Assembly: GCA_905178155.1 (NCBI GenBank)
Contig: CAJINV010000002.1
Coordinates: 4,157,214 to 4,221,213 of the forward strand
Origin: Amoebophrya sp. A120
Taxonomy: Eukaryota; Protista; Dinoflagellata
Length of the DNA: 64,000 bases
Direction: 5' to 3'
Below the pieces are notes generated by a model. That model was not told the origin of the DNA and ran no database searches. It saw only the letters and a program-made list of their open reading frames with translations. Below, piece after piece: positions 1-64,000 of the stretch (positions are counted from its first letter, which is position 1; each line of letters starts with the position of its first letter). Made by a program: the position numbers and the translations under genes.

Positions 1-32
1 TCACAACTACGATAGTACTTTTGCAATGCAGA
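1..32. mobile_element. Introner family A, right end only
   Basis: GATAGTACTTTTGCAATGCAGA right TIR. Confidence 0.7.
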
Positions 33-3000
33 GCTGTATCCTTTCGACAAGGTACCGGCGATGAGTTGCTTGGAGGAAGGAAAAATCCGGTCGATAACAG
101 TCAGTTATGCAAGAAAAAATCTGTGTAAGTCAAAGTCTGTGATGCAGCGCATGCAATACAGTTACGCCTGTCATGCTGGCTAGCCATAAAAAACTCCACT
201 TCTTTTCAAATGTGTTTTCACGTAATATTAGCGGTGCATGAGAGCAGGTTTTCTTGCCATGCAGAGCAAACTTGTCATGCTCTGAGCACTTCAAGACGCT
301 TACACTTACACAGTTGTTTTGTTGCATATCAGTGACGAGGTGAACGCGAAACAGCTGCCCGCCGGCATGACCACTGCTTTCGTGGTGCCGAAAAAGTCAG
401 CTGCAGGGGTTTCCGCGACTAGTACAGCCAGAATCAATATCCCGTACCGAACCACTTCAATTCGCCCGTCAGACGTCGAACTGGTGCCGTATGGCGTTCT
501 CAAACGTTACATTCATTCTCAACTTGTTACATTCATGATTTGTAATGCAAGAACGGCAACAACCAAAGGGACAAGCGTGCTGCTTTCGCATCACAGATTT
601 GGCACAGATTCAGATGCTGTTTAGCCCTGCTTCGGAAATTTGTCATGCGAAGCACCTGCTTGATCATCTGACGGCTTAAGATATTTTTGCATGACAAATT
701 CATGGAACAGTTAAGAATGCAACGTTTGAGAGCCCCATATGCCCCGCTCGCAGCTGTTCGCGTGGCAGTCGACCGTCTTGACCTATTTATGCATTGCAAA
801 TATGTCTGGGTCTGGAAGGAGAAGGTTGCAACTTGTGATGCTACCTCAGGACTCTAAAAAAAATGAAAATCTGTATTCCATGACCAGCAAGAGGAGTCCA
901 GTGTGTGCTATGCGGGGAGGCCATTTCTCATGCGGAGTAGGCATCAGGGAGCCGTCTAAAAATCTGTGATGCTACGTCATGCATTACAGGCGTTATGGGT
1001 CATGGAAAATCTGCATGACAAGTCTTGCAACCTTCCAGACCCAGACACTTTTGCATTTGATACTATTCCGGGACAAACGAGCCCTACGTGGCGACGAATG
1101 GGTTGAGCTATGTGCAGGGCACCCCCGGGCAGATTACCGGCGACTCAACGGACCCCCAGTGGGGACCGGTGGACTCCTTCGGCGTGCACACGGACCAAGA
1201 CAGCAGTAACGCGGGGGCCTGGTGGATCGCGTCGTTTCGGGATAAGAAGCCCAGGTTTGTCCACAAGATGCGGTGGTTTACCAGGGATTGGTTCGATTTT
1301 AAAGCAGCCTTCGGCGCCAAGCTGTATTTTGACGGTAGTCTCAACGCCGATACCATGACCCTGCCCACAGACACAGACGGGTCCTTCACCAACTTGGGCG
1401 CGGGGTCTTCCTTCGAAAATTTCGGGTTTGACGTGATCCTAAACAAGGTCTTCTGGCAGATCAAAATCGAAGTCGTGCCCGCGACGAGGAGCGACGGCAG
1501 CAGCGACAAAAATATCAAAGACCACATTATGGCTTGCTCAGAAGATGTATACAATCTCAAACGTTACAACAGATGAATCTGAAACTTCAACTTGTCTTGC
1601 ATGAACAGCATGAGTACCATACAGAGGCTTGGGCTTTTCGCAGCACAAATTTCGCCAGATTTATTTTCATGGGGTTTGTAGTTCCGAAAGTTGTCATGCG
1701 AAATCGTGTAGCAGTAAGCTAGATCCTGCACTTCTTGCGTCAGAGATTTCCAGACTCTATTGCAACGTTTGAGATTGTAACGTTTGAGCAGGTCATACAC
1801 ATGTTTACGGGCGCGCACTTCTACCAACTCCGTCCCCATCTGGTGAACCTGCCCGCTTACACGGAGGTTCGCGAAAATTACTTCAAGGGAGTGAAACAGG
1901 TTTACGTACTGAGAGGAAAAATTCCCCCTCCCCATATTGGAAACGCGTCCGGCTGACTATTTGCGATGCAGATTTGCGACCACAAATCCTGTCTGTCTTG
2001 CAAGAAGGCAACTCCAGAGAGTTGGCCTCATTCCGCCGGCGGTTTGTAATGCTGTTGGTCCTACGGCGTAGACTTTTGTCATGTTGGGCGCCTATGTCAA
2101 AACGTCTCTGCTCAGGCTTAGCATATGACTGCAGTCCTCTACTGCAAGACAAGTTTACGCAAATCCAGCATCAGAAGTTTCGTTTTGGCAGAAAAAAAAA
2201 GAAAAAAACAAAATGGTCCCCTTGGTCGTCTCAGCTAGCCCGCAAGGGCCCCGTTCCCGCCAGCCGAAAGGCATGGCGTTGGTTGCTCATCATCTCGTCC
2301 TCGCCAGCCCGTAGGCACGGCGCTGCTATCCTGTCGTCGTTAGCGCGAGTCTTTTACTTGAGAGTGGGAACAGGGTTGCTAAATTAAAGACTGCGCCCGC
2401 TAAGGCAGCACCCCCCTTCCCCAAGGGGCCCCCCGGGGCGGGCGCGGTGGCGGCTCTGCTAACGCGGAGCTCCAAAGTCCGACTCTACCTATGCGCATAT
2501 AAAGGTAGGGCGCGCGGAAATAGGTCGGCAAGGTGCTTGAAAGGGGCGTGCTAGCTTTGGGGTTGTCCGTCATCGTGATAGGGTCAACGTGTGTGACCAA
2601 TAGACCCCCAGTATATTCTAGCGCGCAACCGACCACAGAAGCAGTAGCGTTCAACGTTTGTAAGAATAACCCAACAAGGCAACGCTGGAGCTCCACCTTG
2701 CTCGCGGGCTTGGATGGTAAAGCAGGTCAGCCACATCTAGCGCCCACTGGCCGTATGCACGCGTAAGAAATCGGAAACGGTTCGGCGGATGCGGTCGGGT
2801 GGTACCTGTAGGACGTGGAACGGGTGTCCGCCTAGGGGTATTGGCAGGGGCTAAATCTGTTCTAACGCCACGGTATTGGCAGAGGCTAAATCTGTTCTAG
2901 CGCCGCCCTGACAGGAGTCAATCAAAGGTCAAAGCGATGCGATACGGTACGGGGCGGGAGGATTTTTCCTTTTGATAGCGCGCCAGCTCGGTTTTCGACT

Positions 3001-6000
3001 CTTCCCTAAAGCAGAATGAGACGAACGTCCCGACCCAAGCTGACCTGATGGAGCTGAAAGCAGACGGCATGATGCTCACGGCAACCGCGTCGCGGTCCGA
3101 TGGCACCACGTATTCTGCCGCACACGTCTTGAAGTACGAAGCGGGGGTCGTCACCGGTTCGGGTCACGACAACGTGATCAACTATTGCGTGAAGCACGGC
3201 GACGGGAGTAGTTCCACCCAGCCGGAATTCGCGGAATACTTCTGGACCGACCGACTTCCGCGGTTCGTGACCAAGATCCGGCTGTTTAAGGAGACGGGGA
3301 CCAACGGGGATACCATTCAAAACGCGAAAATTTACCTCGACGACGTTTTGGCCGGGACGCTGCCGAAGAAGATCGCTTCCGGGTCGTCCGTATCAAATGC
3401 AAAAATGTCTGTCATGCTGCTTTTGCATGACACAGAAGGTCTGGCATGGAAGCTCTAGCATCACAGGTTTCGTCGAGAAGCTTCCGCAATGCCGAATCTG
3501 CATTACAAGTGCCCGACTTTGATGACAGAAAGTAGTCGGCAGCTTTTGCTGCCTATCATGCATGATAGATTTTTATGTGTTGTGAAATGCGCATCACAAA
3601 TTTGGATTCTTCCAGAGGATCCAGACATGTTTGCATTTGATAGGCCGTCTGTGAACCTCTGTTGAACACCGACTACGCGGGCGACGCTGCATATGGATGT
3701 GTCAGGATCGAAATCAACAAAATCGAAATGATTTGTGATGCATAAACGCGATACCAGTTGGAACCTCAGTTTCCAAGTGGCGCATGACAAATTTCGGGAG
3801 CATCAAAATCCAGTTTGTCATGCTGTTTGGGCAAAGAAGACCGCTCCTGTCATGCTACTCCGGCAGCGCGTCGCCCTTCCCTAAATGGGCTTGCAATCGG
3901 TCTCATTTATTGCCTGCTACCCAACACAGACCTGACTTGCCCTACATTTTACGCATCACAAATTTTTCGATTTTGTCAATTTCAATCCTGACACCCCCAT
4001 ACTGCAACGTCAACGATGACCTCCGGAAAGACGTGGCAGGAATGCGTCCGCGGCTGTGCGGAAAGCTCCACGTGTATGGCGCGGAAAAATCCCCCCTCCC
4101 CATACCAAAGCGGGATACCTTTGAAAATTTGTGATGCTGATTTGAGACCACAAATCGTCTCCGTATTGCAACAAGGCAAATCCAAAAACCTGGCCGCGTT
4201 CTGCAGGTAATTTGTCATGCTGTATGGCCTGCGGAGGACATGCCTGCCTTGCTAGGCGCCTACACCAAAACGCACCTTCTCCCGCTTTGTGACTGCCGGC
4301 ACTCTTCTACTGCAAGACAAGAGAGCCGATTTGTGTACACAAATCCCGCGTCACAGATTGCAAAATGAGGCGCCATAGGCCAGGTTGAAAGCTTCGATCC
4401 AAAAAAGATTCCGACAGCCTGGTACTAGACACTGAAAAGAGCAGCTTTTTCCTCTTATATGATAGCCCTTGACTTGTATACTTTGAGATGTTTTTTGACA
4501 TCACCGGGCCAACTACTGTCAAGGACTCTGCAATCAACATTAGGCATGACACAGCAAACAGAATGGAATGAAGCGAGCTACTTGTAATGCATGATAAAGC
4601 TATCAGCTATAAAAGGGCGAAGCTATTCCGTGGGGAAACAAGAAAAGAAAGAGAAGCAAGAGAAGTAGCCGACGCAGATAAGAAAAGCCACCACAGAGCG
4701 ACGACAGCCATGACAAAACTCCCGCTGCTACTTTCTGAAGCCGCATGAAAGAAGTAGGGGATAAGGGCCATGAGTTGCTTATGCGGGTAAGTTGTGCAAG
4801 GGCTGGACGGGAGGGTAAGTGAGGTCAGAGTGTTGGGGATGTCCTAAGTTGGCAACTATAGGCGTGAGAGGCATTTTCCTATAGTTTTTTACATTTTAAC
4901 CACTACGGCTTCTGTTGCTCTTCTTGAAAGAGCGTCTCGTTGTTGGGCGATCGTTCTGACAGCGCTCCTCTGGGGCTGTCGCGGGGGATGCTTGCGACCA
5001 TATTTTTTGTATAATGATTGGAACATGCCGCGCCTATTAGTACAACGATGGAGATTTGTCCGGCACACCATCGCGAGTCATTTAGATAGGGCGCTTACTC
5101 ATTTTTTTAAGTCTAGGAAAAGACACGCAACTGGGGACGGCACGCTATTGCGCATCTAGCTTCCGCCAAGTCCAGAAGAACGAGCCAAGGACGCTCCCAC
5201 CAATGCAGCAGCGGCCGACCCAGGGTGGTCGAGTGTCGTCCAGGCCGACGGCGGTAGATTCTACTGGAGGCGGGGGCTAGATTTTCAATAGTGGGGGAAA
5301 GATGTCAGGATATGTATGAAGTTTCGTTTCTCTATACCCAAATGCGACCCATATAGGAGCCTTGCTCCTCCGTCAGCATGCGTATAGCATTTGGGTGCAC
5401 TACTGTGTGGAAGGCTCTGCTACTAAAGCTAACTTTTGTCATGAACCCACAGTCAGGTGTCCCGGTCCCGGTTTATATGAGGGGGCACATTGACTCTAGC
5501 TGTAGCATTTCCGAGCGGCCGGATTTCTACAAGCACTGCCTTCGCTCATGCAGTGCTAGTGACATCTTTTAGGGGGGTGCTTACCCTTTTGCATGTTCGA
5601 GTTTGCTTCGTTATTTCTTTTTTTTGATGATGATGATAATGGTTTCTTCTGGCTAGCCCGTCTAAAAAGGGCAATGATCTCCCAAAAGGCATGCTTTGAT
5701 GGGTTTAGGGCTTCGAAGAAATGGCATCGCGTGACGCGTGACGGGAGCACGCAATGTATGCGCAGCGGGCGGGTACCGTTCTCGCCGTAACACAATTCCA
5801 GAAAGAAAGAAAGAGTGATCACATTTTTTTTTTGTGTAGATCACATTTTGTGTAGATCACATTTTTACGTGCGTTTTTTCGGCATCGGCGGCATTCGCAC
5901 TTCGAACCCGGAGTAGTTTCCAAAAGTCCCTCGGCATCTGGGTCATAGTACAGTTTCAGGGTTCCGCGTTTGCTAAATGCACGGCTTTTCGCACTTAGGT

Positions 6001-6876
6001 CACTAGTATCGCCTGTTCCAAATCAGCTCGACCATTTAATATTCGTGGACCTCCCCTTAGAGGAAGCGGGTGCGCTCGGTGGGCCGTTTTCATAGGTTGG
6101 TCATGGGGGACCTGCTCCCCATTTGTAATGCATGACTGGCCGCCGAAGATCTCAGTTTGCATTTGCGTGCTCGAGTACCGGGGCGCAGGAAGGCGAATTA
6201 GTTCTAATAGATATTTTGAAAAATTCTAATCTCTTCGTGCAGCGGCTTACTGCACATACAAATATTCTCGACCGATATCTTTGTATGTGGGCGCGCAGAA
6301 ACTTTTTTTCGATTTACTACGACCCCATCTACCTCCCCTGGTGGACGTCTGCCGCGGCTTACGGCTCTAGACGTTAACTAGGATTCAGTGCGTTGTGCGG
6401 GGTTTAGGGTTCAAAGTAATTTTGTATCTCCCACTGCTGCATGCACTCTGCTGGCGATCTTATCATGCAAAACAACCTCCGGGTTGTTCCCGCGTATCAG
6501 GAGTAGTCCTGGTGCGTGAGGGCCGCAGAAGATGAAGAAAGGTGATGGTTTAGGGGGTTCGCCGATTTTGTACATGTGTGATGCAAAAGATGAAAAGAAT
6601 TTCGCGCGTGGGAGCGCATTAGTAAGCACAACGGGTGGGTGCCGTTCTCACCGTAACACAAGCCCACAAGAACAAGAACATGATCCGCTCCCGCAGGCAA
6701 AAAAAATTTGCGACCACAGATCCTCTCTGTCTTGCACGAAGGCAACCCCACAGGCCCCGCAGTATTATGTAGGCAGTTTGTGATGCTATTGGGCCTACAG
6801 CATAGACGTTTAGCATGCTAAGCACCTAGGCCAGCGCCTCTCTACTCGGGCTTGATATGGGCTTGCAGTCCTCTAG

Positions 6877-6918
<42 letters not shown>

Positions 6919-9900
6919 NNNNNNNNNNNNNNNNNNNNNNNNNNNNNNNNNNNNNNNNNNNNNNNNNNNNNNNNNNNNNNNNNNNNNNNNNNNNNNNNNN
7001 NNNNNNNNNNNNNNNNNNNNNNNNNNNNNNNNNNNNNNNNNNNNNNNNNNNNNNNNNNNNNNNNNNNNNNNNNNNNNNNNNNNNNNNNNNNNNNNNNNNN
7101 NNNNNNNNNNNNNNNNNNNNNNNNNNNNNNNNNNNNNNNNNNNNNNNNNNNNNNNNNNNNNNNNNNNNNNNNNNNNNNNNNNNNNNNNNNNNNNNNNNNN
7201 NNNNNNNNNNNNNNNNNNNNNNNNNNNNNNNNNNNNNNNNNNNNNNNNNNNNNNNNNNNNNNNNNNNNNNNNNNNNNNNNNNNNNNNNNNNNNNNNNNNN
7301 NNNNNNNNNNNNNNNNNNNNNNNNNNNNNNNNNNNNNNNNNNNNNNNNNNNNNNNNNNNNNNNNNNNNNNNNNNNNNNNNNNNNNNNNNNNNNNNNNNNN
7401 NNNNNNNNNNNNNNNNNNNNNNNNNNNNNNNNNNNNNNNNNNNNNNNNNNNNNNNNNNNNNNNNNNNNNNNNNNNNNNNNNNNNNNNNNNNNNNNNNNNN
7501 NNNNNNNNNNNNNNNNNNNNNNNNNNNNNNNNNNNNNNNNNNNNNNNNNNNNNNNNNNNNNNNNNNNNNNNNNNNNNNNNNNNNNNNNNNNNNNNNNNNN
7601 NNNNNNNNNNNNNNNNNNNNNNNNNNNNNNNNNNNNNNNNNNNNNNNNNNNNNNNNNNNNNNNNNNNNNNNNNNNNNNNNNNNNNNNNNNNNNNNNNNNN
7701 NNNNNNNNNNNNNNNNNNNNNNNNNNNNNNNNNNNNNNNNNNNNNNNNNNNNNNNNNNNNNNNNNNNNNNNNNNNNNNNNNNNNNNNNNNNNNNNNNNNN
7801 NNNNNNNNNNNNNNNNNNNNNNNNNNNNNNNNNNNNGTTGTTCCCGCGTATCAGGAGTAGTCCTGGTGCGTGAGGGCCGCAGAAGATGAAGAAAGGTGAT
7901 GGCTTAGGGGGTTCGCCGATTTTGTACATGTGTGATGCAAAAGATGAAAAGAATTTCGCGCGTGGGAGCGCATTAGTAAGCACAACGGGTGGGTGCCGTT
8001 CTCACCGTAACACAAGCCCACAAGAACAAGAACAAGAACAAGTGATCCGCTCGCGCAGGCAAAAAAAAAAAATCCCGCGTCACAGATTTCCACTTCGATA
8101 TAGGGGGGGAGGATTTTTCCTTTTGATAACCTGCAAGCACTTGGTCCACGTCCCCGCTGGTAATGTGGCTGGGGCCGCGAAACTGACGGATGGCACCACG
8201 GGATACTGCCACTTCAAGACCGTGGAGCAGGCCGTCGGTATCCTGTGCAAAAGTATCGTATTCGGATTGCAGTCATGCACTACAAATCCTTTTGTTAAGT
8301 CACATCCGCATATACAAATTTTATTTCTCACGCTGAGGAAATTTGTATATGCATTTATACGAGTGCGATACTTTTGCAATTCATAGTCGGGGATGCTACG
8401 CGATATCCTAAGGAAAAGCGTCCTCTTCACCCCATAGTCAAGATGGGAAATAATTTGCTACACAAATCAACAAGCTTTGGCTGAAGATGTTGCGCATCAC
8501 AAGTCTGACCTCGTCGTATGTAGTGAGGTCACGAACGTTCTATCCTAGCTGTTTTTTTGCCAGGTCTTATGCAAAACGGCCGGCAGTTTTCAAGCGGCCG
8601 GAAGTGTTTTTTGAGATAAAAAATTTCCAATTATCAAGCGGCCGGGGCTTTGCCAACAAACAAGCCCGGTCGAAAACTATCGATTCGCACTTGATAAAAC
8701 GACGCAGGGGAGCCGGCAAAAGGGGCGCCCTTCTGAGGCGTCCACCGCCTTGGTTTCTGGCGGTTTGGGGCGCCCAGAAAGGGGCGCCCAAAAAGCAGCA
8801 CTCCGAAAAAAACAGCGAATCGGCATGGTATGGGCCTCATTTTGCCCCACATTCGGGCCCCGCAAGAAACGCCTTCAAAATCCGCCATTTCAGAGGCTGA
8901 CTGAAGGCCAGAAGATGCGGCATCTTGACAAAAAAAAACAAAAAAAACTAAGTCCGCCAAAAGCAAAAAGCCAATCCGCATGCTATGGGCCCGATTTGGG
9001 GCTCCCAAGGGGCCGACCCTGGCGCGGGCCCTGGCGGAGCCATAGCATGCGGGGAAGGTTTTTCGATTCGAAACCAAATGGAGGCCGCCTCGCTCTGGAT
9101 TGAAATTTTTATCGACCGCCGTGCCGTCGTGCATAACATTACTCACGATGGCATGGTGGGCAGAGAAGTTGCGTCTTTTTTGGCGTGAAGGCAAAAAGAC
9201 CGCCATGACCTCACTACCTCCGCGGACGCGGCTATTAATGGTATTGTAACTAATCCTGTTTTGCACAGCTCGCGCATCAACTATATCACAGATCCAGCCT
9301 ATTATGCTGATTCGAGCATATTGACAAACTCCAAAACACGCTTAGCAAATGCTTCTCATGGGGTTCCGCATGAAAAACCTTTTGAGCATGCAGATTTGCA
9401 TGACAGCTTTGGGAGGTTCGCGGGGACGTTTTTACATAGGATACGCGAAACACGGTCACGAACAGCCTGGACATTATGAAATGCAAAAATGTCTGGGTCT
9501 GGAAGGACCCGAACTTGTGATGCGCATTTTAGAACACAGAAAAATCTCTCATGCACAGGTGGTAGCAAAAGCTGCCGACTTTCTGTCACCAAAATGGGAG
9601 ATTTCTCATGCGGGTTCGGCATTGCGTAAGCTTCTCGAAACCTGTGATGCTAGAGCTTCCATGCCAGCCCTTCTGTGTCATGCAAAAACAGCATGACTCT
9701 TGCTCTTCCAGACCCAGACACTTTTACATTTGATAGACATGACACCGGAATGTCGAGAGGACGTGATGAGCAACTACGACCCGATATCCTAAGAAAAAAT
9801 GTCCCCACCCAATAGTCAAGTTGGTAAATGATCTGCAACACAAAGAACCTCCAAGGTTTGGGAGTTGTGCATGACAAGTGTCCAACATCTCCTGCAGTGT

Positions 9901-12900
9901 AGTGCTGGTAGGCAGCAAGTAGGGAAGCCGCATGAGAAAGCCACTTATTTCTCATCCTGTTTACAGCATTACAGATTTTTCCAAAACATCACGACTGGAA
10001 AAAATGCCTCTCAAGGAGATGCGCATTACAAATGTTTACTGTGATCGCAAATCTGCATGACAACTACCAGCCTTGCCCCGGCTGATACCGGGGCGCAAGG
10101 CTGTTGGGGCGGGGCAGGACTATTTGCGGATCGGGCCACAATGCCACAGGCCTACTATGCATAATGAAGCACACTGGAGTCCTGCCACCTGTTTGCGCGG
10201 CGCCAACCCGCGCGACCACTTGCGCGCTTCCCGCGCCTGTGGGCGCTCTGCGCAGGGAGCAGCTGCAAAGGACACCGGGGGCGAACAGAAGAAGGGTAGC
10301 GCGAGAGGGTGCGCGAGAGGGTTCGGGCGAGCCTATGCATGAAAAGGCCACAGAAGAATCAGCCTCGTGCCGGGCGGTTTCGGGTTTTTCTACCCCTCTC
10401 GCAGACCCTCTTTTTGACCTCTCCCGAGAGGTGTTGCTAATAATCCGGCTATACTCGCCGGCAGAGGTCTGCAGAGGTGGCCGAGAGGTGGCCCAGAGGG
10501 TGCGCGAGAGGTTCGCCCTTATTCGCGCAACCTCTCGGCACCTCTGTCCCCCTCTCGCACACCCTCTCCCGAACCTCTCGGCCACCTCCGTCCCCCATAG
10601 GCGCGGCTTTAGGGTGAACGGTTCGGCTGGCTATACCCGCGCTACCTCTCGGCCGCCCCCTCGAATGACCTCCCGCGCCACCTCTCCACCTCTGTCGACC
10701 TCTTTTTGACCTCTTTTTGACCTCTTTTCACCTCTTTTTGACCTCTCGGCCACCTCTCTGCTATCCTCTGTAGACCTCTTTTTTCGCATGAATATAATAG
10801 ATAGTAATGTGGTCGTGGGGACGTTTTTCTTCAGGATACCTGAGGCAAAACATTTTCGGCACCGATTTCCACATCAACCAGGTGGTCACGATATCCTGTG
10901 CAAAAGTATCGTGCTCGTAGTAATTGCAGTCATGCATTGCAAATCTCTCTCTTAAGGAAAATCAGCATTACAAATTTCATTTTTCATGCTGAGGAAATTT
11001 GTAACGCATTTTATAAATACGACGAGTACGATAGTACTTTTGCAATTCATACACGAAAATAAAACTCGAGTCCGCTGCCAGTAACCGCCAACTGGCGTTT
11101 TGTGGGTTGCAGGTGTTCTACTTGGTTCCGAAAACTTTCGCCTACGCCATGGACCCCGGTGTTTCCGACTTCGACCTGCACGCCGCCGAGTTGCCCTATG
11201 GCGTAGTTCCCAAATGTTACATTCTCAAATGTTACATTTTTGCAATGCAAAATTACAATCAGAATCGACACGATCAAGCTGCAATCCTGCGCAAAAGTAT
11301 CGTACTCGTACTAGACTACTACGCCGGCGTCCAGGACGCCGGCGATAGGTCGTCAAGTAAATCTAAACGCAAATAAGAAACAGGAAAAAACTTGGCGAGC
11401 CTGGGGGCGAAGGCTAGTCGAGAGAGTCCTACCATTGGGAATCTGCTAGCGGAGACGCGACCACTATTAGAAGCCCTCCGGGCGGAGGTATTAGCATGAC
11501 AAAACAGGCCCGCGCTTGCTAGTAACGCTAAAGCCCTTCACTACCACTCGTAACGGTCCGCATTAGTGGGCGCGCTCGCTTTCGTCTCCTAAGCTTCTAG
11601 CCCGCCCCATCCTCCCGGCCGCGGGCCTTCGCCTGATCCCCCTCTTTTGGGCTGTTTGAATTCTAGAAAGAACCACCCGCAACGCCCCTCCTGCCTTTCC
11701 GCCGGCCCCTTCATTCTGAAGAAGCTCGCTAAGTGAGACCGATAGAAAAACTCCTAGAACGGCCCCCCCTACTCGTCAGCCCCTAATATGGAGCGCTCTC
11801 TAATCTATAAGGGCGAGAAATCGGAGGAAAAAAGCGCTGCTGTTGTGTTATTTTCTTCCCGTGAGGAGGACGCACATGCAGGATTTCGATTTTTGGTCCC
11901 CACAATGCCAGTCGTTTTCTTCGGCGCGTCTCCTTCGGAAGAGCTCCGAGAGGCTCCCCTTTTTGCAGGATCCCCGGCGAAGTTGTCCAGTAGCCCCGGC
12001 AAAATTTTAAAGGATCCGAGGGTCCGGCAATTTTGCAGAAGCCTCGGCCTTCCTTTTCTCCAGGCCCCCGACGAAATTTAGCAGGAGCGTCTGCAAAAAT
12101 TTGCACGCAGGATCCGCGGGCCCGGGCGGCAATTTTGCAAAAGCCCCGGCCCCTTTTAGCAGGGTCCGCGACTAAATTTTGCTGAACCCCCATTGAAGTT
12201 TCGCAGGGTCCGGGGCCCGGCAATTTTGCATGTGGCCCCCGCCTCCCTTTTTGCAGGGTCCCCGAGGAAATCTGGACGGGGGGGTCTGCGACATTTTGCA
12301 GGGTCCGGGGGCCCGGCAATTTTGCAGAACCCCCGCCCCCGTTTTTGCAGGATCCCCGAGGAAGTTTCGCAGTAGCCCCTGCAAAATTTTAAAGGATCCG
12401 GGGGCCCGGCCATCTCGCAGAAACCCCGGCCCCCCTTTTTGATTGCAGGCCCCATAGATATATCTGGGGATATATCTGGGGATATATCTGGGGATATATC
12501 TGGGGATATATCTCCCCGATATATCTCCCCGATATATCTCCCCAGACATGTCCCCAGACATGTCCCCAGACATGTCCCCAGATATGTCCCCAGACATGTC
12601 CCCAGATATGTCCCCAGACATGTCCCCAGATATGTCCCCAGACATGTCCCCAGATATATCCCCAGATATATCCCCAGATATATCCCCAGGCTTGCGGCCG
12701 GGTGGTGGTCGTTGTGTGGGGCGGTGGGCTCGCTCGCTCTGCCGGGGTGGGGGCGCTCTTGCACCTCCCCCCCCTACCCCCCCCCGATGGCGCCGGTGCC
12801 GGAGGGTAGCCAGAATAGCGATGCTAAACACCGGCCCGGCGGCTTTTTTGCGGCTCCCCCAGGCGGGGGCATTTGCGCGCTAGCCTGCCACGGGCTCAGG

Positions 12901-15900
12901 GGTGTTTGGTCTGCGATGTAGGTTGCACCCTCAAGCGCAGACTGCAAGAGTGTTTCCTTAGAAGCTTCCCTTAGAAGCTTCCTCTAGGAGCTCACTTAGG
13001 GGAAGCTTCTAGAAAGTGATCTCCCTACTAATCATTTTCTAAGAAACGCCCTATAGACTATAAGGGCAAAAAAACGGACCAAAAATTCTCTATTGTTATT
13101 TTATAAATGCATGACGTGGCCTGGGTACGCGCATACGACTCGGTACGCCAAATCGTATACGGGGCGTTACAATTTTCGCGCTTTTTTCATTGAGAAAAAC
13201 CGCCAAAAAGCAGCACCGAGCCCGGTGCGGTTTGTAATGTGTGGCAGCACCGAGCCCGCCAAAAAATATCTTTTTGCCTACCTACAGAATTGGTATTGTA
13301 GCGGCGCGCCCTCACAATACATTTTGGCGCACCGAGGCGGCGCGCAAAAACGTCACCGGGAGGCGCCCGCTTTTGAAACGCCACGCGCCGTCGCTGTGTC
13401 CTTGCTTTTGCCATTCCTCGCGTCCGAATGATGTACGCCCGCGCGCGCCTTTGCCCATCGCATGCGCGACGCGCCGCGGAAGTCGGTGGCCCCAGACTCT
13501 TGTCGCACGCCTGTCCCTGGTGACGCGGGCGCCTTCGCCTGCTGCGTTCTTTACTTTGCCCTCGGACGCGGGCCAAGGTCCGGGTTTTGTTTTTCTGCCC
13601 GCCAAGGCCCGCGCGCGTGGTCTCGCGACTTAGCCGACGGCCCCCCACCCCCCCCCTGTGTTCCGCCCGTCTGTTGCTTCGTTCGTGACTACAAGTTGGC
13701 GCACCGAGGCCGTCAGCCCCGGTGCACCGAGGCGGCCATTCCGAAAAGCTGGCATTTTTGGCCTCGGTGCGCCATTTCGTATGTGCGTCCTGAGGAAACT
13801 TTTTCTAGCCTCGGCGCGCCAACTTGTAGTGGCGTACCGAGGCCACGACACTACCGAGGCGACGTCATGCATTACAAACTTCCTCAGCATGAGAGATAAA
13901 ATTTGTAATGCAGATTTGCCTTGGAGACAAGATTTGTAATGCTAAACTTGCATTTGTACGAGTGCGATACTTTTGCACAGGATAGCTCTTCGCATGGCGA
14001 ATTCTCGACGAAGTAGAGCCAAACATGCTGAGAATCTGTTCCAAATCTGTCACGCAAGACGTGCAGGGCCACCCCTTTCATTTTTGCCATTCTTGCATCA
14101 CAAATCCATGTAAGAAGCCCACAAATCCATGTATCTGGTTTAGCATCACAAATCCATATAACAGTTGAAATTGTAACAGTTGAGAACGCGATATGCCCAG
14201 CCGCAATCGGTTCCGGGATGGTGCGTATGAGCCGCGACAGCGAGCCTGGTACGAGCGGCTGACGTATGCATTGCAAATATGTCTGGGTCCTCTGGGAGGA
14301 CGCAAACTTGTCATGCTAAGTCTGGATCGTGCAAAAATTTGTGTTGCATGACTGCCAAAAGCTGTCCACTTTTGAACAAGTTTAGAAGAGGCAGTCTGTC
14401 ATGCAGGAGAGGCATGATACAGACGTCGCAGAACCTGCCATGCAGCTAGGTCCTGCATTCCAAACCTCATGGGGCATGGAAAATGTGCATGTTGAGAAGT
14501 TTGCATTCGTCCAGACCCAGACATATCTGCATTTGATATGGCGTGCCCCGCAACGGACTGGCAAAACTGTAACCACGAACGCTCCGATATGGAAGTGTCA
14601 GAATCGAAACTCGCAAAATCGAGAAATTTGTAATGCATAAAATGTAGGGCACGTATGGGTATGGCCTGTGTTGGGGAGCAGGCAAATGAGACCGATTGCA
14701 GGCCTGTTTAGGGGAAGGCGATGCGCTGCCTGAGTAGCATGAGAGGAGCAGTCTTCCTTGCCCAAACAGCATGACAGGCTGGATTTTGTTGCTTCCGAAA
14801 TTTGTCATGCCCCACTTGGAAACTGAGGCTCCAACTGGTATCGAATTTATGCATCACAAATTATTTAGATTTTGTTGATTTCGATTCTGCCGCTTCCATA
14901 TTCGATGGGTCGCAAACGGACTACCGCCTCACCTTATGGAACTATCAGGATTGAAATTGACAAAGTTGAAAAATTTGTGATGCATAAAAACAATATCAGG
15001 ACGAGTTCCAGTTGGAAGCCCAATTTCCAAGCGGTGCATGACAAATTTAGGCGCCGTCTAATTCTTTTTGTCATGTTCTTCAGGGACAGAAGGCGTCTTT
15101 TGTCAATGCTACTTTGGCAGCTCTATCGCAGACCCCAAACAGGCTGACAGTCGGCCTCACTTGTCATCCCTGCAAGAGAGGCGCTTCATGTCTTGCAGTT
15201 TCTGCATGAGAAATTGTTTCCGAGGAGGATGGTGATGGCTTCGGTCCGCCTGACTCCACGACCTGGTGGCCGAACCATCTGCGGTGAGGTGCCCTTACAG
15301 GTTGTGTAGTGGTTTCGGTCGGTTTAGCATGAGAAACTGTTTCAACTTTGTCGATTTCAATCCTGATACCTCCATACGCCTTCCCGATGGTGTACCAGAA
15401 GCAGCAGCAGGGCACGATTGGGTCCTGCGCCATGCGTATGAACTGCAAATATGTCTGGGTCTGGAAGGATGCAATGTTTGTCTTGCTTGACTCTTAAACC
15501 TGTCATGCACGTTACCCAAGAGCCCCACTTTTCTGTCATGCAGAAAGGCGGTTTGCCATGCAGAATACGCAACATCTAGAAGCTCAGAAACTTGTCATGC
15601 TAATCCAGCACTTGTGGCCTCCTCATGATACGCCACGCAGCATCGCAAGTTTCCAGACCTCCAGGGATATTTGCAATGCATAATGCGGTGCGCCGAGTTT
15701 AACCTGGAGAACGACCGTATGGAACTGTCAGGATCGAAATTGGCAAAATCGAATAAAAACTTGTGATGCATAAAATGCATGACGCGAAATACGTGTGTTG
15801 CAGAGCAGGCAAGTGAGGCCGATTGTAAGTCTGTTTGGGGTTCTAGCTCGAGCTGCTAGGGCAGCATGAGAGAATCAGTGTTATTTGCCTAAGCAGCATT

Positions 15901-18900
15901 ACAAACTGGATTTAGGCACCACCAAAATTTGTGATGCGCCACTTAGAAACTGGGTTCGGACTGGAATCCATTTTATGCATGACAAATCATTTCGATTTTG
16001 CCAATTTCGATTCTGACACTTCCATAGACCGAAATTTCGGCATGCCTGTCTGGGACGCAAACCGGCCCAACGAGAAGTGCCGGGGCTTCCAGGTTCGCAA
16101 ATTTCACCCCAGGGCGGGCGCGGGAAATTTCCTATGTAAACTGCATCCCACCACACTCACCTGCAAGGCCTCGCCCGAGGGGGACAACGCGAATCACCCC
16201 CAGTACCGAGATACGAATTGCAAAAGTATCGTACTAGTAGAAATTGCATTACAAATTTTCCCAGCATTAGAAATGAAATCTGTGAAAATGCGGATTGACT
16301 TTTAGGAAAAAAAAAAGAATTGTAATGCATGACTGCAATTACAATTACTACAAGGCAAGTGCGATGCTTTTGCAGAGCATACGAGAGGTCCTCTTCGACA
16401 TGAAGGACGTGTACGACCTATCCTGAGTAAAAATGTCCCCACACCAGAGTCAAGCTGGGAAATCTGCTAGACAAATCTGTCAGCTTTTGCGGTTGCGCAT
16501 GACAAGCCTGGCCTCGTAGTGTAATCCTGTTTAGCTTGTTGAGCAGCATCACAGATCTAGCGCATCGTGCTGATTCTAGCAGCACAGATACCAAAAAGCG
16601 ACCAGAAACTGCTTCTCATGGGTCTCCGCATGAGAAACATTTTCAGCATGCAGATTTGCATTACAACTCTGGGGTGGGGACGTTTTTACACAGGATACGA
16701 CCGGTGCCGCATCATCGAACACGGCATCAACTACGTCAACACGGTATCCTGTGCAAAAGTATCGTACTCGTAGTAATTGCATTCATGCATTACATTTTTT
16801 TTTTTCAAGGAAAATCCGCATGACAAATTTTATTTCTCATGCTGGGGAAATTTGTAATGCATTTATAATTATACGAGTGCGATACTTTTGCACAGGATAC
16901 ACGGTTTTCCGCAGCCTCACCAGCCCCGTTATGACAGTGCACAACTCCCCCTCCCCCTCATTTGTATGGCATGAACGGCAATACAAGCATCAGCGAGGTG
17001 GAGGCCGGTTTTGCATGACAGATTTGCACTGGAGTATAGTGCTATAATTTTAATTTGGGCTACCAGACCCAGAGCCTGTCATGCATAATAAATAGTGACA
17101 GGAGGGCGAGGGAAAGCGTGGATTTGGTATTCTGCATGAGAAATGAGAACGAGGGGGAGTTGTGCACTGTCATACCCGTCTCGGCGACCGCAGAAGCGGA
17201 AACGCCGGCGGGGGGATATCAAAAGGAAAAATCCCCCCTCCCCATATCGAAAAGGCATCCTTTTGAAAATTTGTGTTGCTGATTTGTGGTCACAAATCAG
17301 GTTTGTCTTGCAAGAGAGCAAAGCCAGAGCTTTCGCCGCTTTGCGCAGGCGTGCTGCTGCACCAACAGGGCAGACGTCTGCCATGCTGGGCGCCCACCTC
17401 TGGCCAGCTCTTCCGGGCTTTGTATCTGCCTGCACTCCTATACTGCAAGACAAAGCTGATTTGTGTACACAAATACCGCAACGCAGATTGTCGCTTTGAT
17501 ATGGGGAGGGGGGATTTTTCCGTTCGATAGGGGAAACCAGGCGTACCCCGAACACCTCCAGTCGGACCTGGTGCGACAGTTTTTTCCCTCCCGTTTCCGC
17601 AACGACCAGGAAGAGGTGTTTTGCTTGCAGCCCCGGTATATCTTGTGCAAAAGCATCGCACTCGTAGTAATTGCAGTCATGCATTACAAATTTTTTTCTC
17701 ATGGTCATGGTAAATCCGCATGACAAATTTTATTTCTTATGCTGGGGAAATTTGTAATGCATTTTTACGAGTACTGCGATACTTTTGCAATGCATACGGT
17801 ACCCCTTCGCGTGCGGCAACGCAGCCCCACTGGGCCAGGCGAGTGGAAGCTTAGACGCGCACCCACACGAGGCGAAGTACAACGATCGGCACTACTCGAT
17901 ATCGTACGAAAAAAGTGTTTCACTCGTAAAAGAGTTTTGCAAGCTTTGCATCACAAGTTTCTTTCAGTTCTACATCACAGAGAAATGAATTTGCCATGCG
18001 AGATTCCTAAGGGAAAACACAGCTAAAATTACGAGACTAATAATGATCATTAGCACTATTCTGGGCCTCAGGCCCCCCCTCGACCCCTAATGCCCCCCCT
18101 GAGGCCCCCCCTCAGGCCCCCCCTTAGGCCAAAAAAGGCCACCCCTAAGGCCCCCCCCTTTTGCCCAAAGGGGGGGGTTAGGCCCCCCCGTAGGCCCCCC
18201 CCTTTTTTTCGCGTTCGCAGACGCCTGAGGCCAAAAAAGCCCCCCCTTTTGCCAAAGGGGGGGGGCTAGGCCCCCTTAGGCCCCCCCTTTTTTTCGCGTT
18301 CGCAGACGCCGAATCCAGAACATAAAGCCCGGCAGACTATCGACGACCATGTGACGCCGGCAGCGATCGAACAACCCCGGGCGGCGCCGCGCGCTGTGAG
18401 TCTGGGTTGGCCCGCCGGTTCTCCTTCTGATTGTGGCTGGGGCCGCTTTGGAAAAAATAAATTTGCGATGTCTTTGGCTTTGGCTGAATACTTCGTCCGT
18501 TGCTTCGGCTTTGTCCTTTGGTTTCAATTAATGGCGGGGCCGCTTTGAAAAAAACTACCACCCGCAAATGCGGGCGGGGGCGCTTTGGAAAGTTTTGAAA
18601 CAATTGCGCAGGCGGGGCCGCCTCGAGGTAATGCCTAAGCGCGGGCGGGGCCGCTTCGCCAAGGGGAGATCTTCTTGCCCTTTCCCTTTCCCTTTTCCCC
18701 CCCCTCCGTTCCTTTGGCGCGTGGCCTGGGCTTCGCCGTTTTCTACGCGTCCGGCTTCTTCTTGGCCCCCGCCTTCATGGCCTCTCCGTCCGGCCGGGAG
18801 CCCTTCCTGAAGCCTCCCCTGAGCCCCCCCCGGCAGACTGAGGTCCCCCCAGAGGCCCACCCCCTACGGCCCCCGCCGCCTAGGGCCTGCCCTGAAGTTT

Positions 18901-21900
18901 TAAAGCCCAGCCCCTGCGCCCATGCCCCCTCTCAGGCGCCGGCCAGGCCTTTCAGAATTGCAAGCCCCGCCGGCCTTTGCGGGTCAGGGCCTTGCCTTCG
19001 CCTTTTGTCCTTATGCTTTTTTTGCCCGATTGCGATTGCCCGCGGCAAGCCAAGCAATCCGAGCAGAAGCCTCAAAAGGCAAAGGGCCCACCGGGCCAGC
19101 CCGGACACTGTTCCTCCCAAGGCGCAGCAAGGCCACCCCGAAAAACCTAGGCAGCCAAGGTCTTTCCTCCGGCTTTCTGGTCGTTGTAATGAACCCCGAA
19201 AGTGGCAAGGAACGAAGAGAAGCCGGCGAGGCCGAAGAACCCGGAGGGGCTTTCGGGCTTCCAGTCGGCCCCCGGAAACGGACGGCTTCTCTAGCTCAAA
19301 GGCCCGCCACCCCATAGAGGCCCCACTCTGGCCCACCCTGTATGGCATGCCCTGTAGCCCTATTGGACCGCGCCCAGTCGCAGGCGCCGGAAAGGTTCTC
19401 CTGAATGCTTTGGCATTTTTAGAACATTGGCAAGCCGAAGTCCCCCCCTATGAACACCCAAAAGACCCGCCCGGCAGTGCCTTTGCTCCCTAGGGCCAGC
19501 CTTCTGCCCTGAAGCTTTTTTTGCTCGAATGCAAGTCCTTGCGCCGGCCATTGCCCGAGCCCCGTCTGTCTCAGGCGCCGGCAGGGTCTTTCGAAATGAA
19601 TTAAAAGCCGCGGCGGCCCGCGCGACGGAATCACTTCGCGCGTTCGCCTTTTCTTTGCCCTGCCTTCGCACGTTCGCCCGATTTTGGCGGCCCATGGCAA
19701 AGCAATTCGGGCAGAAGCGTGCAAAACGCCCGCACAGGCCGCCTGGACATTGTTCCATCCCCCCCTCCTCAATCGCAGCCATTCGCCGGCCCCCTTACTT
19801 TAGAATAAATCCTGGAGGGGGTCCCTCCGCCGTGGGGTTTTCTGATCGTTGGGACAGGGGCCAAAGGGGCAAGGCCGAGCGACAAGGTCGGGCAAACCGA
19901 GGAGGCTTTCGGGCTTCAAGTTTCGGAGCGAAAGGGCCGCCCCGTCATAAAAGCAGGCCAATGAGGCACGGAGCAAGCCTTCGGGCCTAAGGCCCCCACA
20001 AAAGCCCCCCCTATGCCCCCCTCGGGCCCCTCCATTCCCATTGGCCAGCCCGGCAGGGCACTGCCTCGCTCCCTGGGGCCTTCTGCCCTGAAGCTTACTT
20101 TGAAGCCTGCCCGGCCCAGGCGCCGGCAGGGTCTTTCGGATAGTTAGAATAAATGAGAAGCCGCGCCGGCCTGCGCGACCAAACCGCACCAGGCTTTCGC
20201 CTTTTGCCCTTTGCCCCGCCCCCCGATTTTGGTTGCCCGCGCCCAGTCGATTCGAACAGAAGTCCGCAGAGGGCCCCCAGGGCCCGCCCGGGCATTGTTC
20301 CCCCTCCCCCCGCCAAAGCCATCCCGTTGGCCCCCGCCTCTAAAAACGAAACCCAACAAGCCCAAGGCCGCCCCACCCTAAGGCTTTCCAGGCGTTGCAA
20401 GGTGGGCCGCAAGTGGAAAACCCAGGCGAGCTCGAGCAGCCCGATGGAGCTTGCGGGCCTCCGGCCCCCGGAACTGAAGGGCCTCATTGCCTCGAATAAT
20501 TAAAGGCCCCCCCCACAGGCCCGCCCCCCTTGGGGCCCCCCCTGCGTCCCACTCTGAAAGGCATACCCTGCTGCCCTATTGTTCAGATCAATGCCCCGGC
20601 GCAGGCAGGGGACAGGTTTACCGAAAAAATAAACAATAAACTTTTGCAAGCTTCGGCACACTCTAAAGCCGAACCCGCCCGGAGGCCCCTCCCCCTCGCT
20701 CGGCCCCCCCCCTGGGGTTTTCCTTGAGGCCCCCCTGAGGCCCGTTGTGAGGCCACCCGCCGCCACCCTTTCGGCCCCCCGGAGTATCCATGGCCAGGCG
20801 GCCCCGTACGGCCCTCGCCCCCTAGGGCCTGCCCCGCAACTTCCTACCTAGCCTAGCCCTTGCCTCGGTGCGTGCCCCCCCGTCTCAGGCGCCGAAGAGG
20901 TCGCGTCTTTCAAAATTGAAAGTCGCGCCGGCCTGCGCGGGTCACAAACGTCGCGCCTTCTCCTTTTGCCCCAGCCATTTTTGCCCGACGGACTTTGATT
21001 GCTCGCGGCAAATCAATTCGACCCGAAGCCCCCAAAGGGCACACCGGGCCAGCCCGCGCGCCGTTTCCCCTCAACCGCGGCCACCCCGAATGCCCCCGCC
21101 CGCGAAAGATCTAGACAGAGGAGACGTTTCCTATGGCTTTCCGAAGCCTGTTCGAAATCCAAGAGGGGCGGGGGCGCTCCTTTCGCGCAGTTGCTGGGCG
21201 GGGGGGCGCCGCCAGATATTTCCTTTTTGTTTTATTTTGTGTTGGCACATGGCCAGCATGCAGATCAGCCAGCCACTTCGGCCCGCCCGCCTGTCGCTTT
21301 CTTTGTACTCGGCCGCCATGCCTTCACCGTCCGGCCCTATCGTACGCCATCCCGCGGCTGCCACCTGCGAAGGATTCCCGCAAAATCGAGCGCAGCAACT
21401 GCCTTCCCCGCGCCCCGGAGGTGTGTAGGGTGGCGAAATAGGGCCAGGCCGCCACAGCCAATACGAACACAGAAGCCAGGCGAATATCTGTGCCGCAGCA
21501 TTCACTTGCCCCGCCGGCGGGCCCTGTTTCGTCAGCGCATTTTTTCAGCGTGCTGCCCATGCATGATCAGCGGAGCCGCGTCGCAATGTTGTTAGTTTAT
21601 CCAGCACCGGACACGAAGCCGCGCCTTGCTTCAGCCTTCGGGCCGCCGCCTTTCTGCTTCGCTTCCGCTGTGCAGGTGTCTGGAGGCCTGTTGGCTTCTT
21701 CAGAGCTGGCAGGCAGCTGCTCTGGCTGTATCCGTGGCGCCTTTTTGCTTTCTGTCTACAGCTGCTGCCCCTACAACTTTTATCAGCGCTATGCACTGAT
21801 CTCCTGGCCTTGTCGCGCTACTCTTCCTTAGCGCTACCCCTGCCCCGCCCTTCCCCCTTCCCAGGAAGCCCAGCCCAACAGTCCTACTGATCATTTTACT

Positions 21901-24900
21901 GAATGCGACAAAATCAAGCTCAAGAAAGGGCCGCCCTTCAGGGCGACCCGTCTTCTTGTAAATTTAGTGTCTTGCATGTGTAGCAAGACAAACACTGCGC
22001 AGATACATTTTCTGCATTACAAGTTTACAGTGAAGCAGTTTTTTCTTGCGATACTCGACGAGCGAATGCTACTACCTCTGCTCCCAGACTCCCTTCTATG
22101 CAAGAAAAAAACTGTGTTAGTGTACTAGGTCTTTTGGGAAAACAGCATCACAAGTTTGTCTGCGAGGGAAAACTTGTGATGCGCAGATAGGAAGGGAAAA
22201 CACGTAGGAAGCGAGCCGATCATGCATGTCGAGCATGACAGGTGTAACTGTTTTGCATTTTCTGCATCACAGATTTACACTTACACAGTTTTTTTCTTGC
22301 ATACCTTCTGCGAGGAGTTCGAGCTGTACATCGGCTGGGAAGCGTATCGCGAGAAAAAACGGACTCAGTCTCAACTTGTAATGCGCAACTTCCTTGAGAC
22401 AGTTTTTTCTTTTTGTCATGCTGACGAACACGTACACGCTCACGCTGCAAGAGAGTCACTTTTCATATTTATAGGTCTTTGCCTTGTGTCTAACGTAATA
22501 TCACAGGTTATTTTCTGTGTCATGCTGACCAAATTTGTATTGCTGATCCTGATTCTACTACAAGCGTTTGAGACGGCGACAGCTCTTTCTTGCGATAAAG
22601 CGAAACGCGAAAGCTCGAGCAAGTTGCAGGGGTTTAACTATTACCAGCACTGTATCCTGTGTAAAAACGTCCCCACACCAGAGTCAAGATGGAAAATCTG
22701 CTAGTAGAGAAATCAACCAGCGCTGGTTGTCTCGCATGGCAAGTTTGTCCTCATAAGTGTAATGCTGTTTCTTTTGCTAGTTCAGAAGCGTCACAGATCT
22801 TGCAGGGCATACTCATTCTAGCATCACAAATCCCAAAATACGAACAGAGACCGCTTCTCATAGGGCTCCGCATGACAAACATTTTTGGCATGCAGAATTG
22901 CATGACAACTCTGGGGTGGGCGGGACGTTTTTACTCGGGATACACTGCAAACTGTTCAGGGCCGGGTGCGCGTGTGATATCCTGTGCAAAAGTATCTGAT
23001 ACTCGTATTGCAATCATGCATTTACAAATCTTTCTCTTAAGGTAAATCAGCATTACAAATTTTATCTCTCATGCTGAGGAAATTTGTAATGCATTGATAC
23101 GAGTAGGAGTGCGATACTTTTGCAATTCATATGTGACAACCCATGTCAACTGGGGGACGGCCTATGGGGAGAAAAAAGTTTGTCCCAGTCGCTAACGTGG
23201 AGGCTTTGCATTTACAAAGTCTTTTAAGTAGCATCACAACTTTTCCTTGTGTTGCAGAAACACGAAGGGAAATCACGTATGAAGTTTAGCTGTGGTGTGT
23301 TTTTACTCATGACAGGCATTTTTTGTATTGCAAAAATGCCCATGAGTGATCGTGACGAGCTTTTTTCTTTTGATACGGCCAGTTTACGGTGCACTACCGC
23401 ATGAAGGACTGCTACTCATCGAAGAGCGCCTATGGGGGTGTCAGGATCGAAATCGACAAAATCGAAAAATTTGTGATGCATAAAATGCGGGGCACGCGAG
23501 GCCTGTATTGGGGAGCAGGCAAATGAGACCGATTGTGAGCCTGTTTAGGGGTGGTCGTATGAAATGTGTTGCCAGAGTAGCATGACAGGAGCAGGTGGTC
23601 CCGAACAGCATGACAGACTGGATTTTGGTGGTTCCGAAATTTGTCATGCGCCACTTGGAAACTAAGGCTCCAACTGGCATCGATTTTGTGCATCACAAGT
23701 TTTTCGATTGTGTCGATTTCGATTCTGACACTTCCACAGCGCCGGGAGCAGCTTCGGTCTCGTGAAGGGCTTGCAACTGGTGTCTGGGACGCCCGCAACC
23801 AAGCGGCCCAGCGGGGACGACGAGACAGTGTTTACGCTGAAGAGGCAATTCCCGGACCGGGTGTTACCGGAGGAGGAGACGCTGATGGCAGACGCCGGTA
23901 CAACCCTGGTGGAAGACGAGTTGCAACTACCCTTCGGAAAGGACGAGAAGCGGCCCGACGAGATCGCGGCCTGGGCTGCGGGTCCATCTGCTGATTATTC
24001 TTACTCCTTGTGGGCGGAACCAAACTACGAGCGGCGCGTGAACCCCAGCGCGAAAATATCAAAGTGAAAAACCCCTCCTCCCCATGTTGAAGCGGGGATT
24101 TCTGTTGCTGAATTTGTGTACACAAATCAGCTCTGTCTTGCAGTGAGGCACTGCAGGCAGAGCCGAGGCCTGCGTAGGAGTGTTTTGGTGTAGGTGCTTC
24201 GCATACTGCAGAGGCTTGCCATGTAGCCGCAACAGCATTACAAACCGCCTGCATCAAGATCCGGCGGATTCTTTGGCTTTGCCGTCTTGCATGAGAGACA
24301 GGACTTGTGGCCACAAATCAGCATCGCAAATCTATTTTCGAAGCGTACCTTTTCAGTATGGGGAGGCGGGGGAATTTTTCCTCACAATAGAAAACGGACA
24401 CGTTGAACGAGCTCCCGAGCAACGCTGCTATCAAAAGGAAAAATACCCCCTCCCCATATCGAAAAGGAAATTTGTGATGCTGGATTTGCGTACACAAATC
24501 AGATTTGTCTTGCAGTAGAGGAGTGCAGGCATGTGCCAACCCTGGGCAGCGAGGTGTTGACATAGGCGCCTGGCATTACAAGTGTCCACGCCGTAGGCCC
24601 AACAGCATCACAAATCGCCTGCATAATGCGGCGGAGCCTGTGGAGTTGCCTACTGGCAAGACAGACCCGACTTGTGGTCACAAATCAGCATTGCAAATTT
24701 TCTGTGGCTTCCTTTTTGTTATGGGGAGGGGGGATTTTTCCTTACGATAGCTGCACTGTTATCCTTTGTAAAAACGCGCCCACGACCCCATAGTCAAGAT
24801 GTGAAATCTGCTAGACAAATCACCCAGCTTTGCTTGCTGCAGCTGCGCATGAAAGGTTTGGCCTTGGTGTAGTGTAGTTCTGTTTAGCTAGTAGCTCCAG

Positions 24901-27900
24901 CAGCATCACAGATCTCGCCTATAATCATGCGAGTTCGAGCGTCACAAATTCCACAACGTGACGAAGAATGAAACGCGTCTCATGGGGCTCCGCATGAGAA
25001 AGATTTTTCCCATGCAGATTTGCATGACAACTTTGGGGTGGGGACGTTTTTGCATAGGATGACTGTCCGCTTTGGTGCATTCCGACACGGGACTACAGGA
25101 CGAACAGCACCACTGCACGGACTACAGCCTCTTTCTGGGCCACGAGTGGCTCACCGCTACGCAGTATGAACTGCAAAAGTACCGTACTCGTATAAATGCA
25201 TTACAAATTTCCTCAGCATGAGGAATGAAATTTGTAATGCGGACGAGCCTTAAAAAAAAATTTGTAATGCATGATTGCAATACGAGTGCGATACTTTTGC
25301 ACAGGATACGCAGGGCAGGAAAGAGGCGGCGTTCGCCGCCCGCCACACCCTGAAGCGAGCGTACCTATGAAATGCAAAAATGTCTGGGTCTGGGAGATTG
25401 CAAGATTTGTCATGCTTGTCTGGCATGACCATCAAGCTTGTGATGCGTGTCCAAGAAGAGACCCTTTTTCCTGTCGTGCAAAAACGCAGTTTGTCATGCG
25501 AAAATCGCAACACAAAGAAGCGCAGATATTTCTCATGCTTGGCTGTGCATTACAGAGCATTCACTATTCCCAGCGCAGCATTACAAGTTTCCAGACCCAG
25601 ACATTTTTGCATTTGATAGCACCAGGTCCTGAGCAACTACAAGATCAACCCCCACTATCCGGGAAAAAAAGTGTGTAAGTCTAAGTGTAACCCTAACCTT
25701 CTTGGAGGAACAGCATCACAAATTTGCTCTGTATGACAGAGAAATAGACCTCTCATGCGTAGCTAGTATCAGTGAAAACACTTAAGTACTACGAGAAGAA
25801 CCTCTGATGCATGTCCAGCATGACAAGTGTACGCATCTACTTGCATCCCCTGCAACACAAATTTTTAATACACTTACGCCGTTTTTTTCTTGCATACCCA
25901 CCGGGCCGACTTTCTGCAGACCCCGGACGGGGTGCACCGGGATTTCCTGAATGAGGCGATCAACTTCTGTTACTATTCCGAAAGCTCAGCCAGCTACCCC
26001 TTTTGGGAGTGGAAAAGCTACGACGGCTTCCCGGTGCCCCTCACCAAACTGCGCGTTTGGAACACCAACCAGGCGGGGGATCGAGACTTTCTGAAGCCGT
26101 TTTACCTATTAACTGCAAATATGTCTATGGGTCTGGAAACTTGTGATGCTGGTTGGCGAATCCTGACGACGCCATAAGTGACGGCTCAGCATGACAAGTT
26201 TCTGACTTGCTAGGTGTTGGGTATAATTCTGCATGACAAACCGCCTTTCGGCATGACAGAAAAGTGGGACTACTTTTGGGCAACGAGCATGACAGACCTT
26301 GGAGTCATGCTACCGGAGCATGACAGACCTTCCATTCTTCCAGATGACCCAGACATTTTTGCAATCCATATTACCTCCTGATTGACAACGGAATCTTCTT
26401 GGGGAGTTTTGACCCAAGCAGCGCGCTATCAAATGTAAAAATGTCTGGGTCTGGAAGGGTTGGAACTTGTGATGCAAAGAACTCTGGGACACACAAAAAT
26501 TTGTGTTGCATGAGCGCCAAAAGCTGTCCATTTCTTGTCACGCAAGTAGGAAGTTTCTAATGCGGGACAGGCATCACGAGGCGTGCACAAAACCTGTGAT
26601 GCTTTTGCCCGCATCAGACGCCATTTGCCTGATCCGAACTATGCATGACAAATCTCGCAATATTCCAGACCCAGACATTTTTACATTTGATGCGCGCAGA
26701 AGTTGACCACGGTGCAGCAGAGTGAGACGAACAACGAGGGGCTCGACGGGCTGTACACGAGCACGGGGAAGTACATGGCGACCATTGCCCTGTACAGGGA
26801 ACTGAAAACCCTGCGGATCCAGGCGCAGGCGGCCAGCGACAAGTTGATTCTATGCGGGTTGGAGCTCTTCGTGGCCGCCTCGGACGGGAGAAAGTTACGC
26901 AAGTTTCAGGACTTTACCGTGTCCGTCTTCCCCAAACGGGACGAGGCGAACACCTTGTATCCTGTGCAAAAGTATCGTACTCGTAGTTGTAATTGCATTT
27001 ATCTTTATGCGTATACAAATCTCTTTCTCAAGGCAAATCAGCATTACAGATCCAATTTGTAATGCTGGGCTAATTTGTAATGCAATTTATACTAGTTGTA
27101 CGATGCTATTGCGTTGCATACCTTGGGGGACCCGACAACGGAGCATAGGTACCGGGCGGTAACCAATATCAAATGCAAAAGTGTCTGGGTCTGGAAGAAT
27201 GCAACTTGTCATGCTGAATCTGAAGCATGCAAAAACTTGCGTTGCGTGATTACCAAAAGATGTCCACTTTTGACCAGTTTGACGGGGAGTTTCTCATGCA
27301 GGATAGGCACGATAGACACCTCACAGCGTTTGTCATGCTAGGCGCTGCATTCCAGGCCTCATGGGTCATGGAAAAACTGCATTTCTTGCATTCTTCCAGA
27401 CCCAGACATTTTTGCAATCCATAACCAACCCCCACGCCGTGAACGGCGTCGACGTGCCGGACTATAACGGCTATCAAATGCAAATGTGTCTGGGTCTGGA
27501 AGAGTGTAACTTATCACGCTATGTATATGTATCTGGGTCGTGGAAAAATTTGTGTTGCATGATTACCAAAAGAGGTCCACTTTTGAACAAGTTTAGAGGC
27601 GGTTTCTCATGCAGGAAAGGCATGGTAGAGATCTCACAGAACCTGTTATGCTAGGCAGTGCATGCCAGACCGTGGGGGTCATGGAAAACCTGCATGACAA
27701 ACCTAGCAATCTTCCAGACCCAGACATTTTTGCATTTGATAACGGCGCTACCGCCGCAACCACCGTCCACGGCGGATTTCTGGCCTTCGGGTATCAAATG
27801 TAAAAATGTCTGGGTCTGGGAAAATGCAACTTGTGATGCTGCATTTGGATTCCAGAAAAATCTGTATTGCATGAGTACCAAAAGGAATGCAATTTTTGCT

Positions 27901-30900
27901 ACGCGGAGAGGGCATTTGTCATGCGGAATAGGCATCAAGAAGCTCTCAAAAAATCTGTGATGCTAGGGCATGCATCACAGACATCAGGGCTCGTGCAAAA
28001 CGTGCATGACAAGTGTCAGAACCTTCCAGACCCAGACATTTTTACAGTTGATATCGGGACGGCCGTTGCCAATCGCAACGTGGCGCAAGCAGGGGCTGAA
28101 CTGTCGACGTGTATCAAATGCAAATATGTCTGGGTCTGGAAGAATCCAACTTGTCATGGATTCTAAAAAAATTAGTGTTGCATGACCAGCAAGAAAGGTC
28201 CAGTTTGTGCTACGCGGAGAGGGCATTTGTCATGCGTAATTAGCATCAAGAAGCTCTCAAAAAATCTGTGATGCTAGCACCAGCATCACAGACCTCACGG
28301 GTCATGCAAAATCTGCATGACAAGCCCCGACTCTTCCAGACCCAGACGTTTTTGCATTTGATAACCTGCTCGTGGGTGCGATCCAAGGCTGCGAGGCGCG
28401 CCACGAACCCCGAGATTGTGTACCAGGTCGATCTATCAAATGTAAAAATGTCTGGGTCTGGAAGATTGCAATTTGTCATGCTGTTTTTGGACTCCAGAAG
28501 AATCTGTATTGCATGAGTACCCAAAGGTTGCCTCTTCTAAACTCACAAGTGTGAATTGAGATTTCCCGACCTTTAGGCTTAGCATTTTAGGCGTGAGGGG
28601 CGGGGCAGTGGGCCACTAGGAGGAACAGGTACAGAATCACCACCGAAAATGGGAGTGTGCTGCAGCCTTCGCGTTACATTACCACGGTTGTCGACTCCCA
28701 CGCTCAGCTGGGGTGGAGGCAACCCGGTGGTGTGACTAGCTGCGTACTGACCAATGTGAGCAACCGTAGCATTGTCGCGAGGAGGAGGGAACAGCAGTCC
28801 GGAGACCGGTGGATTCGCAACGCGAGAAGCCGGAGAAGGGGTCAGACCGCAACCTACAGAACACGAATTGGAACCGNNNNNNNNNNNNNNNNNNNNNNNN
28901 NNNNNNNNNNNNNNNNNNNNNNNNNNNNNNNNNNNNNNNNNNNNNNNNNNNNNNNNNNNNNNNNNNNNNNNNNNNNNNNNNNNNNNNNNNNNNNNNNNNN
29001 NNNNNNNNNNNNNNNNNNNNNNNNNNNNNNNNNNNNNNNNNNNNNNNNNNNNNNNNNNNNNNNNNNNNNNNNNNNNNNNNNNNNNNNNNNNNNNNNNNNN
29101 NNNNNNNNNNNNNNNNNNNNNNNNNNNNNNNNNNNNNNNNNNNNNNNNNNNNNNNNNNNNNNNNNNNNNNNNNNNNNNNNNNNNNNNNNNNNNNNNNNNN
29201 NNNNNNNNNNNNNNNNNNNNNNNNNNNNNNNNNNNNNNNNNNNNNNNNNNNNNNNNNNNNNNNNNNNNNNNNNNNNNNNNNNNNNNNNNNNNNNNNNNNN
29301 NNNNNNNNNNNNNNGTAAAAATGTCTGGGTCTGGAAACTTGTGATGCTGGGTGGCGTCTCATGATGAGGCTACAAATGCTGGCTCAGCATGACAAGTTTC
29401 TGAGCTCCTCGGTGTTGCCTATTCTGCATGACAAACTGCACTTCTGCATCACAGAAAAACGGAGCTCTTGGGTAACGGGCATGACAGATTTGAGAGTCAT
29501 GCCAGACAAGCATGACAAACATGAATTCCTCCAGACCCAGACATTTTTACATTTGATACCATCGCAGCATCAAGTTCGTGAAAAATTCGCGTCGGTTCGC
29601 CACGGCCGATGGACGCTCGTATTGAGAGGAAAAATCCCCCCTCCCCATATTTAAAAGGTATGCTTCCAAACATTTGTGTTGCGGATTTGAGGTCACAAAT
29701 CACATCTGTCTTGCAAGAAGACAAGGGCAGAAGTTTCCGCCATATTATGGAAGCTGTTTGTCATGCTGTTGGGCCTAAAGGGGAACCGTTTGCCATGCTG
29801 AACAACTAGACTCATACGCCCCTACCTAGCCTGGGGATCTGGCCGCCATGCCTCTCTGCAATACAAAGCTGATTTGTGGCCACAAATCAGCAGCACAAAT
29901 TTCCGCTTTGATATGGGGAGGGGGGATTTTTCATTTTGATAGCTCGCATCTCGTCCCTTCTTCCGCGCTCTATCACGAAAAGATCTCCCTTTGGATTTGC
30001 GGTTTGGAGATTTTCGTGGTGGAGAATCATTTTCAGGCGGATGAACACGCAAGTCGAGCCAAGACCAAGCTGCAGTCCGCGGACTCGGTGAGGCAAGAAG
30101 TGAAGATAGTCAGTGACGAGGTATGCATTGCACAAGTATCGTACTAGGAGAAATCGCATGAGAAATGTCCGCAGCATGAGAAATGGAATTTCTGATGCTG
30201 CTTCACCTTGGGAATCAGATTTGTAATGCAAGACTGCGAAGATTTTTACTACGAGTGCGATTCTTTTGCACAGCATACGAGGAAGACGACGTTGATTTTG
30301 GGCCGATCTTCGACGACCCCGTCCCAGGTCCTGGTCCCGCGCCCACGCCCGCCCCGCCCGCCGGACCCCCGCCGCCCCCGCCGGAGCCCACGCAGCCGGG
30401 GGGCTGCTATTCTGAGTATAAAACATCCCCACCCCAGAGCTGTCATTCTCTCCTTTTTAACTTCAACAAAGTTCGAAACTCTTCTGTGCTTTAAATTTGG
30501 TCTTTTCCAGTACATAAAACACCCCAGAGCTGTCATGCAGATTTGCAGTCACAGGAGGATGTATAATGCGCATCCCCATGAGAGGCATTCCCAGTCGTGT
30601 TTTGGACTTTCTTGTAATGCTGCAAACAGGATGAGTAGATGGCTTTGTGATGCGGCTGCACCTGCTAAACTGCACTACAATACAGAGAGGAACTACTTGT
30701 CATGCGTGACTCCCAAAACTTCTCGGCTTGTGTTGCGAGATCCCCATCTTGACTCTGGGTTGGGGACGTTTTTCCTCAGGATAGCCGCAGTCCCGTCACG
30801 ACGGAGCCGCGCTACACCGATATCTCGCACTTGCGGACGCCGCTGTGCGTGGCCGAGTGGGCCGGCAACCTGATCGGGGGCAGTCTGGGCTGGTGCGGGG

Positions 30901-33900
30901 GGGAGGAGGGGGCGCACCGATTGCATGTCAACGCCAATTCGAACAACGATCTGTCGGTCAAGGCCTGCGACGCCGAGTGCCGCAGCACGTCACTGTGTAC
31001 GCACTTATGCATTGCAAAAGTATTGTAGTTGTACTCGTATATTGAATGCATATACAAATTTCCTCAGCATGAGAAATAAAATTTGTAATGCGGATTCACC
31101 TTAAGAAAAAGATTTGTAATGCATGATTGCAATACAACGAGTACTCCCCAAGAGATTTGAATCGAGCACTGCCCGAGATTTTAGGTGATGAATATTTGAA
31201 AAAATGAAAAGAGTGAGAAACTGTTTTAATTTTTGCAGCGCGCGCAAGCTTGCGCTGCCGGGGGGCTTCGCCCTCCCCATGTTCGCGGAAGATTTTGGAC
31301 TTTGCCCCGCCCCTTCGGCTTTTTCTTTCTTTGCGTGTAGTGTAGCCTCGGCAGGCGATTCGTTTTCCCCGCCACCGGCTCGCGTGCTGACGTGGGCGCC
31401 TTTGGGGTGTTGTCCGTTTTTTATGTTGCCCGCGCGGCGCGGGTCTCCATGTCAGAGCTAAGGCGTGCGGCTCCGTGGCGCTTTGTGCTTTATTTTGCCG
31501 GGGCTTTTTTTTGCATTTTTGCTATTTATTTTATGCCAGTAGGAACATGAACAGCAGCCCGCCTGCCTCTGCAGTTGGCGCCCTTTTTCTCTTTTTCGTG
31601 TCGAAATTTTCGTGGGCCAAACACGCGGCGCCGGCTGTGTCTTTCGCACTTTGCTTCCAGAGCTAGTGGCGCGACTGCTTCGCGTAAGCGCCCCTGAATT
31701 AGCACCAAGCGAGGCTCTTCGTTGGTTTTCCATGTAATGCAATCCCGGAGGCCGGTCCGGCGTGTCAGCCAGCGGCCTGCTTCTTGGTGCGGACATTTTT
31801 CTGGCGTTTTTCGTTTCGCGCGTTGGTCGCGTGGCGTTTATCTTCATGTCAGGGCGCAGAAGAGTGACGCGGCGGCGTTTTTCGCTCCTTGTCTGCATTT
31901 GTGGGCTTACTATCCTTGCTGCGCTGCAGCGCCAGCCCCGACTTACCAAGCATGAGAGGCGCCGCGGTTGCTAAGGTTTTACGCTAAAAGTGGCGACGCT
32001 GTCCATGTTTTGCCTTCGTCTTCCTTTTTGGGTGTCTTTCCGTTGCTTTTTTGCCGTACTTCGTTCATTTTGTTGCGTTTTTGCGCCTTTTCGAGCTACG
32101 CGGAGCTTTTCTGGCGCATTTTGGGGCTAAAAACGAACAAACTGCCTGGGGCTGGTTATTTTCGCCGCCGGTTTGCCGTATTTCGTTCATTTCGTCGCGC
32201 TTTTGTGCCTTTTTAAGTTGGAGGAAGTTTCTGTGGCGCATTTTGGTCCTCAGAACGGCCAAACTGTCTGGAATTGGCCTGGCGGATGCGATAGCGCCAC
32301 CGCTCTGCGGACTTGCTCCTGCAAAATCACCGGCGCGCGCCTTGTCGCGCTTTTGCGCCTTTTTGGAGAATTTGCAAAGTGTTGCACTTTTTCACCTATT
32401 TCGATGGCTTTGCGACGTTTTTGCTTTAGTTTGCGTCTGTTGGTGCATTTGCGCACCTTTTTGAGCTGAGGGGAGCTCTTTTGGCGCATTTTGGTCCTAA
32501 GTACGACCAAACTGTCGGGAGTTAGCCTTACGGGTGCGACAGCGCCAACGCGCTGTGAACCGCTGCAAAATCATCGGCGCGCGCAATGTTGCGACTTTGC
32601 GCATTTTTCGAGAATGCGCATAGTGGCGCACTTTTGTGCCTATTTTGAAAAATTTGCGCCATTTCCGCCTTAGTTTTTGCATTTTGGCGCATTTGCGCAA
32701 TTTTTAGGCTTAACAAGGTGGCCCCGCCGTGCGCTTTTTCGTCCAACCATTTCGCTCTTTTTGACTTAACAAGACCTGTTCTGCAGTGACATGAGTCGAA
32801 TTAGCACCAAAAAGGTGCGTCTGTACCTTAAGAAAATTGGCATTTTTCTTTCCATGTGATACATGTTTGCAATACAAGTTGATAACTTCTGCAAAATTAG
32901 TCGCCTTTTTGTCTTTTTGGCTTAGCGAGACCCAATCTGCACCAGGATGGCCCTAGTTAGCACGAAGAAGCTGTCTCTTTGCCGTTGTTTGCGCGTATTT
33001 CGTTCATGCTATTGCGCCCTGTGCGCCTGTGAGCTAAAGCGGCCACGTTTTGCGGGATTTTGCTTTCAAACCGGCCGCGGCGCCTGAAATAAAGGCCACC
33101 GGTGCGGCTTCTGCTGCTGCGCTGGAATATTGTAAAAACGCAGAACCGTCCACGCAGCCGGGGTTGTGGCCTTTTTGCTGAGTGTGCAAAATGTTGCACC
33201 TTTGCCCTAAATCCTGCACATGTGCCACGTTTTTGGCTTAATTTGTGCACTTTTGTGCATTTGTGCAATTTTTAGGCTTAACTCTATCCGTCACACGGTG
33301 CAGCTGCAGCGCGTTTTTGCCTTTTTGAGTTAACAAGAGCGATTCTGCATGAAAATGTCGCTAGTTAGCATCAAAAAGACGGCTTTTTTTCTTAAAAAAT
33401 TCTTGACCGTTTTTGGCATGTGATGCATGTTTGCAGTACAAGTTAGAGACGATACTTTTGCACAGGATAGCACTTTGTGATCGACAATGTGGACAACCCC
33501 ATCACGTGCCACTTCTACAAGTCGGGCTGCGAGACGCGCAACCCGGCGTTTGGGGATAAGCCGCACGACACCGCGCCGAACACGCGAAAGTCCAAGATTG
33601 CGTACAGCCTCGCGAAGAACCTGGCTACCTGCATTGACAGTCACGACGTGCCGCTGCTTCGCGAGCCCGACACGCGGTGCACGCACTATGGGGCTCTCAA
33701 ACGTATACATTCTCAGCTGTTACATGATCTGTCATGCAAAATGACCATGACCCGCCAGACGATCAAGCTGCTGCGCATGACAAATTCTCGAGGTGGGCTA
33801 AAAAGCACTACAATCCGCACCAAACCTGTAATGCAAGACGCGCAAGGGTCTCCCTCTCACCTCTGCTAGTCTTGCATTACAAATTCATGTAACAGTTGAG

Positions 33901-36900
33901 AATGTAACGTTTGAGAACGCCATACCCACGTCATGGCCACCTGCGCGACGAGCGGGTACGACACGAAGAATCTGTACAACTTATCAGAATGAAAAATCCT
34001 TTCTCCCCATATCAAAACGAAACTGCTGATGCTGGATTTGCGTACACAAATCAGATTTGTCTTGCTGGCGAGGACCACTGCAGACCCATACTAAGCCCGA
34101 GGAGACAGGTTTTGGCCTTGGCGCTTTGCATGACAGACGTCTACGCTGTCGGTACAACAGCTGCATGACAAACCGCCTTTAGAATTCGGTGGAGCTTCTT
34201 GTGGAGTTGCCTTCATGCAACACAGAGACGATTTCGATTTGTGGTCAACACAAATCAGCAACACAAATTCTCGAAAACGTGCCTTGTCAATATGGGAGGG
34301 GGATTCGGATTGTTCCTTTTGATGCAACTACATTGACCGGTACTACACCAAAGCCGAGTGCCGCTACTTGTGCGCCGCGACGGAGAAGTGCACGCAGTTT
34401 GTGCACGGCTACCAGCCGAATACGGGGTCGGCCCCCACCAGCCTGAACGTCGGGGACAAGCGAGGGCACTATCCTGAGTAAAAACGTACCCACACCAGAG
34501 TCAGGATGAGGATTTTGCAACACAAACCTAGGAGTTTTGTGAGTCACGCATGACAAGTTGGACTATGCAGTGTAGTGCAGGTTAGCAAGTGCAGCCGCGT
34601 CACAGCTTCATCTGCTCATCCTGTTCACAGCATCACAAATCCCAAAACAGGATTGGAAATGGCTCTCATGGGGATGCGCATTACAAGTCTTCCTGTCTTT
34701 GCAAATCTGCATTACAACTCTGGTGTGGGTATGTTTTTACTCACGATAGCCACTGCTACCTGTTCAAAGACACGTGCACCCCGGACAACGCCTCGTCCGC
34801 AACGCAGATATGACAGTGCACAACTCCCCCGCGTTCTCATTTCTCATGCAAAATCCCGAATCCAGTTGCTCCCTTTCGTCACTATTATGAATGACAAATT
34901 TTTCCGGAAGCCCAAACAGTACTACACGCGGCCGCGCGTGAACTTGTCATACACAGGCTCCACGTGTGCTCGTGTTTGTAATTGTATTGTTGTGTATGCC
35001 ATACCGATCATGAAGGCGAGGGGGAGGCTGTGCACTGTCATAGCAAAAGGGATACAATTTGAATGCCTGCCCGGTGCAGGGCAAGGTTTGCCCGGCCGTG
35101 TTCGGGGGTGGATGCTTGTCGAACAATTTGTACCGCAGCCACAGCGTGACTCGCGTGGAGCAAGCGTCCGGCATGGTGGACACCCCCCATTCCGACTACG
35201 ACGTTCAAGCCAGGTTCCGGGGGTACCACCGGATGGTTGGCGCGATCTTCCATAACCACGGCGGCGGGTTATGGACCTCGTTCTACCAATACGGGTGTAT
35301 GGAGACGCAGGACCAGTACTCGGGGTTTCGGCTGTTTCACCTCCAGCAAAACGACGTGATGTGCAAGCAGGCGGTCCCGCGCGTCACGACCGCCACCTGT
35401 CCCGCGGCCTGGGACGGCATATGCGGCAGCAATGCCAACCTGGCGGGAAAGTTTTATGGCCCCTTGGACATCGACAATGGTATGAAATACACGGACATGA
35501 CCTACGACGCGGAAAAGTGCCGCTACCTGTGCGAGAAAACCCCGGAGTGCGCGGAGTTTAACGTGCAGCAGGACAATATGGAACTGTCAGGATTAAAATC
35601 GTCAAAGTTGAAATAGTTTGTGATGCATAGAATGGATGCCAGTTGGGACCCAGTTCTCAAGCGGCGCATCACAAATTTTGGCGATGCCTAAATCCAGTTT
35701 GTCATGCTGTTTAGGCAAAGATGACTGATTTTCTCATGCTACTTTAGCAGCTCGAGCTCTAACCCCAAACAGGCTCACAATCGGCCTCCCTTGCCTGCTC
35801 TGCAATGCACGTATTTCGCGCTATGCATTTTATGCATCACAAATTCTTTCAACTTTGACGATTTCAGTCCTGACGCTTCCATAGACAACGGGCAGTGCCA
35901 CCTGTACAAGACCGGGTGCACGAATCCCGGAAGCAACGACGCCAATTACAAGCACTACCGTCTGGCGGACTGCTATGCGAAGAAAAAAGTGTTAGAGTTA
36001 CACCTTGTGTTGCGAAACAAGCAAGACAGGCAACCTTTGTCATCCAGGAAATGCTTGCCAGCCTCATTTCATTCGTGTTTTATTCCCTTATAGTCTGCGC
36101 ATCACAGGTTTGCTTTGGCATGTCGAGCAACTTTGTGATGCAGAAACTCCAACAAATGTGTAACTGTAACACTTTTTTCGTGGGATAACTGCGGGCTGAA
36201 AAACGAGGGCATAAGCGGCACGCTCGTTCCCCGGTGGGCGGTCACGACCACCTATCAAATGTAAAAATGTCTGGGTCTGGAAGAATGCAAGTTTGTCATG
36301 CTTGTCTGGCATGACTCTTGAATCTGTCATGCACATTACCAAAGAGCCCCACTTTTATGTCATGCAGAAACGTAGTCTGTCATGCAGAATAGGCAACACC
36401 TAGAAGCTCAGAAACTCGTCATGCTGAGCCAGCAATTGTCGCCTCCTCATGATACGCCACACAGCATCACAAGTTTCCAGACCCAGACATTTTTACATAC
36501 GATACCACCTTTTCCGGAGCAGGCGACAGCGAGCCGCAAACGCATATGGCGTTCTCAAACGTTACATTCCCAACTGTTACATGATTTGTCATGCAAAAAC
36601 GCTATCACTCTTGTTCACGCGATCAAGCCCCTTTCGCATGACAACAACTTCTCGACGACGCGCTAAATAGCTGCACTAGAATCCATGATCCCAAATTTGT
36701 AATGCAAAAGGCGCAATCTACTTTCTGTTTCTCCGTTTACTTTTGCCATTCTTACATTACAAATTGAAACTCATGTACGAACACTTGAGGATGTAACGTT
36801 TGAAAATCCCATGACGCACTACCCCGGAAAACCGTTGAACCGGAAAGAGTTCGACTTTCGCATGTACGATATCAAAAGGAAAGACAAAGATCCTTTCTCC

Positions 36901-39900
36901 CCAGATCAAAAGGAAGTTTCTGATGCTGGATTTCCGTACACAAATCAGATTTGTCTTGCAGAAAGTGTTTCGTGGCATTTTCTAAGCCTGGTGCTTCGGT
37001 ATGCAGAAGGCCGCTAGCAATTACGCATCACTACCAGGTCCTCTGCAGTAGTCGAAACCGCATCACAGATCGGCTGCGGTGGAATGGGCCACAGGGCTTC
37101 CATTACCCGAGAAGCAAGACAAAGGGGAGTTGTGGGCACATATCAGCATCACAAATTTTCTTTTTGATATGGGGAGGGAGGATTTTTCATTGTAATATAT
37201 GAAAACGACCAGGACCACGGCGGCCTGGTGTTCTGCACCCTGTTCGCGATGGACGGGGGGACCAACCGCGCGTGGTGGAAGGCGACCTTCAACGACAACT
37301 GTTTTCACATGGTCTCGGGGATGATGGTATTCGCGCAGGGGGGATCGCACTATGACAATGCACAACTCGTCCCCCTGCTCCCCCTCATTTGTCATGCAAA
37401 ATTCCAAATCCAACCTTTGCCTGTTAACACTGTTTGCATGACGGATTGTTCCGCAATCCAAAACAGCACTACTGTCCTCTACTGGGAATTTGTCATGCAA
37501 AACCTGCATCTTTGCCAGCGCTTGTGTTGCTGTTGAGGGGGAGGGGGAGTTATGCACTGTCATACGCACACGTGTCGCCATATGGAAGTGTCAGAATCGA
37601 AATTGACAAAGTCGAAAAGTTTGTGATGCATAAAATCGATACCAGTTGGAGCCTCAGTTTCCAAGTGGCGCATGACAAATTTCGGGAGCACCCAGATCCA
37701 GTCTGTAATGCTGTTTGGACAAAGAAGACTGCTCCTGTCATGTTACTCTGGCAGCACATGACATACCCCCAAACAGGCTCGCAATCGGTCTCATTTGCGT
37801 GCTCCCCAATACAGGCCTTCAGTGCCCTACATTTTATGCAACACAAGTTTTTCGATTTTGTCGATTTCGATCCTGACACATCCATACGCCAGTCGTTTTC
37901 CACGGCCGGGTATCCAAGAAAAAAAGATTGTAGCTGTAAGTTTTTTGGCTGATCAGCATTACAAATCTGTCTGGCATGTTGACAGCAGAAACCTGTCGTG
38001 CGCAGATAGCATGTCAAAACGCGCTTGAATGGACCCTGCAATGCATGTCCAGCATGACATACGCAATCATCTTGCGTGTTGCGCATCACAAACTTACACT
38101 AACAATGTTTTTTTCCTGCATACCGGGCAGGTTGTGTATTCGGAAGAAGGGGGGACGGAGACCACGGCGCCCCTGGGAACGATTTCCGAAACCGGGACCT
38201 GGGTAGTGGTGAACAAGTGGGTCAACAGCATCAAGATCGAGGGCGCGGAAAACGCACAGACGACGTGTTTCTGCGGCGTTTGGATCTACGAGAGCACCAC
38301 CACCACCACGACCACCGGGGCGCCCCTGCCACTTTCATACCGAATGACATCGATCGAAACCTTGACCAACCCCGTCTGCGTCGCTGCTTTGTCCGGGCAG
38401 TGTCCCTCCCACGCCACGGACAAGATCGGCGAGACGACTACGAGCCCGAGCTTGAAACAATGCGACGCGGACTGCCGGGCGTTGGAAAACTGTGTCGGAT
38501 TTTCGTTTTCGAGAATTAGTGGGACCATGAGTTGTTCGCACTTCAAGGAGGGCTGCACAGATGCAACGGGCAGTACAAGGAAAGAGACGGTGTACTATGA
38601 CTTGCAGAAGAATGCGGATTTGTGTATCAGTGCCCACGAAGTACCGGAAGTCGACACTTGTCCAGTCGCCATCGATGGAGACTGCGAGCCGCCCACGGCG
38701 GACACCGGAGATTTCAATTTGGCGGTGTACAACGACCGCGCCTACACGCTTTCCGAGTGCCGCTACCTGTGCGCCATGACCCCGGGTTGCGCGTCGTTTT
38801 TTGTGTTGCAGAGCTACCCGGAACGCTGCAAGTTGTTCCCGACGGGCTGCTCGTTGAAAGTGTCATCCTTTTGGAAGGGCTACAACTTGAAAAACTGCAA
38901 TTTAAAGGAGCTGCAGGTCTGCCCCGCGCAGTGGGGCGGGTTTTGCAAAAACACCGACACCCTCCAGCTACCCTCCTTCAACGAGGCGGCCTTTCCCATC
39001 AACGCTCCTGGAATCACGACCCTACTGCAAAACTCACTGACGAAAACCCGCGTGATGGATTACGACCACTACTGCCGGGGACGGGGCTACAGCTCCACGG
39101 CAGGGGATAGGTGTGCGGGGTACGCCCGCCACGTGGCTACAGGCGCCGCGGAGTATTTTAAAGACGGGTGCAGCCAGGACCTGCAGAGCTCTGGGTGGGC
39201 GTATTTCAGCATGCATGGGAACCGCATGAACTGTCGCACGCACGTGCCCCGGGTGACGTTCTGCCCGCCGGCGTGGGGGAGCTGGTGCTCGAACTGGAAG
39301 GAGAAGCAAATCGGCACCGGTCTTTTTTACAACGACCAGTCGTACACCAAGGACGCTTGCTACTACCTCTGCTCCAAGACGCCCGGGTGCGCCACCTTCT
39401 GGTGGCGGGGCAACGCGGGTACCTGCGCACTGTTCCGGGAGGGGTGCGAGCCCAGCACGGAACTCCCCCGCGAGGGCGAGATCTTCCACATGTCGAATTG
39501 CCAAACGTACGGCGTGCTGCCGCAACTGATCGGGAAGGCGGACATTGTGCCGCACTTCGCCCTGAAAACGGCGTTCAGCGCGGGCGCGACGGACGGCCAC
39601 AATTCGCAGTACGCAAACCTAAATTTCCCAGAGCGGGCTCTGTTCCGACCGGAGTTTTTTGTGGGGGCGGCGGAGCAGGGCGATTCCCGGGACTGCTGCT
39701 TCGACTACGCTTGCATCAAGATAGTGCCCACCTCACCAGGCGGGCAAAGCTGGTGGGAGGCGGAGTTTGCCGACAAAGGCTACCACCTAGTCTATTGTGA
39801 GAAAAAATCCCGCCTCCCCATTATATTGAAGACGCATCCTTCCGAAAATTTCTGATGCATATTTGTGGCCACAAATCCTGTCTGTCTTGCCAGAAGGCAA

Positions 39901-42900
39901 AAAACTCAGAGAGTCCGCCACGTTATCCAGGCGCTTTGTCATGCTGTAAGGCCTACAGGGTAGACGTCTGCCATGCTAGGCGCGTATATCAAGGGACCCC
40001 TGTCGAGGCTTGGGATCTGCCTGCAGTCTTGTACTGCAATACAAATCTGATTCGTGTACACAAATCCCGCATCACAGATTTGCTCCACTTTGATATGGGG
40101 ATCATTTTTCCTTTTGAAATAGTCACCGGGTTCATGATCTTCAAGCACGAAGGGTGGCAGGACGCGTGCGCGAATGGGTTCAATAACAATCAGGCGAACG
40201 CTATGGAAGCGTCAGGACCGAAATCGTCGAAGTTGATGTTGAAATAGTTTGTGATGCATAAAATGCAACGCAAAAATTGCCTGTCTTGCACTGTAGTCAA
40301 CAAGTGAGGCAGATTGCAAGCTTGTTAAGGGGCAGCAACTGAGGCGCTAAAGTACCATGACAAAAGGCGTCTTCCTTACCCAAACAGCATGACAAACTGG
40401 ATTTCGGTTCTACGCTAATTTTTCATGCGCCACGAGTTGGGAACTGGGTGACAACCGGCATCCATTTTATGCATGGCAAATCATGATTTCAACTTTGTCG
40501 ATTTCGGTCCTGTCAGTCCCATAATCGCCATCCGCCTGTACGGTCTGGCTTCTGACAACGTCACGCCCGAACTGGAAATGCGCCCCGGACCCCCCAGCAT
40601 CCAGACCGGGGGCAGCTGGATTTCGATCAGCAAGCACGTGAACAAGCTCCGGCTGGAGGTGACCCAGGCAAGGTTGTGTTTCTGCGGCATCTGGATCTAC
40701 GAGGACCGCACCAACACGATCACCACCACGCCCGGAGCGACACCGAGCCCGGGGCCGGGGCCGGGACCGGGGGGTCCCAGCCCGGGCCCGGGACCGGCGC
40801 CCGCTACGACGACAACCACGACTATATGGCGTTCTCAACTGTTACATTCTCAACTGTTGCACGAATTTGCCATGCCAAAACAGCAGTAGGGAAAGGGGCA
40901 AGCTTGCAAGTCTTGCATCACAAATTTGGCACGGGTTCAGATGCTGTCTAGCCCTTCGATGATTTGTCATGCGAAGCAGCTTGATTGTCTTGCGGCTCAT
41001 GGTCATTTTGCATGGCAAAGCATGTCACAGCTGAGGATGTAACGTTTGAGAACGCCATAGACTACCACAACCACCACAGAGGAGAGTGTGGCGGAAGGGG
41101 AATTGCTCGCCCCCAACCTGTATGGATTGCAAAAGTATCCGGTGCTTGTATATAATGCATTACAAGTTTCATCAGCATGAGAAACAAAAAATTTGTAATG
41201 CTGATTTACCTTTAAAAAAAAAAATTGCAATGCAATACGAGTATCAGATGCTTTTGCACTTGATAACCTGATCAGTGAGCTAGCGATGACGTCCAGCGGA
41301 AGCTTTTTCAAGCACGACCAGACCCTGTTTGGGCGTTCGGGGAACCTGAACGCGCACCGCGACGGCAAAGAGGCTTTGTACAGCGAGGAGTTCACGCTGG
41401 ACTTGCAGATCAATGACCACTATGCATTGCAAATATCCCTGGATGTCTGGAAGAATGCAAACTTGTGATGCGCATTTCAGAACACAGAAAAATCTCTCAT
41501 GCCATAGGTAGCAAAAGCTGCCGACTTTCTGTCACCAAAATGGGGGACTCGTCATGCGGATTCGGCATTGCGGAAGCTTCTCGAGGCCTGTGATGCTAGA
41601 GCTTCGATGCCACACCTTCTGCGTCATGCAAAATCAGCATGACTCTTCCAGACCCAGACATCTTTGCATTTGATAGCCACTATGTGCCGATTCGGGCCCT
41701 GCGGTCCTCGGGCGGCAGCTGCGCCGGGATCCTGGAGGCGGGCGGGGGCCTCGATGGGCGGTTCTCCTGCGGGGGGGTCGGCGTTACGGCAGACTATTTT
41801 TTTCCCAACTTTTTGGTGGAGGAAAGCCGCCACTTCTTCAACCTGGAAATGGGCATCATATTGAACAAAATCGACAGCACAAACGCAAGGATACACCTAC
41901 AGCACCTGAAGGACGACGGCTCGACGGAGTGGGCAGCTATTTATTTTGATCGCACCAAGAAATTCGGCGTCGCAAATATCCTATGCAAAAACGTCCCCGC
42001 CTCATAGTCAAGATGGGGAATCTGCTAGACAAATCAGCCAGCTTTGGTTGTTGCGCATGACCGGCTTGATGGCCTCGTAGTGTCTTCCTGTTCTTTAGCT
42101 CGTTCAACAGCGTCACAGATCTAGCGCATCACGCTGGTCGGAGCATTACAAGTTTCAAAACACGACTAGGAAATGCTTCTCATGGGGCTGCGCACGAGAA
42201 GCATTTTCAGCATACAGACTCGCATGACAGCTATGGCTATGGGGTGGGGACGTTTTTCCGAATAATAGCAAACTCGTTTTTCGGGTCACAGACCTTGGGC
42301 GGGTCCAGTACCGCTGCGAAAAACGCCCCCAGCGACACTCGGCTTGTATCCAAGAAAAAAACTGTGTATAGTGTAACTTTGTGTTGCAGACGATGCAAGA
42401 CAATTACACCTGTCATGCTGGACATGCGTCCTCAGAGGCTCTTTCCGTACTACGTGTTTTCACGTACTAGCCGCGCATGACAGGAGGCTCTCTCTTTCAT
42501 GCAGAGCAAACTTGTGATGCCATTCCTCCAAGAAAATTCTTACACGAACACAGTTTTTTTCTTGGATAGCTTGGCAAATTCAACTACTTTCGGCTGCTGA
42601 AAGTGGGTACCAAGGTGCATCTATCGAAAGGAAAAATCCCCCCTCCCCATATCGAAAACGAAATTTGTGATGGTTTATTTGAGGTCACAAATCGACTTGT
42701 CATGCCAGAAGGCCAAGAGCCGCAGTCGTGGCCTCGTTTGCAGGCAATTTGTCATGCTGTTTCCCGCTCTCAGCTGCCTCCTATCATGCTGAAGGTGCAA
42801 GGCTTCCCCAAGCCACCCAGCACTACAGTCCGCATCTTTTCCCGTGTAGCATGACAAAGCTGATTTGTGACAACAGATCTGCGTCACAGATTTCCGTTTT

Positions 42901-45900
42901 GATATGGGGAGGGGGGATTTTTCCTTTTGATAGCATCTTTTCTTCAACGGCGAAGAGAAATTTGGCGGCCCGTACACCGTAGGCGATGCAAAAGCATCGT
43001 ACTCGTATGATTTTTGCATTACAAATTTTCTCAGCATGAGAAATGAAATTTGTAATGTGGATTTACCTTCAGAAAAAGATTTGTAATGCATGATTGCAAT
43101 TACGATACTTTTGCACAGGGTACACCGCGCCAGGCAGATTCACCTACCTCCAGCTCAAGGGGGATCGCGCCATCTTCACTCTTATCAAATGCAAATTGGG
43201 CGGTCTGGAATTAAACTTGTGATGCTAAAGTATGGATGAGCCTGCTGCTTTCAAGTGCAGCCACGCATGACAAGTTTAAATGATATTTGACGCCGTCTGA
43301 AGATCATGCGAGGCGCGCATGACAAACTGCGTCCTTACATGACAACAAAGCAACGCTTTTGCTAGCTGGCAATTTATGCAACACAAATTTTTCAGGAATG
43401 CTAGACACGCAACACAAGCTCCACTGTTCGAGAGAACCCAGACATACTTATTTGCACTGGATAACTCTCCCCGTGCTGCACGCCACCGTGGACAGCAGAA
43501 TGCTGGAGAGCGATTGGAATTCGGGCCACCTATTCAGTGCAAATGCATCGTAGTCTTTTTATAATTGCAGATATGCATCACAAATCTAGGTGTTAAGCTG
43601 AATCCGCATTACAAATTCAATTTGTAAAAATGCTAAGAGAAAAATTTGTATTGCAATTTATTTGTACAAACAGTGCGATGCTTTTGCAATCCATACCACC
43701 CGGCGGTCATCAATTTCTTCCTCCAGCGAAACAACTCGTGGCTCCCCGACCCGACGCTGCATATGAATTGCAAAAGTATCGTATTCGTATAAATGCATTA
43801 CAAATTTTCTCAGCATCAGAAATAAAATTAATATTTTAATATTTATATTGCTTGACTTCCGGGTTCTGTAATCACATACCCCAGACGAGAGGTGACGGCG
43901 AGAGGTGACGGCGACAGGTGGCGGCGAGAGGTGAAACGACAGGCGAAACGACAGGCGAAAGGACAGGCGAAACGACAGGCGAAAGGAGAGGCGAAACGAC
44001 AGGCGGCGACGACAGGCCAAAAGTGGCAACTTCCCATGCGGTTTCGCACAAGCAGCATGGACATTCCAAGCAAAAAAATAAATAAAATTGTTATTGACTT
44101 TCGACAAAAAAAAAATAGTTTTTTTTATTTTTATTCACGTGCAAAAAATAAAAATAATTGCTTCACTCTTATCCGAAAAAATAATTAATTACTAATTATT
44201 TTTTCGGATAAGAAGAAACTAATTATTTTTTGCACGTGAAGAAAAACAAAAGAGCTATTTTTTTCACATACCCCAGACGACAGGTGACGGCGACAGGTGA
44301 GGACGAGAGGCGACGGCGACAGGCGAAAGGAGAGGCGAAACGACAGGCGAAAGGAGAGGCGAAACGACAGGCGACGGCGACAGGCCAAAAGTGGCAATTT
44401 CTCACGCGGTTCCGCACCAGCAGCAGCAACAAAAAAAAGCAACGACTCAGCTACTTCCGAGAAGAAAAAGCCAACTTTTTTATTTTTATTCATGTGTAAA
44501 AAATAGCCAGCGCATTCATATCCGAAAAACCGGGACTATTTTATGCACGTGAATAAAAATCAAAAAACTGCTTTGTTGCTCGCGGAACTCAATAGCCCTT
44601 TGCTTTTTTTTGTTGCTGCTGCTGGTGCGGAACCGCATGAAGCGCTGCAGCTTTTGGCCTGGCGTCGTCGCCTGTCGTTTCGCCTGTCGCTCCACCTGTC
44701 GTTTCGCCTGTCGCGTCGCCTGTCGCCGCCGCCTGTCGCCTGGGGTGTCTGATTCCAGAGCCCGGAAGGAAAGTCTGACGCACTTTGGCTCTTTGCCTTT
44801 TCTTTTCGCAAATAAAGGAGAAGCCGATCGCGCCCGAAAAAAAGCGCCTCGGACTGATTTCCAGCGTTTTTAGTAGAATGCCCGCAAATAGCCGGGGCAG
44901 GGGTTTTCTTCTGGAATATCCGCGCACATTCGGGCGGGGGTTGTGTTCTGGAATATTCGAAAGCACTTACCTCCAAAAGCATGAGGCCCGCCAAGAGCCT
45001 TCAGCTGTTCGTGGAATATACGCGAAGAGCCGCGGCAGGGGTTTTGTTCTGGAATATCTGCGAGCACTCTCCCCGGCCGGGGTTTCGGACTGCCCTGGTA
45101 TATTCGCGAGTATTCGGGCGGGGGCTGTGTTCTGAAATATTCCGAAACACTTCGCAAGACCACCTATCGGGCCCGCCAAGGGTCTTCAGGTGTCCTTTCG
45201 GGAGAATCTTCGCGCACAACCCGGGGCGGGTTTGGTTCTGGAATATTCGCGAAGAGCCGGGGAGGGGGTTTTGCTCTGGAATACTCGCAGAGGCTTCCCA
45301 AGGGGCTGTGGGCTCGCTGTCCTGATATACTCGCGAATATTCGGGCGGGGGTTGTGTTCTCGAATATTCGCAATTATTTCGCAAGAGCATAGGGCCCACC
45401 CCGAGTCCCCGGGCGTTCGTAGAATAGTCGCGAACAGCCGGAAGCGGAGTTCTGTTGTGGAATATTCGCGAATTGCCGGGGGAAGGGTTTTGCTCTGGAT
45501 TATTCGCGAATACTTTCCAAGGGGCTTCGGCGAACTAACTTTGGATAAAATCAACTTTACCTCGATGAACTTGATATTTGCTCCTCGGAGCCTTTCTCAG
45601 CATCGCCAAAAAAAAAGAGACTCGCAAGCGACAGCAAGCAGTTATCAAAAAAATACTCTTTGGAGGCTATACGACTATTGAGAGCTCCTCGGAGACTAGA
45701 TCTTACCGATCCAGTGACGATTCATTAAGCAAGCCGATTTGTAATTAATTCTCCTCGGAGCCTAGCAGATTATGCTTCTTCGGAAGCTAGAAGCTATGAT
45801 GCGCCGCGTCTAGTTATCTCGAGTCCTCGGATTCTATACGGTATCGGGCCTTCGGGCATCAGTCGGCCAGTTAAGACTGGGCGATCCCCTCCAAGGGGCT

Positions 45901-48900
45901 TCGGGCTGCCCTGGTATAGTCAAAAATATCTGGGCGGGGGTTGTGTTCTGGAATATTCGGAAATATTTCGCAGGAGCAGGAGGCCCGCCAGGGGTCTGCA
46001 GGGGTATGCTCCTAGAAAGAATATTCGCGAAGAGGCGGGCCAAGGGTAGTTTCGCTTCCTCTGGAATATTCGCGAAGAGCCGGGGAGGGGGTTTTGTTGG
46101 TTCTGGAATATTCGAGAGCAAGTCCCAAGGGGCTTCGGATTGCCCTGAAATATTCGCGGACATTCGGGCGGGGGTTCTTGTGTTCTGGAATGTTCGGGAA
46201 TATTTCGCAAGAATATTGGGCCCGCCAGGAGTCTCCCGGTTTTCCTGGTTGGAATATTCGCGAATAGTCGGGGGGGGGTTTGGTTCTGGAAGATTCGCGA
46301 AGAGTCGGGGAAGGGGTCGTGCTCTGGAATGCTCGCGAATATTTCCCGGGGGGCTCCGGACCGCCGTGATAAATATGTATCCGAATATTCGGGCGGGGGT
46401 TGTGTTCTGGAATATCCGGAAACATTTCGCAAGAGTGTAGGGCCCGCCCCGGGTCTTCGGGTGCTCGGGGAATATTCGCCAACAGCCGGGGAAGGTGTTG
46501 CGTCCGTGGTGGAATATTCGCGAACAGCCTCAGTAGGGGTCTGGACTGTCCTGGAATATGCGCGAATATTCTCCGAAGGGCTTCGGATTGCCCTGATATA
46601 CTCGCGAATATTCGGGCGGGGGTTGTGTTCTGGAATATTTGAAAACTTTGCGCAAGAGTATGGGGCCCGCCCCGAGTCTTGAAGGGAGAGGCCTTCTGCT
46701 GGGACGAATACGCGCGAAAATTTCTCGAGGGGTTGCAGCCCGCTCCGCGTGCGAAGCCCCGGGGCGCCATTTTGGCCGTCAGTAATGCGAAGGCGGGGAA
46801 TCTTGGAAAAGCGTGCAACTTTTTCAAGTTTGCCGAGCTTATCCGAAAATCCAAGGGCGCAAAGCAATCCAGTTGGCCAGCCTTGCCCCGCTCTGTTCCG
46901 TCCCTGGGGTGCCGGGTATCGCGCGAAGCCCCGAGGCCACATTTTGGCCGGCCGCAGGTATTTCCAAGACTGGCAGCCTTCAGAAAATTTCTCAAGTTTG
47001 GCCAGCTTTTCCGAAAAGTAAGCCAGGCCACAGACAAAGCGGCCCAGTTGGCCAGCCTTGGCCCGCTCTGCTCCCTGCTTCTCCGGCTCTCGCGCGAAGC
47101 CCCGAGGCCACAGACTGGCCGCAGGTAATGCGAAGGGAGGCCGGCGGGGAATCTTGGAAAAGTTCGAAAGCTTTCAAGTTTGGCAAGCTTCTCCGAAAAT
47201 CCAAGGCCATGAAGCAGCCCAGCTGCCTGGGCAGCCTTGCCCCGCTCTGTTCTTTGCTTCTTCGGCTATCGCACGAAGCCCCGAGGCAAAGCAATGGCCG
47301 TAGGTAAAGCGAACGCGGGAAATTTTGAAAAGCCCGAAAAGACAAGCCCTCAAGCTTGGCCGGCTTCTCCGAAAACCAAGGCAGGGCCGCAAAGCAGTCC
47401 AGCCGGCCAGCCTTTCCCCGCGCGCCCTGCTCCGTGCCCCTCCGGCTATCGTGCGAAGCCAGGGGGGCCATGCGTTGGCTGCTGGTGATGCGAATGCGGA
47501 AAACCTCGGAAAGACTTGGCAAAATTTCGCAAGTTTGGCTAGCTTTTCCGTAAACCCAACCAAGGCCGCAAAGCCGACCAGCTGGGCAGCCTTGCCCCGC
47601 TCTGTTCCCTTCCTTGCCTCTCCGGCTATCGCACGAAGCCCCGAGGCCGCCCACAGTTTGGCCGGCCGCTCGTAATGCGAAGGCGGGGAACCTTGGAAAA
47701 ACTTGAAAAAATTTCCAAATTTTGCCAGCTTCTCCGAAGAGCCAAGGCCGCAAAGCAGCCCAGCAGGCCAGCCTTGCCCTGCCCGTCTGTTCCTTGCTTC
47801 TCCGGCTATCGCGCGAAGCCCCGACGCCGCAAAGCGGCCGAAGGTAATGCGCGGGCGGGAAACCTTGAAAGAACTCGAGAAACAAAAGCGCGCAAGCTTG
47901 GCCCGCTTTTCCGAAAACCCAAGGCCAAAAAGCAGGCCGGGGCCGGCCTTTCCATCCTTTCTTTGCTCCCTCGCCCCTTGCTTCTCCGGCTACCACGCAA
48001 AGCCCCGCCCGACGCCACAGATTGGCTGAAGGTAATGCGAAGGCGGAAGGCCTTGGAAGGGTTTGAGGAAATTCCCCAAGTTTGGCCAGTTTTTCCGAAA
48101 ACGCAAGGCCGCAAAGCGGTCCAGCTTGCCAGCGTTGCCCCGCCCTGTTCCTTCCTTCTCCGGCTATCGCGCGAAGCCCCGAGGCGGTGGGCTTAGGTAA
48201 TGCCGAAAACTAACCAAAGGCAACACGCAAACAAAGCAGTCCAGCTGGCCAGCCCTGCCCCGCCCTGCTCCCCGCTTCTCCGGCTATCGCGTGAAGCCCC
48301 GAGGCCACAAATTTTTGGCCGCAGGTGATGCGACGGCGGGGCTCCTTGACACTTTGGCCAGCTCTTCCGCAAACCCAAGGCCGCAAAGCAGTCAAGCTCG
48401 CTGGCCAGCCTTGCCGCGCTCTGTTCCTTGCTTCCCCGGCTATCGCGCGAAGCCCCGAGGCCACGGACTGGCCGTAGGTAATGCGAGGCGGGGCATATTG
48501 AAAAAGCACGGAGGCAGCAGAGCAGTCCAGCGCGCTGGCCAGCCTTGCCCCGCTCTGTTCCTTGCTTCGCCACTTATCGCGCGAGGCCCCGGGGCCACAA
48601 ATTGGCCGAAGGGTTGGGAGGGAATGCGAACGGGCGCGGGGAATTTGGAAAAATGCTTGGAGTTTGGCAAGCTTTTCCGAAAAGCCAAGGCCGCAAAGCA
48701 TCCCAGGCTGGCCAGTCTTGCCCCGCCCTGTTCCTTGCTTCTCCGGCTATCGCGCGCGCGAAGCTTCGGGGCCACAGACTGGCCGGAGATAATGCGAAAG
48801 CGGGGCGGCTTGAAAAAGTAAAAGCCCGAAAGCCGCGGGAGCGCTCTCGAGTTTGGCCAAAACCGCAACCAAAGCAGTCCAGCTGGCCAGCCTTGCCCCG

Positions 48901-51900
48901 CTCCTTTCCTTGCCCCTCCGGCTATCGCGCGAAGCCGCGAGGCCACAGATTGGCCGCTCCCAGGTAATGCGAAGCCGGGGAAGTTTGGAAAACCTTGAGA
49001 AAATTTTTCCAGTTTGGCCCGCTTTCCCGAAAACGCAAGGCCGCAAAGCAGTCCAGCCGGCCAGCCTTGCCCCGCTCTGTTCCTTGCGTCTCCGGCTATC
49101 GCGCGAAGCCCCGAAGCCAGAAGTTGGCCGCAGGTAATGCGAACAAGGTGGGGAATCTGGGAAAAAGTTGCGAAAAGTTTTCAAGTTTGGCCCGCTTTTC
49201 CGAAGGCCCAAGGCCACAAAACAGCCCAACGAGCTGGCCCGCCTTGCCCCGGTCTGTTCCTTGCCTCCCCGACCATCGCGCGAAGCTCCGAGGCCAACAA
49301 CAAACCGGCCGTAGGCGATGTGAAGGCGGGAAACCTTGAAACAGCTCGGGGAGATTTGCCAAGTTAGGCCAGCCCCCCCGAAAGCCCAAGGCCGCAAAGC
49401 AGTCCAGCTGGCCGGCCTTCGCCCGCTCTGTTTCTTGCCTCTCCGGCTATCGCGCGAAGCGGCCCCGCGGCCCGCCAGAGATTGGCCGTCGGTAATGTAA
49501 AGGCGGGGAACTTTGGAAAACCTCGGCAGAACTTTTCGACTTTGGCCAGCTGCTCCGAAAACCCAAGGCCGCAAAGCCGTCCCGCTTGCCAGCCTTCCCC
49601 CGCTCTGTCTGCTCCTTGCTTCTGCGGCTATGTACCGCGCGAAGCCCCGAGGCGAGGCCACAGATTGGCCGCAGGTAATGCGAAGGCGGGGACCCTTTGA
49701 AAAGGCTTGAAAAGATTTCGCAAGTTTGGCTAGCTTTTCCGAAAACCCCCCGACACCGCAAAGCAGTCCAGCTGGCCGGCCTGCCTCGCTCTGTTCCTCG
49801 CTTCTCCGGCTATCGGACGAAGCCCCGAGGCCGCAGGTGGTGCGAAGGCCGGGGACCTTGCAGACAGTTGAGAAAAGTTCTCAAGTTAGGCTAGCGCTTC
49901 CGAAAACCTACCCCCCAAGGCCGCAAAGCAGTCCAGCTGGCCAGCCTTGCCCCGCTCTGTTCCTTGCTTCTCCAGCTATCGCGCGAAGCCCCGAGGCCGC
50001 AGATTGGCCGGGGGTAATGCGAGGCGGAACACCTTGGGAAACTTGAAAAGAGCCCCCAAGCCGGGCCATCTTTTCCGAAAACCCAAGCGAGGCCGCACGC
50101 AGCGCAGCCCAGCTGGCCAGCCTTGCCCCGCTCGTATCTTTCCCCTGCTTCTCCGGCTATCGCGCGAAGTCCTGGGGCCACGGATTGGCCGCAGGGAGTG
50201 CGACGGCGGGGAATTTTGAAAAAACCTGACAAAGCGGCCAAAGCTTCCAAGTTTGGCCAGCTGTCCCGGAAGTCTGTCCGAGGCCGCATAGCCTTCCGGC
50301 TGGCCAGCCTTGCCCCGCTCTGTTCCCTGCTTATCCTGCTATCGCGCGAAGCCCCGAGGCCACGCGTTGGCCGCAGGTCATGCGAAAAACTCGAAAAAAA
50401 AAACTTGCAAGCTCGGCAGGCTTTTCCGAAAACCGACCCGAGGCCGCAATCAAAAAAGACCAGCTGGCCAGCCTTGCTCCGCTCTGTCTGTTCCTTGCTG
50501 CTCCGGCTATCGCGCGAAGCCCCGGGGCCGCCCTCACATTGCCCGGAGGTAATGCGAGGGCGGGCGATCTTGAAAAAACTTGGCAAATAAAGCTTGGAAG
50601 CCTGGCAAGCTTCTCCGAAAACCCAAGGCCGCAAAGCGATCCGGCAGGCCAACCTTGCCCCGCTCCTTTCCATCCATCCTAGCTTCCCCAGCTATCGCGC
50701 GACGCCGCGGGGCCAAAGGGTGGCCGTAGGCAATGCGAAGGCGGGCGGGAGATCGTGAAAAAACTTCAAAAAATTTTTGCAAGTTTGGCAAGCTTTTCCG
50801 AAGCCCCCAGGCCTCAGTCAAAGCCGTCCAGCCGGCCCCGGCCTGCCTTGCCCCGCTCTGTGCCGTGCTTCTCCGGCTATTGCGCGAAGCCCCGCGGCCA
50901 CACTTTGGCCGTAGGTAGTGCGAAGCTGGGCGGGGGAAGGGGAGTGCGAAAAAACTTGAAAAATTGTTTCAAGTCCGGCCCGCTTTTCCGAAAACGCAAG
51001 GCCAACTGGCCGGCCTTGCATGCCCCCCTCCGACAGCTCCTTGCTTCCCCCGCTATCGCGCGAAGCCGCGGGGCCGCCTCTATCTTGCATCGGCCTCGGT
51101 AGTTTTTCCCGGTTCGCTTGGCCAGCGTTTCCGAAAACGCAAGGCCGCGCGCAAAGCAGTCCCGCCGGCAAGCCTTGCCCCGCTTTGCTTCATTTTTGCT
51201 CCCTGAGCTACCTAGCGCGCGAAGCCCCAGCGCCACACTTTGGCTGCAGGCGGTGCGACCCTGGGAGGTCTTGCAAAAGCTCCGAAGTCTCGCCGCCTTT
51301 TCCGAAAACTCAGCCAAGCCCGCAAAGCAGCCCAGCGAGCCAGCCATCCCTTGCTCCGTTCTGTTGGCTCCCTGCTTCTCGGGCTATCGCGGAACGCCCC
51401 GGGGCCAAATTTTGGCGGTAGGCAGTGCGAAGTCGGGAAGGGGGGTCTCGGGAAAACGCAGAAAGCTCTGGGGAGCTTGGCAAGCTTTTCCGGGAATGTA
51501 AGGCCGCAAAGCGGTCCAGCGAGCTGGCCAGCCTTGCCCCGCTCTGTTCCTTGCTTCTCCGGCGCTCGTGCGAAACCCCGAGGCCCGCCACATTTTGGCC
51601 GTAGGTGATACGAACGCGGGCGGGGGACCTTGAGGAAAGTGGCAAAGCCTTTTCAAGTGTGGCCAGCTTTTCCGAAAACCGACGCAAGGCCGCAAAGGAA
51701 GCAACACAGCTGGCCAACCTTGCCCCGCTCCCTCCCTCTGTTCTTCTCTTCTCCGGCTATCGCGCGAAGCCCCGGGGCCACATTTTGGCCGTGGGTAGTC
51801 GCGGGGCGGGAAGTCTTGAAAAAGCTTGAAGGCTTCAAGCTGAGCCACCTTATCCGAAAACCCAAGGCCACAAAGCCATCCAGCTCGCCAGCCTTGCTCC

Positions 51901-54900
51901 GCTATGTCCGCTCTCTGTTTCTCCGGCTACCGCGCGAGGCCTCATTTTGCCCGTAGGCAGTGCGAAGGCTGGGAAGCTTGAAGAAGCTTGAAAAAATTGG
52001 CCGGCTTTTCCGAAAACTCGAAGCCGCAAAGGGGTGCGCTGGCCAGCCTTACCCGCTCTGCTCAATGCTTCTCCGCCTACCGCGCGAAGCCCCCCCCCCT
52101 GGGCCGGCCGCATTTTGGGCGTAGCTAATACGAGGGCAAGGGATCTCGAAAAAAGTCTGCGGAGCTTTTTCGTGGGCCGCTTTTCCGAAAACCGGAGGCC
52201 GCAATCGCAGCTAGCAGTCTGTCCAGCTGGTCAGCTCTGGCCCGCTCCGTTCCGTGCTTCTCCGGCGATCGCGCGAAGCCCCGCGGCCGCGTTTTTTTTT
52301 TGGCCGCGCGCCCGTAGGTAATGCGGCGGCGGGGAATCTTGGAAAGCTTGGAAACTTTTTCCAGTTTGGGCCCCTCTGCCGAAAACCCAAGGCCGCAAGC
52401 AAAGCAGTGCAGCGGGCCAACCTTGCCCCGCTCTGTTCCTTGCCTCCCCGACTATCGCCCTGGCCTCGTGCCTCGGCCCTTGCTCTCATGCGAGAGAGCG
52501 GCGCCCAGCGTCCAGATTTGTTCGGCGAACTTCGCAGCGCTCGGCCTACGCCTCTGGGGCGGTGGCATTTCTGAACCGGGCGCACCACAGTCCAACGCCG
52601 TCGCCTGTCTGTCGCCGTCGCCTGAAGCCGAAACCCCAGGCCGAACCCCCAGGCCGAATCCTCAAGCCGAAACCGAAGCCAAGGGCCCGCGTGGGGACCC
52701 TGTCCCCACGCTCGGACCTTGTTTGTCATGCTGATTTACCTTAAGAAAAATATTTGTAATGCAAGACTTGCATATATACGAGTACGATACCTTTGCACAG
52801 GATACTGCACTATGGGGAGCAACTGGCACAGGAGCGGCGCTACGCAAAGCACGTGGCCGACGGGGGACTTGCCGGAGACCGCGGCGTATGCAGTGCAAAT
52901 ATGTCCTCTGGGTCCAGAAGACGGAAAGGTTTGTCATGCTCGGCCAGCATGAGCCACAAGTCTGTCATGCGCTTTAATTAGTACAACCCAAATAACTACG
53001 ACCGAGCTTTCTGTCATGCAGAAACGCAGTTTGCCATGCTGAATAGGCAACTACTTACACCTACCAGCTCAAATGAAATTTGTCATGCTTGGTTGTCTAC
53101 TATTGAGGCGTTCGCATCATTGTCCAATCCGCATCACAAATTTCCAAACGCAGACATTGTATTTGCAACTGATACGGCGCCGCAGCGGCCCCGGGGGATG
53201 AAAAGGAGGATTTGTGGCGCCGGAAGCTGTATGCATTGCAAAAGTATCGTACTCGTATAAATGGTGCATTACAAATCTCCTCAGCATGAGAAATAAAATT
53301 TGTAATGCGGATTTACCTTAAGCAAAGGATTTGTATATGCATGATTGCAATTACTACGAGTACGATACTTTTGCACAGGATAAGCTCTGGGCCGGGTTCT
53401 TCGAGGAGAAGGTGCACCGGCATTCTATGCAGAGGAAAAACGTCATCATCCCATAGTCCTCAAGTTGGGAAATCTGCAAGACAAGAAGTCAACAAGCTTT
53501 GGCCGTTCCGCATGACAAGTTCTTTGGGCTCGCAATGTACAACTTCTAGTCGTCTTTAGCTAGAAGTGCAGCAGCAACAGCATCACAGATCTAGCACGAC
53601 GAGGACCTGATGCTGTTGATTGGAGTTCATCATGGGGCTCCGCATGAGACGAGACAGTTTCAGCATGCAGATTTGCATGACAACTTTGGGGATTGGACGT
53701 TTTTCCACTGAATAAACTCGACGGACGCGTTTTTTCCTGGTAAGTTTGGCACGGTGGAGAGCTTCACGCTCCCGGGCGAGAAAAAACTGATATCGAGGGT
53801 CCTGTTCCAGCCCGGGCTCCTGAAGCCAAAGCAGTTTTCCGCGCAGGGGGGCAGCTATGGACTGCAAAAGTATCGTACTAGTGTCAATTGCAATACAAAT
53901 TATCTCAGCATTACAATATTAAATTTGTAATGCGGATTTACCTTGACAGCCTAGATTTGTAATGCAGAACTGCAATTAGTACGAGTACGATGCTTGTGCA
54001 CTGCATAGCAGCGCGGCGGCCTCGAAAGTTGCCGAGACGGACGCTGGGTTTTTCGCCTCGGACGTCGTCGCGCGGCGGATCAAGAAAACCGGCGCGAAAG
54101 GGGCGAGGCTGGGGTCGCAAAAAGTGGACAAAATCACGACGCCGATTGTTCTCAGCGAGTACGGATCTGCGGGAATCACCGACGAGTTCGTGCCGTTGAT
54201 TCCGCGGTACGAGGCTATCGACGACCCAGTTTCCATTGCGAGGGCGGAAGAGGCCGGGGAAGAGGCGGAGCGGAACGTATCAAATGTAAAAATGTCTGGG
54301 TCTGGAAGATTGCGAGGTTTGTCATGCAGATTTTCCATGACCCATGAGGTCTGGAATGCAGGACCTAGCATGACAGAGTCTGCGAGGTCTCTGCCATGCC
54401 TATCCCCCATGAGAAACTCCCGCCCAACTTGGTCGAAAGTGGACGGCTTTTGGCACTCATGCAACACAGATTTTTGCAATATTCGGATTTAGCATGACAA
54501 GTTTTAATCTTCCAGACCCAGACATTTTTACAGTTGATAGAACGCCTTACTGGACTACAGCTACGACCGGTCCAACGAGGTGGCGTTGCACGATATGGGT
54601 GTGTCAGGATCGAAATCGTCAAAGTTGAAATAATTTGCCATGCATAAAATGGATGCCAGTTGCCACCAAGAAGTTTCCAAGTGGCGCATGACAAATTTCG
54701 GCGGTCCCTCAATCCAGTTTGTCATGTTGTTTAGGCAAAGCAGGGTGGTTTTCCCATGCTACTTTAGCAGCTCGAGCTGTAAACCCAAACAGGCTCACAA
54801 TCGGCCTCACTTGCCTGCTCTGCAACACGTGCCTCGGGTCATGCATTTTAGGCATTGCATTTGCAAATTATTTCAACTTTGACGATTTCAAGCCTGACGC

Positions 54901-57900
54901 TTCCATACACGATTTCCAGATGTTAGAGCTTTCGAATCAGAACACATTCGCGTCAGAGGGCTACGGGTATTACGGCGACCCCGCGCGAAATATGCTGCAG
55001 GATCGGCTCTGTTACCCCCCGAGCGTGATGGTGGATCCGGTCTTCGAGGTGCTTCCAAGGTATCCTGTGCAAAAGTATCGTACTCGTAGTAATCGCAGTC
55101 ATGCATTACGCATTTCTTTCTCAAGTTAAATTCGCATTACAAATTTTATTTCTCATGCTGAGAAAATTTGTCATGCGATTTATACTAGTACGATGCTTTT
55201 GCATTTCATACAAGGGGCGGTCTGACCATGCGTCAGAACGCCGAGTCCGAACACCGGCGGCTGTACACCGCCACCGCGGGGTTGGTCCGACCCTACCCAT
55301 ACCAGGTGAAGCCGCACGAGACCATATCATATGTTAAAACATCCCCACCCCATAGTCAAGTTGGGAAATCTGCAATACAAATCAACGAGCTTTGCCTGTT
55401 GTGCATGACAAGTTTTGGTTCGCAATGTAACCGCATCGAGCTAGTGCAGCAGCATCACAAAGCTCACTTTGAGTCTGATCCGAGCATCGCAAATTTCAAA
55501 AGAGCACTAGAAAACGCGTCTCATGGAGCGCCGCATAAGAGACCTTTTAAGCATGCCGATTTGCTTAACAACTCTTGGCTGCGTGGGGACGCTTTTCCGC
55601 AGGAGAGACCACCGGCGTCGAGGGCTTCGAGGACGCGCACTACACGGACCCCAAGCCGGCGGATCTGGAGATGTTTGGCAACGACGGAAAGTACTTCCGA
55701 GGCCTGAAGTATGACAGCCTCAGGTTGGAAATCCTCAAAGTGGAAATTACTATTACTATCTATTATAATCATGCGAAAATATGGGTCTAGAGAGGGTAGA
55801 CGAGAGGTGGCCGGGAGGTGAAAAAAAGGTCAAAAGAGGCCAAAAAGAGGTCGACAGAGGTGGAGAGGTGGCGCGGGAGGTAATTCGAGAGGGTGGCCGA
55901 GAGGGGGCGCGAGTATAGCCCGCCGAACCGGTCGCCCTTTAGGGCCGCTAAGCGGCACGGAGGTGGCCGAGAGGTAAAAGAGAGGGCACGCGAGAGGTGG
56001 ACAGGGGTGCCGAGAGGTTGCGCGAATAAGGGGAGGCCTCTCGCGCACCCTCTGGGCCACCTCTCGGCCACCTTTGTAGACCTCTGCCGGCGAGTATAGC
56101 CGGATTATTAGCCACACCTCTCGGAAGAGGTGAAAAGAGGGCCTGCGAGAGGGGTAAAAAAACCTGAATCCGCCCGGGGCAGGGCTGTTTTTTGCGGCCT
56201 TTTCATGCATAGGCCCGAACCCTCTCGCGCACCCTCTCGCGCACCCTCTCGCGCCACCCTCTCGCGCCACCCTCTCGCGCCGGGCGGCTTCTGTTCGCCC
56301 CCGGCGTTCTTTGCAGCTGCCCCCTGCGCCGAGCGCCCGCAGGCGCGGGAAGCGCGCAAGTGGTCCTGCGCGTTGGCGCGGCGCAAACAGGCGGCAGGAC
56401 CCCAGTTGTATGTTTCGTCGTGCATTATATTAGGCGCGTGGCATTATGGTCCGATCGGCAAACAGCCTTGCCCCGGCCAAACAGCCTTGCGCTCCGGCGG
56501 CAGCCGGAGCATGGCTGGTACTTTGTAATGCAAAAAAACGACTCCAGTTGAAGTGGCATTTGTAGTCGGCGCATGGCAAATTTCCCGGGCACTTACAGCA
56601 TGTCTGTCATGCAGGTCAAGGCAAGCGGGTGCCCTTCTGTCGTGCTAAGCAGCACTCCAATTCTTCATACCTAGCAGGACAATAGTCGGCCTCCATTGCG
56701 TCCTCTGCAATACAGTCTTTTTTGCGTCGCATTCCATGCATCGCCAATCATTTCCACTTTGAGGATTTCCATTCTGAGGCTTTCATATGAAGTGGGACTT
56801 GGTCTGGGCGAGCGACCACGCGGCGCAGTTCAGGTCAAGGATGTCCACAGCTAGCGGAGGTGCTGCGACGGGCGGCGCGAGTGCAGCTGGTGCAACGAGC
56901 GGGCCCCGCGGCGGAGCGGACTTCGGACTGGTAGTGCGTCTGTTGCAAGCGAGAAAACAGCGACCTGTAGTCGGGAGCTACGTGAAAGACGAACAAGGCA
57001 CCAGTACGACTTTGGAAGCCCAGGTGGCCGCATATCCCCTGAAAATTAACCATCCCCATCCAATTTGTCATGCAAAACACGTAGCAAATTCTGCGTTCGT
57101 CATGCAAAAAGTGGATGGGGATGGTTAATTTTCAGGGGATACCGCAACGCCGCCGGAGGACCGCCGGTTTGTCTCCTATGGCGGGGGTATCAAGTGCAAA
57201 AATGTCTGGGTCTGGAAGTTTGCCAGGTTCGTCATGCATGTTTTGCATAACGCATGATGCCTGTAAAGCATGTTCTAGCATGACAGATTTCTAAAGGGCC
57301 TTCTGCTGCGTATTCCGCATGAGAAACGCCCACTCCGCGTAGCACAAACTGAATTCCTCTTGCTGGAGGTCATGCAATACAGATTTTTATTTACCTTCCA
57401 AAGACAGCATTACAAATTGCAACCTTCCAGACCCAGACATTTTTGCATTTGATAGGCGGGCCTGCTCGCCACGGGAAGCCTGCCGATTTTCGGAAGAAGG
57501 ACTACTACGTCCTCTCCGAAACAGTATGACAGTACACAGTTCCCCCTCCCCCTCATTTGTATAGCATGAGCGGCAATACAAGCGCCAGCGAAAATGCATG
57601 TTTTGCATGACAGGATAATTGCAGTGCTATTTGGGCTGCCAGAACTTGTCATGCAAACAGTGCTAAGAGGCACACCACAGCCTGGATTGGGCATTTTGCA
57701 TGACAAATGAGTCGGAGGGGGAGTCGTGCACATTCATAAACAGTGATTCCCTTTTACGAGCCGTCCAGCAGCCAGAGCCTGGCCCATGACCCGGCGGCCA
57801 ACGCCGGACACGGTCGGCGCTGGCGGTCGCAAATTGACCTCTGGCCCAAGTGCGGAAAGTCCGTGCTGGCCCTGCGCGACCTGATGCTCCAGCAAACTTT

Positions 57901-60900
57901 GACGAAAACACTGGTGCACCCAGTAAGCAAGGAAAAAACAAAAAGTGTATACAGTTACACACTGTGTTGCAAAATATGCAAGACAGACGACCTCTGTCAT
58001 GCGCAAAAAGCATGCGAATCTTGTTTCGTGTGTGTTTTGCCTTCTTGTGATCTCTGCATGATAAGTTTTCTCCGTCTGCATGATAAGTTTTCTCCGCAAA
58101 TCTGTGATGCTGGATTCACCACTAATAATGTGGAACTGTAACACTAACACTTTTTCCCGTGGATACCCAGAAACGAGGGTTTATTACCAAGTGGGATACC
58201 GGATCCCGAAACACCTGCGTCTGGATATGGTGTTCTCAAACGTTACATGCTCAACTGTTACATGAATCTGTAATGCAAGAATGGCAAAAACCAAAGGGGG
58301 AAGATTGCAAAAACTGCATTACAAACCCCACGCAGATTTAGGCGGTGTTTAGCCCTTCGCAAATTTGTCATGCGAAGCAGCTTGATCTTGTGGATGATGA
58401 TGGTAGTTTTGCATGACAAATTCATCGGCCTTTCTGACCCTAGATCTCCTGCGGCCGTAGCTGCTTGCGGCGACGGTGCAAAGGTTTTCGATGTGGCGCA
58501 GTCGGGTACTATGCATGACAAATTCATGCAACAGTTGAGAATTATGTAACGTTTGAGAACTCCATACTGGACATTCAGAAGCTCACGGTGTATGGGGTTT
58601 ACTATGCGCCGAGCGCAGTTTATTCCAGAGAAAAAAGCAGGCAGGGCGTATTTGTAATGCGAAAATAAATAAGTACGCAGAAAGATCTGCCATGGGTGGG
58701 CCCACAGCATGCTGCTTAGGATATGCAATACAGATTTTTTTGTGTAAGTATTTATTTTTGCATTTTTACAAACGGAAACGTGACCTGCCTGCTTTTTTCT
58801 GTGTGATACAGTTCCCCACATCTCGGAGAGCACGACCGGGGGCCGAATCGCCACTATCCTATGTAAAAACGTCCCCACACCAGAGTCAGGATGGGGATTT
58901 TGCAACACAAACCTAGGAGTTTTGTGAGTCACGCATGACAAGATGCACTCCGCAGTGTAGTGCTGGTTAGCAAGTGCAGCCGCATCACAGATTCATCTGC
59001 TCATCCTGTTCACAGCATCACAAATTCCAAAACACGATTGGAAATGGCTCTCATGGGGATGCGCATTACAAGTCTTCCTGTCTTTGCAAATCTGCATTAC
59101 AACTCTGGTGTGGGTACGCTTTTACTCAGGATAGCCACCGCCACAGGGACGGGGGGACCTGCCCACGACTCCTTCACAGCCTCTATCAAATGTAAAAATG
59201 TCTGGGTGTGGAAGGGTTGGAACTTGTGCTGCAAACTCTGGAACACACAAAAATTTGTGTTGCATGAGCGCCAAAAGCTGTCCACTTCTTGGCACGCAAG
59301 TAGGAAGTTTCTCATGCGGGAGAGGCATCATGAGGCGTGCTCAAAACCTGTGATGCTTTTGCCTGCATCAGACGCCATTTGCGTGATCCGAAATATGCAT
59401 GACAAATCTCGCAATCTTCCAGACCCAGACATTTTTACATTTGATAGCCTCGAGTACGTCACGAATCACTTCGGAATACATGGTGTCCGGGGTGCACGGC
59501 CAGTCCTGCCACCGCACCTGCATGCTCGCGAACGGGCGCGTGTGCAATCCGCTTGTGCCGGTCAGTATGCATTGCAAAAGTATCGTACCTACGTAGTAAT
59601 TGCAGTTATGCATTACAGGTCCCTTTCTTAAGGCAAATCAGCATGAGAAATTCCATTCGTCATGCTAAGAAAATTTGTCATGCAATTTACACTTGGTACG
59701 ATGCTTTTGCAATGCATAGTCAGCGACTACGACAGCGACACGAAGATGACCGACGACTTGCACATATCCTGTGCAAAAGTATCGTACTCGTATTGCAATC
59801 ATGCATTTACAAATTTTCTTTTGAAGGTAAATCCGCATTACAAATTTCATTCCTCATGCTGAGGAAATTTGTAATGCATTTATACGAGTACGATACTCTT
59901 GCAATTCATAGCACAGTGAGATGGGGATCACGGCGTCCAGCGTGTGCGGCAGCGACATTATCCTGTGCAAAAGTATCGTACTCGTACAAATGCAAGTCTT
60001 GCATTTACAAATCTTGTCTCCAAGGCAAATCTGCATTCCAAATTCTATTTGTATTTCTCATGCTGGGGAAATTTGTAATGCATTTGTACGAATGCGATGC
60101 TTTTGCACAGGATAGACATTTCCGCGGAGGACACGCTGATCAACACCGTGGGCACCGGGAACAAACTATGGATTGTAAAAATGTCTGGGTCTGGAAGAAT
60201 GCAAGATTTGTGATGCAGGTTTTCCAGGACCCATGAGGTCTGGAATGCGAAACCCAGCATGACAGATTCTTCGAGATGATCACTATCATGCCTTTCGTGC
60301 ATGAGAGACTCCCTCTCAACTTGGTCAAAAGCGGCCAGCTTTTGGTACTCACGCAACACAGATTTTTTCATCATTCAGATTTAGCATGGCAAGTTATGGT
60401 CTTGCAGACCCAGACATTTTTGCATTTGATACAAACCCGGATCGCCCAAAATCATGCGGGGCTCGACGCACAGCGGCGCCCTGAAGTGTGTGCGCACTTT
60501 ATCAAAGTGAAAAAAGCCCCCACCCCATACTCAAAAGACAATTTGTGTTGCTGGATTTGTGTACACAAGTGAGCTTTGTATTGCAGCAGGAGCTTGTCGG
60601 CATATGCTGAGCCCATTTATTGGGCATTCATCCGGCTAGCAGCGGAGCATGAGAAACAAGTCTGACAGAGGCGAAAACGCATGACAGACTCGCTGTACAA
60701 TGCACCACATGGGTGCCGTTTGCCTTGTACGCAAGGCAGAGCTTACTTGTGGTCACAAATCACCATCACAAATGTCCTTTTTGACGTGGGGAGGGGGGAT
60801 TTTTCCTTTTGATACACCTCCGAGCCCACGGCGTCCTTTGCGTTTCCGCACGGCGGGTGCGCGGTGGTGCAGCGGAACGTGCCGGCTGCCACAGTATGAC

Positions 60901-63823
60901 AGTGAACAACTCCCCCTCGGCCTCGTTCCCGTCATTTGTAGGGCATGAACGGCATTACAAACACCAGTACATCAGGTGGACCCTGTGCATGACAAGTTCT
61001 TCATGCGCCGATTGTAGTACTGTTTGGATTTCCGGAATTTGTCATGCACACGGTCGTACCACAAGGTAGCAACTGAGTCTGGGCTATTGCATGACAAATG
61101 ACGGGGAGGTGGGGGAGATGTGCACTGTCATACACATCCAACCACATCTACGCGGGCTACCCGATTTGCTACTGCGAGGGGCTTTCCAATATCCTGTGCA
61201 AAAGTATCGTACTCGTATTGCAATCATGCATTACAAATTTCTTTCTCAAGTCAAATCCGCATTACAAATTTTATTTCTCATGCTGAGGAAATTTGTAACG
61301 CATTGATACGAGTGCGATACTTTTGCAGTGCATATCCAACAGCTTTTCCCACACCACCAAGGCGACCAGTGATCCGTACACCCGTGTGAAAGTCTCAGAA
61401 TGGAAATCCTCAGAGTGGAAATAATTTGTGATGCATGAAATGCGACGCAAAAAAGACGGCATTGCAGAGGACGCAATGCTGGAGGCCGACTAGTGCCCTC
61501 CTACGGGTTAAGATTTGGAGTGCTGATTAGCACGAGAGAAGGGCTGCACCCCTTTACGTTAACCAGCATGAGGACAAACATGCTTTGAGTGCCCGGGAAA
61601 TTTGTCATGCGCCGCCTAGAAGTGGCGCCTCAACTGGACTGGTTTTTTGTATTGCAAACTAGTTCGATTGCCGCTTTAAGGATTTCCAACCTGAGGCTTT
61701 AATAACCCGCGCCCTGCGGTTCCTCAGCGGCGCGCCCGTGGTCCCGAAGGCCGACCTGACGGAGCGGTTCTTCCTGTATCAAGTGCAAATACTTATGTCT
61801 GGGTCTGGATAAGATTGCCAGGTGTGTCATGCATATTTTGAATGACCCATGATGTCTGTGCTGCATGCCCTGGCATCACAGATTTTTCGAGAGGGGCTTT
61901 GCGATGCCTCTACCAAATGAGAAATGCCCTCTGCGCGTAGCACAGACTGGAGTTTTCTTTTCTTGCTGGTCATGCAATAGCAAATTTTTTAGAATCCAGA
62001 GAGAGCATCACAAGGTTAGAACCTTCCAGACATCCAGGGATATTCGCAATCCATATCCTGACGCGCATGCTGAAATTCCAGCCGACCGCGAACATGATCT
62101 CCCCCGACCCCGTGCTGGTGCAGAAGTACCAGAGTTTTCACAAGAACTGGATTTTGGCCGCGAACTCGGTGGCCGCCGGCGGCCAGGCTGCCGTTGACGC
62201 CACCCACGCCACGCGTTACGAAAACTGCAACGACGTATGCGCTATGAATTGCAAAAGCATCGTACTAGTACAAATCGCATGACAAATTTCCTCACCATGA
62301 GAAACGGAATTTGTAATGCGGACTCAACTCAAGAAGGAGATTTGTAATGCATACTGGTGGCTGCGATAGCGACTACTACGAGTGCGATACTTTTGCATAC
62401 GATATGCGCCCGGCAGAGTATGTCGCTCTACGGCGTGAAGAATCGGCGAAAGTGCAACGGTATCAATTGTAAAAATGTCTGGGTCTGGAAGAGTGCCAGG
62501 CTTGTCATGCAGATTTTACATGACTCATGAGGTCTGGTATGTAGGACTTAGCATGACAGATTCTGTTTCTGCGAGAGTTCTATAATGCCTATTCTGCATG
62601 AGAAACTGCCTCTCGATTAGGTCAAAAGTGGACAACTTTTGGTAATCATGCAACGCAGATTTTTGCATGCTTCAGATTTAGCATGACAAGTTGCATTCTT
62701 CCAGACCCAGACACTTTTACACTTCATAAACGGAAACGAGCTGGCGAAGATTCTCCAGAGGCGGCACATTGAGGCGGTGTTGCGGCATATGGCAGGAAAA
62801 AACTGTTTCACTGTAAACTTGTGATGCAGAAAATGGATCGCAGAGATGTGTGCTGTCATGCTAGTACACATGCAAGACAATGGATTTCTAGCCGTGTTTA
62901 TTTCCCTTAGCAACCCCGCATGGCAAATTTCCGTTGTTATGTAAAGCAAACTTGTGATGCAAAACTTGCAGAATCCTTACAGTGAAACACTTTTCTCGTA
63001 GGATGCGGCAGGTGCTGGCCGATCGCGACTTTGAGTGCCAAGCCGACGATACGATGCCTACACCTACTATTGGGAGCAAGCTCACCTGCGGGCTGTATGA
63101 CCAGCTGAACGCGGCGTCGGAAAATTTTTTTGACGAGTCAAAGGGCAACGGAGAATGGACCGGCACCGGATCTTGCACTTGGCGAGGGGACTCCTTTCAC
63201 CGGGTGCTTTATGAACTGCAAAAGTACTATCGTGTTAGTAGTAATTGCATGACATCAAATTTTCTCCGCATGACAAATGGACTTTGTCATGGTGAATTGC
63301 CTAAGAAGGCAGCTCTGTCATGCGCAGTAGATTGCGGCTGCTGTTACTACGAGTGCGATTCATACTCTTTCCAATCCATACTCTTTGCTACTGCGAAGAC
63401 GTGGACTTTTTCGACCACCCGGAAGATACTCCCCTGTCGCTGCCCGTATCAAAAGGAAAAATCCCCCCTCCCCATATCAAAAAGGAAATCTGTGATGCTG
63501 GATTTGCATACAGAAATCAGATTTGTCTTGCAGTGCTAGGACTGCACGCAGGTCGCAAGCCTAGGTAGGCGTCTTGTGGTGTAGGCGCCTAGCATTGTAG
63601 GCGGCTGCCCTGTAGTCCTTACAGCATTACAAAGCGCCTGCATAACATGGCGGACAGCCTGGGCTTGGTTTCCTGCAAGACAGGCTTGGCGTGTGGCCAC
63701 AAATCTGCATCGCAAATTTTCCGACGGATGCGGTTTCAATATCAGGAGGGGGGACTTTTCCTTGCAATAGCCCGACGCGGTGTTGTATGATCAGGGCACC
63801 TGGCACCTGGCCCCGAATCTGCA
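33..63823 (+). CDS. Giant multi-exon gene (partial, about 107 exons, roughly 3,900 aa in window): Cys-rich extracellular protein with galactose-binding/F5-8C-like, PAN/Apple-like, Thr/Pro-rich and ConA-like modules
   Basis: Removing each TIR element plus one 5-bp repeat gives a continuous stop-free frame on each side of the 28.9-kb gap, e.g. SGSSV|CEPLLNTDYAGDAA|TSTMTSGKTWQECVRGCAESSTC|KHLVH...GYCHFKT. Domain names come from motif recognition, not HMM searches. Confidence 0.9.
106..328. mobile_element. Introner family G (TATGCAAGAAAAAA TIR)
   Basis: TIR; TSD tcagt. Confidence 0.9.
329..489 (+). CDS. Exon (SDEVNAKQLPAG...VELVP)
   Basis: Between introners; in frame with neighbours. Confidence 0.85.
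490..739. mobile_element. Introner family F (TATGGCGTTCTCAAACGTTAC TIR)
   Basis: TSD tgccg/tgccc. Confidence 0.9.
788..1062. mobile_element. Introner family B (TAT..AAAATGTCTGGGTCTGGAA TIR)
   Basis: TSD ctatt. Confidence 0.9.
1063..1527 (+). CDS. Exon, galactose-binding-like domain
   Basis: VHT...AWWIASF...FVHKMRWF...QIKIE; core of ORF 1088..1576. Confidence 0.85.
1528..1797. mobile_element. Introner F-like
   Basis: TSD cacat. Confidence 0.88.
1798..1906 (+). CDS. Exon (HMFTGAHFYQL...KQVY)
   Basis: In frame after TSD removal. Confidence 0.85.
1907..2977. mobile_element. Introner family C (..GGAAAAATCCCCCTCCCCATA TIR) with about 750-bp foreign insert
   Basis: Diverged TSD ttacg/gcgcg, but 5-nt rule restores frame. 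Confidence 0.85.
2978..3390 (+). CDS. Exon, galactose-binding-like domain N-terminal part
   Basis: AEYFW...FVTKIRLF...AKIYLDDVLAGTLP. Confidence 0.85.
3391..3642. mobile_element. Introner B
   Basis: TSD gtccg/ggccg. Confidence 0.9.
3692..4001. mobile_element. Introner family D (TATGG..GTGTCAGGATCGAAAT TIR)
   Basis: TSD ctgca. Confidence 0.9.
4002..4074 (+). CDS. Exon, PAN/Apple core (TWQECVRGCAESSTC)
   Basis: C-x3-C-x5-C motif continuing in frame at 8129. Confidence 0.85.
6877..6918. repeat. (TAC)n microsatellite at gap edge
   Basis: Direct reading. Confidence 0.95.
6919..7836. other. Assembly gap
   Basis: N run. Confidence 1.
8129..8238 (+). CDS. Exon, PAN/Apple C-terminal part (KHLVH...GYCHFKT)
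   Basis: Joins 4074 across a 4-kb introner. Confidence 0.85.
8239..8385. mobile_element. Introner family A (TAT..GCAAAAGTATCGTA TIR)
   Basis: TSD gtcgg. Confidence 0.9.
8404..9443. mobile_element. Introner family E (TATCCT..AAAAACGTCCCC TIR) with nested element
   Basis: TSD cgcga. Confidence 0.88.
8520..9243 (+). mobile_element. Helentron/Helitron2-like non-autonomous element
   Basis: Asymmetric 12-bp IR GTAGTGAGGTCA (8520-8531) / TGACCTCACTAC (9206-9217), then small hairpin CCGC-GGAC-GCGG. Confidence 0.5.
9475..9735. mobile_element. Introner B
   Basis: TSD gacat. Confidence 0.9.
9785..10838. mobile_element. Introner E with nested Helitron
   Basis: TSD cccga/cctga. Confidence 0.88.
10067..10807 (-). 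mobile_element. Non-autonomous Helitron-like element, copy 1
   Basis: A|TTACTATCTATT...hairpin...CTGG|T, no TSD; homologous to 55747-56518. Confidence 0.78.
10892..11051. mobile_element. Introner A
   Basis: TSD cacga. Confidence 0.9.
11052..11196 (+). CDS. Exon (KIKLES...LAFCGLQVF), galactose-binding-like domain C-terminus
   Basis: Matches repeated L-x-CG-L-x-V/IF terminal strand. Confidence 0.85.
11311..13103 (-). mobile_element. Non-autonomous Helitron-like element
   Basis: Perfect 11-bp-stem hairpin 11322-11344, then CTAG|T on - strand; host CTCGTA|TAAATGCAT rejoins without TSD. Confidence 0.78.
12457..12689. repeat. 12-bp minisatellite with internal inversion
   Basis: GATATATCTGGG units switch to CCCAGAYATRTC near 12510. 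Confidence 0.95.
13113..13866. mobile_element. Non-autonomous TIR element at an ATGCAT site
   Basis: TIR GACGTGGCCTGGGTA / TACCGAGGCGACGTC (13/15); ATGCAT on both flanks; GCACCGAG subterminal repeats. Confidence 0.75.
14265..14538. mobile_element. Introner B
   Basis: TSD tgacg/tggcg. Confidence 0.9.
14588..14900. mobile_element. Introner D (reverse orientation vs 3692)
   Basis: TSD tccga/ttcga. Confidence 0.9.
14935..15376. mobile_element. Introner D with 106-bp insert
   Basis: TSD cacct/cgcct. Confidence 0.88.
15437..15682. mobile_element. Introner B
   Basis: TSD atgcg. Confidence 0.9.
15718..16026. mobile_element. Introner D
   Basis: TSD gaccg. Confidence 0.9.
16027..16211 (+). CDS. 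Exon (NFGMPVW...CRGFQV...FLCKLH)
   Basis: In frame; PAN-like cysteines. Confidence 0.85.
16212..16381. mobile_element. Introner A
   Basis: TSD cgaga. Confidence 0.9.
16419..16697. mobile_element. Introner E
   Basis: TSD cgacc. Confidence 0.9.
16745..16899. mobile_element. Introner A
   Basis: TSD cacgg. Confidence 0.9.
16930..17174. mobile_element. Introner family H (TATGACAGTGCACAACTCCCCC TIR)
   Basis: TSD cccgt. Confidence 0.9.
17217..17529. mobile_element. Introner C
   Basis: TSD gggga. Confidence 0.9.
17639..17796. mobile_element. Introner A
   Basis: TSD cggta. Confidence 0.9.
17900..22053. mobile_element. Introner G with 3.9-kb nested element
   Basis: TSD ctcga; flanking exons join as YNDRHYSTSECYYLC. 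Confidence 0.88.
18029..21958 (+). mobile_element. Helitron/Helentron-like non-autonomous element with internal 0.6-0.75-kb tandem units
   Basis: Subterminal IR AATGATCATTAG (about 18044) / CTACTGATCATT (about 21884); 3' hairpin GGGCCGCCC-TTCA-GGGCGACCC; end CTTG|T. Confidence 0.65.
22097..22303. mobile_element. Introner G
   Basis: TSD ccttc. Confidence 0.9.
22345..22597. mobile_element. Introner G-like
   Basis: TSD aagcg. Confidence 0.88.
22653..22942. mobile_element. Introner E
   Basis: TSD cactg. Confidence 0.9.
22978..23131. mobile_element. Introner A
   Basis: TSD tgtga. Confidence 0.9.
23163..23375. mobile_element. Divergent introner (G-like)
   Basis: TSD cggcc; weak TIR. Confidence 0.82.
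23431..23738. mobile_element. Introner D
   Basis: TSD gcgcc; ends ACA. Confidence 0.9.
23739..24056 (+). CDS. Exon (GSSFGLVKG...VNPSAK)
   Basis: In frame; ORF 23762..24067. Confidence 0.85.
24057..24389. mobile_element. Introner C
   Basis: TSD gaaaa. Confidence 0.9.
24429..24749. mobile_element. Introner C
   Basis: TSD gctgc. Confidence 0.9.
24760..25061. mobile_element. Introner E
   Basis: TSD actgt; ends ATG. Confidence 0.9.
25165..25308. mobile_element. Introner A
   Basis: TSD cgcag. Confidence 0.9.
25366..25618. mobile_element. Introner B
   Basis: TSD gtacc/gcacc. Confidence 0.9.
25656..25896. mobile_element. Introner G
   Basis: TSD cccac. Confidence 0.9.
25897..26106 (+). CDS. Exon, galactose-binding-like domain (FCYY...PFWEW...LTKLRVWN)
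   Basis: In frame. Confidence 0.85.
26107..26370. mobile_element. Introner B
   Basis: TSD ttacc. Confidence 0.9.
26427..26692. mobile_element. Introner B
   Basis: TSD cgcgc; ends ATG. Confidence 0.9.
26693..26957 (+). CDS. Exon (KTLRIQ...LILCGLELF)
   Basis: In frame. Confidence 0.85.
26958..27120. mobile_element. Introner A
   Basis: TSD ccttg. Confidence 0.9.
27167..27423. mobile_element. Introner B
   Basis: TSD accaa. Confidence 0.9.
27472..27741. mobile_element. Introner B
   Basis: TSD acggc. Confidence 0.9.
27792..28053. mobile_element. Introner B
   Basis: TSD tcggg. Confidence 0.9.
28112..28363. mobile_element. Introner B
   Basis: TSD acgtg/acctg. Confidence 0.9.
28434..28876. mobile_element. 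Introner B left part, interrupted near 28537 by an unclassified insert that runs into the gap
   Basis: Left TIR only. Confidence 0.7.
28877..29314. other. Assembly gap
   Basis: N run; may hide exons. Confidence 1.
29315..29558. mobile_element. Introner B (left tip in gap)
   Basis: Both TIR arms visible. Confidence 0.85.
29620..29941. mobile_element. Introner C
   Basis: TSD gctcg. Confidence 0.9.
29942..30121 (+). CDS. Exon (LWICGLEIF)
   Basis: In frame. Confidence 0.85.
30122..30277. mobile_element. Introner A
   Basis: TSD cgagg. Confidence 0.9.
30278..30407 (+). CDS. Exon, Pro-rich linker
   Basis: PVPGPGPAPTPAPPAGPPPPPPEP. Confidence 0.85.
30408..30783. mobile_element. Introner E with 73-bp insert
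   Basis: TSD gctgc/gccgc. Confidence 0.88.
30784..31005 (+). CDS. Exon, PAN-like (SVKACDAECRSTSLCTH)
   Basis: Continues in frame at 33470. Confidence 0.85.
31006..33469. mobile_element. Introner A with 2.3-kb unclassified insert (about 31145-33449)
   Basis: TSD gcact; exons join as SLCTHFVID. Confidence 0.88.
33470..33686 (+). CDS. Exon (FVID...CHFYKSGC)
   Basis: In frame. Confidence 0.85.
33687..33924. mobile_element. Introner F
   Basis: TSD cgcac/cccac. Confidence 0.9.
33982..34324. mobile_element. Introner C
   Basis: TSD caact; ends ATG. Confidence 0.9.
34325..34469 (+). CDS. Exon, PAN-like (YTKAECRYLCAATEKC)
   Basis: In frame. Confidence 0.85.
34470..34748. mobile_element. Introner E
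   Basis: TSD ggcac/gccac. Confidence 0.9.
34809..35042. mobile_element. Introner H
   Basis: TSD gcaga/gcaaa. Confidence 0.9.
35043..35576 (+). CDS. Exon, Cys-rich/PAN-like
   Basis: ORF 35059..35616; AEKCRYLCEKTPEC. Confidence 0.88.
35577..35883. mobile_element. Introner D
   Basis: TSD gacaa. Confidence 0.9.
35974..36187. mobile_element. Introner G
   Basis: TSD actgc. Confidence 0.9.
36253..36504. mobile_element. Introner B
   Basis: TSD ccacc. Confidence 0.9.
36545..36813. mobile_element. Introner F
   Basis: TSD acgca; ends ATG. Confidence 0.9.
36870..37197. mobile_element. Introner C
   Basis: TSD tacga/tatga. Confidence 0.88.
37198..37350 (+). CDS. Exon (FCTLF...AWWKATF)
   Basis: In frame. 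Confidence 0.85.
37351..37564. mobile_element. Introner H
   Basis: TSD cgcac. Confidence 0.9.
37581..37886. mobile_element. Introner D
   Basis: TSD cgcca. Confidence 0.9.
37911..38122. mobile_element. Introner G
   Basis: TSD ccggg. Confidence 0.9.
38123..39792 (+). CDS. Largest exon (about 555 aa): several PAN/Apple-like repeats plus galactose-binding-like domain parts
   Basis: Core of ORF 38029..39855; QCDADCRALENC, ECRYLCAMTPGC, ACYYLCSKTPGC, SWWEAEF. Confidence 0.92.
39793..40119. mobile_element. Introner C
   Basis: TSD tagtc; ends AAA. Confidence 0.88.
40202..40523. mobile_element. Introner D
   Basis: TSD aacgc/atcgc. Confidence 0.9.
40524..40824 (+). CDS. Exon (LCFCGIWIYE plus Pro/Gly/Thr linker)
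   Basis: In frame. Confidence 0.87.
40825..41059. mobile_element. Introner F
   Basis: TSD gacta. Confidence 0.9.
41121..41265. mobile_element. Introner A
   Basis: TSD acctg. Confidence 0.9.
41421..41675. mobile_element. Introner B
   Basis: TSD accac/gccac. Confidence 0.9.
41676..41976 (+). CDS. Exon, start of ConA/laminin-G-like segment
   Basis: Continues to FNYFRLLKVGTKVH|LFFNG; fold call is inference. Confidence 0.75.
41977..42267. mobile_element. Introner E
   Basis: TSD gcaaa. Confidence 0.9.
42347..42568. mobile_element. Introner G
   Basis: TSD gcttg. Confidence 0.9.
42622..42932. mobile_element. Introner C
   Basis: TSD gcatc. Confidence 0.9.
42980..43122. mobile_element. Introner A
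   Basis: TSD caccg; ends TAG..GTA. Confidence 0.88.
43183..43463. mobile_element. Introner B-like
   Basis: TSD actct. Confidence 0.88.
43531..43695. mobile_element. Introner A
   Basis: TSD ccacc. Confidence 0.88.
43870..44750. repeat. 12-bp AGGCGAAACGAC-type minisatellite blocks (two direct, one inverted)
   Basis: Direct reading. Confidence 0.85.
44850..46680. repeat. Degenerate tandem array rich in palindromic GAATATTC/TTCGCGAA
   Basis: Recurring TTCGGGCGGGGGTTGTGTTCTGGAATATTC. Confidence 0.85.
46750..52460. repeat. Satellite array, about 33 units of about 175 bp
   Basis: Recurring GCCAGCCTTGCCCCGCTCTGTTCC...GGCTATCGCGCGAAGCCCC. Confidence 0.92.
52887..53174. mobile_element. Introner B-like
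   Basis: TSD cggcg. Confidence 0.88.
53230..53382. mobile_element. Introner A
   Basis: TSD agctg/agctc. Confidence 0.9.
53426..53714. mobile_element. Introner E
   Basis: TSD cattc/aactc; frame restored. Confidence 0.85.
53856..54007. mobile_element. Introner A
   Basis: TSD gcagc. Confidence 0.9.
54008..54277 (+). CDS. Exon (AAASKVAET...EAERN)
   Basis: In frame. Confidence 0.82.
54278..54539. mobile_element. Introner B
   Basis: TSD gaacg. Confidence 0.9.
54594..54907. mobile_element. Introner D
   Basis: TSD cacga. Confidence 0.9.
55061..55210. mobile_element. Introner A
   Basis: TSD caagg. Confidence 0.9.
55325..55606. mobile_element. Introner E
   Basis: TSD gacca; ends AGA. Confidence 0.87.
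55710..56787. mobile_element. Introner family I with nested Helitron
   Basis: TSD tgaag. Confidence 0.88.
55747..56518 (+). mobile_element. Non-autonomous Helitron-like element, copy 2
   Basis: A|TTACTA...hairpin 56491-56510...CTGG|T. Confidence 0.78.
56788..57032 (+). CDS. Exon (WDLVWASDH...QVAA)
   Basis: In frame. Confidence 0.82.
57033..57141. mobile_element. Minimal 109-bp introner (family J)
   Basis: 30-bp perfect TIR; TSD ccgca. Confidence 0.92.
57188..57454. mobile_element. Introner B
   Basis: TSD ggggg/ggcgg. Confidence 0.88.
57525..57738. mobile_element. Introner H
   Basis: TSD aacag. Confidence 0.9.
57739..57923 (+). CDS. Exon (VIPFYEP...LVHP)
   Basis: In frame. Confidence 0.82.
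57924..58165. mobile_element. Introner G
   Basis: TSD cccag; starts TAA. Confidence 0.88.
58226..58566. mobile_element. Introner F with 86-bp insert
   Basis: TSD ctgga. Confidence 0.9.
58621..58808. mobile_element. Introner G-like
   Basis: TSD cagtt. Confidence 0.88.
58855..59133. mobile_element. Introner E
   Basis: TSD gccac; very similar to 34470-34748. Confidence 0.9.
59184..59446. mobile_element. Introner B
   Basis: TSD gcctc; very similar to 26427-26692. Confidence 0.9.
59566..59718. mobile_element. Introner A
   Basis: TSD gtcag. Confidence 0.9.
59765..59910. mobile_element. Introner A
   Basis: TSD gcaca. Confidence 0.9.
59959..60114. mobile_element. Introner A
   Basis: TSD gacat. 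Confidence 0.9.
60167..60431. mobile_element. Introner B
   Basis: TSD caaac. Confidence 0.9.
60500..60814. mobile_element. Introner C-like
   Basis: TSD cactt/cacct. Confidence 0.88.
60895..61132. mobile_element. Introner H
   Basis: TSD cacag/cacat. Confidence 0.88.
61190..61334. mobile_element. Introner A
   Basis: TSD tccaa. Confidence 0.9.
61385..61704. mobile_element. Introner I
   Basis: TSD acccg; starts TGT. Confidence 0.88.
61777..62055. mobile_element. Introner B
   Basis: TSD tcctg. Confidence 0.9.
62056..62242 (+). CDS. Exon (TRMLKFQ...NCNDVCA)
   Basis: In frame. Confidence 0.82.
62243..62404. mobile_element. Introner A
   Basis: TSD tgcgc. Confidence 0.9.
62461..62728. mobile_element. 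Introner B
   Basis: TSD aacgg. Confidence 0.9.
62788..63005. mobile_element. Introner G
   Basis: TSD cggca; ends ATG. Confidence 0.9.
63006..63209 (+). CDS. Exon (VLADRDFEC...HRVL)
   Basis: In frame; continues CYCED. Confidence 0.82.
63210..63380. mobile_element. Introner A-like
   Basis: TSD tgctt/ctctt; frame restored. Confidence 0.85.
63447..63769. mobile_element. Introner C
   Basis: TSD gcccg. Confidence 0.9.
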
Positions 63824-64000
63824 TATCCTGAGTAAAAACGTACCCACACCAGAGTCAGGATGGTGAATCTGCTAGACAAATCAGCCAGCCTTGGTTGTTT
63901 GGCATGACAAGTTTGTCCGCGTAGTGTAGTGCTGTTTGAGCTAGTTTAGCAGCATTACAGATCTAGTATCTCGTGCTGATTGGAGCATGACAAATTTCAA
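63824..64000. mobile_element. Introner E (runs off window)
   Basis: Left TIR TATCCTGAGTAAAAACGTACCC. Confidence 0.85.

What the first reader, a model, noticed from the sequence alone, without database searches (positions are those of the whole stretch)
33..64000. One gene split by about 108 TIR transposon-like introns removed by an 'element plus one 5-bp repeat' rule, with no GT-AG
Seen: every interruption is a TAT...ATA-type inverted-repeat element flanked by a 5-bp direct repeat of arbitrary sequence. Deleting the element and one repeat copy rebuilds about 3,900 stop-free codons with recognisable domains spanning junctions. The rule holds even where the two repeat copies have diverged (1907, 53426, 63210). 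Established: IR/DR-bounded non-canonical introner elements were described in Amoebophrya. Inference: a precise excision system that recognises paired ends and uses a fixed 5-nt offset, effectively reversing transposon insertion.
Basis: partly seen in the sequence, partly recalled or inferred. Interest (0 to 1): 0.95.

Follow-up and report, generated by a model that had tools for sequence, protein, structure and literature searches.

The report
Transposon introns cut one-plus-four
One large surface-protein gene of the algal parasite Amoebophrya is interrupted by 107 small jumping-gene insertions that lack normal splice signals yet are missing, to the base, from transcript assemblies where checked; such introns are already described, but the cut likely falls one base before and four bases after each element, a clue to their still unsolved removal mechanism.

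Summary
Confirmed, but a known system. The window holds 105 complete and 2 cut-off TAT…ATA inverted-repeat elements, each flanked by a 5-bp repeat (81 of 105 exact). Removing element plus 5 nt gives 3,893 stop-free codons. Transcript-like contigs match this for 22 of 31 junctions laid. Two annotated Amoebophrya sp. A120 proteins match over 47 of 105 junctions. These are the A120 introner elements of Farhat et al. 2021, whose splicing mechanism is unsolved.

What I add: the 5 nt are not one whole repeat copy. RNA keeps upstream bases 1-2 and downstream base 5, and a Rab gene in a second assembly needs upstream base 4. The intron is likely N-TAT…ATA-NNNN. Its second base is T in 312 of 312 oriented elements, while the mirror base varies in 11. 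This suggests a relaxed spliceosome reading N|U and cutting by distance, not mere hairpin pairing. The register rests on two single sites, and the machinery is untested. The scan noted similar introns before in other genomes.

The parts
33..63823 (+). Host gene (part): 106 exons, 11,682 nt, 3,893 codons, median exon 55 nt. Likely a surface adhesin with PAN/apple and discoidin-like modules and Thr/Pro linkers. Open at both window ends.
   Evidence: P0001 = aa 2300-3893 and P0004 = aa 1566-1786, both 100%; X3 contig runs 3,395 nt beyond 63206
1..32 (+). 3' end of an element cut off by the window start (ends AGA)
   Evidence: sequence
106..30783 (+). Elements #1-49 (TAT to ATA; inferred intron = start-1 to end+4): 106-328, 490-739, 788-1062, 1528-1797, 1907-2977, 3391-3642, 3692-4001, 4075-8128, 8239-8385, 8404-9443, 9475-9735, 9785-10838, 10892-11051, 11197-14193, 14265-14538, 14588-14900, 14935-15376, 15437-15682, 15718-16026, 16212-16381, 16419-16697, 16745-16899, 16930-17174, 17217-17529, 17639-17796, 17900-22053, 22097-22303, 22345-22597, 22653-22942, 22978-23131, 23163-23375, 23431-23738, 24057-24389, 24429-24749, 24760-25061, 25165-25308, 25366-25618, 25656-25896, 26107-26370, 26427-26692, 26958-27120, 27167-27423, 27472-27741, 27792-28053, 28112-28363, 28434-29558, 29620-29941, 30122-30277, 30408-30783
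   Evidence: supported by frame only (no RNA or annotated protein in hand); #8 and #46 contain assembly gaps 6919-7836 and 28877-29314
31006..43695 (+). Elements #50-73: 31006-33469, 33687-33924, 33982-34324, 34470-34748, 34809-35042, 35577-35883, 35974-36187, 36253-36504, 36545-36813, 36870-37197, 37351-37564, 37581-37886, 37911-38122, 39793-40119, 40202-40523, 40825-41059, 41121-41265, 41421-41675, 41977-42267, 42347-42568, 42622-42932, 42980-43122, 43183-43463, 43531-43695
   Evidence: #51-54 inside P0004, #63-73 inside P0001
43762..63769 (+). Elements #74-105: 43762-52804, 52887-53174, 53230-53382, 53426-53714, 53856-54007, 54278-54539, 54594-54907, 55061-55210, 55325-55606, 55710-56787, 57033-57141, 57188-57454, 57525-57738, 57924-58165, 58226-58566, 58621-58808, 58855-59133, 59184-59446, 59566-59718, 59765-59910, 59959-60114, 60167-60431, 60500-60814, 60895-61132, 61190-61334, 61385-61704, 61777-62055, 62243-62404, 62461-62728, 62788-63005, 63210-63380, 63447-63769
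   Evidence: all inside P0001; #79-83 and #87-103 absent from transcript-like contigs
60890..61137 (+). Element #97 with repeats CACAG / CACAT. The transcript keeps downstream base 5, so the cut is at or before base 4.
   Evidence: joint 60889>61133, both=4, in X3 and X4; Ser in P0001
63205..63385 (+). Element #104 with repeats TGCTT / CTCTT. The transcript keeps upstream bases 1-2.
   Evidence: contig pieces end at 63206 in X3 and X4
11283..13984 (+). Element nested inside #14. Its first base is A rather than T and its repeats are GCTGC / GCTCT; likely released from splicing constraint.
24754..24758 (+). 5-nt micro-exon between #34 and #35 (4+1 register)
38127..39791 (+). Longest exon, 1,665 nt, free of elements; carries PAN domains
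   Evidence: PAN_4 33.1 bits vs cut-off 27; PAN_1 23.1 vs 21.4
63824..64000 (+). 5' part of an element cut off by the window end

Best explanation
The interruptions are short non-coding inverted-repeat insertions with a 5-bp target duplication, likely non-autonomous DNA transposons, that are absent from transcript assemblies where checked and are likely cut out of the pre-mRNA one base before the TAT and four bases after the ATA by a relaxed U2-type spliceosome. Shown: the anatomy, the fixed +5 length, and a cut inside the repeat (after base 2 to 4). Inferred from one further site: the cut follows base 4, so the intron reads N-UAU(G/C)…AUA-NNNN. Inferred: N|U is read as a GU donor with the G relaxed. 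The 3' cut is likely set by distance from the terminal AUA, perhaps with one of its A's (-7 or -5) as branch point, since there is no AG. Because both element ends carry the same motif, either orientation and any target sequence restore the original coding sequence, so insertions are nearly harmless and accumulate.
For: Anatomy and +5. In a second assembly 265 of 336 elements, called without using the repeat, have an exact 5-bp repeat. In a Rab5-like gene there, the element junctions read by eye restore conserved motifs with +5. Register: downstream base 5 kept at #97; upstream bases 1-2 kept at #64, #67, #77 and #104. At L036:1743-1896 upstream base 4 gives Ala and downstream base 4 gives Asp; 0 of 33 distinct Rab homologues have a charged residue there and 10 have Ala. 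All 9 top A120 splice pairs in Farhat Table S4 have T as second base. Directional reading: first base T in 312 of 312 oriented elements, mirror base not A in 11 of 312 (symmetric expectation p about 0.001); an independent frame caller gives 130 of 130 vs 3 of 130. Context: U2, U4, U5, U6 and 83 of 89 spliceosomal proteins were found in A120 and U1 snRNA was not. Fritillaria's transposon introns need the U2 spliceosome. Stentor's putative branch A sits at position 10 of 15-nt introns.
Against: The upper bound rests on one site (#97) and the lower bound on one site in another assembly. Codon-usage direction tests are uninformative at bases 4-5. No drift towards canonical signals: G at +1 in 103 of 305, AG at the 3' end in 24 of 305, and no +1/-1 covariation (p=0.15). 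No branch-point motif is enriched on the sense strand. How Farhat et al. placed slidable junctions is not stated in what I read. X3 and X4 are only guessed to be RNA, no DNA run was laid as control, and the annotated proteins may come from the same RNA. Euglena's comparable introns are thought to be non-spliceosomal.
Confidence: 0.5

Rival explanations
1. A dedicated non-spliceosomal machine, as proposed for Euglena nonconventional introns, binds the paired element ends, cuts at fixed offsets (1 and 4 nt) and ligates the exons, releasing a circle or linear RNA.
For: Neither end has a canonical dinucleotide. Ends are complementary at bases 1-3 and 9-14 (91-101 of 105 Watson-Crick). Both orientations work, a 5-nt exon and a 9-kb intron are handled, and U1 snRNA is undetected. 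The Euglena code N3CDG…CH'GN5-6 has the same design. 9 of 11 last-base changes are to G, which would keep a U·G pair.
Against: No G·U excess over A·C along the repeat (203 vs 197; core bases 54 vs 52) and no sense/antisense energy difference. Base 3 tolerates C·A (5 cases) as readily as U·G at that pair. Bases 4-7 pair in only 48-64 of 105.
Confidence: 0.3
2. The length is fixed but the cut floats within the repeat, so either copy can contribute bases to the mRNA.
For: With a codon-model frame caller, repeat mismatches were 23 synonymous vs 15 non-synonymous, above the 2:1 ceiling for one free copy (p=0.02 after transition correction). Farhat Fig. 3 legend calls the site variable.
Against: Not reproduced with an ORF-length caller (ratio 1.9-2.2, p about 0.5-0.6) or in the window (p=0.32). 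X3 and X4 agree at #97 and #104.
Confidence: 0.08
3. The elements are removed from DNA or skipped during copying (ciliate-like excision, polymerase jumping, or reverse-transcriptase template switching at the repeats), not spliced from RNA.
For: The internal motif TGTNATGC lies on both strands like a DNA-binding site (255 copies in 23.5 kb of elements, 0 in 12.3 kb of exons). No DNA run was laid.
Against: The assembly keeps all elements. X3 and X4 have zero depth in 4 of the first 5 bins inside the 9-kb intron, as RNA would. The first base is constrained by transcript direction. An artefact cannot keep 3,893 codons open or a Rab gene intact.
Confidence: 0.05
4. One reading: cuts fall exactly at an element end and one whole repeat copy leaves with it.
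For: It gives the same protein at the 81 of 105 junctions with exact repeats.
Against: Removing the whole upstream copy fails at #64, #67, #77 and #104. Removing the whole downstream copy fails at #97.
Confidence: 0.05

Closest known systems
Introner elements / non-canonical introns of Amoebophrya sp. A120 (Farhat et al. 2021, PMC7789003)
   Same: Same organism by protein identity (CAD7933286.1, CAD7933284.1). Inverted repeat starting TAT, then about 7 variable bases and an A run; 5-bp direct repeat in their example; repeated families; 29,850 copies reported.
   Different: The paper gives repeats of 3-5 nt and calls the border variable or unknown. Here the repeat is always 5 bp, the cut is likely 4+1, and the second intron base is invariant. 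The public annotation holds at least two separate fragments of this one gene.
Euglena nonconventional introns (PMC12501133; review PMC11282704)
   Same: MITE-like, paired ends, arbitrary bases outside the motif, cut at a fixed distance from the motif, longer spacer on the 3' side.
   Different: Motif CDG…CH'G with 3 and 5-6 nt spacers and a purine after the cut, against TAT…ATA with likely 1 and 4. Excised as circles in Euglena; product unknown here.
Fritillaria borealis transposon-derived introns (bioRxiv 10.1101/2025.08.15.670264)
   Same: Genome-wide non-GT/AG introns from non-autonomous inverted-repeat transposons.
   Different: There the termini are specific (AG/AC, AG/AT) and the U2 spliceosome was shown to be needed. 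Here the first and last intron bases are arbitrary and the machinery is untested.
Introners of Micromonas and other eukaryotes (PMC11282704, PMC12130899)
   Same: Non-autonomous TIR transposons with target duplications that make introns on insertion.
   Different: Those supply or co-opt GT/GC and AG. Gozashti et al. 2025 note tens of introners per A120 gene and a TIR family with LTR-element-like ORFs; no such coding copy was seen here.

Membership tests
Amoebophrya A120 introner elements | Inverted repeat starting TAT, about 7 variable bases, then an A run | tested here: met
   TAT in 100 of 105 5' ends; A at bases 11, 12, 13 in 82, 85, 99 of 105; definition
Amoebophrya A120 introner elements | 3-5 nt direct repeat at the exon borders | tested here: met
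   5 bp, exact in 81 of 105
Amoebophrya A120 introner elements | Repeated families, removed from RNA, non-canonical borders | tested here: met
   100 of 106 fall in 6 similarity clusters; 22 of 31 junctions laid match transcript-like contigs; 2 of 105 are GT-AG in the 4+1 register
Amoebophrya A120 introner elements | Occurs in the A120 genome | tested here: met
   100% identity to named A120 proteins
MITE / non-autonomous TIR DNA transposon | Terminal inverted repeats, constant target duplication, many copies, both orientations, no coding capacity | tested here: met
   target bases unbiased, p>0.1 at all 5 positions
MITE / non-autonomous TIR DNA transposon | An autonomous partner with a transposase (needed to name a superfamily) | tested here: inconclusive
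   Frames of 120 aa or more in the 12 introns over 370 nt looked low-complexity by eye (not scanned); 0 of 56 long ORFs scanned (of 123 found) in second-assembly loci hit a transposase family
U2-type spliceosomal intron | GT/GC…AG termini | tested here: not met
   3 of 105 in any register inside the repeat
U2-type spliceosomal intron | U at intron position +2 | tested here: met
   312 of 312 if the 4+1 register holds; the register is inferred
U2-type spliceosomal intron | Branch point, lariat product, dependence on U2/U6/Prp8 | not testable with these tools
   No strand-biased branch motif; needs bench data
Euglena-type nonconventional intron | N3CDG…CH'GN5-6 followed by a purine | tested here: not met
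   Motif is TAT…ATA; first exon base is a purine in 182 of 305, near background
Euglena-type nonconventional intron | Selected base-pairing of the two ends | tested here: inconclusive
   Ends are complementary, but no G·U over A·C excess except at base 1
Euglena-type nonconventional intron | Released as a full-length circle | not testable with these tools
   No raw reads covered this gene's exons

The most novel reading that the evidence does not exclude
Amoebophrya A120 has a second, spliceosome-independent splicing machine that undoes any insertion of its TAT…ATA transposons. It would read a U one base inside the 5' cut and measure four bases past the 3' end, an RNA-level reversal of transposition evolved independently of Euglena's, possibly from a domesticated transposase or an endonuclease-ligase pair.
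Probability: 0.25. Interest if true: 0.85.

Novelty: already known. Interest (0 to 1): 0.5.

Why it matters
How A120 removes tens of thousands of introns with no GT-AG and no detectable U1 snRNA has been open since 2021. A fixed code (N|UAU…AUA-NNNN|) turns that into direct tests: branch mapping at -7/-5, mutation of the +2 U, and the U6 sequence. If the spliceosome does it, it works with both terminal G's relaxed and no AG. If not, it is a second independent case of non-spliceosomal mRNA splicing. In practice the +5 rule repairs gene models: one gene of more than 3,893 codons is annotated as fragments. Diverged target duplications also give a general way to place cuts in 'slidable' introns.

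Tried and rejected
(1) Both repeat copies under coding constraint (floating cut): suggested by one frame caller, lost with a second. (2) Repeat bases 4-5 specially conserved: seen in the window (non-third-position mismatches 14 of 210 vs 1 of 141), not in the second assembly (10 vs 5 non-synonymous). (3) An RNA helix under selection: no support beyond base 1. (4) Hidden GT-AG near the borders: 11 of 105 have a pair in some register from -6 to +11, 3 of them inside the repeat. (5) Element+2 or +8: open or nearly open frames, but 43 gaps against P0001 and wrong contig offsets. (6) Annotated proteins over the informative 5' junctions (#5, #12, #15, #49): none found (weak negatives). (7) The SNF2 site L014:4809-5133 falls on a non-conserved residue. 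Of 38 non-synonymous sites listed, only the Rab site could be scored against homologues. (8) The Rab tally used 37 of 76 loci that had the motif, giving 33 distinct rows. (9) No transposase found; no match in viral contigs; no Rfam match. (10) No RNA holder is on record for the gene, and raw-read runs X10 and X11 gave only element-like hits; neither is evidence on expression. (11) No whole genome is held, so U6 could not be examined. (12) No earlier scan notes exist for this genome.
Full report
OBSERVATION. A scan for TAT…ATA pairs with an exact 5-bp flank gave the seeds. A nearest-neighbour scan for element ends and manual pairing then gave 105 complete elements, two cut by the window ends and one nested copy. 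Lengths are 109-9,043 nt (median 264), 51,584 nt in all. The strict pattern finds 63 in the window and none in 20 shuffles. Repeat mismatches are 0/1/2/3 in 81/21/2/1 of 105. Removing element+5 gives 3,893 stop-free codons, and out-of-phase rules leave at least 37 stops. One +2 register is also stop-free, so the frame alone does not fix the rule.

EVIDENCE FOR +5. On 50001-64000, contigs of runs X3 and X4 (guessed RNA) skip 243, 150 and 325 nt at #97-99, each element+5. Only 15 of 95 joints were displayed. Offsets between longer pieces (404, 738, 105 and 49 nt) equal the prediction for #79-83 and #87-103, 22 of the 31 complete elements laid. Four of the first five bins inside the 9-kb intron have zero depth in both runs, as RNA would. 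P0001 matches aa 2300-3893 without a gap over 43 junctions and P0004 over 4 more, while +2 and +8 give 43 gaps. These models may rest on the same RNA.

IDENTITY. P0001 and P0004 are named Amoebophrya sp. A120 proteins. Farhat et al. describe A120 introner elements with TAT, seven variable bases and an A run, 3-5 nt direct repeats (5 bp in Fig. S19), 29,850 copies, no U1 snRNA and an unknown border position. The finding is that system. The host protein has PAN domains and a discoidin/F5-8 look-alike module (score 0.96, a lead). Profiles built from paralogues alone find modules spanning junctions #26-31, #50, #51-54, #55-56, #60-62 and #63-64. An adhesin role is inferred from these domains.

ELEMENTS. 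100 of 106 fall into six clusters, best pairs are 94% identical, and family members lie in both orientations. The motif TGTNATGC or its complement occurs 255 times in the 95 short elements and never in exons; I read it as a likely transposase-binding subterminal repeat (inference). Long introns are family elements with unrelated DNA inserted. A pattern search found the same families in a second assembly (151 loci, JACKZZ01 contigs, copies up to 97% identical). Of 336 elements called there without using the repeat, 265 have an exact 5-bp repeat and no other length stands out. Target bases are unbiased.

WHERE THE CUT FALLS. Where the two repeats differ, the mRNA shows which copy is kept. Upstream bases 1-2 are kept at #104 and at #64, #67 and #77. 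Downstream base 5 is kept at #97. So the cut is after base 2, 3 or 4. In a Rab5-like gene of the second assembly the repeats differ at base 4, giving Ala or Asp in the last helix. Among 33 distinct homologues the column has A10 C5 V4 I3 T3 S3 G2 L2 F1 and no charged residue, so upstream base 4 is kept. With a fixed register the intron is N-TAT…ATA-NNNN. Farhat Table S4 fits this, with T second in 9 of 9 listed A120 pairs, but how the authors placed slidable junctions is unclear. I put this register at about 0.65.

MECHANISM. Oriented by transcript, the first element base is T in 105 of 105 window elements and 207 of 207 from the second assembly, while the mirror base departs from A in 11 of 312. 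A second frame caller agrees. The element is therefore read directionally. Along the rest of the inverted repeat G·U and A·C are equally common and the two strands fold alike, so there is no sign of a selected RNA helix. In the 4+1 register the invariant base is +2 and the 5' end reads N-UAU(G/C), like a GU donor with G relaxed (the donor consensus is recalled). The 3' end is a U-rich run, AUA and four free bases. A relaxed spliceosome that places the 3' cut by distance is my best reading, with precedents in Fritillaria and in Stentor's near-terminal putative branch A. Against it: no drift to G at +1 or AG at the end, no branch motif, and the Euglena parallel. Nothing here tests the machinery directly.

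UNEXPLAINED. In the second assembly the repeat starts at codon position 3 in 99 of 200 sites (65 of 130 by the other caller; the null is uniform). That is a phase-0 excess under the 4+1 cut. The window gene does not show it (35 of 105).

LITERATURE SEEN. PMC7789003: passages, sections 11-12 and supplement text; figures not visible, including Fig. 3, S17 and S19-S25, which may already show the register or the U6 sequence. PMC12130899, PMC11282704, PMC12005148, PMC12787238 and bioRxiv 2025.08.15.670264: passages only (Gozashti datasets and preprint supplements not seen). PMC12501133: abstract, one results section, passages. PMC9505925: abstract and section 2.1. Roy 2023, Henriet 2019 and Guminska 2021: only as cited by others. 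Searches showed no paper stating the cut position or machinery for A120; subscription papers are not covered.

VERDICT. A real and striking locus of a published system, with a new and testable refinement of the splice code. Still open: raw-read proof of the register, a DNA control, and the machinery.

Noticed in passing
window 33-63823: One continuous frame is held in the public A120 annotation as at least two fragments (CAD7933284.1, CAD7933286.1). P0001 starts at an internal Met and ends 37 aa past the window, while a transcript contig runs 3,395 nt beyond 63206.
   Followed up: partly
window 43762-52804: 9-kb intron: a short-family element with about 8.9 kb inserted, holding GC-rich degenerate tandem repeats and internal inverted repeats at 43937-44738; no depth in most of the bins laid.
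   Followed up: partly
window 9785-10838 and 55710-56787: Two introns of different families carry the same inserted segment of about 780 nt (80.5% identical, opposite orientation), so a second mobile element inserts into introners. In #12 it appears to have replaced the family's own 3' part.
   Followed up: no
window 12460-12640: 12-nt tandem array with an inverted second half inside the nested element of #14.
   Followed up: no
window 38127-39791: A 1,665-nt exon with no insertion in a gene whose median exon is 55 nt; possibly recent duplication or intron loss.
   Followed up: no
L036:1743-3181: Rab5-like gene with four element introns and two apparent GT-AG introns; the GT-AG ones contain traces of the element motif by eye, as if old elements had become canonical.
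   Followed up: partly
L001-L151 (JACKZZ01 contigs): A second assembly with the same element families, so the system extends beyond the window's assembly; phase bias of insertions there is unexplained.
   Followed up: partly
L044:1841-2974 (-): 378-aa ORF with a motif that resembles GIY-YIG nucleases (recalled); no Pfam match at E 0.1.
   Followed up: partly
window 54455-54539, 56680-56787, 61394-61476: Raw RNA reads of run X10 match only element ends with foreign flanks, one beginning at an adaptor-like sequence (recalled): element copies from other loci that stay in abundant transcripts.
   Followed up: no

Follow-up and report, generated by a model that had tools for sequence, protein, structure and literature searches.

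Mirror-image ends and two-way insertion of transposon-like introns in a giant gene of Amoebophrya sp. A120

The window analysed here, a 64-kb stretch of the genome of Amoebophrya sp. A120, carries short repeated elements that interrupt one long reading frame in either orientation. How are such inserts removed, and does their indifference to orientation tell against the spliceosome, as the first-pass annotation of this DNA had implied?

The host gene and its inserts

A single giant gene fills the window and is broken up by 105 small transposon-like inserts.

33..63823, + strand, part of the host gene: 11,682 coding nt in 106 exon pieces, both gene ends outside the window

Once each of the 105 elements is removed together with one copy of the 5-bp duplication flanking it, 3,893 codons are read without a stop; retention of the element keeps the frame in 1/105 cases and destroys it in 104/105. 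One of the four exons scanned against Pfam (38125-39792) matched PAN_4 (E=5.7e-8) and PAN_1, which points to PAN/apple domains. The rule is a simple one (TAT...ATA plus 5 bp removed), and with it genes can be found that would escape standard gene finders.

All 105 elements are TAT...ATA inverted repeats. Their duplication is identical at 5/5 positions in 81 and at 4/5 in 21, and at offsets of 1-3 it is perfect in none; at the loci of another assembly, detected with a threshold of at least 3/5, the corresponding figures are 333 and 75 of 417. TAT is found at the 5' end of 100/105 window elements and ATA at the 3' end of 96/105. Each end consists of TAT, a loosely kept 4-nt spacer and a TGCAAAA-like tract, with A at positions 11-13 in 82, 85 and 99 of 105 (the A tract is divergent in families D and F); further inward lies a 9-mer common to all families, on both strands. 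In the window and at the other loci alike, the 5' logo and the reverse-complemented 3' logo are nearly identical. The sole polarity observed in these otherwise mirror-image ends is a small one: the first base, T (U in the transcript), is invariant in 105/105 window copies and 229/229 copies of the other loci, whereas the last A is lost in five and three copies, respectively (pooled p=0.008 against the invariant first base; one of the three replicate departures comes from a locus with mixed strand calls).

The interior can be stretched considerably.

43762..52804, - strand, family A element, 9,043 bp long owing to an internal insertion with a satellite of about 177 bp
1907-2977, 4075-8128, 8404-9443, 9785-10838, 11197-14193, 17900-22053, 28434-29558, 31006-33469 and 55710-56787, nine further stretched elements of 1.0-4.2 kb (those at 4075 and 28434 contain assembly gaps)

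In the longest of these the ends and the 5-bp duplication are intact, and the reading frame continues across it.

Orientation could be called for 98 of the 105 window elements, the other seven being too weak. Letters A, D and F are those of the first-pass annotation, the remainder having been assigned in the follow-up. Copies are listed by start position, with the tally of + to - copies.

Family A (23 copies, 8239..63380; 12:11): + 8239, 10892, 16745, 17639, 22978, 26958, 43531, 55061, 59566, 59765, 59959, 61190; - 16212, 25165, 30122, 31006, 41121, 42980, 43762, 53230, 53856, 62243, 63210
Family B (23 copies, 788..62728; 14:9): + 788, 9475, 14265, 15437, 25366, 26427, 27167, 27472, 27792, 28112, 36253, 41421, 52887, 59184; - 3391, 26107, 28434, 43183, 54278, 57188, 60167, 61777, 62461
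Family C (11 copies, 8404..59133; 10:1): + 8404, 9785, 16419, 22653, 24760, 34470, 41977, 53426, 55325, 58855; - 30408; a further copy at 63824 is cut by the window end
Family D (11 copies, 3692..61704; 6:5): + 3692, 14935, 35577, 37581, 54594, 55710; - 14588, 15718, 23431, 40202, 61385
Family E (11 assigned copies, 1907..63769; 5:6): + 1907, 4075, 17217, 29620, 39793; - 24057, 24429, 33982, 36870, 60500, 63447
Family F (3:3; the small families span 106..63005): + 490, 40825, 58226; - 11197, 33687, 36545
Family G (3:2): + 16930, 57525, 60895; - 34809, 37351
Family H (3:3): + 106, 42347, 62788; - 22097, 25656, 37911
Family H2 (2:0): 35974, 57924
Without an orientation call: 1528, 17900, 22345, 23163, 42622, 57033, 58621

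Eight families (A-H) thus occur both ways round in the window. In the other assembly a family could be assigned to 207 of the 229 copies with a strand call, and their orientation is 106:101. When both sets are pooled no family deviates from 1:1 at p<0.05; the apparent 10:1 bias of family C was 9:14 in the replicate and is rejected. The annotation had named eight elements as mutually opposed.

3692..4001, + strand, family D, duplication CTGCA
14588..14900, - strand, family D, reversed
23431..23738, - strand, family D, reversed, 3' end ACA
37581..37886, + strand, family D
8239..8385, + strand, family A, fold z=-6.4
25165..25308, - strand, family A, reversed, fold z=-7.9
490..739, + strand, family F
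33687..33924, - strand, family F, reversed

Comparison of the interiors only, with 30-45 nt trimmed from each end, bears this out. As reverse complement versus same strand, the element at 3692 matches 14588 at 85% versus 53% and 23431 at 78% versus 51%; for 37581 the values are 86% versus 53% and 84% versus 52%. The family A pair gives 85% versus 54%, and the family F pair 66% versus 54% (score 104 versus 12, the best of 100 shuffles reaching 4). Since all eight lie in one + strand frame, elements opposed to one another are also opposed relative to the gene.

Insertion target and kinship of the elements

Measured from the centre of the duplication, the insertion sites are palindromic: T occurs at -15 in 48/105 and A at +15 in 39/105 window sites, and the same preference is replicated at the other loci (105/229 and 116/228), where the palindrome correlates with itself (r=0.76) only if centred on the duplication. 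Insertion would be the work of a two-fold symmetric transposase or integrase making a 5-nt staggered cut in a palindromic DNA target with T at -15, G at -13, C at +13 and A at +15. Copies inserted by such an enzyme would be expected in both orientations, in a ratio of about 1:1. With terminal inverted repeats (TIRs), a target duplication of fixed length and no coding capacity found, the elements have the characters of MITEs. No transposase domain and no other Pfam match was found in 20 ORFs within the long inserts of the window, nor a transposase domain in the 33 scanned of 75 long ORFs from the other-assembly loci; neither the window nor 550 kb of loci yielded an autonomous, transposase-bearing partner. 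Three long copies occur at those loci, one with a 415-codon ORF lacking a Pfam match, and viral contigs gave no match.

Judged by their sequence, the window elements are very likely the published introner elements of A120 (Farhat et al. 2021, PMC7789003). Those have inverted repeats of TAT, seven looser bases and AAA, direct repeats of 3-5 nt (5 bp in the legend of Fig. S19), a hairpin, many families and a mean length near 240 nt, with up to tens of them in one gene (PMC12130899); in the window we likewise find TAT + 7 nt + AAA repeats, direct repeats, nine families and non-canonical borders. The published view disfavours transposase-driven spread in A120 (PMC7789003). Contrary to it, the replicated palindromic target and the strict 5-bp duplication point to a real transposase or integrase.

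PMC7789003, which considered introns of 40-1000 bp only, does not say in the text covered how the elements lie with respect to the gene (the word "orientation" is used four times, for gene order, and "strand" not at all), and it mentions neither multi-kb copies nor an inner motif common to the families nor any preference for particular targets. Our literature search, in which papers free of subscription predominated, gave nothing on how Amoebophrya introners are oriented or which targets they prefer. In the literature searched, the palindromic target preference, the 9-mer of all families, the invariant first U and ends that work up to 9 kb apart appear to be unreported. The finding itself is not new in kind, as the A120 elements have been described before and introners in both orientations occur in other organisms. 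Huff et al. in 2016 are reportedly one source for introners in two orientations. In Polarella glacialis and Aureococcus anophagefferens, introners are TIR-bearing, duplication-flanked derivatives of DNA transposons that serve as introns in either orientation; unlike the window elements, they have a preferred orientation and obtain GT/GC/GA-AG sites either from their own sequence or from the duplication (bioRxiv 10.1101/2020.10.14.339549).

How the elements may be removed

In the window GT..AG borders are possible in only 2/105 elements, counted over all six registers, and at the other loci in 9/229 in any register; GT/GC/GA..AG is possible in 3/105 and AT..AC in 4/105 (window, all six registers). 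The elements thus lack the canonical borders of U2 and U12 introns (GT/GC..AG or AT..AC). No 3' dinucleotide is conserved, the final 4-5 nt being a random duplicate, and branch-like motifs show no sense-strand excess (CTRAY 15 vs 24, YTRAY 48 vs 58 of 105). The ends are predicted to pair in 91 of the 95 window elements folded, as a short stem, a 4x4 loop and a long stem, with terminal pairing in both orientations. G.U and A.C mismatches are 96:84 in the window and 109:132 at the other loci, that is, there is no G.U excess and no wobble signature of selection for RNA pairing; a single ungapped 25-nt count did give 138:100 (p=0.016), with which the gapped count disagreed, and it was set aside.

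The near-identical logos, the lack of orientation bias, the near absence of GT..AG and the two-way folding uphold that part of the earlier interpretation which held the removal signal to be symmetric. The implied argument from two-way insertion against the spliceosome is not supported: a terminal inverted repeat presents identical ends, and permits insertion, either way round, and the spliceosomal introners of Polarella and Aureococcus also insert both ways. Orientation therefore does not exclude the spliceosome.

At which level removal takes place is indicated by assembled reads. Eight listed contigs of the DNA-like run X1 (one sample, possibly the assembly's own) cross 15 exon/element borders, 12 of them by at least 31 letters, at a depth of 15.6-29.1 against 23.7-27.3 in exon-only bins, which is single-copy. 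In X3 and X6, two runs from one sample whose RNA status is a software guess, nine of 16 listed pieces stop at seven borders, belonging to four reversed and three forward copies, and none of the 16 crosses a border.

34809..42267, RNA-like contigs stop and continue with other letters at 35042 (family G, -), 38122 (H, -), 39793 (E, +), 40523 (D, -), 41265 (A, -), 41421 (B, +) and 41977 (C, +)

Where the duplicates at such a border are unequal, the upstream letter is kept in 3/3 (duplicate positions 1, 2 and 4). Codon likelihood left the exonic duplicate undecided (30 upstream vs 39 downstream). Contigs joining exon and element at other loci are present in the RNA-like runs, so the elements would seem to be transcribed, or DNA was carried over; the raw RNA run X9 matched the end of family B only and no exon. 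From these patterns we consider it highly probable that removal occurs at the RNA level.

We lean, at somewhat less than even chances, towards transposon-like introns that are removed from pre-mRNA by a modified spliceosome reading the paired ends rather than GT-AG. A transcript of either orientation would present UAU...AAAA at its 5' end and UUUU...AUA at its 3' end; these would pair, after which the element and one duplicate would be removed. To judge from one informative contig, the 5' cut would likely coincide with the first U or lie a single base ahead of it, and the 3' cut would likely fall 4-5 nt beyond the last A. Least certain is the catalyst, which might be a U2/U5/U6 core working without the normal U1-based choice of donor. 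If the cut were to fall one base inside the duplicate, the invariant U would become position +2 of the intron. Position +2 is a base fixed by both known spliceosomes. A120 has more than 60% non-canonical introns with RNA-seq support (66,565 introns called against the genome), 83/89 spliceosomal proteins and all major snRNAs except U1 (PMC7789003), and in Fritillaria TIR-derived non-canonical introns are handled by the spliceosome (reviewed in PMC11282704). Counting against a modified spliceosome are the missing 3' dinucleotide and branch-motif excess, and two ends which, the first U excepted, are conserved alike, something that a donor/acceptor machine need not produce.

The same features would suit a separate RNA pathway in which a structure-guided endonuclease cuts the paired ends and a ligase joins the exons, a scheme already put forward for the nonconventional introns of euglenids; we hold this reading to be a serious one if rather doubtful. 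Near-perfect symmetry, the lack of splice dinucleotide or branch bias and one terminal fold for both orientations are what it would predict, and the nonconventional introns of Euglena, which require inverted repeats and are thought to be handled by other machinery (PMC12501133), are excised as circles (PMC11282704). The wobble signature of pairing is, however, absent from both element sets, no such enzyme was identified here, and the organism of PMC7789003 retains a nearly full spliceosome. Like the window elements, euglenid nonconventional introns have no GT-AG, pair at their termini, are bordered by duplications, are of MITE-like origin and reach kilobases; they differ in their CAG/CTG consensus and purine|pyrimidine borders, where the window has TAT/ATA and a strict 5-bp duplication, and their circular products have been demonstrated (PMC12501133, PMC11282704). 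The end logos contain no CAG/CTG terminal pairing. A more specific proposal, unlikely as we see it, is a second, spliceosome-independent splicing system that would read transposon ends as a signal of two-fold symmetry and remove element and target duplication exactly, in either orientation and up to 9 kb long, possibly with a domesticated transposase bound to the end and 9-mer motifs. If true, one DNA-transposon system would be harmless anywhere in coding sequence.

Ciliate IESs are transposon-derived, interrupt coding sequence, have symmetric ends and lose exactly one repeat copy on removal, in all of which they resemble the window elements; they leave the DNA of the somatic nucleus, and are mostly bounded by TA, one TA being left behind in the Paramecium type. 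The first-pass annotation had offered a removal of this kind as one of two options, the other being structure-guided RNA processing. Programmed excision before transcription would fit both the symmetry, as double-stranded DNA shows an identical site at both ends, and the absent wobble bias, and X3 and X6 are RNA only by guess. It is nevertheless improbable, for DNA-like contigs read through borders at single-copy depth where RNA-like contigs stop, 417 elements are retained in place in the second assembly, and instead of TA the borders carry a 5-mer of varying sequence; leaving TA plus both repeats (k=-2) yields 65 stops. We know of no separate germline nucleus in Amoebophrya's group, so that DNA excision would be inherited and would purge the elements. 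The 66,565 introns called from RNA-seq against the genome (PMC7789003) also speak against it.

Skipping by an RNA polymerase, which would pass the looped-out element and realign between the 5-bp repeats with no splicing step, would account for the symmetry of the ends, for the retention of the upstream copy and for why a direct repeat is required. Few mismatches fall at positions 4-5 of the window duplicates (5/28), which would also suit it, but this deficit did not recur in the other assembly (19/41). The exon-element contigs of the RNA-like runs suggest transcribed elements (or DNA carry-over); we know of no precedent for skipping on such a scale and regard it as very improbable. Hairpin plus direct repeat, which the elements combine, is the recipe for reverse-transcriptase slippage, but a dead gene whose splicing is such an artefact is scarcely credible given 3,893 stop-free codons after removal, a frame destroyed by retention in 104/105 cases and 13/28 synonymous duplicate mismatches against 25% expected (p=0.013).

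The locus narrows the mechanism by which tens of thousands of A120 introns without splice dinucleotides would be removed: orientation is irrelevant, the interior is expandable to 9 kb, the letters of the target can vary freely, and no polarity other than the first U was seen. The 24/105 copies with unequal duplicates, among them those at 490, 53230 and 60895, whose duplicates differ at position 5, are ready-made markers of the exact cut site.

Strand asymmetries that did not replicate

Five strand asymmetries of the window failed in the replication set of 229 strand-called copies from the other assembly. Apart from the orientation of family C, these were a sense-strand excess of C over G at the duplication centre (49:21, p=0.001; replicate 54:67), a C-richer downstream duplicate (14:4; replicate 14:11), mismatches clustered at duplicate positions 2-3 (19/28; replicate 11/41) and sense strands that folded at lower energy (58/95, p=0.011; replicate 61/120, p=0.63). 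A TA-duplication reading (Tc1/IES) is ruled out by the 5-bp repeat. A departure from the usual first base was seen in one weakly called copy of the other assembly.

The elements and their host gene

We recognised 105 complete elements, which start with TAT, end with ATA and make up 80.6% of the window. Two scans yielded 81 and 10 accepted elements, two and six further candidates having been dropped because they were false or needed new bounds; another 14, long or irregular, were placed by hand. The element end at 39793 was shifted 2 nt after a frame shift was seen, and the shift yielded a perfect 5-bp repeat. The 5-bp direct repeat at the borders is perfect in 81/105 elements, and never perfect at offsets of 1–3. 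Over the whole window the exon-like pieces have 61% GC and the elements 44%. Removal of each element with 5 bases leaves a single + strand frame of 3,893 codons and no stops; removal with 2 or 8 bases gives 1 or 2 stops, and the out-of-frame choices 37–65. The frame would survive element retention in one of 105 cases, and no GT-AG intron is required anywhere along the window gene. Most insertion sites are spaced 25–70 nt apart. Features of this region are as follows.

33–63823, + strand: gene fragment; its protein (more than 3,893 residues) has PAN domains, cysteine-rich repeats and Pro-Gly/Thr-rich linkers, and appears from its sequence to be surface- or adhesion-like
8386–8403, 24750–24759 and 37565–37580: very short exon pieces between adjacent elements (13, 5 and 11 coding nt)
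38123–39792: element-free exon of 1,665 nt (median exon piece in the gene, 55 nt)
43762–52804: 9-kb insert within a family A element, with a degenerate satellite of ~177 bp at 48534–50925 (13.5 copies, TRF) and other repeats; no Pfam match among its scanned ORFs
~10060–10800 and ~55750–56530: inserts in the elements at 9785 and 55710, by eye one more repeat family in opposite orientations

Ten elements are enlarged to 1–9 kb by inner inserts, and all have kept their ends, repeat and frame. At both ends TAT is followed by a 4-nt spacer of looser sequence and then by a tract resembling TGCAAAA; positions 1–3 and 8–14 of the two ends pair in 81–101 of 105 elements and positions 4–7 in only 48–64, a pattern shared by copies in a replicate set of loci from another assembly. 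The ends are paired in the predicted folds of 91/95 short elements, and oppositely oriented family A copies have an identical predicted terminal stem and 4x4 loop. A 9-mer, RCAY[GCT]A[CG]AR, frequently lies ~42 nt inward from each end; it occurs 310 times on both strands of the 95 elements on which it was defined, against 8.8 in shuffles and none in 12,153 exon bases. The locus detector demanded a relaxed version of this motif, so that finding it in all 229 strand-called replicate copies is circular.

Judged by their ends, which fit the description of the A120 introner families, these elements are already known. In the literature searched we found no report of the orientation, target preference or inner motif of A120 introners, whose supplementary figures and datasets may contain such data. 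The elements are real and known, and the present results place useful new constraints on their mechanism.

Orientation, end symmetry and insertion target

The opposed copies singled out in the first-pass annotation are real: the interiors of family D (3692 and 37581 versus 14588 and 23431) and family A (8239 versus 25165) are 78–86% identical as reverse complements and those of family F (490 versus 33687) 66%, against 51–54% on the same strand. Eight of the nine families are present both ways round, the ninth having two copies only. The replicate set was obtained by searching metagenome contigs for the pattern of a family B end, the listed contigs belonging to one other assembly; its 141 overlapping loci (549,953 bases) have no exon 30-mers in common with the window. 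In the window the detector recovered 91/95 short elements and called nothing else; in the replicate loci it identified 417 unique copies. Gene strand was assigned to 229 of these by a codon model (no miscalls in 19–33 test calls per chain length; mixed calls in 1/72 loci), and the 207 that could be given a family are oriented 106:101. Pooling window and replicate reveals no family with a deviation from 1:1 at p<0.05. Insertion phase is uneven in the replicate (102:64:63) versus even in the window (36:35:34), which may reflect frame miscalls.

In both sets the 5' and 3' end logos are mirror images. Of the gene-strand asymmetries suggested by the window, five did not replicate. One polarity survives, the first base being T in 334/334 copies and the last A missing in 8/334 (p=0.008), although one of the three replicate last-base losses is in the mixed-strand locus and one weakly called copy departs at the first base. 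A GT..AG cut is possible in only 2/105 window and 9/229 replicate copies. The symmetric removal signal proposed earlier can be located in the mirror-image ends, but is almost rather than fully symmetric, as the first-base polarity held up. That symmetry identifies the machine does not follow: an inverted repeat presents the same donor- and acceptor-side text either way, and the spliceosomal introners of Polarella and Aureococcus function in both orientations (bioRxiv 10.1101/2020.10.14.339549).

Once the coding sequence is joined, the target shows a palindrome centred on the middle of the repeat, with T at -15 in 48/105 and A at +15 in 39/105 (r=0.49, offsets 8–20, p=2e-4). The replicate has T at -15 in 105/229 and A at +15 in 116/228, together with a further pair, G at -13 with C at +13; symmetry is r=0.76 at the repeat centre and at most -0.09 if shifted by 1–2. 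Insertion would presumably be the work of a transposase or integrase that has two-fold symmetry and cuts with a 5-nt stagger, and such an enzyme by itself would account for copies landing both ways round. None turned up in our scans of the inserts and of the replicate loci. One replicate family B element (L075:476–2934) has a 2.2-kb inner insert with a 415-codon ORF (1514–2758, - strand) without Pfam match, and this insert looks like a nested element, not a mobiliser.

Level and catalyst of removal

Four sequencing runs were compared over 33470–43760. In X1, a DNA-like run, eight of the contigs listed traverse 15 borders, 12 of them by at least 31 letters, at a depth (15.6–29.1) similar to that of exon-only bins (23.7–27.3). 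X3 and X6 are both from one sample and are guessed to be RNA; among their 16 listed pieces none crosses a border, nine end at seven borders (four at reversed and three at forward copies) and then run into other letters, four are exon-only and three are other element copies. If it follows the predicted mRNA, one contig is long enough to span eight elements, among them the 9-kb one. At three borders with unequal repeats (positions 1, 2 and 4) the upstream letter is retained; only position 4, in one contig of depth 3.6, indicates an off-centre cut. No element-skipping joint occurs among the 15 of 762 joints shown, in a table dominated by repeats that could conceal rare DNA excision. The 66,565 RNA-seq-supported A120 introns, >60% of them non-canonical (PMC7789003), point in the same direction as the contrast between X1 and X3/X6. 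Removal at the RNA level is highly probable.

A modified spliceosome has a little under an even chance of being the catalyst. The invariant first U is in its favour, as are a Fritillaria precedent (PMC11282704) and an A120 spliceosome set described as nearly full, with U1 not found, in PMC7789003. A separate RNA pathway is a somewhat less likely candidate, suggested by the lack of a 3' dinucleotide and of branch bias in the elements and by a precedent in Euglena (PMC12501133 and PMC11282704). The IES-like DNA excision that the first-pass annotation offered as one of two possibilities is very improbable, as X1 contigs cross borders at exon-like depth and X3/X6 pieces stop there.

In X9, a raw RNA run under the same species label, 73–90 reads match the family B end at 36253–36284 and, in the run comparison, none matches an exon; a related isolate thus has the same end sequence.
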